Below, piece after piece: positions 1-64,000 of a DNA stretch of 64,000 bases. The stretch comes from Oculina patagonica (Eukaryota), in assembly GCF_052425735.1 (NCBI RefSeq), contig NC_135765.1, positions 33,852,001-33,916,000 on the forward strand, written 5' to 3'. Made by a program: the position numbers and the translations under genes. Under the pieces are notes generated by a model. It was not told the origin of the DNA and ran no database searches. It saw only the letters and a list, made by a program, of their open reading frames with translations. Within the stretch, counting starts at the first letter, position 1; every line of letters begins with the position of its first letter.

Positions 1-663
1 AGTAGGGACATGTTCACTGCAGTGACATGTCCCATTCATTTCTTGTGTGTACATTTTGTGCAACATACATTGTGATTATGTCCCTGCTACAGCAACAATT
101 TGTCCCAAAGTTGATGTAGTTATAAAGCTCCAAGCGGCTACAACAAGCAACTCCAATGTATGGTACTGCTTCACTGTGTGGTGGTTCACCAGTGGTGGGT
201 GCACTGTGTGGTGGTTACGCGGGGGTTACGATCTGGTGGGTAATGTTCCAAACCCTACTATTCTATTCCCCGGGTCTACTCCAAATGCAATGGATCCAAA
301 AGTCGAAAAGCTCTTAGAGGGATAAATCTGACGAAGAGAAATTTCAAGCGATAGCGTTTTCTTTTCGGTGCATTTTGACAAGGCCTACAACTGACTCAAA
401 CAGAGACACGCCAATGAAATTGGTGAGAAATTCTGTTGTTGCCACTTGGTATTAAATCGAATTTGTCCTTCATTCATAGATGAACTCTGGGCAAAAGAAA
501 AGTTGAAACGGGAACCAAAATATTCCTTTGAAAAATCGAGGGACGAAAAGGACGACGACGTTTCAGGTAAATTACAAGAACTGATTGTACTGATTGGTAT
601 GTAATTTAGTGATACAGAGTTTTGATAAACATATACTTATTTATTTATACTGTGGAACCTCGT
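1..663. repeat. Direct repeat unit (~660 bp), copy 1; cut off by the window start
   Basis: Near-identical to ~4791-5445, from gcagtgacatgtcccattcatttc to tactgtggaacctcg. Partial copies at ~1836-1993 and ~5774-5842. Confidence 0.9.
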
Positions 664-936
664 ATGGGGTCCGTATGACCTTTACACATTTACTGGGCGG
701 CAGACTTCAGTCTTGCTAATAATTAATCGGTACGGTAACATTTATTTTTAAGTTTTCAAATCACGCAAACAGTGTTCATGCATGTTGAGAACGGTATCAA
801 AATCGGCTCCCGACAAATCATGCAATGAAATGTTGAAATCGTTTGTTTCAGTGGACCATTGAGAAATAAACTTCAAATGGCCTTTTGTAATAATTTGTCA
901 TTGTTGCACTCCCAGGGGTGGGGGGGGGGGGGGGGG

Positions 937-1813
937 GGAGGGTTACTCGGGATTTTCAAGTGACGGGTATGATCAGGAGCCCATCAACTGGAGCCTCCAT
1001 ACGTACTGTACCCTTGAGCCAACCCTTTCCCGCATATTTTTATTTTTAGAAACACATTTCCCGCGAAAACATTGCTCCTGTGGTCAGACCACATGCAGCG
1101 TAGCTAGGGCGACGTGACGATGTTTGGGCCCTTTTTTGACGAGTTTTTGGCTTTATTGTCAAAGGTGTAAATATAGAATCACTTAAAAGGGTGTGGAAAT
1201 TAATCAGTGCACCCTGGGGATTCGAATAAGCCATTTATAGCCATTTGGAAAAGTTGAAATGGTTTGCCGTCCTTGTTTGGGCCCTTTTTGATGGGTTTTT
1301 GGCTTTATTGTCAAAGGTGCATTGAATATACAATCACCTAAAAAGTGTTGGAAATTAATCAATGCTCCCTGGGGATTCGAATAAAACCATTTATAGCCAT
1401 TTGATAAAGTTGCAATGGTTTCCTGCAGGAGCCCATCCTGGTATGTTCGAAATGGGGCAAAAATCAAGACCCAAATCCCTAGGGCTATCAACAAAACCCC
1501 CAAAAATCCAAATATCAACCCCTTAAAAAATCCCATGCCGAATATTCTGACCCATTATTTTTTTCAGAAAGGGGAATGATCTGAAAATATAAATAACGCA
1601 ATGGAAAAAACATAAGATACACGTTCAGTCAATTTTACTTTATTCGTAGAACTTTGTGGCCAAGGCATTACCACGAATCTTTAAATTTAGATTGTTTTTA
1701 AATTAATCTCCCTAAAAATTACCCAAAAAAGCCACCCCAAAAATACTTGCCATTTTTTCCTATGCAAAAAATTTTCGATTATCCCCGTCACTTGAAATCC
1801 CGAGTACCACCCC
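937..1813. mobile_element. Poly-G/poly-C-ended MITE with a nested insertion (~975-1439)
   Basis: Ends ggttactcgggattttcaagtgacggg and ccccgtcacttgaaatcccgagtacc are inverted repeats. The internal block is flanked by ggtatgatc / ggtatgttc (TSD-like) and contains ~165-bp tandem units. Confidence 0.6.
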
Positions 1814-1993
1814 ACCGTAGGGTGGAATTTAGACACAAAGTTGATGCAGTTATAAAGCTCCACTCGGCTACAACAAGCATCTCCAATGTATGGTAGGTTA
1901 ATTACTGTGTGGTGGTTGCACTGTGTGCATGTGGTGGTTCACCGGTGGTGGGTGCACTGTGTAGTGGTTACGGTCTGGTGGGTAATGTTCCAA

Positions 1994-3163
1994 CACAGGC
2001 AGACCACCCTATGTGTTCGTAGTTAATTATTGTTGTTGACATGAGACGAACAAAAGAAATTTTGAAATCGATAAGGGCTACTGAAATAAAGCTTTAGAAA
2101 TAAAATATCTAAACTACATTTCGCTCTAAATATCTCAATAAAGTTTAATGAAATGTTTATCGACTCATGTGTCGTATTTTTTCGCCTGCGCGGGCCGTTT
2201 TAAGCGCTTTTTTTAACTGATTTAGCCGGCCGAAGGCCGGTAGAGAAGAAAGAGGAGACAAGGCTTGCAAGTCGGCGGCCGACAGAAGCGACCTCCTCCA
2301 CTTCAAACCGGAATTAACGCCAAACTAATGAAAAACTCACCTATCTGACGACGGCTGTCGATCGGTGAGTTGTTGCTCTATCTCTTCGCCAAATTTTAGC
2401 TTCATCCCTCCAACATTTTCCGAGAAAATCCATGCTGAAATCGTGCAAACGGCTTTCTGACTATGATCGGTGCTCGACATAGCGACCAGGGAAATTCCAA
2501 ACAGGCCGGCCGTTTCAAATTAACCAATCAGCGCTTGGTTGAAGTTCAGCGGAAGTGTCAAAACTCCTGTGCGGGGCAGGGTTGGGGTTTTGAACCGCGG
2601 CCGGCTGCCGCGGGAAGCCAAGCGCTGATTGGTTAATTTGAAACGGCCGGCCTGTTTGGAATTTCCCTGGTCGCTATGTCGAGCACCGATCATAGTCAGA
2701 AAGCCGTTTGCACGATTTCAGCATGGATTTTCTCGGAAAATGTTGGAGGGATGAAGCTAAAATTCGGCGAAGAGATAGAGCAACAACTCACCGATCGACA
2801 GCCGTCGTCAGATAGGTGAGTTTTTCATTAGTTTGGCGTTAATTCCGGTTTGAAGTGGAGGAGGTCGCTTCTGTCGGCCGCCGACTTGCAAGCCTTGTCT
2901 CCTCTTTCTTCTCTTACCGGCCTTCGGCCGGCTAAATCAGTTAAAAAAAGCGCTTAAAACGGCCCGCGCAGGCGAAAAAATACGACACATGAGTCGATAA
3001 ACATTTCATTAAACTTTATTGAGATATTTAGAGCGAAATGTAGTTTAGATATTTTATTTCTAAAGCTTTATTTCAGTAGCCCTTATCGATTTCAAAATTT
3101 CTTTTGTTCGTCTCATGTCAACAACAATAATTAACTACGAACACATAGGGTGGTCTGCCTGTG
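1994..3163. mobile_element. Foldback/MITE element with ~545-bp near-perfect terminal inverted repeats
   Basis: 1994-2538 is the reverse complement of 2618-3163, with only one substitution and one 1-bp indel seen. Spacer is 79 bp. Termini are CACAGGCAGACC...GGTCTGCCTGTG. No clear TSD. Confidence 0.9.
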
Positions 3164-3215
3164 CCCCAACCCGAAATCGATTAGCCCCCAGTAAAAGCAG
3201 GCTCTGGGTCAGGAA

Positions 3216-3645
3216 CCCAGGGGGGGGGGGGGGGGGGGTACTTGACCTAAATTAAGGTATAGGGGTGCTGCTGGAGGTTTGAAGTTTAGGACTATAAAAA
3301 CTTAAAATACCTTCCCTGTGTAGGACAACTCCCGCTATTTTAAGACTCTATTTAGGACAAAAGACAGCATCAACAATCATTTACGTAAAATGCGAAAACA
3401 CCGATCCCACCAAATAAAATAATGCTTTTTATTGAAGCGAAAGCGAAAACAATGTAAATACATGGACGACAGTCTTGCATCCATACCCTGTCTAGGACAG
3501 CTTCAGACCCAGCTGTTTAGGACAGAGGAGCTTGAAATTATATACCCTATTAAGGACCGGAGGAGTCAAAAACCATACCCTATCCAGCAGCACATCCCCG
3601 TATAGGCCATATAGGGGAGTCCCCCCCCCCCCCCCGCCCCCAGGG
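3216..3645. mobile_element. Poly-G/poly-C-ended non-autonomous element
   Basis: cccaggggg...ggtact at the left end and gagtcccc...ccaggg at the right end. Direct repeat gggtcaggaa at 3206-3215 and 3643-3652. Confidence 0.65.
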
Positions 3646-3974
3646 TCAGGAATCTCTGATACTGGACTGTCAGCATCACATGCTCATTTTGGTCACTAAA
3701 AACTGCCGGGTAAAAATTACTGTGGGAGGTACACAAAGCTTCAGAGTTATGTTCAATCGCTTGGAACAAGTGATGTTAACATATATTTATACCTTTCGTT
3801 AATACTTTCACATCAACTCGACTATACTATAAGGTTAGTCATTCTCTGGGGGGGGGGGGGAATCCCATATGAAAGGGGTGGAGATGCTTGTTGTCTAGCT
3901 TAGGGGTGTAAAGTGGCGCGAGATTTTTAAGCCAATCACTAAGCGTAGTAATGCAAAACCAAAGCAATTAACAA

Positions 3975-4400
3975 TTGCAATACAATACAATACTGACAAT
4001 CTTTATTTAACGTGGTCAGCAACACTTGTCTAACTAAGATTAAGAATATAAAAATTTACAAATTAAAAAAAAGATTAAAATTTTATTAAAAACAGTAGAA
4101 TAGCAATAATAAGAATTGTCAAAATACTCGATCAAAGTCCCGTAAAATTTTTAAAACAAACCTAAAAACATTAAAATGTTTTTAGGTTTGTTTTAAAAAT
4201 CGTGTAAGTTTTTATTTTCCTTGTGTCGTCTGGTATAGAGTTCCACAATTTTGATGCAGTATATCTCCACGATTTAAGGCCATATTTTGTTGAATTTACT
4301 TTCGGAAGGTCCACAATTGTGTTTCCTCTGAGGTTATAGGTGGAGCGTCTTGTTGTTATAAATTCTCGCAAGCTTGCAGGACCAGCATCGGTCCTGCAAG
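3975..4400 (-). mobile_element. 5'-truncated LINE (CR1/L2-type) ORF2 C-terminus and 3' tail
   Basis: ORF 4171-4371 reads YNLRG...LPKVNSTKYGLKSWRYTASKLWNSIP..IK....FK, the typical end of non-LTR ORF2. It is followed by a simple-repeat tail. It sits inside another repeat that ends ctttcgacactcaagtgaaaaccgctcta. Confidence 0.75.
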
Positions 4401-4790
4401 CTGTGTCGATTTACTTTCGACACTCAAGTGAAAACCGCTCTAGTTGAGGGCAGTGGTGTTACTGGGGGCTAATTGACTTCAGTTGGAGGCTAATCGTCTT
4501 GGCTTATAATTATTCAAATCATTTATCAGTTAGGTACGTTAATAAATCAACTGGACTTTTTATTTTAAGGCAAAATAATTATTTACCAAACCAATGTGAA
4601 GCGTAAGATAGGGCAAAATACTATATATATTGGGTGATGTTCTTTGCCTGAGCAGGCAGTATGGGCAAATTATACTTACTAATTATTGACTCTATATAGA
4701 TAACCATGCCTAGCCTGCAGACTATTTAAATGGAGGGACAGTAGTGCAGTGACAGAAAAACACATGCTTACACACACAAGAAAAATTAAT

Positions 4791-5445
4791 GTAGCAGAGA
4801 CATGCATGTTCATTGCAGTGACATGTCCCATTCATTTCTTGTGTGTACATTTTGTGCAATATACATTGTGATTAGGTCCCTGCTACAGCGACAATTTGTC
4901 CCAAAGTTGATGTAGTTATAAAGCTCCAAGCAGCTACAACAAGCAACTCCAATGTATAGTAGCTTCACTGTGTGGTGGTTCACCAGTGGTGGGTGCACTG
5001 TGTGGTGGTTACGCGGGGGTTACGATCTGGTGGGTAATGTTCCAAACCCTACTATTCTATTCCCCGGGTCTACTCCAAATGCAAAGTCGAAAAGCTCTTA
5101 GAGGGATAATCTGACGAAGAGAAATTTCAAGCGATAGCGTTTTCTTTTCGGTGCATTTTGACAAGGCCTACAACTGACTCAAACCGAGACACGCCAGTGA
5201 AATTGTTGAGAAATTCTGTTGTTGCCACTTGGTATTAAATCGAATTTGTCCTTCATTCATAGATGAACTCTGGGCGAAAGTAAAGTTGAACCGTGAACCA
5301 AAATATTCCTTCGAAAAATGGAGCGACGAAGAGGACGACGACGTTTCAGGTAAATTACAAGAACTGATTGTACTGATTGGTATGTAATTTAGTGATACAG
5401 AGTTTTGACAAACATATACTTATTTATTTATACTGTGGAACCTCG
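4791..5445. repeat. Direct repeat unit, copy 2
   Basis: Matches 1-663 with few substitutions and small deletions. Confidence 0.9.
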
Positions 5446-5449
5446 ATAC

Positions 5450-5606
5450 AATGTACAAATTAAATTTTAATTCTTGTATATAATTCACACTTTTTAGATT
5501 TGTAAAGTTATTTTTAAGCTTTGTAAGTTCTATGCTTTTATACTGGTCACCAATTGATACCAGTCAATCTCTTTGATCGACTGACCGGTCTATCAGGATA
5601 AATAAA

Positions 5607-5646
<40 letters not shown>
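5450..5646 (+). mobile_element. Probable LINE 3' tail ending in (ATT)n
   Basis: AT-rich 3' UTR-like sequence, then aataaag and an (att)n run at ~5608-5646. Confidence 0.5.
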
Positions 5647-5648
<2 letters not shown>

Positions 5649-5968
5649 CCCTTTATTATACGGCCAAATTCAGAAACAAAACCCCGATACAAACGAACTT
5701 TGATATCCAGAAATCTAATTATGGTGGCTGTTCATTTAGCCCCTAAGACGATTAGCTGCAACCCGAAGTCGATGCAGTGACATGTCCCATTCATTTCTTG
5801 TGTGTACATTTCGTGCAATATACATTGTGATTATGTCCCTGCAATGTGTGATTTAAACCTTTATCAGAATCCAAAGTGCAACTGTCTCTCCTATTACATT
5901 ACGACGTTAAAAATAGTCTGAACTGGACTGGAAAATAATTACAACTGACTTTTGAAATTTATTAGCAG

Positions 5969-6860
5969 CTAAACAGGGTGTTTTCCAAACAAATTCAGCA
6001 AAGGAGAAATTAGGAAGGAAAGGTAAGTGGTATTTTATAACAAATATTCAGTCCAGAAATCTACCCCACTAATTATGCAGTAAAAACTCAGTTAAGCCAC
6101 CAAGGGCATGCTTCTTTTGAAGACCTTTTATCAAAAGTATGTTAAATTTATTGATTATTGTACATCATGGATACAAAATCTGTGGTAAATAAAAAAATTA
6201 TAATTATTATGACCTACTGGATTCTTTTGATTTATTAATTATTTCTGTCAGTTTCAGCTCCAGGAAATGTGAATTCAAGACAGTCATCTGAAAAGGTCTC
6301 ACATTCCAAGCAATTCTGATTCCAACAGCCAGGGATACAGTCCTACCCCCCAAGGGGGCTTTCATTTTTTAGTACTAGGTGGGGGAGAGTGGATGTGTTG
6401 GCAAAATCACTTGGAGTGGATTCCAAATATTACTCAACCCCCCTTCCTTGGTAGGCAAAAATGTTACATCAGCCCTGTGGTGTCGAGTTGAAGTTGAAAT
6501 TATGTGCAGATCCAGAAAATATGCATTCCAACTCCTATACATGGAAGGTCATTCAAAATTTTGAGGTGGTGGGGGGTCTCAAAATCCAAAATTTTTAAAG
6601 GAAAGTATGCTTGCAGCTTAACTGGAATTTCCAGAGAGGAGTGGGGATTCAAACCAAATAACCTTCCATGGGAGGGGTATGGATAATTTTTTGAAACAAC
6701 GCAATACAGGGCTATGCAGGCAGAAACTTTATTTTGCAACTCTGTCATCTAGCAGGAACCATGTATTTGATATCACCAAGTGAAATAGAAAGAGGGCCCT
6801 TGGCAGAAAACGTCTTTAAAAAGCCTGCCAATTATATATGTTGCTCTGATTAAGTGAATG
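5969..6860 (+). pseudogene. Diverged remnant or partial paralog of the last two exons of the Pil1/Lsp1-like gene
   Basis: 54-bp exon 5969-6022 (AKQGVFQTNSAKEKLGRK) has intact AG/GT and the same length as exon 56287-56340 (AKQVVFRTNSAKENAGRK). The exon from 6252 (SAPGNVNSRQSSEK vs SAPSNMNSQQSSGK) hits an early stop and is split by a MITE. 6770-6860 matches the final coding part (gagggcccttggcagaaaacgtcttt vs gagggccctcggcagaggatgtcttt). Confidence 0.7.
6500..6704. mobile_element. Small MITE (TGTG..TCCAGAAAATAT... family)
   Basis: Imperfect terminal inverted repeats. Related copies at ~15082-15248 and ~46310-46481. Confidence 0.5.
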
Positions 6861-8519
6861 TAAAAAAGTTAACTTAATGAGAAATTTAACAGTTTTTAGT
6901 AAGGCACCCGAATATCTGTTTTTATTTTCTTACTGGAGACTGTATTATAATTATAAATAAAGATAAATAGCTATGAATGCTTGTAAATAATGTAGTGTTA
7001 TTTTTTTAAAAAAAAATGTGCCTTTGCACAAAAAGTTTCTAAAATAATCGGGATAGATTTTTGGTATATGTTAGTGAGTTGCTATAGCTGATACAAAGTT
7101 AATGTTGTACTAACAGTAACTAATAAATTAAAAAAAAATGATTGTGTTGAAGCTTTCAAACTTTATTCCCTCTTCCCCTCTTCAAACTAATTTGACTGTC
7201 TGATTACCAATACCAATATTTTTAATGCGCTGACTTTGAACGCTTAATATAACTTTTTCAAGATTAAACCAAACACTGCCAAACTTTGCGAGTTTATCTA
7301 AAATTTAACTGGGAATAATTTGGTGGGATAGGTTGTTTTGTCGAAAACTTGAAGTTACCATTGCATGACAACAGCATTTTGACATTTTTATACAACGTTT
7401 TATTGTTTTCAGTGAGTACTTTTCAGTAATTTTGCACCGTTTTCTAACAAAAGATTGCAGATCCAAAATGCCAGCTGTTTTGACAGCATGATGTAATTGT
7501 CCATTGTGTCGTACATCAAAAGATAGATTTTGGACATACTAATTATATCCTCTAAGTTTCATTGTCATTTGTGACTGCTTAAATATTCTGGAGGTTATGG
7601 AGTGGGGGTAGAAATTTCCCCCCTCCCCCCCCCCAGATTTCAGATTTTTAGATTCAGATTCAGATTTTTTATTATTTACAACAATTAAACAATATTACAC
7701 ACTATTTACAGAAAGCCCGATCTGAATAGGGTTAACTCACCCTGCTATTCTAAACTGTGGGGGTTAAGTTGCTACATCCATATTGTACTTGAGATTATGT
7801 ACACTATAGTTTATATAGGAGTAAATAAACTATGTAGAGCCATTTGTTACAGTTGTACTGTATTATTTTGAACTTTGAATTGACAGTAGTATATCTACAG
7901 AGTAGGTCTAAAGATGTGATTTAGGTAACTCAACATTTATGAGGGAATTTTCCTAATGTAATTGTTTGTATTCATAAACATTTTAAAAACTTGTATGACT
8001 TTTGTAAGTTAAAAATGTGTGCATCACAGTAAGAAGGTAAACCGTACTTTAGGGACCCCTCTAAAAACACTGTTGTCACAGACAAAGTAAAATTTTTTTT
8101 TTATAACATGTCTACATTGCAGCACAGGTAATTATCTCATCTGAAATATCTTTTGAAAAATCTTGATCTTTACACCTCTAATGTGGAATTGCGTGCCCAA
8201 AGACACAAAAATTAGCCATTGTTACGGACTGTATCAATTTCTTGACTTGGAAAAATATGCCAACCAAGTTAATTTGAAACCCCCATCATCTTAAACTGTT
8301 TTTCATTTTGATTGAGACTTCAAGATAGCACAGTCAGACTATACATAATGTTTAATGGTCTCACTCACTAAATGAGTACAATCATATATAACGATTGTGC
8401 ACTATTTGTTTTTTACAAATAATTTAATCACTCAGTTTATAGAATGGATTCCAGGTATCATGAAAGCAATTTTAATTTTAATTCTTCTTAATTATTGTTT
8501 TAACAATAATTAAGAAGAA

Positions 8520-11500
8520 TTAAGAATCACTCGAGTCACTTGAATTGCGATCATCTATTTCATCTTCTTCTACTTGAGGCATTCTTTTACTTGATGTTGG
8601 TGGTGTAATTTTATTGTAGTGTTGCCAGGTGCTTTTTTGGAATGCCATGATACAATGAAGATTTCCACCTGTCTTTTTCACATTTTTCTGTTGAATTCCT
8701 TTGTGAAGTTGACGAATGTTAAGGTACAAAGGGGCCTCGTTGTTTAAATCTGTTTCAATGTCTGTCCACCTAAAAGAAAAAAGTTTTACAGTTAACTGCA
8801 GTAGTTGATTACAGTGTACTGTTAAAACCATCAAGCCAAGTGGTCCATAGTCCTCTAAACCTTATCCTGATTTCTGTAACACTATAGTGACCAGGAGTAT
8901 TTCTATTCCCCCTGAATTGGATGCTGGTTCATCACAGGGTTACCCTCCCTGCATTAGTTTGCTGGTACCCATTTATACGCCTGGGTGGAGTGAGGCAATC
9001 TGTGAGAGTCTGAAGTTAAGAACACTAACCACTTGGCCTCTGCATCTCTTGATGGACAAACAAGAGGACAAACTAACAAGGAAAGTAGAAATTGGTACAG
9101 TTTTTTTACCTTTTACAGTGAATGCTTGGGTATTTACAACTTGGGTCTCCAATCAGAATCCAAGTTTCAACCTCATCTTCATATAACTGCACCCTATGAT
9201 AACATGCAAATGGTCAGTTGTGTTACATTATTCAGAAATACCAACGGTAAGAGCCTGCTCTTGAGTAGTTAGTGGCTCGTACAATTTCCATGGCATGAAC
9301 ATCTGAAGTCTATGCTAGTGTACTGCAAGTTTATCCACAAGACAAGTATTTGTAAGGGTCCCAAATGGGGGGGGGGGGGGGGACAGGGGGTCCAGGAGCC
9401 CTAAGCTTTTTGCTGTGCAGAGCCTGGAGCCTTGAGAATGTTAGTTTAAAGACACATTTGTTTGTAGATACGAGTTTTTTGTCTTTCCAGACTGTTAGCC
9501 TGAGTTACTCCATGCTTTATACTGGACAAGTCCAGTAAGAAACAACATCAATGAGCCGTCAGGCATAAACAATTAACCTCTAACATTGAAGAAACCAAGT
9601 TAAACAGTAAGTCAGAAATTATAATTATTGTCTTAACCTGTATGCATCAACAGCCTTGACAGGTGAGTCATCATAACCAATAGGACAAAAGTAGTGATTG
9701 TAGCAGTGGTAGATGAAAGCCATCTGGGGATTATGCAGACCCTTCTTTAACTGACGTAAAGCTTCCTCACCACTCAGGCCAATAGTACGACTCTTTCCTT
9801 TGGGTTTGTACAAAAAGTATGCCTCACCATGAACTCCAAAATACTCACAGAGCTGCCTGAACCATCTAAAATAGAATTTCAATGTTGATTACTGGAAAAA
9901 TTGTTTACCAACCCTCCAAGTTTATTTTTTCCTTAGTGGCCACTGACTGCTCAATTTGGTCACCAATGAAAAATTTTAGTCGCTAAATATAGCTCACACT
10001 TTCAATCCTTCTTCTCAATTTTAGTCGCCAGGCTGGCGACTTCGAGGCAAATTTAGTCGCCAGCTCCAAAATTTTAGTCGCCATAGTGACTAAAAAAATG
10101 GTCTTAACTTGGAGGTGTGTTAACATTACTTACACAACAGATAGTTTTACTGACCTTTTTCTTTTTCTGCTCTTTCTTTTTCTTTATTATTTAGTAGCAT
10201 TAATTATAATTATTAGCTAACATTATGGGAATGTAATGTCTGCAGATTTGGTATTAATAGCAACAAAGCATTTTGCATGCATTGTATGCCTGTGGAAATG
10301 AAAATGATTTTGTCTTACCTCATTAAAGTGGCATTTCCAGTGAATGGTCCAAACCTTATTTCTGCAAATGGCGGTTTAAAACCCAGTATGCTTAATGCTT
10401 CCTCTTGAGTCAGGGGTTGCTTACTATAATACAACAAAAGGACTCTCAGTTTAGTTACTAGTCAGATACTGACAATAATTTTAGTTTTTATGATTAAAAA
10501 AATTGTACAGTCAGTTAGTATGTTAGAACAGGTACCGGTATTCTGTATGATACTGTGGGAAATCATTACTTTAACAATAATTCATGTTATTAATAATTAT
10601 GTTCTTTTGTTTAAAATTATGGCAACATTAAACTATAATAGCACTGTAATGTACAACAGAAACCCATGGCGTAGTAGACAAAGTCTTTGATCAGTCACTG
10701 ACATTTTTTTTTTTTTTTTTTTTGGGGGGGGGGGGGGGTTAAGGGTTGAGAATGACATGACTAATAAAGTCACATGACTTTGTCTGATCAACAGTAAGAT
10801 ATCACAATATTTGGTACATTAGTAACATTAGTCATGTCATTCTAACTAATTTGGAACTACAGTTCTCAAACTCATTAAAAATTCATCCAGTTAAAACAAA
10901 GAAAATCAGAACCGTGATGGAGGTTTGGAAATCTGTTCTCTGAAGAGTTTGTTTCTATTGAGAAGATACATCCAACACTTGAGGAAGTGTTTTTCTTTGT
11001 TCTACTACACTGTACCTGCCTGCACCAAGGGAGCTAAACAGGAAATTCCAGCAGGATACCAGAGAGGAGATTCCACAAGAATGCTTGTATTGAGGCCGGC
11101 TCATACAGTACCTGACATAAAGTATTAACAAGTAATTAATTAATCATAATTTAATATTAATCAAAAGCAAATAACAAACTGTTCAAAGGACGAGTATCTC
11201 GCACTGACAGGTTGTCAAAAAAGATTTTTCTTTGAGGGGGAGGGGGGAGAGGAGGCTCTGAACTTCCTGCTTCCCACTCCTTCCTTAGTGGACCCCCCTT
11301 GTAATGCTATTTCTGTTGCAAAATATTATGCAATGTTGCAATTTTTTCCCAGCTTCTTCCAGTTCATGCTTCCTAGGGAATCCCCCTTCCCCTCCTCTCC
11401 CACCTCCCACAGAGTTCCCATCCCCTTTTATTCCCAGGTTCTATCCCCCTGTCACACCCCACAGTTTTAGCCTAGCTGTGGATTTGAACACAGGGTTGTC

Positions 11501-13255
11501 AAAAAAAGGCGGCAACCGGCACATTTCACCAGCTGTTCTGAATACTGCGCCAGCTACTCCTAATGCTAGTAGGTCAGTTCTGAGCATGATATTGGAGAAA
11601 GCTAACTAGTGTAAAAACCTCAAATCCATTTTGCTCCCGAGGGCTTCGCGCCCTGGACCCACAACAGGGGCGCTGCCCCTGTACCTTGCTGGAGCTCACT
11701 GGGTCCCCAGACCCACTGCATGATGGGGGGCCTCTTGCCCCCGGTGCCATCTACTATCAAAATATCTCCGGCTACTTTAAATCATTTTGACAAGGCTGTG
11801 AACACGACCAAACCAATTATCCAGTCTTTCTCCACTTATCTCTGGTCTCCCCCGTCCCCCTCTGGATGGGATGCCAGTCCATGACAGGTTACCTCTGGTA
11901 ACATTTTGACAGGCTGTCCTGATCATCACTATGCTAACCAGTACATGAATCTGGGTGGAAAGAGACTCCATGAGAGTAAAGTACCCTGTCCAAATACACA
12001 AAACAGTGTGTCTGGCCAGGTTTTGAACCCTGAGACTGACCCTGGCCAGACACACTGAACACACTAATCATAAAGCCACCATGCATCCTATTATTGCAGT
12101 TTTTTAGTGAAATGCGAACTCTGAAATTCAAAAACTATCCAACTAACGATTGCATTTTTCACTGCCTTCAATCATAGTATTATGGCGACAGCCAACAAAC
12201 CATGAAAAACAGAAAGGAACAAAATGGATCGAAATCTACCAATCACAACTGACAGAGGTGACCTTTTGACCCGGCTGAAGTGAAGTTCTGTTTCCTGAGA
12301 GGTCTGCTAAGATGATTGACGGCAGCAAAAAGCATAAACCATTGGTTGAGGATTGAATTTCAGAGTTCGCATACCACTGAAAACCGCAATTAACTACTAT
12401 TTTAAATTAGTGGCAGATCTATCTGATGTTACAAAGTACTATTTACCATCTTCTGAGGTCTAGGACTTTCCTTCCGGCCATCATTTCTTGAGTGACAGTT
12501 TCCATGGATGTCAAAGAACTTCCCTTGTACAGATCTTGCTTATTTGAGGCTGCAGTTCGATGTTTAGTGTCATCGTTATCATCCTGAAAGTCATGCTCTT
12601 TGTCTCTAAGATACTTTTTTGGTGGTTTCTTCCTCTTTTTGGGTTTAAAACAGTCTACATCAACTTGCCATGAACATGAACGAGGAATTTCAGGTTTTGC
12701 CTGATGTGAGAAATTTACTGATTCAAACATTTGTGGATCAGAGATACTTTTAACATGCTTTCCCCGAAACACTTTTTCCTCCGAGATCAGCGGCAGCGAA
12801 AAAGTGCTGCATTCCATAACTTGATCTTCTTCTCTAAGTAATGGGGGAACTTTCCATGAGGAATTTGTCAGCCACTTTTCACTTTTAAAATCTTTCTCTT
12901 TACATTCTTCGGTTGCTATGAAAGATACCCTTGATGTCCCGGCATTAAAATTGTTTATATTGCTGGTTATTTCATGGACAGCAGACTCTGGAATTTTCTG
13001 CTCCGGTTCACAGACTGTTGAGCTTTCTTCATAAGTAGCATTACATGTAATTTCGTACGACTCTTTTACACAGCTGTTTTTAGTGTCAAGGTCTTGAAGA
13101 ACCAAATCACCATTTGATGGCACGTTGTCCACAGCTTCAAAGAAAATCTCCTCACAGTCAGAGTCGCTATCGTCTTGAGTTAGTTCCCCTTTTTCTTCAT
13201 TCAACTGTGAGCTGTTGTGAATTTTTCCTCGCTCGGTGCTCCAAATCAACCCCAT
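8520..13255 (-). CDS. BIVM: Basic immunoglobulin-like variable motif-containing protein, copy A (6 exons, 523 aa)
   Basis: Exons 13255-12447, 11111-11016, 10423-10319, 9865-9638, 9193-9110, 8769-8520; all GT-AG and in phase. Motifs [25 protein letters not shown], TQEEALxILGFxPPF, GPFTGNxTLMRWF, HYFCPIG, WILIG and GGNLHCI match vertebrate BIVM. Confidence 0.93.
8830..9045 (-). mobile_element. tRNA-derived SINE (abundant family), intronic
   Basis: Family core gggtggagagaggcactgtgagagtaaagtgtcttgcccaagaacacaac, degenerate in this copy. Related copies at ~11860-12050, 23570-23770, 28785-28985, 49550-49810, 53235-53437, 57115-57440 and 59440-59700. Confidence 0.6.
9909..10117. mobile_element. MITE in BIVM intron 3, shared by both arms (also ~51680-51856)
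   Basis: Inverted ends caaccctccaagtt / aacttggaggtg. Internal ttagtcgcca repeats. Present at the matching position in both copies. Confidence 0.55.
11489..11800. mobile_element. MITE in BIVM-A intron 1, absent from BIVM-B
   Basis: cacagggttgtcaaaa ... ttttgacaaggctgtg. Empty site at ~49850-49870 (gatttgaaca on the minus strand). Confidence 0.7.
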
Positions 13256-13803
13256 TTTTGAGATCTTCCTCGAACGTCGTTCAACTTTCGGACCTTTCGA
13301 GTTCCACAGCTCTACATTTCATGTACTAGATGAGATGGGAAGCCATTACGATTTTGCAACTGAATAAAACTCGCATCAACTCAGCAAGAACTAACCTGCT
13401 AAAAACAGCAGGAGGCATGACAAGAATAAATTTTGGAAGTCGTTGCCAACTTTTTGGTGTTTTGAAATTTTCCTTGGTTTGGAAAGTAGCGCTAAAACGT
13501 GTTACCGCTGACCGATTGATGTGTTCTTGCTGAGGATTATGGGAAATTACAGGAACGCCTGGAACATAACTGTTCTGTTTATGCAAATTCGTTGTATTGT
13601 TTTGAGTTTTGATTAGATTTACGCACAACTTCCTTTTGAGCGATTATTCGCAGCTAGTTCACTGTCAAAGGTTCCGCTGTGATCGATCTCCAGGGCGCCA
13701 AAGGAAACCTTTCGAGAAAACATCTGCGTTTGCATAACTTGTTTCACTCTCTGTAGAAACAACTCTTCGAAAACCGAGAAAACTCTTTGAAAACCCGCTG
13801 AAA
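13256..13803. promoter_or_regulatory. Putative bidirectional promoter between BIVM and MORN4 (also 47778-48362)
   Basis: Divergent start codons lie 548 bp apart. The interval is CpG-richer than the flanks and conserved between arms. Confidence 0.55.
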
Positions 13804-14265
13804 ATGTCTTCCCCGAGCTCTCAAGCTGTTGCAAGACACAAATTTACTTACCCCATCGGCGACGTGTACGATGGAGAATGGAATAATGATGGAAGGAAAC
13901 AAGGGATCGGACATCTATCGCTTGTCGATGGAACGAAGTATGTTGGACAATTTCAGAACGGATTTTGCCACGGCCATGGTGTTGCAAGATTTCCGGACGG
14001 CTCTATGTATGAGGGTGAATTTGAAAACGGAAAATACAGTGGCTTCGGGGCTTTTACACGGAGCGATGGAATGCGCTTTGAAGGAAGGTTTCAAAATGGG
14101 AGAGTTGATGGCGAAGGCATGATTACCTTCCCTGATGGAACTCACGGTCGGCCAAGGCAAGAGGGCTATTTTATGGGGACAGAACTTGTCGAGAGATTCC
14201 GAGCAAACGACACAGTTATGAAAGCGCAACAGGCTGCTAAGATTGCTCGAAGTATCAAGATTTAA
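13804..14265 (+). CDS. MORN4: MORN repeat-containing protein 4, copy A (single exon, 153 aa)
   Basis: Four MORN repeats (YxGxWxxGxxxGxG) plus the MORN4-type FPDGTHGRPRQEGYF segment and C-terminal helix. Confidence 0.92.
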   Translation: MSSPSSQAVARHKFTYPIGDVYDGEWNNDGRKQGIGHLSLVDGTKYVGQFQNGFCHGHGVARFPDGSMYEGEFENGKYSGFGAFTRSDGMRFEGRFQNGRVDGEGMITFPDGTHGRPRQEGYFMGTELVERFRANDTVMKAQQAAKIARSIKI

Positions 14266-15853
14266 CAATGAATTATATCACAAATTTTAAGTTATGCAAC
14301 TTAGTTTTAGTAATTTCAAATTCCCACGAAACTGATCTCAATTAAGTATTGTGTAGTGGGAAAGTGGTTATAAATTTCCCCATATCGCTATTGCCGCAAT
14401 TACGGCGAATTATGATTTTCCCTATTCTGTTTTAGAAAATATTATGTACAGATATTGTAAGGGAAACTAAAACTGTTTAATAGTCTAGTTTGTTTCTTTT
14501 TGTTCTCAATGAAGGATCTAGAAATATATTATTATACCCACCCCCAAATTCAATGTTATGCAAATTAGTTTAACACCCACATGAAGCTGAAATTAGAGGT
14601 GAGCTGATTGATGCAAGATCTTCCTGTTAGTAATACGTGCTGACGCCATTGGTGGCAGCATGGGCAATGCTAATTCTTTGTTGTTGTTTTTTTCTTGTCC
14701 ATTTTTAAAAAGCACCATAACTTTTAACGATTGAAATAGCTGTGGTCATGTGGCAGGGCAGAGGCCTACAGAAAGACCACAGAACTGGTACTGAATGGCA
14801 TTTTATAGTACTACAAAGATGCCTCCACTTTGCAGGCTGATTTTCCCCTGCCCTCCCATCCCCATTTTCTTGAGATTGGATCCAGAAAATTTCATAGCTA
14901 TACACAACTTCGAGACCTTGGGAACAAGGTTGAGCTATACAGACACCAGAGAAGTGTCTCTGATGTGTTATTGCACAGTTTTAAAGTTTCACGCACAAGT
15001 AACAGCGACTCAGAGACAGCAGATTATCTCTGTGGGGCTATATCTGTAAAAAAGTTTTGGGTCAAATCTCAGATATCTTTTGTGTGGTTCCAAAAAACAT
15101 TGATATTTACCTCTCAGAAGGAAATTTCAAGGTGGTGTGGTGTGGCAAAGTGTGTAGCTAAACTGAAATTTGTGGAGGGGTAAGGGTAGGAGCTCAAACC
15201 AAAAAATCTTACATGGGGGAGGTATGGACATTTTGGAAAACAACGCATTAGACACTTCTTTGCTCAGACAAGCTACCAGTATATGCAGCACATGGGGTAC
15301 ATTTTCAACCTTTCATTAGTCACTGGCCTTTTTTCATTAGTGTCCCCCACTTGTGCTCTGGTTGATTGCTGTAGAGAACTCAGTATGTGAAATTTTTCTT
15401 TATAAGCTTATTAAATCCCTGCTCCAGGTGTTCTGTTAATTACTGGAGAGTAGTGATTAGTGGGAAGAACAACTTAATTATTTTCACACGCCATTCTTAG
15501 CACTGCTCACTTAATAACCAAATGCCTGTAAAAGGCTAGTAATAAGGTAAAGTGTGTCTCATGAACAATTTAGTGACAAGTCAAAGTCAGAACATTCTTT
15601 ATTAATTTATTAAAATTCTCATAGTTTGGAAAATTATTACAATAATAGTAATTTCTCCTCCAAGAATGACTAAATACTGTAGCTCTTTTGAGAGTTGAAT
15701 AGACCCTCAGAGTTGTTTTTATTTAAATTTTACTGTCAGCTAATTGCTTAATTCAATTTACAATATTTAGCAATGAATATTGGACTGAAACTTTTGAAGT
15801 ATTCAGGAATACATGACTTGACTATTTGACCTAATATGTTTATTATGACATTG

Positions 15854-18800
15854 TTATAAACCATAGGTGACGATCATATCCTTTATAGGCCCTCTGCAGT
15901 AGGAACACTTCACCAAGAAGGACGTACACTGATAACAAGTTATTTGATGGCGACAAGGAATTACAACACAATTTGGTTTTTCAATAGTACAAATTATGCA
16001 ATTATCCTTTCGAAACCACATTTCTTCAATCTCTTTAGTGGCTGATTTTAGAACATCAGCAACAGAGTTCTCTGCAGAGTCCTCTCTCTCCTTTGATGCC
16101 AAAACAATCTGAGTCAGCTTCTCAAACTTGCCAGCAAGCCGCTTCCGAAGAATTTCACTTCTGTCGTTTAAAAGGCCAACTTGACGAGAATGAGCTTTTT
16201 GTTTGTTCTTATGGTCCTCTACTACTGCAGCTAGCCTTTCCTGGTGGAAGATCTTGTCTCTTTTGAGATCAGTGATTGTGCTTGAAAGGTTAGCCATTTC
16301 ACTTTCAAACCTTTTCTTCCATGCTGCGCTGACTTCTTGCTCAATGTTAACAATCTTGACTTCTTGACTACCCAAGTCCTTTTCCAGTGAAGAAATCTTG
16401 GACTGAAGTTTCAAGAGCTCTTGTGCATGGCTTCTGTCTTTTTCAAGGAGTTTTTCACTCAGAAGATCTTTCTCTCTCTGAAAAAGTAGAAGTGGATACT
16501 GTTTGTTCTGAAATTGCTTCAGTTTAACATTTAATTCCAGTGGCAGATCTAGGGGAGGGGCCGGGGGGCAGCCCCCTTTTTCTTGAACAAATAGAGGCCA
16601 GAAGTGTCAAGAAAAGGTTTTTCGAGAGCGGGCCTCCCCCTTATCTAAAGGTCTGGTTCGCCACTGAATTCTATATACTGAAAGCTGGCTTATTTTGCAA
16701 TTGTTTACATCACATACTTGTTTTTTTGACTGAAGGCTTCAATTATTACCAGTCATTCATCAAAGTGAAACATAACTAATGTATTAACTAACTGCATTTT
16801 TACTAGCTAGGAGAATCATTAATTAAATACCATAAACAGGGCCATAGGCAGGATTTTGCATGGGTGGGTGTGAGTGCTGGAGGAGTAAGGATTTAGGGAG
16901 ATCTGGGGATATTCTTCCCTGGAAAATGTTGACAAATAACATTGTTGGTCCACATTTCCTGCATAATTCTGAGAGTCATTTTAACCCTCTTTCCCCACAA
17001 TAAGTTATTCTTAGAATACGTTTTTTCAGGGTTTTTTTTTTATCACTTTCCATGACACTTACTTGTAACATCTCCTCTCTCTGCTTGAGCACTGATGGAT
17101 TCAGGAGCATGTATGATGATTGCAGTTCCCCATGCAAGTCTTTGCAAAATGGCTGGTTCATCCGGCAAACCTGCATTGATAAAGATGCCACTAACTTGAC
17201 AATGCTGTCACTGTGGCCGCCAAGTGAGCTTGTTCCAACTGTAGAAAAGAAAAAAAAAAGCATTTTAAAATAACAGGAAGCTGAAATAACTTTGAACTTG
17301 TGGTAAAAATTATAAAAGGGTAAGGGGTTAGAGCTCGGGGCGGAGCCTCCCCGTACAAAACTTTTTTGAGTACCCCCCCGGGTAAAAATTATGTCTACAT
17401 TTACTTGAGAATGGTAATGGTGGGGTTGGAATGATTATTGTAAAAAAGAGTCCAAAACACCTATCAATTATATAACAAATGTCTCAATTTTAATTGGTTT
17501 TGCAAGTACATGTCTATTTGTCAAGCAGGGCCATAGGCATGGCAGGCATCATGGGTGCATCTGCACCCACACGGCCCACAAAGGTCTGCCTTATCATGCA
17601 GTGAGGGTTAAAATGATTCTCAGAATGCTGGAAATGTACATGATTTGATTATAAGCAAATGAAAAAAGTGCATCAACTAACCTTGTACTAACTGCTCAGA
17701 TTGAAGGTTCAGTATCATTGACACAATAAAAGCCTCTCTGCAGAAACACTTGGTGCTATTCTTTTGTTCACAACAGTGATCTGCTTTTCCACTCAACAAA
17801 GCTCGTGGAATCTCGTAATGACCAAACTCTTTTCGAAGAACAACCTGTCCTGCAGATTCAGAAATATCCATGGATACCATACTAAACTCTGGATAGCACA
17901 GCTGGACAAGCTTTTCGACATGCTGAAGAATATTAATTTCTCCTCGAGTCAAGTCTGCAAATGGAACTGTTACTGATTGTTTTGTCGTTGCTCTGGAGAG
18001 AATTGTATCCAAGGGATCAACCAATCCAGACCTGTACAACACGTCGATTAAAGATTGATTACACAAAACTAACTTCTGATCAATTTCCTGTTTGATTTTA
18101 CTTAGCTTCTCTGCCGAAATGCAGTTTGGTATTGGGTATGTCATCGATCCATGAACAGTGAAGAAATGTTGAGCAACAAGCTTAAGCAGTGCAGACTTAT
18201 CACTGATGTAAAAGTTGGCATGTCGCACATCTGAGGTGCAGTTTTCTTCCAAGAGTCTGTAATAGTGTGGAATCAGATCTGGTCTCTGCTCGATGGCGTG
18301 AACCCACATGCTACTGATCTGATGGTCAACGTCACTAAGATGAACGACAGCTCTTCGATCCCTGTCAATCTTGAGATAAACAAAGTCAACCCCAGAGGCT
18401 AGACCATCCTTGGACAAGTCTGACACCCAAACACCTTTGACAAAAAGTTGACCTTTATAACGTTCACCTAACAGCAACGTGCCCACCTGTGACTTGACAT
18501 AGTCAGAAGGCGGACAAAGAAAAAGAAACCGCCTCAGGTACATTTCCCAATCTTTATGATAAAGTGGAAAGACAGATACACGTGTGTCTGTCTGTCCAAG
18601 GTTGGCAACATCGTCATCATCATCATCATCATCATTTTCCTTCCACCTGTCATCGACAAACACAGTCAACACCTCCTCATCAAATGCCTCATCATGTGAC
18701 AATCCAAACCTCCAGCGATCTTTGCTCGTTTCCATGGAAACCACTCTACCTTCCCTGACTAAAGCTAGGGCGCCAACTTTAAGTCCTTCGCCAAACTGTC

Positions 18801-19266
18801 CAATCACTTCCTTGCTGGAGGCTTTCTTTGAAAAACCAAGAAGCAACACCTTCCTCATTAGCTCTGTGTCACGGTTTATCAGGGTAAGCTTTTCTTTGGC
18901 TGGGGAATAAACTATTCTTCCGAGTTCCAGTCTGTGACCATCTTGAGGAGAACCATCGAACGTTTGATGATCACGTTTTTGTGTTTGATTCGTCAAACCA
19001 TCAAAATTATTTTTTTCTTTCGTGTTCCTCTCGAAAGAAACGCGATTCTCGGCTTTTATCACTGCTCTGTACAACAGCAAGTCATTTTCTTTGCAGCAGA
19101 GGAAATCCACTTTCGATCCACCCTGCAATTTCTCCAGCGAAGAAAACACCCCATCATGCCAGTTTTGAACAAGTTCTCGGATTCCTTCCCACGTTTTCCA
19201 TGAGGGTGCATATTGAGATGTTAAACTAAGACTTATAGACTTCACTGCACTTGACTCCTTGGCCAT
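15854..19266 (-). CDS. GHKL (HATPase_c-like) ATPase - coiled coil - C3HC4 RING fusion, copy A (3 exons, 794 aa)
   Basis: Exons 19266-17682, 17238-17063, 16477-15854; GT-AG and in phase. N-box EGIRELVQNWHD, G2 box IGQFGEGLK, then LFVKGVWV...GVDF..LKIDRDR. C-terminal CIIC-x11-CRH-x3-CYQC-x6-CSYCR. Confidence 0.85.
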
Positions 19267-20016
19267 TTTCTCGCGTACTGTCGGTAACTTGCAATATCAC
19301 GTAGTACGTGATCTCAAAAGCCTGGGAACGAGCTGCAACGATGACATCATTGTTATTTTTTTCCGGAGGTATATAACAGTTGCAGCTCGTTGCAGCACGT
19401 TCCCAGTTTTGAGATCACGTACTACAGGTTCAAGGCCAAGGCAGAATTGTCGCAAAAACCTCCAGTAATAAATAATTAGTGATTCATGATCAACTGGAAT
19501 TTATAAATGCACGCGGCTTGAGACAATGGAGACAGATAATGAGGCAGCGATCCGATGTAGGGTGAAAAACAGCGCAATGTTTACCTGAGATAAGGCTTTG
19601 AATTAACTGCCTTAAAATGTTTCCATTATTTTGAAAATCGGACATTTCATTACATACTTATTCTTCTTTTTGACTGCCAAGTTTAAAAAAAATTCTATCG
19701 AGCGCTTTTTATTTTGCGATCATTTTAGTAAGCGAAGGCCCTTTTTCGATAAAAGAGCGAAATAACACTTCATACCAGTTGCAAAATAAACGTTAAGGCC
19801 AAAATGTTACTTGATCGCGCCTTATGAACGTTTTCTCAATAATGTTTTAAGACTGCTTTGTTTTTGTTGTATTTTAGCACCTGAAAACTTCATCCAAAAT
19901 TTTCTCGAAAACGTTCTCATAAAAATTCTTCAAATTTTGCAAACGTCAAGAAAACTTTGTCAAGTCCAAGATCCAGAAGACTTATTTCAAAATTATCCTT
20001 CTATTACAAGATAAAA

Positions 20017-21341
20017 AACCTCATGGTAATTCGATGAATGAAGTGCCGATCTCCGCTTTTTTTCTAAATAAGTGTCCATTCACTGTCCAATAAGTAAAGC
20101 AATCTCACTTTGCTTTAGTTTTCCACGTGAGTTGCGTCATTGATGGCTCGTGCTCTCTGGGGTCGTAGTCAGTGCTATTCAGTTTTCACAACCAAAATAT
20201 TTACCGGTTAGTGTATTACCTTTGATCCTTTTCAATCAATCAATCAATAAAATTTATTTACCCTCGGAGCTGACGGGGGCTGGCTAGGCCCCTAGCAAAA
20301 CATATGCTAATATGCCGAGAATATGCCGTTTTGTGAATATGTTTACTTTTCTGTCAGAAGCGTTATCTTTGAGCAGCGGATAAAATTTGGAACTTCGTGT
20401 ATCTGCTCCGGACTCAAAAAGATGAAAAACGGATGACGTGACACGAGGTGACGTGACACGAAACAGAAACGTGCCGTGGATGTGGTGTTAACTAAATGGC
20501 GAGCGTAATAATTTTTTATAACAGTTTAAGCGTAACTATATGTAGTTCATAGGTGCTATCAGTAATGTCACAATCTCACTTAATTTGCCTTTGAATGTTT
20601 TCTTGCGTGAATGGGTCATAGTTTTTTTCTTCAAATAAGCGTTTAATAATGTAACACAATCTCACTTTATTTCCTTGTAAATGTTTTATTTTTCCATGGG
20701 AATTACGTCATGATCTTCGTGCTCTCAGGCTTCGTAGCGCGAATTCTATTTCATCACAAAAACATTTAAGTGTAACCTTTGATCCTTTTTAGCATTAAGT
20801 AAATTTGTTTTGTGAATATGTTTACTTTTCTGTTAGTACGTATAGCGTTATTTTGAGCAGCGAATAAAATTTGAGAGAAAGATGCGCCTTTCTGCACGAC
20901 TCAAAAAGGCGAAGAACGGATGACGTGACACGAAGATGACATGACGCGAAACATAAACGTGCATAAATGTTGTCTTTACTAAAACACGTATTTGAATGTT
21001 TTCTTACGTGAATGGGTCATTGATAGCCTATGCTCTGAGGCTTCGTAGAGCGAATTCTATTCTCTTTTATCACCAGAGGATAAGTGTAACTGACCCATAT
21101 TCGATTTGTTTTGTGAAAATTCAATTCAGTTCCCTGAAAAAGAGCGACCCTGGGAACGAGGTTGGAGAATAATTTGTTTTGCCATGCGCTGAATGGCGTT
21201 TTAAAGAACCTTTCTGCCAGCACGTTCACCGTTAAATGCATGAATTAATTGCGGTTTAATATCAGAATGGAGTGAGTGAGTGAGGGAAATTAATAAACAC
21301 GTGACTTCGAGAATGATCACTACACCTTCATTACCATTCGG
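20017..21341. mobile_element. ~1.3-kb non-autonomous element with internal tandem subrepeats (Helentron/HINE-like is an inference)
   Basis: acctcatggtaattcg ... cattaccattcggt between A-runs. Reverse-complement copy at ~42823-44093. Internal repeated blocks (ttttgtgaatatgtttacttttctg, gatgacgtgacacga). Confidence 0.7.
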
Positions 21342-23190
21342 TAAAAATCGGTCTTGTGTAAAATGGGTGGTGACGTCATTATGTTGCTATGGTTACTCCG
21401 ATTTCGATGAAACTTATCTCATTCGAAACTTTCATCTTTCTTTAGTACAGCTGTACTGATCGATTTTCAGTCGGATTATGAACCGTGGCATACAATTTGC
21501 TTAAAGTGCTACTATGACCAAAATTTTTGTTTTTCTTTTCGTCTTTTTCTAAAGTCAATTTGTTCAATAAGTCTATATTTAACTAGCGCGCTAGAATTTA
21601 GAACGTTGCGAGCAATATAAGCCTTGAAATAGCTTGCCGAAAATCGTGGAAAACCCGTCCGCCATTACTCGGACGTCTAAAGTGAGCCAGCGACTGTACT
21701 GAAAAGCGGATTTACGCATGAGTTGGTCCGTGACGTCATATGCGCATCGTCGCTTCGAGCTTCGAGTGTTCTAAGAGAGAATATACTGAGAATTAACAGG
21801 GTTATAAAAGATATTTCTTCGACAAATTCTTCGTCTAGTTTGCCCGGTGGCGAAACCCAAGAGAGCCGCAACGAAGAGACATTGCAATTTAGCGGTATCG
21901 TTTCTTATAATGAGAATTTAAAGCCGTTTGACGTCGGTCTAAAGGGCAATGTTTGTATGCAATACTTCATTCGATCGATGAGGTTTTGGCGCTGCATGCC
22001 AACAACGAAGCTGCCGTCTTCTTGTCCAATCGAAGAAGCCTCGAAGAACGAAGAGGAACGGCGATTCATGGACTACGTTCGTTTGAATACATGGTATGAT
22101 GAGAACGACATTGAATAGTTAGGATAAAATGTCTGCAATGTTTGAATTAATAGAGAGCTCTGCATATATATTACATGTAGGTTGCTATTGCCGTTTGCGA
22201 AGGATTGAAATGATCTTTACTGTTGTTTTCATTCTTGTAATCTATCATACACGCCATGGGCATAAAATCTATCTCAGCTGTTTATTCCGAAAAAAGCTTT
22301 ATAAACATGAAATAATGTAAAATTTATACAGAAAAATTAAAGTCAACAAGATGGTGCAGGTGATCAATGGATTTAGTTCCTTGAGTTTTATACAGTTTTA
22401 CCTTCCTTGACTACATAACAATACAGGTAATAAACCTTTTTAAAACTAAGTGTTTTAATGGGTAATAACACTTCAGACATCCAGCTTCAGCCAGCATTCA
22501 GTATTCCTGTTTCTTAAAATAAGAAAACCATTTGAATGCTGTATAGAGTCCTTCACTCTATTTTACTGATTATGTTATGAAACTGTCCCACAAGTAGCAG
22601 CAAAACTGGGTAGGAGTAGTTTTTCTTATTTATTTCACCCATTTGTTTTCCTCTTGGCCCCGTGATTTTTTGATGATAAAAATAACTCAAACAATATATG
22701 CACAACATGGGAACAAGTAAAATAATATTAAGGGTATAAAGTTTTAAGTTCATAAACAGGAACACCTAGACCTCAAACAAACACTGGGACCTTGATCAAA
22801 CGTTTCCAGTTTTGAACCGGCATTTAAATGAAGCCTGCATTGAGTCGGGGTCTGGCATCTACTCAAGAAAATATTTTTTTTATGGTATCATATGCAATAT
22901 GACAGTGGCTCTTTCTAGAGAATATCACTGGCAGTACATTGTGCATCTGCAGTATGTGTATGTAATTGAGAGTTCAATTTTGGGACTAATCTTGTGTCAA
23001 CTTAACGTGACTGTAAACAAGCCAGCTCCGTATACCACCCTAAATAAATTGCTCCCTTGATGCAAAAAGGCAAAGTCTGCATGCAAGCCTGCTTGCCCAT
23101 CAGGACAAAGCATATCTTGGTTTAAGTAGGACATATATGTTATGACACTGGTCTGGGCTTGCGCACTGACCATTAGGTCACCGCACCTAA

Positions 23191-23391
23191 ATAGGGGTGT
23201 CGAATGGTTAATGCGTTTGCGAGACGGCGGGACTGATATCTTTTCTGCGAGCCCGAGACCTTTTTAGCCTTGTAAAAGAAATCGAGACTCCGAAAAGGCG
23301 TCAAAGAAAAATTCGAGACGGCGAGACCCCTGAAATTTGGCTAAAATTTTGGGAGACCCGCAGTTTTTGAAGGACCATTCACCACCCCTCT
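23191..23391. mobile_element. MITE nested in the Kolobok-like element; second copy at ~39953-40154
   Basis: aggggtgtcgaatgg ... ccattcaccacccct ends with internal cgagac repeats. The 39953 copy is absent from the matching arm-A position. Confidence 0.7.
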
Positions 23392-23939
23392 AAATCAAAA
23401 CAACTACCCCATTGCTATGCAACATTTTTATTTATGGTACAGGTTTGACTGTATTTGTTGTCGGCTTCGCAGTTCGTGTATACTTTTTAAATAAATACAT
23501 ATATAATGGTTGCAAGGGTCCTGTGTGACCTCAAAATTGCCCTCTTTTTACAAAAAGGCAAGGTCTGCATGCAAGTCTAGTTGCCCACCAAGCAACTAGA
23601 CTTGCATGCCCTCGTCACACCATCAATTTGCAAGTTCCCATTCTACACTTGGAGAGGAGGCACCATGAGAGTAGTCTTGCCCAAGAACACAGCACAATGA
23701 CACCAGTAAGAGTCCACACCTGAACCGCTTGATCCGGAGTCCGACAACTTACACTTAGGCCACCTCACCTCAATCAATACAACATTTTTATTTATGGTAC
23801 AGATTTGACTGTACTTGTGTTAGAAATTATGATGGATCAGCAGCTCAGGGGTTCACATGATTTATTGTTGGCTACTACATTCTCAACTTATGAACAAAAA
23901 GAGCATGCCAAAAATAAATATATTGCAAACTTAAAATAA

Positions 23940-37059: not shown

Positions 37060-38417
37060 TAAATTTCAAAATAAAATAAAGAAACTACTGCTTGATGTTT
37101 TAAAATGTGAACATGACTAGTTGAAGTCTGCCAACTGATAGAACATTTTTCTATATGTATTAGTAATTGCCTTCTAGCTTTGCGTGTGTGTGTTGTGCAT
37201 TAATTATATTCTTAGTTTACGTTTTCACTAGTTAATTAATCATTTGCTTTTTGACATATATTTTTTCTCATTTTCTTTCGTTTTCCAGTATACTAATTTA
37301 TAAGTTGTAAACCTTTTTTTTTTAGTTTAAACCCTGCTCCTGCATCGAATAGTTGTTCCTTGTAGTGGGGGACAAGCAGCAAATCATATTTATAAAAAGC
37401 AAATAAAGTTCAGTTCAGTTGAGCTTCTTTTTATTTCTTTTAGGCATTTGATCATTTTAATTGTTAGACAGTAAATGTAGTTGGTATATAACCATGGATA
37501 ACTCCGTATTACGGACGGATACTTAAACTGGTAAAAACGCCAAGCATGATATGTTCGCTTAGCTATATGAGATGTATGGGACGGCTGCTTCTACCTTGTA
37601 AAATCATGAACCCAAAGGTGCTATTATACCTGGGATTTAGGCGCTAAGTAAATTGGCTGCTTGAATCCACCATTTTGCCTGGCCGCATTAAACATCTTGA
37701 GCACTTTAGCGCTTTTTTTAATTACTGAATGAAGAACGTAACTGTATCAAGTGTTACCAATTGCACTGGTGCACGAACCTTTTGCCGTCTTTCTTTAAAT
37801 TCTATTAAATAAAACCGCTTCTTTCCCTCATATTAATTTCTAAATGCCACTTACACCTTCCTTTCTCATCGGTTTCACAAAAATCTTTAAACATCATCAT
37901 AAACCCCCCTCCCCCCACCCCCCGGTCCGAAAATAAAATTTGACCTTACGCTTTTGACCTCTGATGGCATTTCTAGCCTGTATGTTGCTTCAAAGAGATA
38001 TGTATCAAGTATGCCAAAAGACATTACAGTCACGTCAGAATAATTCTGTATATGGTCAAAATAACGTCAGATACAAGAACGTGCAGAGTTTTTGTCAGGT
38101 ATTTCGTATTAATATGTCATTGTTCACTTACGGGACGTGACAATGCAAATTGTGTTTCGTTATTTCCTCTTTCATATCTATTTTTAACTTTGACGTACCT
38201 CTATAAAAGTAGTAAGATGTAAAGAAGAAACGTATTGTCGATTAACAAAATGCTCTTTTATGCACTACGCGTGTTAAAAAAGTTTCGTAAAGATTTTCAA
38301 GTGGAGAAATATTCCGAAAGGAAAGGAAATTGAAAGTGGACGAAAGTGGACTAGGTTCCACAACAACAAAACCTTCCCCACCCTTCCCCACAAAGACACC
38401 CAGTCTTGCAAAACAAT

Positions 38418-39402
38418 ATGGCGGAAAATAAAATTGTCGACGATTTTGAAGTTCTTCGCGTCACAGCGCTGGAAGACAACGATTATTCGCGATGGATGGA
38501 AAACCTACCGAATGAGAAACAACTGTGTCCTTTGAAAGATTTAGTGATTCCTGGATCGCATGATTCCGGAACATTTTTCCTCGATCAGAACATGGAGATC
38601 GGCCCAGATGAGTCAGCAACAATTCAAACTCTTGGAAGTATTTTTGGCAAAATAGCGAAGTCTGTCATCCACAGTTGGTCTGTGACACAGTCTATGACCA
38701 TTTATGAACAGCTTTTGTCTGGAATACGCTACCTAGATCTGCGAGTTGCATTCAGAGCTGAAGACAAAGAGTTGAGAATTTTGCACGGTCTGTACGGATG
38801 GACAATAGAGCAGGTTTTGGCAGAAGTGAACCGATTTGTGGCGAACTACCCGAAAGAAATTGTCATTCTGGACTTCAATCACTTTTACAACATGGATCCA
38901 GCTGCCCATGAAACACTCGCGGATACTTTGCTTGCTTCGTTTAGCGAGATTTTTCGCGCCCCAGGCGAGGACGGCCCGAATGTCACCCTTCCAAGAAATG
39001 TGGGGCAATGAAGAAAAGGTCATCATTATTTACCATGATTATGGCGTGGTTGATGCCTATCCTTGCTTCTGGCCGCCTCATTTAATCTGCTCGCCATGGC
39101 CGAACACAGCAGACAAGAAACTGTTGATGGAGTTTCTTAACAAACAAACTGCAGCGTCAAGTTTTTCAGATGATGCCTTTCAAGTGACACAAGCTGTTCT
39201 CACACCTCAAACATCAACTGTGGTACAAAACATGACCAGCACTCTAAAAGATGTGTGTGCGATGAAATGTAACTGCCATATTACCGGTTGGCTTAAAGCT
39301 CTCTGTGGAACCAAGTGTCACAAGTTTAATATAATCATAGCTGACTTTGTAGAGTTTGGAGATTTTATTCCTACTGTCATAAGCTTTAATTATTTTTTCT
39401 AA
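38418..39402 (+). CDS. PLCXD: PI-PLC X domain-containing protein (PLCXD2/3-like), intronless, with a +1 frameshift at 38991-38992
   Basis: IPGSHDSGT, WSVTQ, QLLSGIRYLDLRV, HGLYG, EIVILDFNHFY, then SPWPNT, VTQAVLTP and NIIIADFV in the next frame. Removing one C gives VTLQEMWG and a 327-aa ORF. Confidence 0.85.
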
Positions 39403-40736
39403 GGTAGTAAAATAACCATCAAAGATTACAGCCTTTAGAAGCTGAGATTAAACTGTAAGATGGCTCTTACAACTGGCAACAACAAAGAAATCATTAATGA
39501 GCAGGGATCAACCATTGTCACATTCAGAAAATTAGCCAATATTCAACCAAAAAATGTAAATACAGAAATAATTTGTGGCCAGTTAAATTTTCTAATGTCC
39601 ACTCAAAACATAAGATCATGTTACTTTGGTGTATTCAGTACTGGTGCTGTAAATGCACTGAAACATTTGTTGGGCTACACACCAATTGATTAGCACAGTA
39701 CATGTTGTTTTTGTTATTTTTCCCATAATTTTGTGAGTTATAACAATATATTAATTATTTTGATGTGTGATTTGCCGTCTAAATAATAAAGTATTGTTTG
39801 CCGACTTGTAGTCACTTGAGATGTAGATTGTGATATTTTGACTGCCTACTGGGCAGTGAGGTTGATCAATCACATGTTGCCACATGTAACCCAATGGTTA
39901 GCTGCGATTGGTGGATTTTAAACCAGTTTACTTTTTAGACTGTTGAGAAAGCGGGTGTTGAATGGTATTTGGGAGACTTTGCGAGACGGCGAGACTGATA
40001 TCTTTTCTGCGAGCCCGAGACCGTTTTTAGGCTTGCAAAAGAAATTGAGACTGCGAGAAGGCGTCAAAGAAAAATTTGAGACGATGAAACCCCTGAAATG
40101 TGGCTAAAATTTTGCGAGACACGCAGTTTTTGAAGGACCATTCACCACCCCTATAATCAGCTCTTCTCTCTGTGAATAAGGTATCTAACATTTTGTTGCT
40201 GGTTTTGTTGGTGGGGATATAAGCCAGGGTACCCACGAAACTACCGGTATGCAGCCTTTAGTTTATGCACCACCAGGAGGTGCAACAAGGATGATGATGA
40301 TGATGATGACCCTCAAAGCTATACACTGCACATACTGCATACATACACCTGGTGGGGGGGGGGGGGGGGGGGGGGAGAGAACTCCTAATTTTATAAAATT
40401 ACATAACCTGATCAAAGATTCTACAAGGCCTCATAAACAAGGCCCCCTGGTTTTGGCCCAGCACAATTTAAGGTGCAGATCTTCTTTGATTTGTTCCAAT
40501 ATTTCTGTTTTTAGTGAATCTATAGGCTTTAAAAAATGCCCCTGCAGATTTATATTAAACATGCCGGGAGCGATGAGAAGCTATGAGAGGCGGCTGTACG
40601 GCGCAGGCTAATTTATATACCTCCGGAAAAAAATAACAATGATGTCATCGTTGCAGCTCGTTCCCAGGCTTTTGAGATCACGTACTACGTGATAGAAATT
40701 TTGCTGAGTTGCAAGTTACCGACAGTACGCGAGAAA

Positions 40737-43700
40737 ATGGCCAAGGAGTCAAGTGCAGTGAAATCTATTAGTCTTAGTTTAACATCTCAATATGCACCCT
40801 CATGGAAAACGTGGGAAGGAATCCGAGAACTTGTTCAAAACTGGCATGATGGGGTGTTTTCTTCGCTGGAGAAATTGCAGGGTGGATCGAAAGTGAATTT
40901 CCTCTGCTGCAAAGAAAATGACTTGCTGTTGTACAAAGCAGTGATAAAAGCCGAGAATCACGTTTCTTTCGAGAGGAACACGAAAGAAAATAATGATTTT
41001 GATGTTTTGCCGAATCAAACACAAAAACGTGATGATCAAACGTTCGATGGTTCTCCTCAAGATGGTCACAGACTGGAACTCGGAAGAATAGTTTATTCCC
41101 CAGCCAAAGAAAAGCTTACCCTGATAAACCATGACACAGAGCTAATGAGGAAGGTGTTGCTTCTTGGTTTTTCAAAGAAAGCCTCCAGCAAGGAAGTGAT
41201 TGGACAGTTTGGCGAAGGACTTAAAGTTGGCGCCCTAGCTTTAGTCAGGGAAGGTAGAGTGGTTTCCATGGAAACGAGCAAAGATCGCTGGAGGTTTGGA
41301 TTGTCACATGATGAGGCATTTGATGAGGAGGTGTTGACTGTGTTTGTCGATGACAGGTGGAAGGAAAGTGATGATGATGATGATGTTGATGATGATGACG
41401 ACGATGTTGCCAACCTTGGACAGACAGACACACGTGTATCTGTCTTTCCACTTTGTCATAAAGATTGGGAAATGTACTTGAAGCGGTTTCTTTTTCTTTG
41501 TCCGCCTTCTGACTATGTCAAGTCACAGGTGGGCACGTTGCTGTTAGGTCAACGTTATAAAGGTCAACTTTTTGTCAAAGGTGTTTGGGTGTCAGACTTG
41601 ACCAAGGATGGTCTAGCCTCCGGGGTTGACTTTGTTCATCTCAAGATTGACAGGGATCGAAGAGCTGTCGTTCATCTTAGTGACGTTGACCATCAGATCA
41701 GTAGCATGTGGGTTCACGCTATAGAGGAGAGACCTGATCTCATTCCATACTATTACAGACTCTTAGAAGAAAACAGCACCTCAGATGTGCGACATGCAAA
41801 TTTTTACCTCAGTGATAACTCTGCACTGCTTAAGCTTGTTGCTCAACATTTCTTCGCTATTCATGGATCGATGACATACCCAATACCAAACTGCATTTCA
41901 GCAGAGAAGCTAAGTAAAATCAAACAGGAAATTGATCAGAAGTTAGTTTTGTGTAATCAATCTTTAATCGACGTGTTGTACAGGTCTGGATTGGTTGCTC
42001 CTTTGGATACAATTCTCTCCAAAGCAACAACAAAACAATCAGTTATAGTTCCATATGCAGACTTGACTCAAGAAGAAATTGATATTCTTCAGCATGTTGA
42101 AAAGCTTGTCCAGTTGTGCTATCCAGAGTTTAGTATGGTATCCATGGATATTTCTGAATCTGCAGGACAGGTTGTTCTTCGAAAAGAGTTTGATCATTAC
42201 GAGATTCCACGAGCTTTGTTGAGTGGAAAGGCAGATCACTGTTGTGGACAAAATAACGGTACCAAGTGTTTCTGTAGAGAGGCTTTGATTGTGTCAATGA
42301 TACTATCCCTTCAATCTGAGCAGTTAGTACAAGGTTAGTTGATGCACTTCTTTCATTTTGCTTATAATCAAATCATGTACATTTCCTGCATTCTGAGAAT
42401 CATTTTAACCCTCACTGCATGATAAGGCAGACCTTTGTGGCCCGTGGGGGTGCAGACGCACCCATGATGCCCCCCATGTCTACGGCCCAGCTTGACAAAT
42501 AGACATGTGCGTGCAAAACCAATTAAAATTAAGACATTTGTTATATAATTGATGGTGGTTATGGACTCATTTTTTACAATAATCATCCCAACCCCACCAT
42601 TTCCAGGTAAATGTAGACATAACTTTTACCACAAGTTCAAAACTTTTTTTCAGCTTTTCATTATTTGAGGCCCTGCCAGGGGGGTTCCCGTGTCGCTTGT
42701 CTAAATTTAAATATGTGCTATGTCGCTGTTTTTTCGCTCTTCATGTCGCTGTCGGTAATTAAATTGAAGGAAAATTGCCTGTCCGTTTGTCGCAATTTTA
42801 TTAGTATGCTGTCGCTACTTTTTACCGAATGGTAATGAGGTTATGTTATTGGCCTCATTTTCTCACTCGAACACTCACTCACTCACTGGATTCTGATATC
42901 AAACCGCAATTAATTCATCATTAAACGAGAAACGTGCTGACAGAAAGGTCCTTTAAACGCATTCAGCACATGTCAATCAGAAACAAATTATTCTGACTTC
43001 AACCCCGTTCCAGGGTCTCTCTCTTTCAGGGAACTAAATTGAATTTCACAAAACAAATCGAAAGAGGATCACTTACACTTATCCTCTGGTGATAAAATAG
43101 AATAGAATTTGTTCAACGAAGCCTCAGAGCATAGGCTATCAATGACCCATTCACGTAAGAAAATATTCAAAGACGCGTTTTAGTGAACACAACATTCATG
43201 CACGTTTTTGTTTCGCGTCACATCATCTTCGTGTCACGTCATCCGTTCTTGATCTTTTTGAGTCGTGCAGAAACACGCATCTTTCTCTCAAATTTTATTC
43301 GCTGCTAAAAATAACGCTATACGTGCTGGCAGAAAAGTAAACATATTCACAAAACAAATTTACTTAATGCTAAAAAGGATCAAAGGTTACACTTAAATAT
43401 TTTTGTGATAAAATACGGAATTCGCGCTACGAAGCCTGAGAGCACGAACCATCAATGATGCAATTCCCATGGAAAAATAAAACATTCACAGAGAAATAAA
43501 GTGAGATTGTGTTACATTATTGAACGCTTATTTGAAGAAAAAAACTATCAATGACCCATCCACGCAAGAAAACATTCGAAGGCAAATTAAGTGAGATTGT
43601 GACATTACTGATAGCACCTATGAACTACATATAGTTACGCTTAAACTGTTATAAAAAATTATTACGCTCGCCTTGTGACGTGTTTTAGTCAACACAACAT

Positions 43701-45698
43701 CCACGGCACGTTCTTGTTTCACGTCACGTCACCTTGTGTCACGTCATCCGTTTTTCATCTTTTTGAGTCTAGCAGATACACGAAGTGCTCGGGCGTATCT
43801 TTTCTCTCAAATTTTTTCTGCTGCTCAAAAATAACGCTATACGTGCTGACAGAAAAGTAAACATATTCACGAAACAAATTTACTTAATGCTTCAAAGGAT
43901 TAAAGGTAATACACTAACCGGTAAATATTTTGGTTGTGAAAACTGAATAGCGCTACGATCCCTGCGAGCACGAGCCATCAATGACGCAACTCACGTGGAA
44001 AAATAAAGCAAAGTGAGATTGCTTTACTTTATTGGACACTTATTTAGAAAAAATGCGGAGGTCAGCACTTCATTCATCGAATTACCATGAGGTTGCTCAA
44101 AGAGCCTTTGATTGCGCCATGTGGCTTGTCGGAATTTACCCTCACGGCTGGCAGGGCCTCTTATTTTGTAATTCCTTTTTTTTTTGTTTTTTCCACAGTT
44201 GGTACAAGCTCACTTAGTGGCCACAGTGACAGCATAGTCAAGATAGTGGCATCATTATCAATGCAGGTTTGCCGAATGAACAAGCCATTTTGCAAAGACT
44301 TGCATGGGGAACTGCAATCATCGCAAAAACTCCCGAATCCATCAGTGCTCAAGCAGAGAGAGGAGATGTTACAAGTAAGTATCATGAAAAGCAATAAAAA
44401 AAAAATGAAATGTCACATCCGGTGAAACTTGTAAAGCAACAGTAATATTTTAGGTCTCCCATCCATTAAAGTGCCCCCCTCCCCCTCTGGGTGCCAGATC
44501 ATGACAATTAAGAACAAGAAAACATGGTATTTTTAATGCCTTTTAAGTTTCACATTTGCCAATTCACTTTTTATTGTTACCATCTTGAGTAACTGTAAAA
44601 CAGCAAATCCCACTTTATTTCTTTTATGTATCCTTACTGACACTTTTTTTTTTGTTGTTTCACTTTGATAAGTGACTGGTAATTAAAGCTCTCAATTCAA
44701 AAACAAATAAATAAATAAAAAAATATGTGTTTATAGTGGTCATGCACTTAGCTTCATATCTCAACGAGATAGCTAGTTTACAGGCATGCCACTGAAACAG
44801 AGGAAACAAATAATTTATAAATGAACATAACAAGGTTAAAAATCCCAACTGGCAGAAGGCAGACCAGTTGGTTATATACAAAGCGTGGTTGAGGATTTGA
44901 ACTCGGGACAACCGAGAAACAAATCCAGCTAGTGGCAAGGGCAGTTTAAACCACTCAGCCACGCTTGCCTCCCTAAAAGTATACAATGTAAACATTTGCA
45001 AAGTATTAAAGCCTATAAACAGTTTTCTGCGTAAACTGAAATCCACTACATGTACTACTTTAAATTTCTTTCAGAGAGAAAAAGATCTTCTGAGTGAAAA
45101 GCTCCTTGAAAAAGACAGGAGCCATGCACAAGAGCTCTTGAAACTTCAGTCCAAGATTTCTTCACTGGAAAAGGACTTGGCTAGTCAAGAAGTCAAGATT
45201 GTTAACATTGAGCAAGAAGTTGGCACAGCATGGAAGAAAAGGTTTGAAAGTGAAATGGCTAACCTTTCAAGCACAATCACTGATCTCAAAAGAGACAAGA
45301 TCTTCTACCAGGAAAGGCTAGCTGCAGTAGTAGAGGACCATAAGAACAAACAAAAAGCTCATTCTCGTCAAGTTGGCCTTTTAAACGACAGAAGTGAAAT
45401 TCTTCGGAAGCGGCTTGCTGGCAAGTTTGAGAAGCTGACTCAGATTGTTTTGGCATCAAATGAGAGAGAGGACTCTGCAGAGAACTCTGTTGCTGATGTT
45501 CTAAAATCAGCCACTAAAGAGATTGAAGAAATGTGGTTTCGAAAGGATAATTGCATAATTTGTACTATTGAAAAACCAAATTGTGTTGTAATTCCTTGTC
45601 GCCATCAAATAACTTGTTATCAGTGTACTTCCTTCTTGGTGAAGTGTTCCTACTGCAGAGGGCCTATAAAGGATATGATCGTCACCTATGGTTTATAA
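40737..45698 (+). CDS. GHKL ATPase - coiled coil - C3HC4 RING fusion, copy B (3 exons, 798 aa)
   Basis: Exons 40737-42333, 44199-44374, 45075-45698. Same motifs as copy A, with a poly-Asp loop 4 residues longer. Confidence 0.85.
42667..44160. mobile_element. MITE (GAGGCCCTGCCAG TIR) carrying a nested ~1.3-kb element, in intron 1 of ATPase-RING copy B
   Basis: gaggccctgccag ... ctggcagggcctc flanked by ttattt on both sides. Empty site in copy A at ~17265-17285. The nested part matches 20017-21341. Confidence 0.8.
44700..44972 (-). mobile_element. SINE-like element in intron 2 of ATPase-RING copy B
   Basis: tRNA-like head (gaggcaagcgtggctgagtggtt on the minus strand), B-box-like gagttcaaatcc and a (TTTA)n tail. 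Not present in copy A. Confidence 0.55.
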
Positions 45699-47315
45699 CA
45701 AGGTTATAAGAATAAACATATTAGGTCAAATAGTCAAGTCATGTATTCCTGAATACTTCAGAAGTTTCAGTCCAATATTCTTTGTTAAATATTGTAAATT
45801 GAATTAAGCAATTAGCTGACGGTAAAATTAAAGTAGAAACCACTCTGAGGGTAATTTATAATTATTCAACTCTCAAAAGAGCTATTTAGTCATTGTTGGA
45901 GGATAAATTACGTTTATTGTAATAATTTTCGAAATTATGAGAATTTTAATAAATTAATTAAAAATGTACTGACTTTGACTTTTCACTGAATTGTTCATGA
46001 GACATACTCCAGCTTATTACTAGCCTCCTCCAGGCATTTGGTTAGCTAGAGAGCAGTGCAAAGAATGGTGAGTGAAAAAATGCTGTTCTTCCCACTAATC
46101 ATGTTTTATGCACTACTCTCCAATAATTAACAGAACATCTAGAGCAGGCGCTTAAAATGGAAAATTCTGCATACTGCGTTCTCTAAAAGCAATCAACCAG
46201 AGCACAAGTGGGGAACACTAATGAAAAAAGGCCAGTGACTAAAGAAAGGTTGAAAATGTACCCCATACGCTGCACATACTGGTAGCTTGTCTGAGCAAAG
46301 AGAAGTGTCAAATGTGTTGTTTCACAAAATATCCATATCTTCCCCCATGTAAGGTTTTTGGGTTTGAACTCCAGTACTCATACCCCTCCACAAATTTCAG
46401 TTTAACTTCACACTTTGCCACACCACACCACCTTGAAATTTCCTTCTGAGAAGTAAATATCAATGTTTTTTGGAACCACACAAAAGATATCTGAGATTTG
46501 ACCCAAAACTTTTGATATAGCCCCACAGAGATAATCTGCTGTCTCTGAGTCGCTGTTACTTGTGCGTGAAACTTTAAAACTGTGCAATAACACATCAGAG
46601 ACACTTCTCTGGTGTCTGTATAGCTCAACCTTGTTCCGAGGGTCTCAAGGTTGTGTATAGCTATGGAATTTTCTGGATCCAATCTCAAGAAAATGGGGAT
46701 GGGAGGGCAGGGGAAAATCAGCCTGCAAAGTGGAGGCATCTTTGTAGTACTATAAAATGCCATTCAGTACCCCCTCAGTTCTGTGGGCTTTCTGTAGGCC
46801 TCTGCCCTGCCACATGACCAAAGCTGTTTCAATCATTTAAAAGTTATCATGGTGCTTTTTAAAAATGGACAAGAAAAAAATAACAAAGAATTAGGTCAAA
46901 ATAAGTACCATTGCCCATGCTGCCACCAATGGCGTCAGCACGTATTACTAGCAGGAAGATCTTGCATCAATCAGCTCACCTCTAATTTCAGCTTTATGTG
47001 GGTGTTAAACTAATTTGCATAACATTTAACTTGGGGGTGGGTATAATAATACATTTCTAGATCCTTCAGTGAGAACAAAAAGAAACAAACTCGACTATTA
47101 AACAGTTTTAATTTCCCTCACAATATCTGGACATAATATTTTCTAAAACAGAATAGGAAAAATTAAAACTCGCCGTAATTGCAGCAATAAGATATGTGAA
47201 ACATTATAACCACCTCCCTAGCTACTACACAATACTTAATTGAGATCAGTTTCTTGGGAATTTGAAATTACTAAAACTGAGTTGCATAACTTAAAATTTG
47301 TGAAATAATTCATTG

Positions 47316-47777
47316 TTAAATCTTGATGCTTCGAGCAATCTTAGCAGCCTGTTGCGCTTTCATAACTGTGTCGTTTGCTCGGAATCTCTCGACAAGTTCT
47401 GTCCCCATAAAATAGCCCTCTTGCCTTGGCCGACCATGAGTTCCATCAGGGAAGGTAATCATGCCTTCGCCATCAACTCTTCCGTTTTGAAACCTTCCTT
47501 CAAAGCGCATTCCATCGCTCCGTGTAAAAGCCCCGAAGCCACTGTATTTTCCGTTTTCAAATTCACCCTCATACATAGAGCCGTCCGGAAATCTTGCAAC
47601 ACCATGGCCGTGGCAAAATCCGTTCTGAAATTGTCCAACATACTTCGTTCCATCGACAAGCGATAGATGTCCGATCCCTTGCTTCCTTCCATCATTATTC
47701 CATTCTCCATCGTACACGTCGCCGATGGGGTAAGTGAATTTGTGTCTTGCAACAGCTTGAGAGCTCGGGGAAGACAT
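47316..47777 (-). CDS. MORN4: MORN repeat-containing protein 4, copy B
   Basis: Protein identical to copy A; about 6 synonymous differences by hand count. ATG at 47777-47775. Confidence 0.92.
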   Translation of the reverse strand: MSSPSSQAVARHKFTYPIGDVYDGEWNNDGRKQGIGHLSLVDGTKYVGQFQNGFCHGHGVARFPDGSMYEGEFENGKYSGFGAFTRSDGMRFEGRFQNGRVDGEGMITFPDGTHGRPRQEGYFMGTELVERFRANDTVMKAQQAAKIARSIKI

Positions 47778-48362
47778 TTTCAGCGGGTTTTCAAAGAGTT
47801 TTCTCGGTTTTCGAAGAGTTGTTTCCACAGAGAGTGAAACAAGTTATGCAAACGCAGATGTTTTTCTCAAAAGGTTTCCTTTGGCGCCCTGGAGATCGAT
47901 CACAGCGGAAGCTTTGACAGTGAACTAGCTGCGAATAATCGCTCCCAAGGAAGTTGTACGTAAATCTAATCAAAACTCAAAACAATACAACGAATTTGCA
48001 TCTTCGCATCTCATAAAACAGAACAGTTATGTTCCAGGCGTTCCTGTAATTTCCCATAACTCTCAGCAAGAGCTCTTGAATCGGTCAGCGGTAACACGTT
48101 TTAGCGCTACTTTCCAAACGAAAAACCAAAGAAATTTCAAGATCTTTCAAAACAACAAAAAAAGTTGGCAACGACTTCCAAAATTTATACTTGTCATGCC
48201 TCCTGCTGGTTTTAGCAGGTTAGTTCTAGCTGAGTTGACAGGAGTTTTATTCAGTTGCAAAATAATAATAGTATTTCCCATCTCATCTAGTACATGGAAA
48301 TGTAGAGCTGTGGAAATCGAAAGGTCCGAAAGTTGAACGACGTTCGAGGAAGATCTCAAAAA

Positions 48363-51201
48363 ATGGGGTTGATTTGGAGCACCGAGCGAGGAAATATTCA
48401 CAACAGCTCACAGTTGAATGAAGAAAGAGGGGAGCTAACTCAAGACGATAGCGACTCTGACTGTGAGGAGATTTTCTTTGAAACTGTGGACAACGTGTCA
48501 TCAAATGGTGATTTGGTTCTTCAAGATTTTGACACTAAAAACAGCTGTGTAAAAGAGTCGTACGAAATTACATGTAATGCTACTTATGAAGAAAGCTCAA
48601 CAGTCTGTGAACCGGAGCAGAAAATTCCAGAGTCTGCTGTCCATGAAATAACCAGCAATATAAACAATTTTAATGCCGGGACATCAAGGGTATCTTTCAT
48701 AGCAACCGAAGAATGTAAAGAGAAAGATTTTAAAAGTGAAAAGTGGCTGACAAATTCCTCATGGAAAGTTCCCCCATTACTTAGAGAAGAAGATAAAGTT
48801 ATGGAATGCAGCACTTTTTCGCTGCCGCTGATCTCAGAGGAAAAAGTGTTTCGGGGAAAGCATGTTAAAAGTATCTCTGATCCACAAATGTTTGAATCAG
48901 TAAATTTCTCACGTCAGGCAAAACCTGAAATTCCTCGTTCATGTTCATGGCAAGTTGATGTAGACTGTTTTAAACCTAAAAAGAGGAAGAAACCACCAAA
49001 AAAGTATCTTAAAGACAAAGAGCATGACTTTCAGGATGATAACGATGACACTAAACATCGAACTGCAGCCTCAAATAAGCGAGATCTGCACATGGGAAGT
49101 TCTTTGGCTTCCATGGAAACTGTCACTCAGGAAATGATGGCCGGAAGGAAAGTCCTAGACCTCAGAAGATGGTAAATTAAGTACTTTGTAAACATCAGAT
49201 AGATCTGCTACTAATTTAAAATAGTGGCTTATTGCAGTTTTCAGTGATATGCAAACTCTGAAATTCAATCCTCAATAACGGTTTACGCTTTTTGCTGCCG
49301 TCAATCATCTTAGCTGACCTCTCAGGAAACAGAAGTTCACCTCAACTGGGTCAAAAGGTCACGTCTGTCAGTTGTGATTGGTAGATTCCTTTCTTTTTTG
49401 TTTTTTCCTGTTTTTCATGGTTCGTTGGCTGTCGCCATAATTATGATTGCGGGCAGTGAAAAATGCAATCATCAGTTGGATTTTGAATTTCAGAGTTCGC
49501 ATTTCACTGAAAACCGCAATAATGGGATGCATGGTGGCGTTATGGTTAGTGTGCTCTGTGTGTCTGGCCAGGATTTGAACCCAGACTGCTTGCTTGATCC
49601 AGAACCCAGGATTCTGGATCAAGCAGTCTGGATTCAAATCCTGACCAGGCACACTGTTTTGTGTATTTGGACAGGGTACTTTATTCTCACAGAGACTCTC
49701 TCCATCCAGAATAATTGCTGGTCAGCATAGTGATCAGGATACTAGCCTGACAAAATGTTGCCAGAGGCGACCTGTCATGGACTGGCATCCCATCCAGGGG
49801 AGGCTGGGGGAGAGGTAGAATAGAGACAAGTGGACAAATTGGATTAATGCTCATGTTCAAATCCACAACTAGGCAAAAACTGTGGGGTAAGGACAGGAAG
49901 GCAGGAACCTGGGAGTAAAGGAGGTGGGAAATCTTTAGGAGGGGAAGTGGGATTCCCAAGGCGGTGGGAACTGGGACAAGTTGGGAAGAATTTTGCAAAA
50001 GAAATAACACAAAGAGGCAGGAGCCACTAAGAAAAGGGGCGGGAACCAGGAGTAAAAGGCATGGGAGTGGGAAGTTCAGAACCTCCTGTCCTCCCTCCCC
50101 CCGCCCCTTCCCATAGAATGCTTGGCAAAGTCATTTCTATTCTTAAGCTTTTTTTTAACAGCCTATAATAAAGTGGCTTGATCAAGAGGCCAATGTGTAG
50201 ATGTTAGTACTTCTGCATCAGTTTGTTAATTGCTTTTGATAAATATTAAATTCTAGTAAACCAAGCTTATAACTACTTGAAAATACTTTGTCAGGTACTG
50301 TATGAGCCGACCTCAATACAAGCGTTCTTGTGGTATTTCCTCTCTGGTATCCTGTTGGAATTTCCTGTTTAGCTCACTTGGTGCAGGCAGGTACAGTGTA
50401 GTACAACACAGAAAAACACTTCCTCAAGTGTTGGATATATCTTTTCAATAGAAACTAACTCTTCAGAGATCAGATTTCCAAACCTCCATCACGGTTCTGA
50501 TTTTCTTTGTTTTAACTGGATGAATTTTTAATGAGTTTGAGATTCAACTTGCGTTCCAAGTTAGTTTCTTGATCAATAAATATTGTGGTACCTTATATTA
50601 CTGTTGATCAGACATGTAACATTAGTCATCATGTCATTCTCCACCCTTAAACCCCCCCCCCCCCAAAAAAAAAAAAAAAAAAAGAAGTCAGTTACTGAAC
50701 GAAGACTTTGTCTACTACGTCATGGTTTTCTGTCGTACATTACTGTGTTATTATAGTTTTAATGTTGCCATAGTTTTATACAAAAGAACGTAATAAAATA
50801 AATTATTGGTAGAATAAATTTAAATTATTATTAATGATTCCCCACAGTATCACACAAAATACCTGTACAATTTTTTCAATCATAAAAACTAAATTTGTAC
50901 CTAAAAATAAGTCAGTCCTTTTGTTTTATAGTAGGCAACCCCTGACTCAAGAGGAAGCATTAAGCATACTGGGTTTTAAACCGCCATTTGCAGAAATAAG
51001 GTTTGGACCATTCACTGGAAATGCCACTTTAATGAGGTAAGACAAAATCATTTTTATTTCCACAGGCATGCAATGCATGCAAAATGCTTTGTTGCTATTA
51101 ATACCAAATCTGATGTAATGTATATGAAATGATTCATATATGAACTGCGGATGTATATGAAAGTGATAAATGATCATCGCAGTGAAGCCTGAAAAAATTC
51201 A

Positions 51202-51235
<34 letters not shown>

Positions 51236-53991
51236 GATACCGGTGCGATGCTCTTCCAACTGAGCTATTGAAGCCACACATTGGGAGCGAGGTCAATTGT
51301 GAGTTCATATTTTCCCGTGAGAGAAGTGAAATGTTGTAATGTATATGAAATGATTCGTATATGAACTGCGGATGTATATGAAAGTGATAAATGATCATCG
51401 CAGTGAATTTCCAATTTAAGCAATTGGAAATAAAGAAGCCTGAAAAAAAATTCAGCGCTTCAACGGGATTCGAACCGGTGACCTCTGCGATACCGGTGCG
51501 ATGCTCTACCAACTGAGCTATTGAAGCCACACATTGGGAGCGAGGTCAATTGTGAGTTCATATTCTCCCATGAGAGGAGTGAAATGATGTAATGTATATG
51601 AAATGATTCATATATGAACTGCAGAAAAGAAAAAGGTCAGAAAAAGAAAAAGGTCAGAAAAACTATCTGTTGTGTAAGTAAAAATTTTGGAGCTGGTGAC
51701 TAAATTTGCTCGGAAGTCGCCAGCCTAGCGACTAAAATTGAGAAGAAGGATTGAAAGTGTGAGCTTAACTTGGCGACTAAAATTTTTCACTGGCGACCAA
51801 ACTTAGCAGTCGGTGGCCAAATGGCCACTAAGGAAAAAGTAAACTTGGAGGGTTGGTAAACAATTTTTCCAGTAATCAACATTAAGATTCTATTTTAGAT
51901 GGTTCAGGCAGCTCTGTGAGTATTTTGGAGTTCATGGCGAGGCATACTTTTTGTATAAACCCAAAGGAAAGAGTCGTACCATTGGCCTGAGTGGGGAGGA
52001 AGCTTTACGTCAGTTGAAGAAGGGTCTGCATAATCCTCAGATGGCTTTCATCTACCACTGCTACAATCACTACTTTTGTCCTATTGGTTACGACGACTCA
52101 CCTGTTAAGGCTGTTGATGCATACAGGTAGACAATAATTGTTCTGACTAATTGTTTAACCTAGTTTATTATATGTTAAAGGTTTTAAGTCTGTCACAAAT
52201 TTAAGGCTGATGGCTCATCAAATTGGCTCTATAGAGCAATTTTCAGGAGTGTTGAAAGTAATTCGCATTTAATAGTTTTGCATTGCTACATGTAGTGATT
52301 TTTTTTAAAAAACTTGCGCCACTTTCTCAACCAATCAAATGTTTTAACTTAAACCAAATTGTGACTCCCTCACACGTTTTTCTGTGCTTTGTGCTGGCTA
52401 CATGCACTATTGCTTTGAGTTTTCATTGGTTCACTGGATTATCTGTGCCCTTTGTAATTGGCCAGAGTAATTACTTTGGTTTTGGTTTTGCACTCTGGAA
52501 AACAGGCTGAAAAAAAAATTAAAACTGACTTGCAAAGATTACCCATTTATAAACAACTTTCCACTGAATAGCATCTTTGTTTGCAAACTGCTACCATGGC
52601 AACATTACAAAATACTGGGGTGTGGAGGAGGAGAAGGGTGGAACCTGCAGTACTTCTAGTGATGCCTCACTTGGTCCTTCTGTGTCAAAACACAAATTCT
52701 CATTGCTTATTTCCATGCATTTGTTCTATAGGATTACTTGGAGAATTTGTTAAACAATCAAAATACTTTTCCTTTAGTGATCATTCTGTCAATTCTCATA
52801 ACCTGAACTCTTTTTTATGTACTGATATTGTGAGGAGAAATTTGATGTTGGCACTCTTGGGGCTTAAAGTTCTGAGAAATATACATGCACAGTTGGCACA
52901 ACCTGTGACTTCAAACAAATCAGGGCCCCAAAGGAAAATGCTCCAGGCCAAAAATAAACCAGGCTTCAGGGCTCTGGACCACTTAAAAATGGGGCTCTAC
53001 ACTGTGGCAAACAGGCAAACATTTACTCTACCTTTATGTTCTGAATAATGTCACACACAGATGTTTGCTTTTTGTTGATAGGGTACAGCTATATGAAGAT
53101 GAGGTTGAAACTTGGATTTTAATTGGAGACCCAAGTTGTAAACATCCAAGCATTCACTGTAAAAGGTAAAAACCTATAGCAATTTCTACTTACCTTGTTA
53201 GTTTGACCTCTAGTTCATCCATCAAGAGACGCAGAGGCCTACTGGTTAGTGCTCTTAACTCCAGACTCTCACAGACTGCCTCACTTCACCCAGGTGTAAT
53301 GAATAAATGGGTGCCAGCGAACTAATGCTTGGAGGGTAATCCTGCGATGGACCACCATCCCATTTAGGGGGGGTACAATGTTGGGTATATGTTACAGATA
53401 CCAGGACTAGCGTTGGTGGTATGGGCCACTTGGCCTTGTGGTTTTAAGGAGCCGGTTATTATTTAGAGAGGGGGGAGGGCTGGTGCAAATCAAGGAAGGC
53501 TATGTTCAAATTCACCAGACCCTCCCCTTTTATGCAGCACATGTTTTGCTGACCCTCTCCCTCTTACCCACTCACCCCCTTGAACCTCCCAAATGTACAT
53601 GCACATATGACCCCCCCCCCCCTCCTTTTTTTTCCCTGCATAAAATCATTGACTCTCGCTGGGCTCCCCTATTTGCACCAGTCCTCCCCACCTTCTAGGT
53701 TTACTGCAATCAAACATTACCATCAATCTATTTTCTTTCAGATGGACAGACATTGAAACAGATTTAAACAACGAGGCCCCTTTGTACCTAAACATTCGTC
53801 AACTTCACATGGGAATTCAGCAGAAAAATGTTAAAAAGACTGGTGGAAATCTGCACTGTATCATGGCATTTCAAAAAAGCACCTGGCAGCGCTACAATAA
53901 AATTACACCAGCAGCATTGAGTAAAAGAATGCCGCAAGTAGAGGAAGATGAAATAGATGATCGTAATTCAAGTGACTCTAGTGATTCATGA
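48363..53991 (+). CDS. BIVM: BIVM copy B (6 exons, 523 aa)
   Basis: Exons 48363-49171, 50295-50390, 50932-51036, 51899-52126, 53082-53165, 53742-53991. Exon lengths are identical to copy A. Confidence 0.93.
51113..51623 (-). repeat. Tandem ~220-250-bp units, each containing a tRNA-like sequence (51203-51275, 51456-51528)
   Basis: Minus strand reads GGCTTCAATAGCTCAGTTGG(T/A)AGAGC...GGTTCGAATCCCGTTGAAGC(C), with A and B boxes. Two full units plus a partial third. Absent from BIVM-A intron 3. Confidence 0.8.
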
Positions 53992-55401
53992 TTTATTTTT
54001 AACTTAATGTCCTCCCTCATTTCAGGGGTCATTCTACAAACTGAATGATTGAATTGAAAACACAAAGTGTTTCATTATAATACATGACTGTAGTCTTTGA
54101 GTGAGTAAGATCTTAAATACCTATATTCCGACCCTGTGCACTATCTTGAACTTTCTGGGAACCACAAATTGTTCGAGATAACAGGGAGTTTAAGATAACA
54201 GGGTTATTTTTTACAGTTGGTGACAAAAAAAATTAATACCACCAAGGGGAATGAAGTTTTTTTGTTCAAGGTAACAGGGATTTCAAGGTAAGTGAGTATC
54301 AGATAGTGGGGTTATTTTTACAGTAAATGACTAAAAAAACAAACAAACAAAAAATCAATTCCAAGGGAAATGACCTTTCATTTGAGATATTGGGGAGTAG
54401 CCCTTTACACCAAACCAGCTTTTATACATGTATAAAGTCTAGTTGAATGTACAATGTCCACCCTGATTTTGTTTTGTTTTGGGTATTGTTAAGGTTTGCA
54501 TTACATTTATTTTGATATTGCTGATCAAATGAACTCGACTGTACAAAGTTAAAACAAAGAGAATAAAGTTTGACAGCTTCCACACAAAAATGTGTTTTAA
54601 AATTTATTAGTTACTGTACAATATAGAGTTTGTATCAGCTATAAATTTTGTAATAATTAATAATTGTTTAATAATTCAATTTTAATTCATATTCCCACAT
54701 GTTTGTTTCCTGGGTGCTAGAGTCTTTTCCCGTCCATTTTCTGGTTATGAGCAGTGACTTTAGTCAAGTCCACTCTTTTACAGTTGATTCTACCTCATGC
54801 ATAAGGGGTTGGTATTTATTATTTATGATCTTATTAAAATATCATTTATACATGGATCTGTTCATAATTCAAAATATTATAATTTGCAAGTCACTTAATA
54901 TAAAAAATCTAGCCACATCATTTTAGAAACATTTTGTGCAACATTAATTTCAAATTTGATAAAAATATTATGTACAAGCTACCCAGCATACAAGAACCCA
55001 TTCTCACACATGCCATGGGCAGTCCCCTTAACAGCGAATATTTGAGTCGTAATGTATTGTGTGTTAAAGAACTGTAAGAGGCAAAAAATTACGAAGACTA
55101 AACAACAATATTATAAAGTATAGTTTGAAATTTAGATACTCCTAATTCTACATTCATATATTTCCATTACAAAATGAATTTGAATTTCCCTTTCATTTAT
55201 TTTTTTGGTATTCGCCACTGGCAACCTTTCTTAAGGAAATAGATTTCTTCTTTAGTACATAATATACAGCAGCTACAGTATAGCCTAATCTCTATGTAGA
55301 AAAATACAATCTCACAATTAATAGAAAAATATTTTCAACTTCCTTACTACAGTAAAAACTTCTCTATTTACCGGTATATATTAACCTTTATTTTAATACA
55401 T

Positions 55402-58400
55402 TCAATTAATGAGATCAACATAACTTGCAGGCTCATTCTCTTCTGTAAAGACATCCTCTGCCGAGGGCCCTCTCTCTAGTTGGTGATAGTAGTTCTTGCT
55501 TGATGACCGAGTCACACTGTTGTCCCGTCTTCCGACCTCATTAATTGCTCCATCACTCAAAACTTTACAAAGCATCTTGTTCCTTCTTTCAAAGAATGAG
55601 CCATCAGTGATAGGCTCTGTATATCCCTCGCTGTCAGAATCTGAGGAATCACTTGATATGTTTGTCCTTGCATACCAGATCTTTCCAGACGACTGCTGTG
55701 AATTCATGTTTGATGGAGCTGAAACTAACACAAGTTAGATCAAAAGAACTCGATAAGTAATTTGTAGATCTATTACCATAAAGTCCATAAACACTCTACT
55801 AAGTCTCCTCTTCCTGGGGGTATTCATTTTCAGACCTTATAGGGGAAGGGGGGTCTTTTTGAAAGTTGGGAAATTTGAATTAAACCCCTGAAGGCAGACC
55901 AATCTGGGTGCTTATTAAGAGCAGTCTCAGTGTGTGTACCTAAGTCTGGTATTCTAGAACCTTCCTTGTGTCACCTTGTCCTAGTTAACATGCAAAAACT
56001 GGCAACTAATTTGTCAAACAATCTGTGAAGTGCAATTTAGCTTTCCATATTTTTTTTATGGGTGGAAAGAAGCACTATCAAATCAAGTGTCTTTCCCAAG
56101 TTACAATGACCCTAGCTTGCAGACTGGATTGAAACCTGTTGAACCAGAACACTAACCATTCAGCCACCATGGCTCACAAAATATGTACGAGAAAAATTAA
56201 GAAATGTTTTAATGACCTTCAGGAAATACTGTCTATCATCCCAATAAATTTTTGGTCTGACAATTTTCTACTGACTGTTGACTTACTTTTCCTCCCTGCA
56301 TTCTCCTTTGCTGAATTTGTTCGGAAAACAACCTGTTTTGCTGCAAATCAATTTAAAAAATATTCAATAGTCAGCTAATGTACCACTATTTTTCAGTCTT
56401 ATTATCATCTACAGTCACTGTGGTTGCAAATGGGATCCTGGTAGTTGTCTATAGGCTTAAATGTGACACTAAGGTACTGTAGAATTATTTTTGTTCCTTC
56501 TAAGTTGTAGTACTATGAGGGAGAATTTGTTCAGCTAGCAAAGCCATTTACAATTATCATTTTCAAAATTCTTGTGACTGGTCTGAGCAATGACACAATA
56601 CTGTATTGAGAAATTTTATTCTGATCATTCTAGGGGTGTCCAGCTCCTGTACACAGGCTAACCAACCCTACAAATGTACACAGCTTACCATGTTTTGGTA
56701 GAGGTGGTGGCGGTGAAGTGGGAGGCGGCCTCAGATCATTCAACGACAATGGCCTCCTAAGATTTGGGTCCACAAGTACATTCCCGTTAGCTTTCAGATG
56801 TTGATGTGGCAAGGGCTGAGGAGCTCGCATAGCTTTGGGATTTCTTGCATTTCCTTTGGATGACTTGTGTTCTGGTGAAGGCGTTAGATCAGCGTAATGG
56901 TATTTAGCACTGTCTTGCTTGACTGGTGCAGATACTGCGTACAAGTAAGGTTGGGGGGACTGTGCCAGTGCCGCTAACTGGGCAGATATCTCAGGATCAA
57001 TGTGAATATCTCTTGCAAGATCATTTACAATGCTTCTTGTTTGACCAGCACCTGAAAGTATAAAATATTAAGTAAATTATATGGAACTTATCAAACTTAG
57101 GTAAACAAAAGTAGAGTCTGCATTCAAGCCTAGTGGTCTATCAGGCTGGAGCTTATCCTTGTTTCAGTAGCACAAAGTGACTATAAGAATTTTAACTCCC
57201 CCCTGGATGGGATGTTAGCCCATTGGCCATGGGATGTTAGCCCAGTGGGTTCTCATCCCCACTCCCACAGCATTAAATTTACCAGTACCCATTTAAACCC
57301 CTGGGTGGAGAGAGGCACTGTGAGAGTAAAGTGTCTTGCCCAAGAACACAACACAATGACGACCCGTCAACCCATGTGTTGTTCGGCAAGACACTTAACT
57401 CTGCTTCACAGAGCCTCTCTTCACTGTGAGGGGCACAAGACCACTATTAATATAACTTATGCCATTTTTTATTAAATGAGACAACTTTTTAGCCAGGTTA
57501 ATTTCACTTGTCCAGAACATACCATGAAAAACCTTGCTTTCTGTGAGTTGAGTTGGTGTGTCTGTAACAAGATCGGCCAGTTTTTTGTATGCTCCAGCAA
57601 CCAGTAAAGTTTTGGAAGCCCACTGCTGAAGACCGTCAGAAATTCTGCCTAAGGAATCCCTCAGTTTACGTGCCTGTAAAAAAATGCTTTGTAATTCAAC
57701 GAGCATATAGCCACGTACATGTACTTATGCCTTACTTAATGTCAAATGTATGATGGTGATGATGATGATAAATATTTCCCTTAAGCTAGCTATAGGGAAG
57801 GCTGCATTTTAAAAGGTGTACCTGACTGTAGTTTCAACTAGGGAGCAAGAATATCATTACCTTAAAAATCTCATGCTTGGTTGTTTTCACCTCTAGCTCA
57901 GCCTGCTCCTGTTCAGCCTGGGAAATAACCTGTAGTATAGTATTAGAAAAAGGCAAAACACAAATTAGGTTAATTGTGGGCATGGCGGCCCAAGCTTAAT
58001 AGATCCCTAAAAGATACTATAGTGACTTTTTGCTGACTGTATCAATATAGACTGCTAGTTGACACAGTATGGCGGCGGCATTTTATTTCTTTATGTACCA
58101 CTCTAAGCAGTCTGTCCTAAACACAAGAGGACAAGAGGAGCAATCCTGTCCCTTTCATGTGGGACCCCCCCCCCCCTGGAAAGCTGGTGGATGATTCAAG
58201 GGATGTTGAACAGTTTTGCTGGCTATTAATAATAAGATTTATTAACCAGTACTGTAATTAATACATTACCTCAACCATTTCATTTGACATTGTCCTAGGT
58301 CTTCCTCCATCACAGTGACTTTTTCTCTTGTTCTGATCTAACTAAAGATGAAACAGTATAATTGGCAGCAATGAGAAACTGAAAACACAAAAATTATTAA

Positions 58401-60899
58401 TATAATTATTAACTGCAGGTACCTGCTTCTGAAGTCTGTTCATTTTTGCTGCATGCATGGCTTCCCTCTTTCGTGCGTCATCCAAGACACGCTCTTGTTG
58501 AAGTACCTCTTTAAAACTTTTCCGGTATTTATGATACTGCAATGCAAATGACAAGAAAACAATAATAAATCATGATTATTCCATAATTCCAAATAACTTT
58601 TCTTAAATATATAAACTACATGATACATATTGGCTGCAGTCACATCTAGACTACTAACTATAGTTAAGGCGGCGTTAACTATAGTTAGCTATTTCGGTAA
58701 TGTGACCGCTTCTCTGTTCACCCAAACTATAGTTAGAAAATTTACGCCTCGCTGATCCAAAACAATACAGACTAAATATAGTTATACCCAAGCAAGGTTT
58801 ATGGGTAAGTCTTAAGTTTGCAAACGAAAAACCAATCAGAATGTGACAGCTAGTTCTTTCCGCACGTGCAAAATGAACATTCATATGCAAAACAAAGCGT
58901 GAAGGGAAAGAAAAAAGAAAAACAACATGCCAAGAAATTACATATCACCAATGTTAGCAAAAATAAAGCTTGAATTCCTCGGCTTCTAGCATCCTTACTT
59001 AATTTTATTTTCTTCAATGCCAAGATGCCGTGCAAAAATAGAATAAATAGAGGAACATCAACTAGACACATATCAACAACAAGGGCTGTCATGAACTAGT
59101 TTAAATTCGAAATCATTCAAAAGCTAATCAGAACTAACTATAGTTAACTGCATTGGTGTGACCGCAAAGACGACCAAAAGCACTAACTATAGTTAGGTAT
59201 GATGTCACATAACTTGAGACTAACTATAGTTAAACTTTAGTTACGTCATAGATGTGACTGCAGCCATTATAGAGGGGGGAAATAAAATGGATACCAACCA
59301 CCTTTCATTACTGGGCTATTAACATTTGGTACTTCCCAGCCAAGCAGCAAGTACCAGCCTGATTTTTTGGATCATTATACAAGTCTATTTTGTGGAAAAG
59401 TATGAATCGTGTGACCAATGTAATCCTAAGTAATGCTATGGAAGCTTATCCTGGTTTCTGTAGCATTAATGGATTAGGAATATTTCTACTACCCCTGGAT
59501 GGGAGTAGAAATGAATCAATGAAGGATTACCGCCTGGCAGCATAATTTCGCCAATACAGATTTATACACCTGGGTGAAGAGAGGCACTATGAGAGTAAAG
59601 TGTCTTGCCCAAGAACACAACATGTGCAACAACCCTGGCTAAGGCTCAAACCTGGACCGCTTGATCCAGCACCCTACCCATAAGGCCACTGTGCCCCCGA
59701 CTAAGGAAAATGCTAAAATATAAACTATATGTAAGAGGTTATCACTCATTCGCTACAAATCTTTGTAGCGAAGGCAACGGCAAACCTTCTTCATTGTTAT
59801 ACGTGACCATATTAGCATTATACCAATGACTAAATGGCATAACGAACCTGACAAGCCACGAATTAAAATTAAAATGCATGTTACCTCAAAAAGAAACAAA
59901 AGTTATATTTAAGAAAAACATTTAAGTTACACGGAAATAATGATTATCCCTTATCACATAGTCAATTCATCCACTGGGAAAAAGCTGACAAAACCTCAGG
60001 CATCCTGTATCAATGACTGTTTAATATATATACTGTATAATTTATACTAGTTATGCAACGCTTTTGAGTTTTTTATGATTCTCTTTTTTTTTTTTTTTTC
60101 CGGGTTGGGGTTATAAAAAAAAAATATTTTTTTTTGTTTATGTTGATACGCAATACAGATGATAATCATGTTGTGTCTCCGATCAAGAGTTATTTTTCAC
60201 ACAATAGCCTGGTGAGGGGGGTATTCCCTTTATATGGGCTATATGCTATGTATGTTCCGCAGGATAGGCAGGGCTCACCAAAACCCCCATCCGGTCGTCC
60301 AGGGACAAGTAGATTTTCCTGTCGGGCAAGTGACTTTTCATGCTCACTTGCCAGATGGGCAAGGGCCCAGGCAAACCATCAATTAACTCGCTTAATTATT
60401 TCTAAATCAACGATTTTGAAACAAAGCAGTACATTTTTTGGCCTACTTGTCAAGGGTTATCAAAGGTTATAAATGAACTTTACAAAAACTAAAGGATGCT
60501 TATCATAAAAAAAAACACGCAGGCTACTTTGAACAAGGCTTCAGGACAGTGATAAATTCACCGTTTGCAAGCCTTTAATAAGACCTTCACTTTTGGGTCT
60601 TATTTTCAATAATATCAGCCACCCAAAACAAATAGGGTCACAATTTCCCTGGTTGTTCTTGCTATCATTCCAAGAAATATGGGCTTCAAACTTCCATGTT
60701 TTGCAGATGTTTAAAAATCACCCTATAATGTATTGCAAACCCCAAAAACTGTTGAACTGTACGTCATTTATCCATCATGGATTGTGTCTCTAGTAAGATT
60801 CTCCAACAAGTTCGTAACTTTGAAGCCAAAAATGCCAAACTGAAGGCCCAACCCAGTTTCTGATTTTCTTTGTTTTTGTTTTTTTTGTTTTTTTGTTTT

Positions 60900-60930
<31 letters not shown>

Positions 60931-60984
60931 GGTCATGAATTATTAATAAGCTTAAAAAGGAGAAAAGATAAGATAAGATAAGAG

Positions 60985-61016
<32 letters not shown>

Positions 61017-62826
61017 TATTTAAGTTACTTGACTATCTACCTATCTAACTAACTACAAAAATTTAATAACGACAAATTCAAATTTGAGAGTTACTTGCCC
61101 CATGGGCAAGCTGGAATTCAAGTTTTTGTCGAGCCCCGATAGGGTATGGTTTTTGAGGTTCTCAGTCCTTACATCCGCTTTTAGTGTTGCGTGCATAGCA
61201 ACTTTCTATCGACGTCCATCCTTTGACGTGTTAAACAAACAACATAGATCGAAATTCACCAATCAGTCAGCCCACTAGCATGACCTTCTGAATTTGTGGG
61301 CTCATCTGCATGAAACCAACACCGGTATGTATCCGTTTTGATTGGCTCATTTCAAAGAGCACATCGAAAGACGATGTCGATAGATGGATGTAGAAAGATA
61401 GCTATGCACGTAACACTGAAAGCGGGTGTCAAAGGGTATCATTTTGGTGACATTCTTTGAGCTCAGGATATGGACATTTCATGTTAATACCTCTTCAGTG
61501 AAATCTTTCATCAGATGTGTCCACATACTGGACACTTCAAACACCTTGCTGAACACATCCTGCAGAGCAAGATTCTCTTCACTCTTGGCCCATTTTAACA
61601 TTGCTATGGATGCTGTTGAAAAAAAATTATAAAAAAATGATTCTCCTTAAAATATCAACACATTTACACTACAGGTTTGTCATTAACACTGTCAATACAA
61701 TAAGTTTTCAAGAGCTTATTTCGATCAAAATACAAAAAGGTAGCTACGGAAGCTACGGAAGTTGTATCCTTTTGAAATTGTCACGAGTAAAGTTTGTATT
61801 GATCGTTTTGCAAAAAAACTCTTCGCTATAGATCAGATGCTCTCTCGCCACATTGTCCTTCAGGCTAAAGAAGAACTACTTTGACATGTATGCTGAAATG
61901 ATTTTGGCTATGATACATTCGACGGAAAATAAATTTGTACTGATATTTTATGTTCTGTGCAAAATGTGTTTTCGGGGTTGTCGTTTTTTATTTCTTTGTT
62001 TCTTTGGGAGCAAAGTGTCCGTGTGATCAGAGAATAATGATCTAATTTTAGATTTTCCCAAACAAATGCACCCTAAATATCTGTGAGGTCTAGGTCTATT
62101 TAAATTGTAGATTCTGTTTCATTGACCCCAGAAATATTAATCATAATGCATTATTCCTAGTGAATCAAATTTGAACCAAAAAAGGAGAATACTCTTTAAG
62201 ATGACAATATCAGGAGATGCACTCAAGTGTATTTTATGTAACAGCTATATAAAGAGAAATTCTGTATTGTAACACCACCACCACCCCCTCCCCTCCCCCT
62301 AAGAAACCTACATTTGAAGCAACCGGCCAAAAAAATCGTAGTCGAATGTGTTCGGACGGAAGGGTTTCGCAAGAAAAATCGGCTATGTTACTTCCAACTG
62401 ATCATGAATTCGAACAGAGATGGCAATGAGTTCACAACAATACAATAATACAACAATACAACGGCAGCAATATAAGTTTAAATTCATAACTTTTTTGTAC
62501 CCAAGTTAGTTCCCTACTGGGACAGTTTCTTGTTTTCAGTTCAAAGCATTGCTAGAGTTTCGGTTGCGGTATTTTTCGAAACAAAAGAAAGATCCTTTAA
62601 AAGAAAAAGCCTTTTTCTCTCGGATTTCATACAGTCAGTTATTGAACGTAAAGACTGTAGCTACATGTATCAATATAAAATTTTACCCACCGTCCGCTTT
62701 CGCAAGGACCACTTTTTGAAAATTCTCGTAGACAACCTTCTCGTCAAAGATGAGCAATCCAAGCGATCCGTGCCCATCTCTGGAATTTTTAACCTTGTGA
62801 GCAGCTCGACGGAATATTCTCGCCAT
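55402..62826 (-). CDS. Pil1/Lsp1 (eisosome)-like BAR-domain protein with a Tyr/Pro-rich tail (9 exons, 467 aa)
   Basis: Exons 62826-62691, 61612-61491, 58536-58423, 58341-58270, 57929-57861, 57673-57523, 57051-56689, 56340-56287, 55724-55402. All GT-AG and in phase, 1404 nt in total. The gene model is well supported. The Pil1/Lsp1 assignment comes from recalled motif similarity. Confidence 0.75.
58632..59265. mobile_element. MITE with GGCTGCAGTCACATCTA TIR and ATT flanks
   Basis: TIR at both ends and a 3-bp direct repeat att. About six copies of the palindrome (t)aactatagtta lie near the ends. Confidence 0.8.
60269..61138. mobile_element. hAT-like element (CAGGGCTC termini) nested in a poly-G MITE
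   Basis: cagggctcaccaaaac ... gtttttgtcgagccccg, with gatagg on both sides. Confidence 0.5.
61175..61425. mobile_element. Short foldback MITE
   Basis: ccgcttttagtgttgcgtgcatagc ... gctatgcacgtaacactgaaagcgg form imperfect inverted repeats. Confidence 0.6.
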
Positions 62827-64000
62827 TGATGCGTCTTGGATTTGCAGAGAAAATGGGGCAAATATTTAACAATATTTTCTTGCTTACTGTTCACTTACTT
62901 CTCGAGTTGTGCAGTGTTTGGCGGAAATGTCGGCGGAAATAGAGCCTGCGCACTAATTTATACCCAGTCTCCTTTGCTTAAAGGTCAAGTGCCCGGCCGG
63001 AAGTATAAATACAAGAGCCAAGGCAGGGCCGGAAGGGAGGGAACACGTGACGTATATTATTACTTTTTTCCTACCACAAACTGGACGCAATAAAACAACC
63101 ACAACTCGTAGAAAAGCAAATAACCGGCGACAAATGCACTTGGTTTATTCCGCATCATAGTGTATATAAAACATGAACAAGTTTTCAGGAATTTTACACA
63201 GATTGTTATTAAAGCAGTGATGCAACATTTTCGCAGACTGGTTAATTTAGGAATCATGCAGTAGGAAGGGGAATTCCCAAATTCTCCACCTCACTCCCCG
63301 TTTTAGCTCTGTAGTAATACAGAGAATCTTGAGTGCATATGGACCCTTCAGCCTCCCGTCTCGGGCTCCCTGAGGGCGTGTTTTTAATGCTGGCCACAAG
63401 CGCATTTTAATGGAAGTGGCGAATGAGGTAAACATTTTCGTTTTGAAAAGTACTACAATATCTAAAGTGATAATTGTCATCATAATCACATGATATATCT
63501 GCCTGCTTCCTGTAATAAAGAGCCCTAATATCATCATGATATCCTGTCTCACTTCACAGGTGAAACTGTAATATTATACTTTTTCCCCAAAATAACCTTC
63601 TGTAAATTTCAAGGGGCTTATCTGTAAAGAGTTTTGTGTATCAAGAGTTTTTGGGCTTAAATTAGAAAACACCACAGAAGGACCGGGCAGAAGGGGTGTT
63701 TCAATCTTATTTCTGGATCCCAAATTTTGCGCCAAACCAAGTGAGCGGAGGGCGATCATAACGCCTGGGAACTAGCAAGGCTGGCGTGTAAACAATACTG
63801 TCTAATGGTCGTTCTTGATTTGACATCATCTAAGGCATTTGATTCTTTAATTTCTCACCTAATAACACCTGAGCCTGTTCATGCCAAAGCAACCGGCCGC
63901 GATAAGTTATCGTCGGACTGTTGTCGAGACTATCTTCGTGACGTCTTCGGAGTCATTCGTTTGCTCGGCAGCAAACACACCGAAAACAATGTCTCTTCAG

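Follow-up and report, generated by a model that had tools for sequence, protein, structure and literature searches.

Two diverged versions of a gene block in Oculina patagonica, possibly an old partial duplication with patchy homogenisation

The window analysed here is a stretch of 64,000 nucleotides on chromosome 8 of Oculina patagonica, ~0.45 Mb away from the end of the scaffold, and contains two diverged versions of one block of genes. A blastn chain joins them as inverted, collinear homology (arm A, 5950-27471, against arm B, 56359-38993), and the mirrored homology of four genes described in a first-pass annotation is real. The gene order of arm B is identical to that of the outgroup coral. 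The features are as follows, with negative positions lying to the left of the window.

1..28077: window part of contig X (whole contig -12583..28077, 40,661 bp, 500-N gap at each end)
9..5445: LTR-type element, direct repeats -114..662 and 4680..5445, 93-95% identical
5950..27471, minus strand: arm A (BAR fragment, BIVM-like gene, MORN4, RING gene, PLCXD 3' half), collinear blastn chain
5950..7171, plus strand: decayed fragment, last exons of a BAR gene, 64-81% DNA and 48-55% protein identity
8523..13255, minus strand: BIVM-like gene of arm A, six exons, all open
13804..14265, plus strand: MORN4 of arm A (Pfam MORN 13738-14262)
14630..15157: 528 bp found in both arms with 2.3% divergence; in two sister species, 58 letters take their place
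15857..19266, minus strand: RING gene of arm A (initially called 'ATPase-RING'), two exons, C-terminal RING, intact
19377..26124: 6.7 kb found in arm A only, including a 1.3-kb element (20017-21347)
27065..27471, minus strand: PLCXD 3' half of arm A, open over 135 codons; compared with arm B, dN 0.009 and dS 0.194
27472..28077: complete hAT-type MITE, 606 bp, terminal inverted repeat CAGGACGTAACAAGTCGAT, inserted in the PLCXD exon of arm A
28078..28577: scaffolding gap of 500 N, flanks not continuous, left flank being the last MITE base
29960..36691, plus strand: two PAN + C-type-lectin units, the 'spacer' (Pfam and self-comparison)
35841..35976: 136-N gap in lectin unit 2, flanking homologous blocks ordered as in unit 1
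38418..39402, plus strand: PLCXD of arm B, single exon, extra base at 38991
38993..56359, plus strand: arm B (PLCXD, RING gene, MORN4, BIVM-like gene, BAR 3' exons), collinear blastn chain
40737..45695, plus strand: RING gene of arm B, second copy of the two-exon gene
47316..47777, minus strand: MORN4 of arm B (Pfam MORN 47319-47843), protein identical to that of arm A
48363..53988, plus strand: BIVM-like gene of arm B

The first-pass annotation had cautioned that arm A ends at a 500-N gap, and such gaps in fact bound its contig on both sides, the second one lying at -13083..-12584. In a gap map covering 344 kb around the window, contig X is the sole small contig, and the contigs adjoining it measure at least 169 and 75 kb. 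It has been placed in a break of a lectin tandem array; the two spacer units (PAN 30085-30777 and C-type lectin 32537-32989 by Pfam) share family and orientation with an array of at least four units at -36500..-13100. The PLCXD exon interrupted by the MITE does not restart past the gap at 28078-28577. The place and orientation of contig X come from scaffolding alone, as does the proposed mirroring of the arms around a lectin spacer, and a gene-converted palindrome is not demonstrated. A true palindrome as scaffolded, with conversion strongest near its centre, would be a special case of the duplication favoured below, and we regard it as unlikely: no sequence links the spacer with arm A, the lectin units of the spacer repeat in direct orientation and are not mirrored, and the Hi-C orientation of a 40-kb contig is weak evidence.

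The same layout suggests that contig X might represent the other haplotype of the arm B locus, highly divergent and left unpurged (a heterotype false duplication), which the Hi-C scaffolder would have placed in the nearest contig break, the lectin array 10 kb off. Retained haplotigs classically show up as an orphan contig between two gaps beside its look-alike (PMC9516828), and this layout as such argues against a duplication; an assembly gap between the members of a duplicated pair on one scaffold counts among the haplotig criteria and is present here. Without contig X, moreover, the lectin array runs in phase between the large contigs. We nevertheless consider this origin rather doubtful, in part because collinear allelic homology does not run along the whole contig. 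Only 21.5 of its 40.7 kb are homologous to the arm B locus, and the remainder is transposon debris, an 18.5-kb cluster which fills the contig left of arm A, includes the LTR-type element at 9..5445 and carries a LINE endonuclease and DUF7869. No counterpart of this cluster was found within 48 kb beyond arm B.

Both arms carry intact copies of the BIVM-like gene, MORN4 and the RING gene. Between the arms, the BIVM-like gene differs at 18/810 positions in exon 1 and at 9/129, 1/133, 11/261, 11/105 and 24/264 in exons 2 to 6, which is close to earlier hand counts. For MORN4, the earlier figure of about six differences in 462 nt with an unchanged protein is exact (6/462, same protein), and all six differences are synonymous and derived on arm A. 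The RING finger lies at 15857-16606 (Pfam), and the two copies of the RING gene differ by an in-frame indel of 12 nt. The assembly contains exactly two copies each of MORN4 and the RING gene, and a third paralogue as conversion donor was rejected on the grounds that the big exon of the RING gene has only these two. The names 'BIVM' and 'ATPase' given at first found no backing. Pfam returned nothing for the former and only a faint HATPase_c_3 (E 0.2) for the latter; an HMMER search with the BIVM-like gene gave unnamed proteins of exon-1 length only and the Atlas nothing, and an exact-protein look-up of the exon-1 products of both arms gave no match outside the Oculina patagonica genome. That every complete gene is intact in both versions speaks for a retained haplotype and against the duplication.

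Divergence between the arms is far from even, as had been noticed, and spans too wide a range for one age (non-coding K2P 0.02-0.28, dS 0.019-0.194; arm identity 72-96%). From the outer to the inner end, non-coding K2P falls from 0.28 through 0.17 and 0.05-0.11 to 0.04. This unevenness exceeds what exon constraint would give, as non-coding columns alone are over-dispersed, with a permutation p<0.0005 and an index of dispersion of 5.6 overall and 3.0 in the inner part. Low divergence between the arms is thus confined to patchy tracts, a pattern that recombination among alleles would also yield. A retained haplotype would explain both the patchiness and the mosaic haplotypes described below as ordinary recombination among old alleles; the significant patchiness of silent divergence is also a point in favour of a duplication. 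The 1.3-kb element within the stretch peculiar to arm A has a copy in arm B, in the RING-gene intron (42819-44094).

The gradient invites a further reading, in which arm A is the degenerating partner in a rarely recombining haplotype, sex-linked or part of a supergene, near the end of chromosome 8. Recombination suppressed stepwise would leave strata of 4% to 28%, with gain of transposons and loss of BAR and PLCXD. Oculina patagonica is reported to have separate sexes. The monotonic rise from 0.04 over 0.05-0.11 and 0.17 to 0.28, the position of the locus ~0.45 Mb from the scaffold end, the larger transposon load of arm A and its excess of derived substitutions over five coding regions (54 vs 37 on arm B) are in keeping with such a history. 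Two of its five genes are also broken; the broken genes noted earlier in arm A are only BAR, a fragment, and PLCXD, interrupted by the MITE, the BIVM-like gene, MORN4 and the RING gene being whole. These three intact genes and low dN/dS argue against strong degeneration, however, and recombinants between the two versions exist, so that we judge this history quite improbable.

At the outer end, homology past the arms' boundary was not found, and the boundary lies within contigs on both sides. Judged from the sequence, the outer edge of arm A is the true end of homology, followed by the 18.5 kb of transposon debris. The BAR fragment there is frameshifted and carries a SINE-like insert at 6502-6710, while the full BAR exon (56633-57067) is single-copy in the assembly. 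The identity of roughly 70-75% quoted earlier for the BIVM 3' UTR and the BAR remnant agrees with the 64-81% measured by blastn for this outer zone. Since homology stops here and the fragment is collinear, frameshifted and diverged by K 0.28 vs 0.04-0.11 further in, the edge looks like that of a gene cut by a duplication, as would be expected, and the decay of the fragment shows the outer part to have several times the age of the inner. This weighs against a retained haplotype: the BAR tail is long dead, and K of 0.17-0.28 over 6.5 kb is 10-30x the 0.85% mismatches that separate the two haplotype contigs of the outgroup coral. The divergence in this outer part also predates by far the separation from the sister species.

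The inner end of arm A is of another kind. Contig X terminates on the final base of the 606-bp MITE, so that arm A does not simply end at PLCXD: the gene is 'broken' by an insertion together with a break between contigs, and not by a duplication edge. The MITE is young. Full-length copies 97-100% identical occur on C6, C1, C5, C2 and C7, each with a 7-8-bp target duplication, and the copy on C6 is 100% identical to that of arm A, where the target AAGAAATG corresponds to arm B 38993-39000. Given this identity, and a dN/dS of 0.05 at a dS of 0.19 between its 3' half and arm B, the PLCXD of arm A was a complete and working gene until the MITE inserted, a point in favour of the duplication. In PLCXD, the nearest contigs of close relatives that could be retrieved, ~10% diverged and used only as a second outgroup, assign 18 derived sites to arm A vs 11 to arm B.

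Arm B, for its part, carries at 38991 an extra base that shifts the frame by +1 relative to the 321-aa outgroup ORF, within a PI-PLC-X domain at 38355-39008 (Pfam). This is the only PLCXD indel of arm B against the outgroup, and it lies 2 bp from the MITE junction. A hAT excision footprint as its source was rejected, the MITE being far younger than the divergence of the arms. The annotated 197-aa PLCXD is probably cut short by a frameshift that lies next to a collapsed junction, and an exact-protein look-up of this truncated product gave no match outside the Oculina patagonica genome. The assembly contains one copy of the PLCXD 5' half, that of arm A being absent. The next stretch may have been near-identical to arm B and collapsed into it, which is probably why the assembler stopped at the MITE. 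The absence of the 5' half counts against a duplication. In favour of a retained haplotype, contig X ends exactly at the last arm-A-specific base, as if two haplotypes merged there, and a polishing error from collapsed reads would yield just such a lone indel at the junction. For a palindrome, the climb of identity toward the inner end is favourable, and identity may reach ~100% past the MITE, where sequence appears collapsed.

Comparisons with other samples rest on Logan contigs from 24 runs, which may drop variants. X1 and X2, both examinable samples of O. patagonica, carry both versions, which supports a duplication and is at odds with a retained haplotype. Word depth in X1 is ~28 for arm A-type, ~17 for arm B-type and ~45 for shared words, a ratio of 1.65:1 taken without a single-copy calibrator; it is not the 1:1 of two haplotypes, and it speaks against the duplication too, as it fits no simple model. 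The ratio in X2, likewise without a single-copy calibrator, is ~1:1. Calibration on neighbouring transposon bins was dropped, as ratios varied 1.1x-10x across runs. One sister species (X18) has a single version at uniform word depth, which is evidence against the duplication; organisms C and D show a single version.

Two sister species show one mosaic haplotype, which resembles arm B around MORN4 and arm A in the RING gene's big exon. Around MORN4, arm B is ~0.5% from this haplotype and 6.7% from arm A; in the RING gene big exon, arm A is 1.4% from it and ~5% from arm B. In the RING exon, the haplotype lies 4% from both arms, which are 1.6% apart. In two regions, then, each arm is nearer to a sister species than to the other arm, and concerted evolution of the arms is absent there, which tells against the duplication. 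The mosaic itself supports it, as patches would have been homogenised in different directions in each lineage. The switch in which arm resembles the sister haplotype, B at MORN4 and A at the big exon, is also what crossover between inverted arms would produce, a point for the palindrome, while intermediate and mosaic haplotypes in other samples next to single versions in sister species would fit alleles. A look-up of MORN4 gave two short contigs, L003 and L004, both mosaics of arm A and arm B letters. They are not counted as proof of recombination because they may be graph paths through bubbles; switches less than 31 bp apart (14414/14420 and 14097/14100) are the exception. The mixture in L004, from SRR28110921, is compatible with a run that holds both versions, and so with a duplication.

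The explanation we tentatively put first, while conceding that the case against it is considerable, is that arm A may be an old partial segmental duplication adjoining its source and patchily homogenised, with an orientation known from scaffolding alone. We infer that a single haploid genome carries both versions and that the patchiness arose as they exchanged sequence. In addition to the points above, two copies each of MORN4 and the RING gene next to one BAR exon and one PLCXD 5' half speak for it. The edge of the duplication would have cut BAR, whose leftover fragment would then have decayed freely (K ~0.28), and the inner 15 kb would later have been re-homogenised patchwise, by gene conversion or, if the copies are inverted, by crossover. 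Silent divergence of 0.02-0.19 with every complete gene open would be the result, and the copy would extend past the young MITE.

If both copies are real, the locus documents in a compact natural form how duplicates exchanged patches of sequence in closely related coral species. As drawn in the assembly, it would be a coral gene-bearing palindrome with a conversion gradient, which would be unusual outside sex chromosomes. With the basis for that drawing removed, what is left is a nearby old duplicate or a retained haplotype, both ordinary, plus one unusual reading. Gene counts taken from the assembly may be inflated for the BIVM-like gene, the RING gene and MORN4.

Among known systems, hyper-divergent haplotypes and strata occur in the hyper-divergent regions of C. 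elegans and on sex chromosomes. The divergence of 5-28%, its gradient and the immune-type neighbourhood (lectin array, RING gene) are reminiscent of these. Primate sex-chromosome palindromes, as Rozen and colleagues and Skaletsky and colleagues are both said to have described in 2003, have arms >99.9% identical that evolve in concert. The locus as scaffolded shares with them inverted gene-bearing arms, a spacer and evidence of arm-to-arm exchange; unlike them, its arms are only 72-96% identical, much less than in known converted palindromes, and are in places nearer to a sister species than to each other, and its inversion is scaffold-based. When published false-duplication criteria are applied (Ko et al. 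2022, PMC9516828; purge_dups, PMC7203741), the locus resembles retained haplotigs in having look-alike blocks on one scaffold, a gap between them, a small contig beside its counterpart and a region more divergent than the genome average. It departs from them in that nearly half of contig X lacks a counterpart and the outer 6.5 kb are 17-28% diverged, with a long-dead gene fragment. Compared with segmental duplications undergoing interlocus conversion, it differs in an inner edge masked by the MITE and the contig break, and agrees in the partial gene at its edge, the patchy silent divergence and the intact internal genes.

Self-alignment of the window yielded one collinear inverted chain, in which arm A (5950-27471) matches arm B (56359-38993). 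Each arm is a version of a block holding PLCXD, a RING gene, MORN4, a BIVM-like gene and the tail of a BAR gene. The first-pass annotation had described two mirrored versions of uneven divergence; this observation stands, its hand counts of differences hold, and Pfam bore out its domain positions (MORN repeats, RING finger, PI-PLC X domain, C-type lectin and PAN domain). Its ‘ATPase’ label drew just a faint HATPase_c_3 match (E 0.2), and homology and domain searches returned no named relative for the gene called ‘BIVM’. Reading frames are open in both arms for the BIVM-like gene (six of six exons), MORN4 and the RING gene. Across the 529-Mb coral assembly, MORN4 and the big exon of the RING gene occur in exactly two copies each, the next BAR exon and the PLCXD 5′ half in one. 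The RING-gene intron contains a very high-copy short repeat at 17311-17379, with a word depth of ~1e5 in each of the four runs compared. An element of 1.3 kb that contains internal tandem repeats lies at 20017-21347 (arm A, upstream of the RING gene) and 42819-44094 (arm B, RING-gene intron); the two copies, 82-87% identical, probably stem from separate insertions of the same transposon family.

A gap map of the 344 kb surrounding the window places arm A on a 40,661-bp contig (contig X, -12583 to 28077, negative positions lying left of the window) with a 500-N gap at either end. The adjoining contigs measure at least 169 kb and at least 75 kb. The left one closes with PAN + C-lectin genes arrayed in tandem. 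A further two units, of matching family and orientation, open the right one; these were previously taken as the spacer of a gene-converted palindrome. When contig X is taken out, the array continues in phase between the large contigs. Where arm A lies, and which way it points, is thus set by scaffolding alone, and the palindrome does not stand as drawn. The array, which breaks the assembly, comprises at least six units, 78-98% identical to one another, at -36500 to -13100 (retrieved sequences L005, L010 and L006) and 29960-36691. An orphan contig bracketed by gaps favours a rather unlikely but serious reading, that arm A is an ordinary haplotig, a second haplotype retained in the assembly; the intact genes and the criteria given in PMC9516828 also speak for it. 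Whether there are one or two copies per haplotype is the question that decides between the readings.

At the outer end of arm A, homology truly stops. A homology search left of 5950 gave no match to the continuation of arm B. Transposon remains make up the other 18.5 kb of contig X: one MITE, an LTR-type element, a LINE endonuclease and, at L009:6890-7762 (-3110 to -2238), an open frame of 291 aa with a DUF7869 domain. From 5950 to 7171, a BAR piece follows arm B collinearly at 64-81% identity; it is frameshifted and split by a SINE-like insert, with 48-55% protein identity. A fragment so long dead, and 18.5 kb without counterpart, argue against a retained haplotype.

At its inner end, arm A carries a transposable element:

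27472-28077, arm A: complete MITE of 606 bp with terminal inverted repeats

Five other chromosomes carry copies 97-100% identical to it, all flanked by target duplications of 7-8 bp. This hAT-type family has at least eight copies of that identity across chromosomes (L014-L018), which suggests that it was mobilised recently or is still mobilising. The target, AAGAAATG, corresponds to arm B 38993-39000, within the PLCXD coding sequence. In the outgroup coral (ENA ERZ25878340) PLCXD is one open frame of 321 aa. The arm A 3′ half is open, with dN 0.009 and dS 0.194 relative to arm B; the gene to which it belonged therefore worked until recently. The inner end, a MITE in an exon followed by the contig end, is not a duplication edge, and the 5′ half of arm A PLCXD must exist or once have existed. 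An assembly-wide search found no arm A version of this half; its absence, and the fact that contig X stops exactly where arm A-specific sequence does, on the last base of the MITE, fit a retained haplotype. Arm B PLCXD differs from the outgroup by a single indel: position 38991 is an additional base, 2 bp away from the MITE-target junction. Set against the 321-aa outgroup frame, this base makes the annotated arm B PLCXD a truncated 197-aa protein, a product that a look-up across public runs found in no other run. Collapse of arm A reads onto arm B at this spot probably introduced the base as a consensus error.

Divergence between the arms is patchy, and non-coding columns alone are over-dispersed (index of dispersion 5.6, p<0.0005). 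When five coding regions were polarised by the outgroup, arm A showed a mild excess of derived changes (54 vs 37).

Non-coding divergence between arm A and arm B (K2P)
5950-8522: 0.28
BIVM-like introns: 0.167
13256-13803: 0.049
14266-14698: 0.076
14699-15153: 0.023
15154-15856: 0.105
16491-17679: 0.110
26125-27058: 0.043

Synonymous divergence (dS) between the arms, and to the outgroup
RING exon: 0.019
BIVM-like exon 1: 0.038
MORN4: 0.063
Big exon of RING gene: 0.072
PLCXD 3′ half: 0.194
Either arm vs outgroup: 0.62-0.83

We tentatively favour, at a little under an even chance, an old, partial duplication whose copies later exchanged sequence patch by patch; perhaps half of that chance falls to the inverted layout. 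Partial duplication would leave the dead BAR fragment, later exchange between the copies would produce the patchy divergence, and homogenisation of different patches in different directions would yield the pattern seen in the sister species (organisms C and D). The model must assume that the inner continuation of arm A collapsed in the assembly. It explains why the two O. patagonica samples compared (X1 and X2) each contain both versions, and leaves the X1 depth ratio of 1.65:1 unexplained.

Four runs were compared with arm A 13300-19299 at 85% likeness; the public runs are assembled contigs, and depth is word depth. X1, the probable source sample, has depths of ~28 for the arm A type and ~17 for the arm B type at six places, and X2, a coral metagenome, has both at ~1:1. 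Organisms C and D each have one version in the contigs compared. Their version sides with arm B in the MORN4 3′ flank, agreeing at 20 of 21 diagnostic sites. Across 1211 bp in the 3′ half of the big exon it resembles arm A, with 17-20 differences from that arm against ~65 between the two arms; in the RING exon it lies 4% from either arm, the arms differing by 1.6%. Both organisms lack 528 bp common to the two arms. Two contigs drawn from other runs combine letters of both arms in a mosaic. Such contigs may follow mixed graph paths, so switches were counted as real solely if <31 bp apart. Organism D (run X18) also has a 2,082-bp contig at four times local depth, whose likeness to the RING-gene big exon in its 5′ part (arm A 18704-19242) is only 84-87%; the O. 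patagonica assembly holds no third copy resembling it. Mosaic haplotypes and a single version in the sister species would also suit a retained haplotype. We give only a small chance to arm A being a rarely recombining haplotype, and a slightly larger, still low one to other explanations.

In the outgroup coral the order BAR tail, BIVM-like gene, MORN4, RING gene, PLCXD is found on two contigs (L019 and L020; coverage 35x and 41x), 98.3% identical over 19.5 kb. These are presumably two haplotypes and serve as a yardstick for ordinary allelic divergence. Against a retained haplotype, the K of 0.17-0.28 between the arms over 6.5 kb is far older than the sister-species split and 10 to 30 times the allelic divergence in the outgroup.

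Follow-up and report, generated by a model that had tools for sequence, protein, structure and literature searches.

Results

Two intact copies of a three-exon gene

The window, by which we mean the whole analysed stretch of 64,000 nucleotides from Oculina patagonica, contains a three-exon gene on the minus strand (15854-19266, designated copy A) with a product of 794 amino acids and a second intact gene on the plus strand (40737-45698, designated copy B) with a product of 798 amino acids. They are the only copies in the whole genome, and both reading frames are whole, in agreement with a preliminary description of this DNA that had claimed two intact copies. The exons were arranged as follows.

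17682..19266, minus strand: copy A exon 1, an open reading frame ending at the joint at 17682, with codons 1-528 and the first base of codon 529; predicted GHL ATPase fold (~9-310), helical/alpha-beta middle part (~310-425) and putative zincin-like pseudo-protease (~426-528)
17063..17238, minus strand: copy A exon 2, a linker (residues 529-587); both joints found in three runs, frame closes
15854..16477, minus strand: copy A exon 3, with the coiled coil (to ~740), the C3HC4 RING (747-787) and the stop codon
40737..42333, plus strand: copy B exon 1, an open reading frame with donor GTTAGT and 93% identity to copy A
44199..44374, plus strand: copy B exon 2, with acceptor TTTCCACAG and donor GTAAGT
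45075..45698, plus strand: copy B exon 3, with the coiled coil and RING, acceptor TTCTTTCAG and an intact frame

All splice sites of the two copies are GT..AG. Copy A holds open reading frames of 529 amino acids (17677-19266, minus strand) and of 186 amino acids including the RING (15854-16414, minus strand), its donors are GTTAGT and GTAAGT, and CAG ends both of its acceptors. The spliced product matches ACROYT_G029795, the deposited model, at 100% identity; the annotation had the gene model already, and what is new here is the reading of the domains and ancestry of the protein. The two proteins share 748 of 794 residues (94%). With a dS of 0.072 and a dN/dS of 0.37 over the whole length (0.42 for the ATPase module), both copies are under purifying selection.

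Splicing of copy A was visible in assembled reads. Contigs of three independent runs, from three studies, carried exactly the two joints expected (17238|17682 and 16477|17063, with CT..AC ends, i.e. GT..AG on the minus strand), and the frame closes across them, so that the claimed in-phase splicing of the ATPase exon to the linker, the coiled coil and the IAP-type RING was confirmed. The joint-carrying runs are presumed, not recorded, to be RNA, and because their introns are covered too, at lower depth, unspliced RNA or DNA is also present in them. The only run that is certain to be RNA (X23; raw reads, PolyA, SINGLE library) gave 7 reads at the locus, too few for strand or expression level. 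31-mers of copy B exon 1 were present in runs of 10 studies. We read the locus as a real, expressed and duplicated coral gene.

The N-terminal module has a predicted GHL ATPase fold

The AF2 model of the exon 1 product reached a pLDDT of 86. Searched against the PDB with Foldseek, its ATPase part gave Hsp90/TRAP1/GRP94 and MORC2/3 as the best matches (E ~1e-6, probability 1.0), and a structure search of the Swiss-Prot part of AFDB returned MPN_633 (2e-11) followed by HtpG. The model thereby shows a predicted GHKL/GHL ATPase (Bergerat) fold for residues 1 to ~310, and the earlier statement that the protein does not fit Hsp90 or MORC is not supported. By sequence the fold is far less conspicuous: Pfam gave only a sub-threshold match to HATPase_c_3 (PF13589; E 0.21, 12 bits against a cut-off of 25), NCBIfam and PADLOC models gave no match on the coral protein, and a profile of the family found PDB sequences only marginally (MORC4, E 0.074; HtpG, E 0.23). 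Among 48 family members, HATPase_c was matched by only 3, as was HATPase_c_3.

The motifs quoted in the preliminary description (RELVQNWHD, LINRDTEL, IGQFGEGLK, IDRDRR and, at residues 227-232, DTRVSV) were all found in copy A. Four of them lie as follows.

19158..19179, minus strand: N box (motif I), residues 30-38 RELVQNWHD, with ExxxNxxD formed by E31, N35 and D38
18861..18884, minus strand: atypical G1 box (motif II), residues 129-136 LINRDTEL, placed by alignment columns
18780..18806, minus strand: G2 box (motif III, GxxGxG), residues 155-163 IGQFGEGLK
18352..18369, minus strand: IDRDRR, residues 300-305, a family signature that directly follows the ATPase fold

Across the alignment of 48 sequences, N35 and D38 of the N box are invariant and E31 is conserved in at least 90%; E31 is a candidate general base and N35 a candidate Mg ligand. 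The three glycines of the G2 box (G156, G159 and G161) are invariant, as are D301 and R304 of the IDRDRR signature, with R302 and D303 conserved in at least 90%. The signature, which lies in the predicted dimer interface, is a candidate source of an arginine for the gamma-phosphate. In GHKL proteins, motif II reads DxGxG and its Asp binds adenine. This canonical form is absent here: N131, conserved in at least 90% of the 48 sequences, stands at the site of the adenine-binding Asp throughout the family, phage members included. In addition, the Gly of the phage-type box (NEGxxL) is an Asp in the coral box (NRDTEL), at a position that varies among eukaryotic members. With Asn at the adenine-contacting position in the whole family and no Gly in the coral box, ATP binding is not assured.

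Modelled as a homodimer with ATP and Mg, residues 1-440 scored 0.75 versus 0.01 for the best of 3 controls, a result that may echo GHL dimers already solved and that comes from a tool whose calibration used mainly microbial proteins and no ligands. The score mark applied was passed by 21 of 30 proteins whose solved structures are pairs of one chain and by 0 of 23 whose structures are single chains. At least 81% of the contacts agreed between model runs, with a pLDDT of at least 81. In the modelled interface, residues 11-20 pack on residues 138-146 and 158-163 of the partner, and residues 301-311 (301-303 and 305-311) also take part.

The same motifs bear on an alternative in which the eukaryotic GHL fold no longer binds ATP and only provides dimerisation or client binding for a RING ligase that is always active. 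The degenerate coral G1 box, the variability of its Gly position among eukaryotic members, the Asn in place of the canonical Asp and the failure of the Pfam HATPase models (E 0.21) would all be expected of such a scaffold. Nevertheless, E31, N35, D38 and the three G2 glycines are retained in members ranging from phages to amphioxus, selection on the module is purifying, and the Asn is a trait of the whole family rather than a product of decay in the coral. We consider a pseudo-ATPase somewhat unlikely and favor a module that works as an ATP-driven clamp.

A putative zincin-like domain, a coiled coil and a RING follow the ATPase

The last ~100 residues of the large exon, overlooked in the preliminary description, look like a zincin-like domain from which HExxH has been lost. 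A VIA search with residues ~426-528 returned almost exclusively zincins in its top rows (an HtpX domain, Z 5.5; the zincin acel_2062, Z 5.4; a Grifola peptidase, Ste24, minigluzincins and Wss1, Z 3.8), all at Z values of up to 5.5, a range that the tool itself calls common. Foldseek found no match to this C-terminal domain in the PDB; an AFDB relative of the module bears the name WLM-domain protein. In the alignment, the HExxH motif is present in 25 of 26 phage-type sequences and in none of the 26 eukaryote-type ones. The coral protein, which lacks it, has a different cluster at the aligned position.

17734..17781, minus strand: His/Cys cluster, residues 496-511 DHCCE...KCFCRE, aligned with the phage HExxH site

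Residues 585-740 contain no proline, and their heptad signal was reached by 1 of 300 shuffled sequences, as is suited to a coiled coil. The RING at the extreme C-terminus (747-787 of 794) was recognized by Pfam as zf-C3HC4_3 (E 4.4e-10, 39.7 bits against a cut-off of 27), which upholds the IAP-like C3HC4 RING proposed before; its zinc ligands are C747, C750, C762, H764, C768, C771, C778 and C781.

The two copies are arms of an inverted duplication

Copies A and B lie in the arms of a ~19-kb inverted duplication (palindrome), with two N runs in the spacer between the arms (28078-28577 and 35841-35976, located by script). Because of this arrangement, the second copy might be a misassembled haplotype, two haplotypes of one locus having been joined as an inverted repeat in a coral with a single gene. 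The position of the locus near the end of a 34.3-Mb contig and the occurrence of the copy-B base at 10 of 28 variant sites in other samples would fit such an artefact. However, the arms are 83-95% identical (dS 0.07), and the introns differ structurally: a 1.2-kb piece that sits upstream of copy A is part of intron 1 in copy B. Moreover, 31-mers of both copies were present together in five runs from several studies (X3, X6, X15, X16 and X19), with shares of 0.44-0.66. An assembly artefact therefore appears quite unlikely, and we treat the locus as a duplicated gene.

The family occurs in marine invertebrates and protists and has phage relatives

The closest non-eukaryotic relatives of the ATPase part are phage proteins. 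The profile phrog_6077 matched residues 121-381 of the coral protein (E 3.1e-35), the phage relatives amount to 114 phage records, and the nearest Atlas clusters are 59-75% viral. PF25856 (MPN635_N) is recorded for the phage-type relatives and for these clusters, but not for the coral protein itself. Together with the GHKL fold matches, these data support the proposed assignment to an uncharacterised, phage-rich GHKL ATPase family; fungal relatives of the module, which had also been proposed, were found as well. One phage record carries a label pointing to T4 rIIA, a kinship that we rejected, as only phrog_6077 and phrog_8203 match at E ≤1e-3.

The phage and bacterial members are proteins of ~440 amino acids named 'histidine kinase-like ATPase' (phrog_6077; PF25856; Mycoplasma MPN_633/635 type) that align over the whole 1-528 module. 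They share with the coral protein the N box, an NxG-type G1 box, GxxGxG and DRDR, as well as the helical middle and the putative zincin-like part at the C-terminus, but they keep HExxH, have no coiled coil or RING, occur in early-gene-like phage neighbourhoods and are only 28-31% identical to it.

The fusion of ATPase, coiled coil and RING is present in sponges, molluscs, hemichordates, amphioxus, the amoeba Balamuthia, a haptophyte and a stramenopile. In the tree, a single branch (SH-aLRT 100) separates eukaryote-type from phage-type sequences, and the order within the RING-bearing eukaryotic clade roughly follows the species tree. As far as sequence comparison goes, this shows an old eukaryotic family with one clade sharing the RING fusion, in which the phage link is real and, to judge from the tree, is not a recent transfer. 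If the coral lineage had recently acquired an ATPase gene from a phage or bacterium by horizontal transfer and then fused it to a RING exon of its own, this would account for the phage proteins as nearest non-eukaryotic relatives (phrog_6077 at E 3e-35) and for an ATPase part within a single intronless exon, but it is made highly improbable by the spread of the fused architecture, the one-branch split with animal branches following the species tree, the low identity to the phage-type proteins and the loss of HExxH in all 26 eukaryotic rows. Of the original alternative 'horizontally acquired or patchily retained', patchy retention fits, and a transfer into corals does not.

One Balamuthia match is named 'RING finger protein B', a lead to Dictyostelium rngB; no paper was found with this term, and rngB was absent among the 30 Swiss-Prot structure matches listed. 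A literature search on the family, on MPN635/PF25856 and on GHKL combined with RING found no paper on the family and no functional study.

Discussion

GHL ATPases such as Hsp90, MutL, MORC, the topoisomerases and sacsin are nucleotide-closed clamps. To our knowledge, no characterised GHL ATPase carries a ubiquitin ligase of its own. A 2026 preprint has added Tiamat to these clamps and describes it as a GHL ATPase with helical parts, a catalytically dead Wss1-like metalloprotease fold and a swappable effector; a RING effector is not listed there, and 'RING' occurs 0 times in the text (bioRxiv 10.64898/2026.09.30.754977).

By sequence, the named ATPase type closest to the family is the sacsin/Tiamat (TmtA)/NO VEIN group. 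NF047352, the NCBIfam model of the sacsin N-terminal ATP-binding domain, matched 26 of the 48 family members sub-threshold (best E 9e-9; up to 32 bits against a cut-off of 50, with no match on the coral protein), and matches to the TmtA models had E 7.8e-5 or weaker and spanned only ~65 residues. These matches, all below curated cut-offs, contradict the view that the protein does not fit sacsin. The coral family shares the build logic of the Tiamat branch (GHL ATPase, helical parts, a putative dead metalloprotease fold and swappable effector), although its module spans ~530 amino acids versus ~1500 and the coral protein is without the DUF3684/TPR array, Fold B and PD-(D/E)xK nuclease of Tiamat. 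A Pfam search of the coral protein found no DUF3684/TPR or PD-(D/E)xK as in Tiamat and no J or HEPN as in sacsin.

Hsp90/HtpG and MORC are the best solved structural matches for the ATPase part, and the ATP-state dimer predicted for the coral protein resembles them in placing an N-terminal strand over the lid of the partner. Their sequence similarity is marginal, and the coral family lacks the S5-fold middle domain, CW and MEEVD and has Asn instead of Asp in motif II. At the other end of the protein, the IAP/MDM2 class of RING E3 ligases (zf-C3HC4_3) has the same C3HC4 RING at the extreme C-terminus; the coral protein has neither BIR nor any further IAP domain, and its RING comes after the GHL module and a coiled coil of ~150 residues. 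RNF213, the analogue named in the preliminary description, with AAA+ modules and about 5200 amino acids, has no sequence or fold relation to the coral protein, and the likeness is only the idea of an NTPase and an E3 in one polypeptide.

We propose, with a probability of roughly 0.6, that the locus is best explained as a duplicated gene of an old family that combines a GHL ATPase, a HExxH-less zincin-like domain, a coiled coil and a RING and works by a clamp mechanism. The function that we favor is that of a putative ATP-gated dimeric clamp that binds a client and offers it to the RING. The protein would be held together as a constitutive dimer by its coiled coil and RING, and ATP binding would shut the two N-terminal ATPase domains as a clamp, the N-terminal strand of each subunit reaching over its partner's ATP lid. 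Either the former protease groove or the clamp lumen would hold a client, which is probably a protein, after which the RING would recruit an E2 and ubiquitinate the client or the ligase itself. The proteolytic effector of the phage type would thus have been replaced by ubiquitin tagging in eukaryotes. The client may be foreign, as in immunity, or a misfolded self protein, as in quality control, and the sequence is compatible with either. Quality control of misfolded proteins has been proposed for sacsin.

More tentatively, the family could represent an unrecognised class of ATP-gated ubiquitin ligases derived from a phage-like metalloprotease coupled to a GHL ATPase. Early eukaryotes might have disabled the protease site and taken up a RING (in some protists a U-box) as the effector, and marine invertebrates as far as amphioxus might have retained the result as a sensor for clamping and tagging foreign or damaged protein. 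The family would then be the small counterpart, armed with a RING, to the Tiamat/NO VEIN/sacsin lineage. We regard this wider reading as possible but doubtful.

A GHL clamp built into one protein with a RING, within a family that spans protists to amphioxus and has phage cousins with an intact protease motif, makes several questions testable: whether ATP-driven clamping directly gates ubiquitination, what the phage GHL-protease does, and by which route the effector was swapped from protease to RING or U-box between the viral and eukaryotic versions. For coral biology, the gene provides a candidate stress or immune E3 that has been left nameless under vertebrate-centred annotation.

Gene structure and duplication

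In the coral Oculina patagonica, copy A of the ATPase-RING gene lies on the minus strand at window 15854-19266, and its spliced product agrees at 100% identity with a deposited 794-aa model, 'hypothetical protein ACROYT_G029795'. Copy B (40737-45698, plus strand) is its mirror, with splice signals identical in kind to those of copy A (donors GTTAGT and GTAAGT; CAG at the end of both acceptors).

Table. Gene copies and duplicated neighbouring reading frames (window coordinates)
17677-19266, minus: copy A ORF 1, 529 aa, containing all motifs quoted in the preliminary description
15854-16414, minus: copy A ORF 2, 186 aa, containing the RING
17682-19266, 17063-17238, 15854-16477, minus: copy A exons, joined frame open over 794 codons
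40737-42333, 44199-44374, 45075-45698, plus: copy B exons, frame open over 798 codons
13804-14265 and 47316-47828: duplicated MORN-repeat ORF
12443-13255 and 48333-49175: duplicated acidic 270-280-aa ORF
27062-27493 and 38836-39402: duplicated second of two PI-PLC-X gene ORFs

The A and B proteins are identical at 748 of 794 positions. At a dS of 0.072, dN/dS was 0.37 overall (0.42 in the ATPase module, 0.28 in the remainder), and thus both copies have been under purifying selection since their divergence. A six-frame search of the entire 529-Mb assembly returned A and B and no third copy.

Both copies belong to an inverted (palindromic) segmental duplication spanning 8503-27471 and 38993-54010, with blocks 82-95% identical. 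The spacer contains N runs (28078-28577, 35841-35976) and single-exon ORFs that encode a C-type lectin domain (36167-36685, E 1.7e-20) and a PAN/apple domain (30103-30780, E 1.1e-5); a PI-PLC-X ORF (38406-39011, E 5.3e-6) lies just outside the duplicated block beginning at 38993. A piece of ~1.2 kb, found upstream of copy A (20017-21284) and within copy B intron 1 (42874-44094), where it makes up most of that intron's extra length, owes this placement to rearrangement or to mobile insertion after the duplication.

Splicing and transcription

Contigs from three public runs of three studies were aligned to window 15700-19400. Each run yielded one contig skipping 17239-17681 and another skipping 16478-17062, both segments being bounded by CT..AC (GT..AG on the coding strand). 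These are exactly the joints, 17682/17238 and 17063/16477, that had been put forward in the preliminary description, and together with the open frame of 794 codons they establish the in-frame RING fusion proposed there. The contigs were ~99% identical to copy A (e.g. 14 differences over a 1450-nt piece, for which the 59 differing columns between A and B in exon 1 serve as a yardstick). That these three runs are RNA is our guess; genomic DNA cannot yield a spliced form. The introns were also covered at lower depth, and therefore the runs also contain unspliced RNA or DNA. Run X23, on record as RNA (PolyA, SINGLE library), placed just 7 reads on the 15700-19400 region.

Words specific to copy B exon 1 were found at shares of 0.43-0.82 in runs from many studies, and five of these runs also contain words of copy A, which argues that both copies coexist within single colonies and that copy B is probably transcribed as well.

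Within copy A intron 1, summed contig depth at 17312-17435 reached 1187-3522 in all three runs, vs ~10-100 nearby, and at 17311 and 17377-17382 many contigs continue into sequence unrelated to the intron. The segment belongs to a dispersed repeat present in many copies, which may be transcribed.

The ATPase module

Pfam did not recognize the ATPase module (HATPase_c_3 at E 0.21; residue numbers are those of the copy A protein). An AlphaFold2 model built from a 48-sequence alignment was confident (pLDDT 86, pTM 0.77). Foldseek matched it to Hsp90, TRAP1, GRP94 and MORC2/3 in the PDB (E about 1e-6, probability 1.0). Among Swiss-Prot models its top match was MPN_633 of Mycoplasma, an uncharacterised protein (E 2e-11), and HtpG came next. 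Of the named ATPase types, the sacsin N-terminal ATP-binding domain (NCBIfam NF047352) is closest in sequence; 26 of the 48 members match it (best E 9e-9, all below the cut-off). The earlier statement that the module does not fit sacsin, Hsp90 or MORC was thus wrong as regards fold and closest sequence family.

From corals to phages, N35, D38, G156, G159, G161, D301 and R304 are invariant in the 48 sequences, and conservation reaches at least 90% at E31, N131, R302 and D303. GHKL motifs I (ExxxNxxD) and III (GxxGxG) are intact. Motif II of GHKL proteins has an adenine-binding Asp, at whose position this family has Asn throughout; judged from the alignment, this is a family trait and not decay in the coral. 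The motif II Gly is kept by phage members (NEGxxL); its position is variable among eukaryotes and occupied by Asp in the coral (NRDTEL). The G1 box had therefore rightly been called degenerate.

The C-terminal domains

Phage-type relatives of ~440 aa terminate in LxHExxHxxGxD, and HExxH is present in 25 of 26 phage-type vs 0 of 26 eukaryote-type sequences. The latter retain the first His, followed by a Cys-rich stretch, H-x(3-8)-C-x(n)-CxC[RC][EQ] (DHCCE...KCFCRE at coral residues 496-511). Residues 300-528, modelled separately (pLDDT 90), were searched against 48,161 PDB representatives. For residues ~426-528 the top matches, all of low absolute Z, were an HtpX domain (Z 5.5) and a zincin-like protease (Z 5.4), with Grifola zinc peptidase, Ste24, minigluzincins and Wss1 (Z 3.8) also among them; Foldseek against the PDB returned no match for this domain. 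Since the list is consistently zincin, the phage HExxH aligns here and one AFDB structural relative is named a WLM (Wss1-like) domain protein, we read residues ~426-528 as a putative zincin-like domain, catalytically dead in eukaryotes and perhaps remodelled there into a metal site of His and Cys with a structural role.

The coiled-coil segment, residues 585-740, contains no proline and shows a heptad signal matched by 1 of 300 shuffles. The C3HC4 RING (C747...C781) scores 39.7 bits with zf-C3HC4_3 (cut-off 27) and terminates 7 residues ahead of the C-terminus.

Dimer model and proposed mechanism

When residues 1-440 were modelled as a homodimer with ATP and Mg, the score was 0.75 vs 0.01 for the best of three controls. 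Among proteins of solved structure, the tool's mark was reached by 21 of 30 that form pairs of one chain and by 0 of 23 that are single chains; contact agreement between runs was at least 81% and pLDDT at least 81. Strand 11-20 is predicted to lie on the partner's ATP lid (138-146, 158-163), with 301-311 included in the interface. The prediction corresponds to the classic GHL closed state and may be a recall of solved GHL dimers.

From the parts demonstrated in the protein, we infer how they might be coupled. A constitutive dimer would form via the coiled coil and C-terminal RING, and ATP would close its N-terminal gate. Once closed, it would capture or present a client bound to the former protease domain, and the RING would ubiquitinate this client, in a role that may lie in immunity, symbiosis or protein quality control.

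Relatives and history

Word-indexed searching returned 218 relatives; with exhaustive HMMER searching, 2124 cluster representatives were recovered (E ≤1e-3). Named eukaryotic relatives that share the coral protein's architecture and end in a RING come from sponges (Corticium, Oopsacas), molluscs (Haliotis, scallops, Lottia), hemichordates (Ptychodera, Glandiceps), amphioxus, the amoeba Balamuthia, the haptophyte Chrysochromulina and the stramenopile Florenciella. Relatives of ~440 aa match PHROG phrog_6077, as does the coral exon itself (E 3.1e-35), and occur in 114 phage records, some labelled 'histidine kinase-like ATPase'; their neighbouring genes are small and unannotated, as is typical in phage genomes. 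The phage-type GHKL assignment of the preliminary description is borne out. Pfam PF25856 (MPN635_N) is assigned to the closest ESM Atlas clusters, which are 59-75% viral. On a phage-like contig (L002, 10135-11027), weak Response_reg (receiver domain) and DnaJ matches lie downstream of the phage-type ATPase P0088; a second contig, L003, has the same gene order after the ATPase.

A maximum-likelihood tree was built from 26 modules of eukaryote type and 26 of phage type, with unnamed metagenomic sequences typed by length, RING and HExxH, not taxonomy; a single branch parts the two types (SH-aLRT 100). On the eukaryote side, sponges group with cnidarians, amphioxus groups with hemichordates in a cluster adjoining molluscs, and protists fall together. 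Transfer into corals, suggested earlier as horizontal acquisition, does not fit this order and is unsupported; the tree pattern is such as vertical descent with many losses would produce. The tree is read as unrooted, and therefore any ancient virus-eukaryote exchange may have run in either direction.

Relation to Tiamat, NO VEIN and sacsin

We found no paper on the ATPase-RING family, which is uncharacterised. Tiamat (TmtA) models gave weak matches from two phage-type members, P0086 and P0088. According to an October 2026 preprint, Tiamat, NO VEIN and sacsin consist of a GHL ATPase, then helical repeats, a Wss1-like metalloprotease fold that is inactive, and effectors that can be swapped (bioRxiv 10.64898/2026.09.30.754977). 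The ATPase-RING family has this plan on a small scale without belonging to the group. It has neither the DUF3684/TPR core nor a nuclease; a RING is absent from the effectors given in the preprint. The gamma-phosphate Arg of Hsp90 and Tiamat comes from the ATPase extension (cited paper), and by analogy the invariant DRDR directly after the ATPase fold is a candidate source of this Arg.

AFDB fold clusters show the predicted ATPase module joined to other C-terminal parts in fungi (proteins of 600-1260 aa) and protists; a protist U-box protein, the WLM-domain protein and a protein named DNA cytosine methyltransferase are among them. Effector swapping therefore applies to the ATPase-RING family too, and the clusters suggest a wider, unstudied set of effector fusions.

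What the first reader, a model, noticed from the sequence alone, without database searches (positions are those of the whole stretch)
57020..62826. Animal gene encoding a Pil1/Lsp1 (eisosome)-type BAR domain
Seen: small exons missed by the ORF track splice to MARIFRRAAHKVKNSRDGHGSLGLLIFDEKVVYENFQKVVLAKADASIAMLKWAKSEENLALQDVFSKVFEVSSMWTHLMKDFTEEYHKYRKSFKEVLQQERVLDDARKREAMHAAKMNRLQKQ...HEIFKARKLRDSLGRISDGLQQWASKTLLVAGAYKKLADLVTDTPTQLTESKVFHGAGQTRSIVNDL. From memory, yeast Pil1/Lsp1 run L..L+K.EK.V...+..V...R..AA..L..WG....D+.D+..K...F....D.YR..LK.IR..E..V...R.RK ... KL+......FD.L.E.SEK.AL+AGYGK.LL.LLDDSP......Y.G....+QI+.D. This is colinear with the protein over the whole domain. Established: Pil1/Lsp1 polymerise on PI(4,5)P2 to form eisosome furrows and are generally regarded as fungal, with no recognised vertebrate ortholog. 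Inference: an intron-rich, hence native rather than contaminant, animal homolog. It could mean eisosome-like membrane furrows or tension reservoirs in cnidarian cells and an opisthokont-wide origin of the family.
Basis: partly seen in the sequence, partly recalled or inferred. Interest (0 to 1): 0.9.

Follow-up and report, generated by a model that had tools for sequence, protein, structure and literature searches.

The report
Coral gene with eisosome-type BAR domain
A nine-exon, expressed coral gene encodes a protein whose first 240 residues are a real but distant relative of the yeast eisosome proteins Pil1/Lsp1, a membrane-bending family that the literature treats as fungal, so animals (at least corals and sea anemones) also carry it.

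Summary
It lies on the minus strand from 62826 to 55402, with 9 GT-AG exons encoding 465 aa.

Spliced contigs in four public runs reproduce all six junctions inside the BAR region. The gene is single-copy here. Orthologues occur in stony corals and sea anemones, and all six BAR-region intron positions are conserved in Actinia.

Single exons give no Pfam hit. Full-length orthologues (88-89% identical to the window protein in the domain) hit only Pfam Pil1 (PF13805): up to 38.6 bits, cut-off 27, E=1e-9, profile positions 59-260 of 265.

- A profile of the coral family finds only Lsp1/Pil1 in the PDB (E=2.6e-6).
- A predicted model ranks Lsp1/Pil1 first in every structure library that holds them. 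They stand ahead of FAM92/CIBAR, BIN3, amphiphysin, endophilin and SNX.
- A BAR-style homodimer is predicted.
- Two of three PI(4,5)P2-pocket residues are invariant.

The fungal N-terminal lattice-contact segment is absent, so eisosome-like furrows remain untested. Databases already tag these proteins PF13805, but I found no paper describing them. Verdict: a new animal member of a known family.

The parts
62691..62826 (-). Exon 1 (coding part): start codon at 62826, residues 1-45 plus the first base of codon 46. It encodes the basic amphipathic N-terminal helix and the start of BAR helix 1. The 5'UTR extends at least to 62873.
   Evidence: Sequence and GT donor. Joint 62691|61612 in four runs, with contigs reaching 62873. 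Hydrophobic moment about 0.85 and net charge +4/+5.
61491..61612 (-). Exon 2, residues 46-86 (BAR helix 1 into helix 2; contains the invariant Trp53 aligned to Lsp1 Trp89)
   Evidence: joints on both sides in four runs; HMM alignment
58423..58536 (-). Exon 3, residues 87-124 (BAR helix 2; carries Arg91 and Lys95, aligned to the PI(4,5)P2-pocket residues Arg126 and Lys130 of Pil1/Lsp1)
58270..58341 (-).
   Evidence: AG/GT borders. Joints 58423|58341 in four runs and 58270|57929 in three runs. Present in all orthologues aligned except the broken Pocillopora partial model P0016. Leaving it out lowers the family-HMM score from 460 to 400 bits.
57861..57929 (-). Exon 4, residues 149-171 (start of BAR helix 3)
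   Evidence: Orthologue models that contain this segment score 8-11 bits higher on Pfam Pil1 than the Stylophora model that lacks it.
57523..57673 (-). Exon 5, residues 172-221 (BAR helix 3, dimer interface, invariant D-T-P-T-Q motif aligned to the Pil1 D-S230-P motif)
56689..57051 (-). Exon 6, residues 222-342. It holds the last two short helices of the Pil1-type domain (to about residue 240), then the disordered tail with the conserved YLYAV motif and a proline-rich PPPxSPPPPLPK motif.
   Evidence: Joint 57523|57051 in contigs of all four runs (table 5 for X2 and X4; table 8, records 1 and 17, for X1 and X6). The donor at 56689 is inferred from GT and from the orthologue alignment.
56287..56340 (-). 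Exon 7, 18 codons of the tail
   Evidence: AG/GT borders and orthologue alignment. Not covered by the read lay-out.
55402..55718 (-). Exon 8, the last coding exon including the TGA stop: Ser/Asp-rich acidic cluster, GYTEP motif and a conserved C-terminal Y-V-D-L-I-N end
   Evidence: ORF and acceptor; match to P0015 residues 358-465 in the own-genome search

Best explanation
This is a native, expressed, single-copy coral gene for a 465-residue protein. Residues about 1-240 form a genuine but distant (about 20% identity) member of the Pil1/Lsp1 BAR-domain family (Pfam PF13805). Shown here: the gene structure and its splicing, conservation across stony corals and sea anemones, and the family assignment by sequence profile in both directions and by predicted fold. 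Inferred: the domain forms an antiparallel banana-shaped homodimer. The dimer binds acidic, PI(4,5)P2-containing membrane through a short basic amphipathic N-terminal helix and a partly conserved lipid pocket (Arg91, Lys95, Lys30), so it senses or imposes curvature at the cell cortex. The 225-residue disordered tail would recruit partners through an invariant proline-rich motif of the kind SH3 domains bind, and it carries likely regulatory phosphorylation sites (a conserved Thr-Pro at the position of Pil1 Ser230-Pro, and Ser/Asp clusters). It lacks the fungal N-terminal segment that makes the eisosome lattice contacts. It therefore probably acts as an N-BAR-like adaptor or scaffold rather than as a proven eisosome.
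For: Gene model and canonical splice sites. Spliced contigs in four runs reproduce all six BAR-region junctions. Single locus in the genome.

Orthologues occur in Stylophora, Pocillopora, Orbicella, Porites, Acropora, Nematostella, Actinia and Exaiptasia. The window protein is 83% identical to the Orbicella protein overall and 88-89% identical in the domain to P0015/P0018. The six BAR-region intron positions are conserved in Actinia.

Pfam: Pil1 is the only family below E=1e-3 in ten orthologues, and 7 of 10 reach or exceed the 27-bit cut-off. The best is 38.6 bits, E=1.1e-9, spanning profile positions 59-260 of 265. In reverse, the anthozoan profile finds Lsp1 (3plt, E=2.6e-6; 8qb8) and Pil1 (8qbf, 8qb7) as its only PDB hits below E=0.02.

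Fold: AF2 model with pLDDT 74. The six best Foldseek-PDB hits are all Lsp1/Pil1 (E=9e-7 to 2e-5), and the next family stands at 7e-3. VIA-align gives Z=15.0 for Lsp1 and 14.7 for Pil1, against 12.8 for FAM92A and no more than 12.1 for the rest. The Swiss-Prot models LSP1, pil1, PIL1, pil2 and Meu14 fill ranks 1-5.

Homodimer: ipSAE 0.81 against a best control of 0.18. The three runs agree in at least 91% of contacts and pLDDT is at least 82. The mark was reached by 21 of 30 solved homodimers and 0 of 23 monomers in calibration. The interface involves helix 1 and helix 3.

Lipid pocket: Pil1 R126, K130 and K66 align to invariant or near-invariant R91, K95 and K30 (residue roles from PMC11324527). 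The N-terminal helix has a hydrophobic moment of about 0.85 and net charge +4/+5.
Against: The family score is modest: 24-39 bits, and three orthologues fall just under the Pfam cut-off.

The window's own spliced protein could not be submitted to Pfam or the PDB directly because it has no reference. Its assignment rests on 88-89% identity to the tested orthologues and a 460-bit match to their profile.

Single exons and a six-frame PF13805 scan of the genome give nothing.

Pil1 R133 and R70 are replaced by invariant Leu98 and Glu34. The first 58 positions of the Pil1 profile, which include the fungal lattice-contact N-terminus, have no counterpart.

All BAR families score Z=10-13 against the model, so the fold alone would not discriminate. 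The dimer pass may reflect the model's memory of solved BAR dimers.

No membrane binding, localisation or partner has been measured.
Confidence: 0.82

Rival explanations
1. The domain is a BAR domain of an independent, animal-specific family. Its resemblance to Pil1/Lsp1 is only the generic similarity of long amphipathic three-helix BAR modules and coiled coils, not specific common descent.
For: Identity to Lsp1/Pil1 is only 16-21%. Pfam scores sit near the cut-off. Other BAR families reach Z=10-13. The closest look-alike in the ESM Atlas is an unnamed arthropod cluster without a Pfam family, ahead of the Pil1 clusters.
Against: Two independent profile searches in opposite directions select only Pil1/Lsp1 and no other BAR or coiled-coil family. 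The alignment is colinear over about 200 residues and includes the Pil1-specific C-terminal short helices (205-218 aligned residues against 192 or fewer for other BARs). Shared landmarks include W53/W89, Y90-R91/Y125-R126, K95/K130, the D-[ST]-P motif and G..SR.I. Foldseek E-values are about 1000 times better than for the next family.
Confidence: 0.1
2. The gene is a true Pil1 homologue that an ancestor of Hexacorallia acquired by horizontal transfer from a fungus (or another eukaryote). It later gained introns and a new tail, rather than being inherited from the opisthokont ancestor.
For: The sequence searches here found the family only in Scleractinia and Actiniaria. The literature reports Pil1/Lsp1 hits restricted to fungi (PMC3128537).
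Against: Divergence from fungal proteins is very deep (about 20% identity). There are eight introns, six of them in the domain and shared between coral and sea anemone. The N-terminus and tail differ from the fungal ones. Structure and language-model searches point to an arthropod cluster, and AFDB entries that I believe (from memory of the accession ranges only; organism names were masked) are from a mite, a nematode and an ostracod rank at or above fungal ones. My sequence searches were limited by a word index and cannot show absence elsewhere.
Confidence: 0.12
3. The locus is contamination, a mis-assembly or a pseudogene, and the spliced protein is an artefact of picking ORF pieces.
For: None beyond the fact that no single exon is recognisable on its own.
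Against: There are nine canonical splice sites and an intact 1398-nt reading frame. Identical junctions appear in contigs of four runs from four studies. The gene lies inside a contig of more than 33 Mb among ordinary animal genes. Orthologues in eight anthozoan genera have the same length and structure.
Confidence: 0.01

Closest known systems
Pil1 / Lsp1 of Saccharomyces cerevisiae (Pfam PF13805; PDB 3PLT, 8QB7, 8QB8), the core scaffold of eisosomes; also S. pombe Pil1, Pil2 and Meu14
   Same: The three-helix BAR domain plus two short C-terminal helices is colinear over about 200 residues. An antiparallel homodimer is predicted. An amphipathic helix lies directly before helix 1. Pocket residues R126, K130 and K66 are conserved as R91, K95 and K30, and the S230-P site is conserved as T-P. 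A disordered C-terminal tail follows the domain.
   Different: Identity is only about 20%. The folded fungal N-terminus (about 35 residues), which makes the lattice contacts between dimers (PMC11324527), has no counterpart. R133 becomes Leu and R70 becomes Glu. The tail is much longer (225 aa) and holds an invariant proline-rich motif of the SH3-ligand type, Ser/Asp clusters and a conserved C-terminal motif not seen in yeast Pil1. The gene has eight introns. Lattice or furrow formation is untested.
Animal N-BAR and classical BAR proteins: FAM92/CIBAR, BIN3, amphiphysin/BIN1, endophilin, arfaptin, SNX-BAR
   Same: Same overall BAR fold (Z=10.5-12.8). N-terminal amphipathic helix as in N-BAR proteins. 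A domain-plus-tail adaptor layout is common among them.
   Different: No significant Pfam match to BAR (PF03114), FAM92 (PF06730), Arfaptin or FCH in any orthologue. None appears in the profile search of PDB sequences. Foldseek E-values are 50 to 1000 times weaker than for the Pil1 family. Identity is 6-13% and aligned lengths are shorter.
Unnamed arthropod protein cluster in the ESM Atlas (representative 302 aa, 176 members, no common Pfam family)
   Same: It is the best look-alike of both the Orbicella and the Nematostella domains by language-model features (0.90 and 0.92) and by predicted structure (TM 0.90 with the Atlas model, 0.67 with my model).
   Different: No sequence could be fetched, so homology was not tested. 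These scores are leads only. The cluster carries no Pil1 annotation.

Membership tests
Pil1/Lsp1 family (Pfam PF13805) | Match to the curated Pil1 profile at or above its gathering score (27 bits), spanning the domain | tested here: met
   Orthologue scores (bits): P0018 38.6, P0015 35.6, P0019 31.8, P0022 30.4, P0031 28.5, P0021 28.1, P0008 27.0. Three fall just below: P0032 25.9, P0025 24.9, P0010 23.6. All cover profile positions 59-260 of 265. The window protein itself was tested only indirectly: 88-89% identity in the domain and 460 bits against the orthologue profile.
Pil1/Lsp1 family (Pfam PF13805) | Reciprocal search: a profile of the candidate family retrieves Pil1/Lsp1 and no other family | tested here: met
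   hmmsearch of alignment A1 against PDB sequences gives 3plt 2.6e-6, 8qb8 9.1e-6, 8qbf 5e-3 and 8qb7 1e-2. The next hit is an unrelated Cas12a at 0.029, and no other BAR protein is listed.
Pil1/Lsp1 family (Pfam PF13805) | BAR fold closest to the solved Lsp1/Pil1 structures, including the extra C-terminal helices | tested here: met
   Foldseek-PDB ranks 1-6. VIA-align Z=14.2-15.0 over 205-218 residues, against 12.8 or less for other BARs. Swiss-Prot ranks 1-5 are all five Pil1-family entries. This rests on a predicted model with mean pLDDT 74.
Pil1/Lsp1 family (Pfam PF13805) | Antiparallel BAR homodimer | tested here: met
   Prediction only: ipSAE 0.81, best control 0.18, runs agree in at least 91% of contacts, pLDDT at least 82. 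The symmetric interface uses residues 17-69 and 164-213. The pass may come from the model's memory of solved BAR dimers.
Pil1/Lsp1 family (Pfam PF13805) | Basic lipid-binding pocket: R126, K130, R133 for PI(4,5)P2 and K66, R70 for PS (PMC11324527) | tested here: inconclusive
   By the HMM alignment: R126 aligns to R91 and K130 to K95 (both invariant), K66 to K30 (at least 90% conserved). R133 aligns to an invariant Leu98 and R70 to a near-invariant Glu34. That is three of five retained.
Pil1/Lsp1 family (Pfam PF13805) | N-terminal amphipathic helix inserted in the membrane (Pil1 residues 39-48) | tested here: met
   Predicted helix at residues 2-13. It aligns structurally to Pil1 from residue 36. 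Hydrophobic moment 0.8-0.9 and net charge +4/+5. This is a prediction; insertion was not measured.
Pil1/Lsp1 family (Pfam PF13805) | Folded N-terminus that makes the lattice contacts between neighbouring dimers in eisosomes | tested here: not met
   The protein begins at the amphipathic helix. Profile positions 1-58 of PF13805 are unmatched in all orthologues. This bears on 'forms an eisosome lattice', not on domain homology.
Pil1/Lsp1 family (Pfam PF13805) | Self-assembly into helical lattices or furrows on PI(4,5)P2 membranes; liposome tubulation | not testable with these tools
   Needs recombinant protein, liposomes and EM.
Classical BAR / N-BAR (PF03114), FAM92/CIBAR (PF06730), Arfaptin (PF06456), F-BAR (PF00611) | Significant match to the family profile | tested here: not met
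   No hit at E<=0.1 in ten orthologues. The only trace is FCH at E=0.16 in one of them. Structural matches are weaker than to Pil1/Lsp1.

The most novel reading that the evidence does not exclude
Pil1-type BAR scaffolds are an ancestral opisthokont invention retained in several animal lineages (hexacorals, and possibly arthropods and nematodes) and lost in vertebrates. In cnidarian cells they would assemble PI(4,5)P2-dependent, stretch-sensitive cortical membrane domains analogous to fungal eisosomes, using a different lattice contact and an SH3-recruiting tail.
Probability: 0.15. Interest if true: 0.85.

Novelty: new member of a known kind. Interest (0 to 1): 0.55.

Why it matters
Eisosomes and their Pil1/Lsp1 scaffold are described as fungal structures (some papers add algae). 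An early survey found significant hits restricted to fungi (PMC3128537). Caveolae are usually presented as the animal counterpart. I found no paper describing an animal Pil1 homologue.

A conserved, expressed Pil1-family gene in corals and sea anemones shows that the domain is not confined to fungi. Nematostella and Exaiptasia are tractable models in which to ask whether animals build eisosome-like, tension-buffering membrane domains. It also gives a handle on how the family evolved: vertical descent with loss, or horizontal transfer.

The finding is tempered in two ways. Automatic annotation already tags these proteins PF13805. Nothing is yet known of their function.

Tried and rejected
- Pfam on each exon separately gave no hits. 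A six-frame scan of the whole genome with PF13805 gave none either. Exons of 23-50 codons carry too little signal, so this is no evidence against the assignment.
Close orthologues fetched with exon 5 were used instead.
- Two word-indexed profile searches meant to reach fungal, arthropod or other animal relatives returned only hexacorallian proteins and exon-sized fragments. Absence elsewhere cannot be concluded.
- No fungal Pil1 sequences could be obtained, so no tree and no local profile-profile comparison were made.
- The Nematostella protein is not on record by exact look-up. Actinia was used instead.
- Lee et al. 2015 on eisosome evolution is not held in the library.
- The model without exon 3b was considered because exon 5 began at residue 147 in the first two homologues. 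It was rejected: those two gene models lack exon 4, not exon 3b.
- Contamination and pseudogene readings were rejected.


Full report
**What is there.** On the minus strand of the window, ORF pieces with canonical AG/GT borders join into one open frame. The nine exons are 62691-62826 (ATG at 62826), 61491-61612, 58423-58536, 58270-58341, 57861-57929, 57523-57673, 56689-57051, 56287-56340 and 55402-55718 (TGA stop). The CDS is 1398 nt and the product 465 aa.

Its '...' conceals a 72-nt exon (58270-58341). It also conceals most of exon 57861-57929.

**Expression.** Fourteen runs hold about 15% of the words of the locus, which is the share taken by the exons. Contigs of four of these runs were laid on 56880-62879. 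They skip exactly the predicted introns: 62691|61612, 61491|58536, 58423|58341 and 57861|57673 in all four runs. The joint 58270|57929 appears in three runs. The joint 57523|57051 appears in contigs of all four. One 1431-nt contig (X2) shows no mismatch in its listed pieces from exon 6 to the 5'UTR and runs on 519 nt past the lower end of the stretch. That length fits the remaining exons.

**Relatives.** Exon 5 alone fished out full-length homologues. Searches with those returned proteins from Stylophora, Pocillopora, Orbicella, Porites, several Acropora species (with paralogues), Nematostella, Actinia and Exaiptasia. All are named 'uncharacterized' or 'hypothetical', and most carry a precomputed PF13805 tag.

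- The window protein has the same length as the Orbicella protein. It is 83% identical to it overall and 88-89% identical to P0015/P0018 in residues 1-240, so the window is from a stony coral.
- Exons 3b and 4 are represented in most orthologues. The Stylophora model and one Acropora isoform lack the exon-4 segment.
- In this genome the gene is single-copy.
- In the Actinia tenebrosa locus (L005) the six intron positions within the domain coincide with those here. The tail is split differently and the neighbouring genes differ.
- The gene is therefore native and old within Hexacorallia.

**Is it Pil1-type?** Single exons and a six-frame genome scan give nothing. Full-length orthologues have one and only one significant Pfam family, Pil1 (PF13805). 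Scores run from 23.6 to 38.6 bits against a cut-off of 27, with a best E-value of 1.1e-9. The match is a single stretch covering profile positions 59-260 of 265. Models that include the exon-4 segment score 8-11 bits higher than the one that lacks it, which speaks for true homology along helix 3.

In the reverse direction, a profile of eleven anthozoan domains (A1) searched against all PDB sequences finds Lsp1 (3plt, E=2.6e-6; 8qb8) and Pil1 (8qbf, 8qb7). Nothing else falls below E=0.02, and no other BAR protein is listed.

An AlphaFold model of the Orbicella domain (pLDDT 74) has helices 18-56, 60-131 and 138-203, two short C-terminal helices and an N-terminal helix 2-13. Its structure-search results:

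| Search | Pil1/Lsp1 family | Next best |
|---|---|---|
| Foldseek, PDB | ranks 1-6, E=9e-7 to 2e-5 | 7e-3 (I-BAR) |
| VIA-align | Z=15.0, 14.7, 14.3, 14.2 over 205-218 residues | FAM92A 12.8; Bin1, arfaptin, amphiphysin, endophilin, SNX 12.1 or less over at most 192 residues |
| AFDB Swiss-Prot | LSP1, pil1, PIL1, pil2, Meu14 at ranks 1-5 | BIN3 3.8e-4; CIBAR 3e-3 |

**Anatomy and likely mechanism.** The HMM alignment to Lsp1 can be combined with the published lipid pocket of Pil1 (PMC11324527). In that structure the PI(4,5)P2 head-group sits on R126, K130 and R133, and PS on R43, K66 and R70. In the coral family R126, K130 and K66 correspond to invariant or near-invariant R91, K95 and K30, while R133 and R70 correspond to Leu98 and Glu34.

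Other shared landmarks are W53/W89, Y87/Y122, Y90/Y125, the D-[S/T]-P motif (Pil1 Ser230, which from my own knowledge is a Pkh-kinase site) and G...SR.I near the end of the domain.

Residues 1-13 form a strongly amphipathic, basic helix (hydrophobic moment about 0.85, charge +4/+5). It superposes on Pil1 from residue 36, the region of its membrane-inserted helix.

A homodimer is predicted with ipSAE 0.81 against a best control of 0.18. The runs agree in at least 91% of contacts and pLDDT is at least 82. In calibration the mark was reached by 21 of 30 solved homodimers and 0 of 23 monomers. The interface is symmetric, through helix 1 and the second half of helix 3, as in BAR dimers. This pass may reflect the model's memory of solved BAR dimers.

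My reading is a membrane-binding, curvature-sensing or curvature-generating dimer at PI(4,5)P2-rich membrane. The 225-residue tail carries an invariant LRPPP.SPPPPLP stretch, Ser/Asp clusters, a GYTEP motif and a conserved C-terminal motif, and would recruit partners. These functional steps are inferred, not shown.

**Differences from eisosome proteins.** The folded N-terminus of Pil1 makes the contacts between neighbouring dimers in the eisosome lattice (PMC11324527). It has no counterpart here: the first 58 positions of the Pfam profile are unmatched and the coral protein starts at the amphipathic helix. Two pocket residues are changed. The tail is animal-specific. Whether these proteins form lattices or furrows is open.

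**How wide is the family?** By sequence I can place it only in Scleractinia and Actiniaria, and the searches available were limited by a word index. Language-model and structure searches of the ESM Atlas put an unnamed, mostly arthropod cluster first for both the Orbicella and the Nematostella domains. Its representative is 302 aa, it has 176 members and it has no common Pfam family. The Pil1 clusters follow.

The best AFDB fold cluster is A0A1V9X583. Other non-fungal-looking entries (A0A1I7VZ62, A0A7R8WGC1) rank among entries named as fungal Pil1. Organism names were masked. From memory of the accession ranges I believe these are a mite, a filarial nematode and an ostracod, but I did not verify this. 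It is a lead for an animal-wide family, not a result.

**Novelty.** An early survey reported significant hits to eisosome proteins restricted to fungi, with Pil1/Lsp1 confined to Dikarya (PMC3128537). Later papers speak of fungi and algae. Full-text searches for Pil1 together with metazoa or Nematostella, and for PF13805, found no description of an animal member. Automatic annotation already marks the anthozoan proteins as PF13805. I therefore class this as a new, so far undescribed, animal member of a known family. It is of moderate interest. Interest would be high only if eisosome-like assemblies are demonstrated.

Noticed in passing
window 57190-57480 and 59460-59680 (introns of the gene); also 51134-51530: These are copies of an interspersed repeat. 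They have very high depth in the RNA-type contigs, joints such as 57223->59560 between the two copies, and loose ends reading like a tRNA-derived SINE (GGCTCGAACCCGGACC). At 51134-51530 two tandem ORFs share the peptide [27 protein letters not shown].
   Followed up: no
window 15854-16414 (-) and 45138-45698 (+): Two 186-aa ORFs give an identical Pfam result: RING finger zf-C3HC4_3, 39.7 bits, residues 136-180. This looks like an inverted duplication about 29 kb apart. The large ORFs next to them (17677-19266 -, 40689-42338 +) have no Pfam hit.
   Followed up: partly
window 47316-47828 (-): An ORF with MORN repeats (PF02493, E=5e-20). This is the next gene downstream of the Pil1-like gene on the same strand.
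   Followed up: no
window 30103-30780 (+): An ORF with a PAN/Apple domain (PF00024, E=1e-5).
   Followed up: no
P0008 (Stylophora) and P0010 (Acropora palmata isoform X2) versus window exon 57861-57929: These two public gene models lack the 23-residue exon-4 segment that all other orthologues have and that the window's transcripts include. This is either an annotation error or alternative splicing that would shorten BAR helix 3.
   Followed up: partly
Acropora paralogues P0010 and P0022-P0030: Acropora species carry several paralogues. P0010 (A. palmata) ends in repeated acidic ES..Y/C-V/F-D-F/L-I-N/D motifs, whereas this genome has one copy of the gene and one such motif.
   Followed up: no
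ESM Atlas and AFDB (no locus): The closest look-alike of the anthozoan domain, ahead of fungal Pil1 clusters, is an unnamed and mostly arthropod cluster (302 aa, 176 members, no Pfam). It is possibly the same family in arthropods.
   Followed up: partly
L005 (Actinia tenebrosa) 1-27279: The neighbours of the sea-anemone orthologue are an EF-G-like GTPase, ZPR1 and a porin/VDAC gene. They are not those seen around the coral gene, so there is no local synteny.
   Followed up: no
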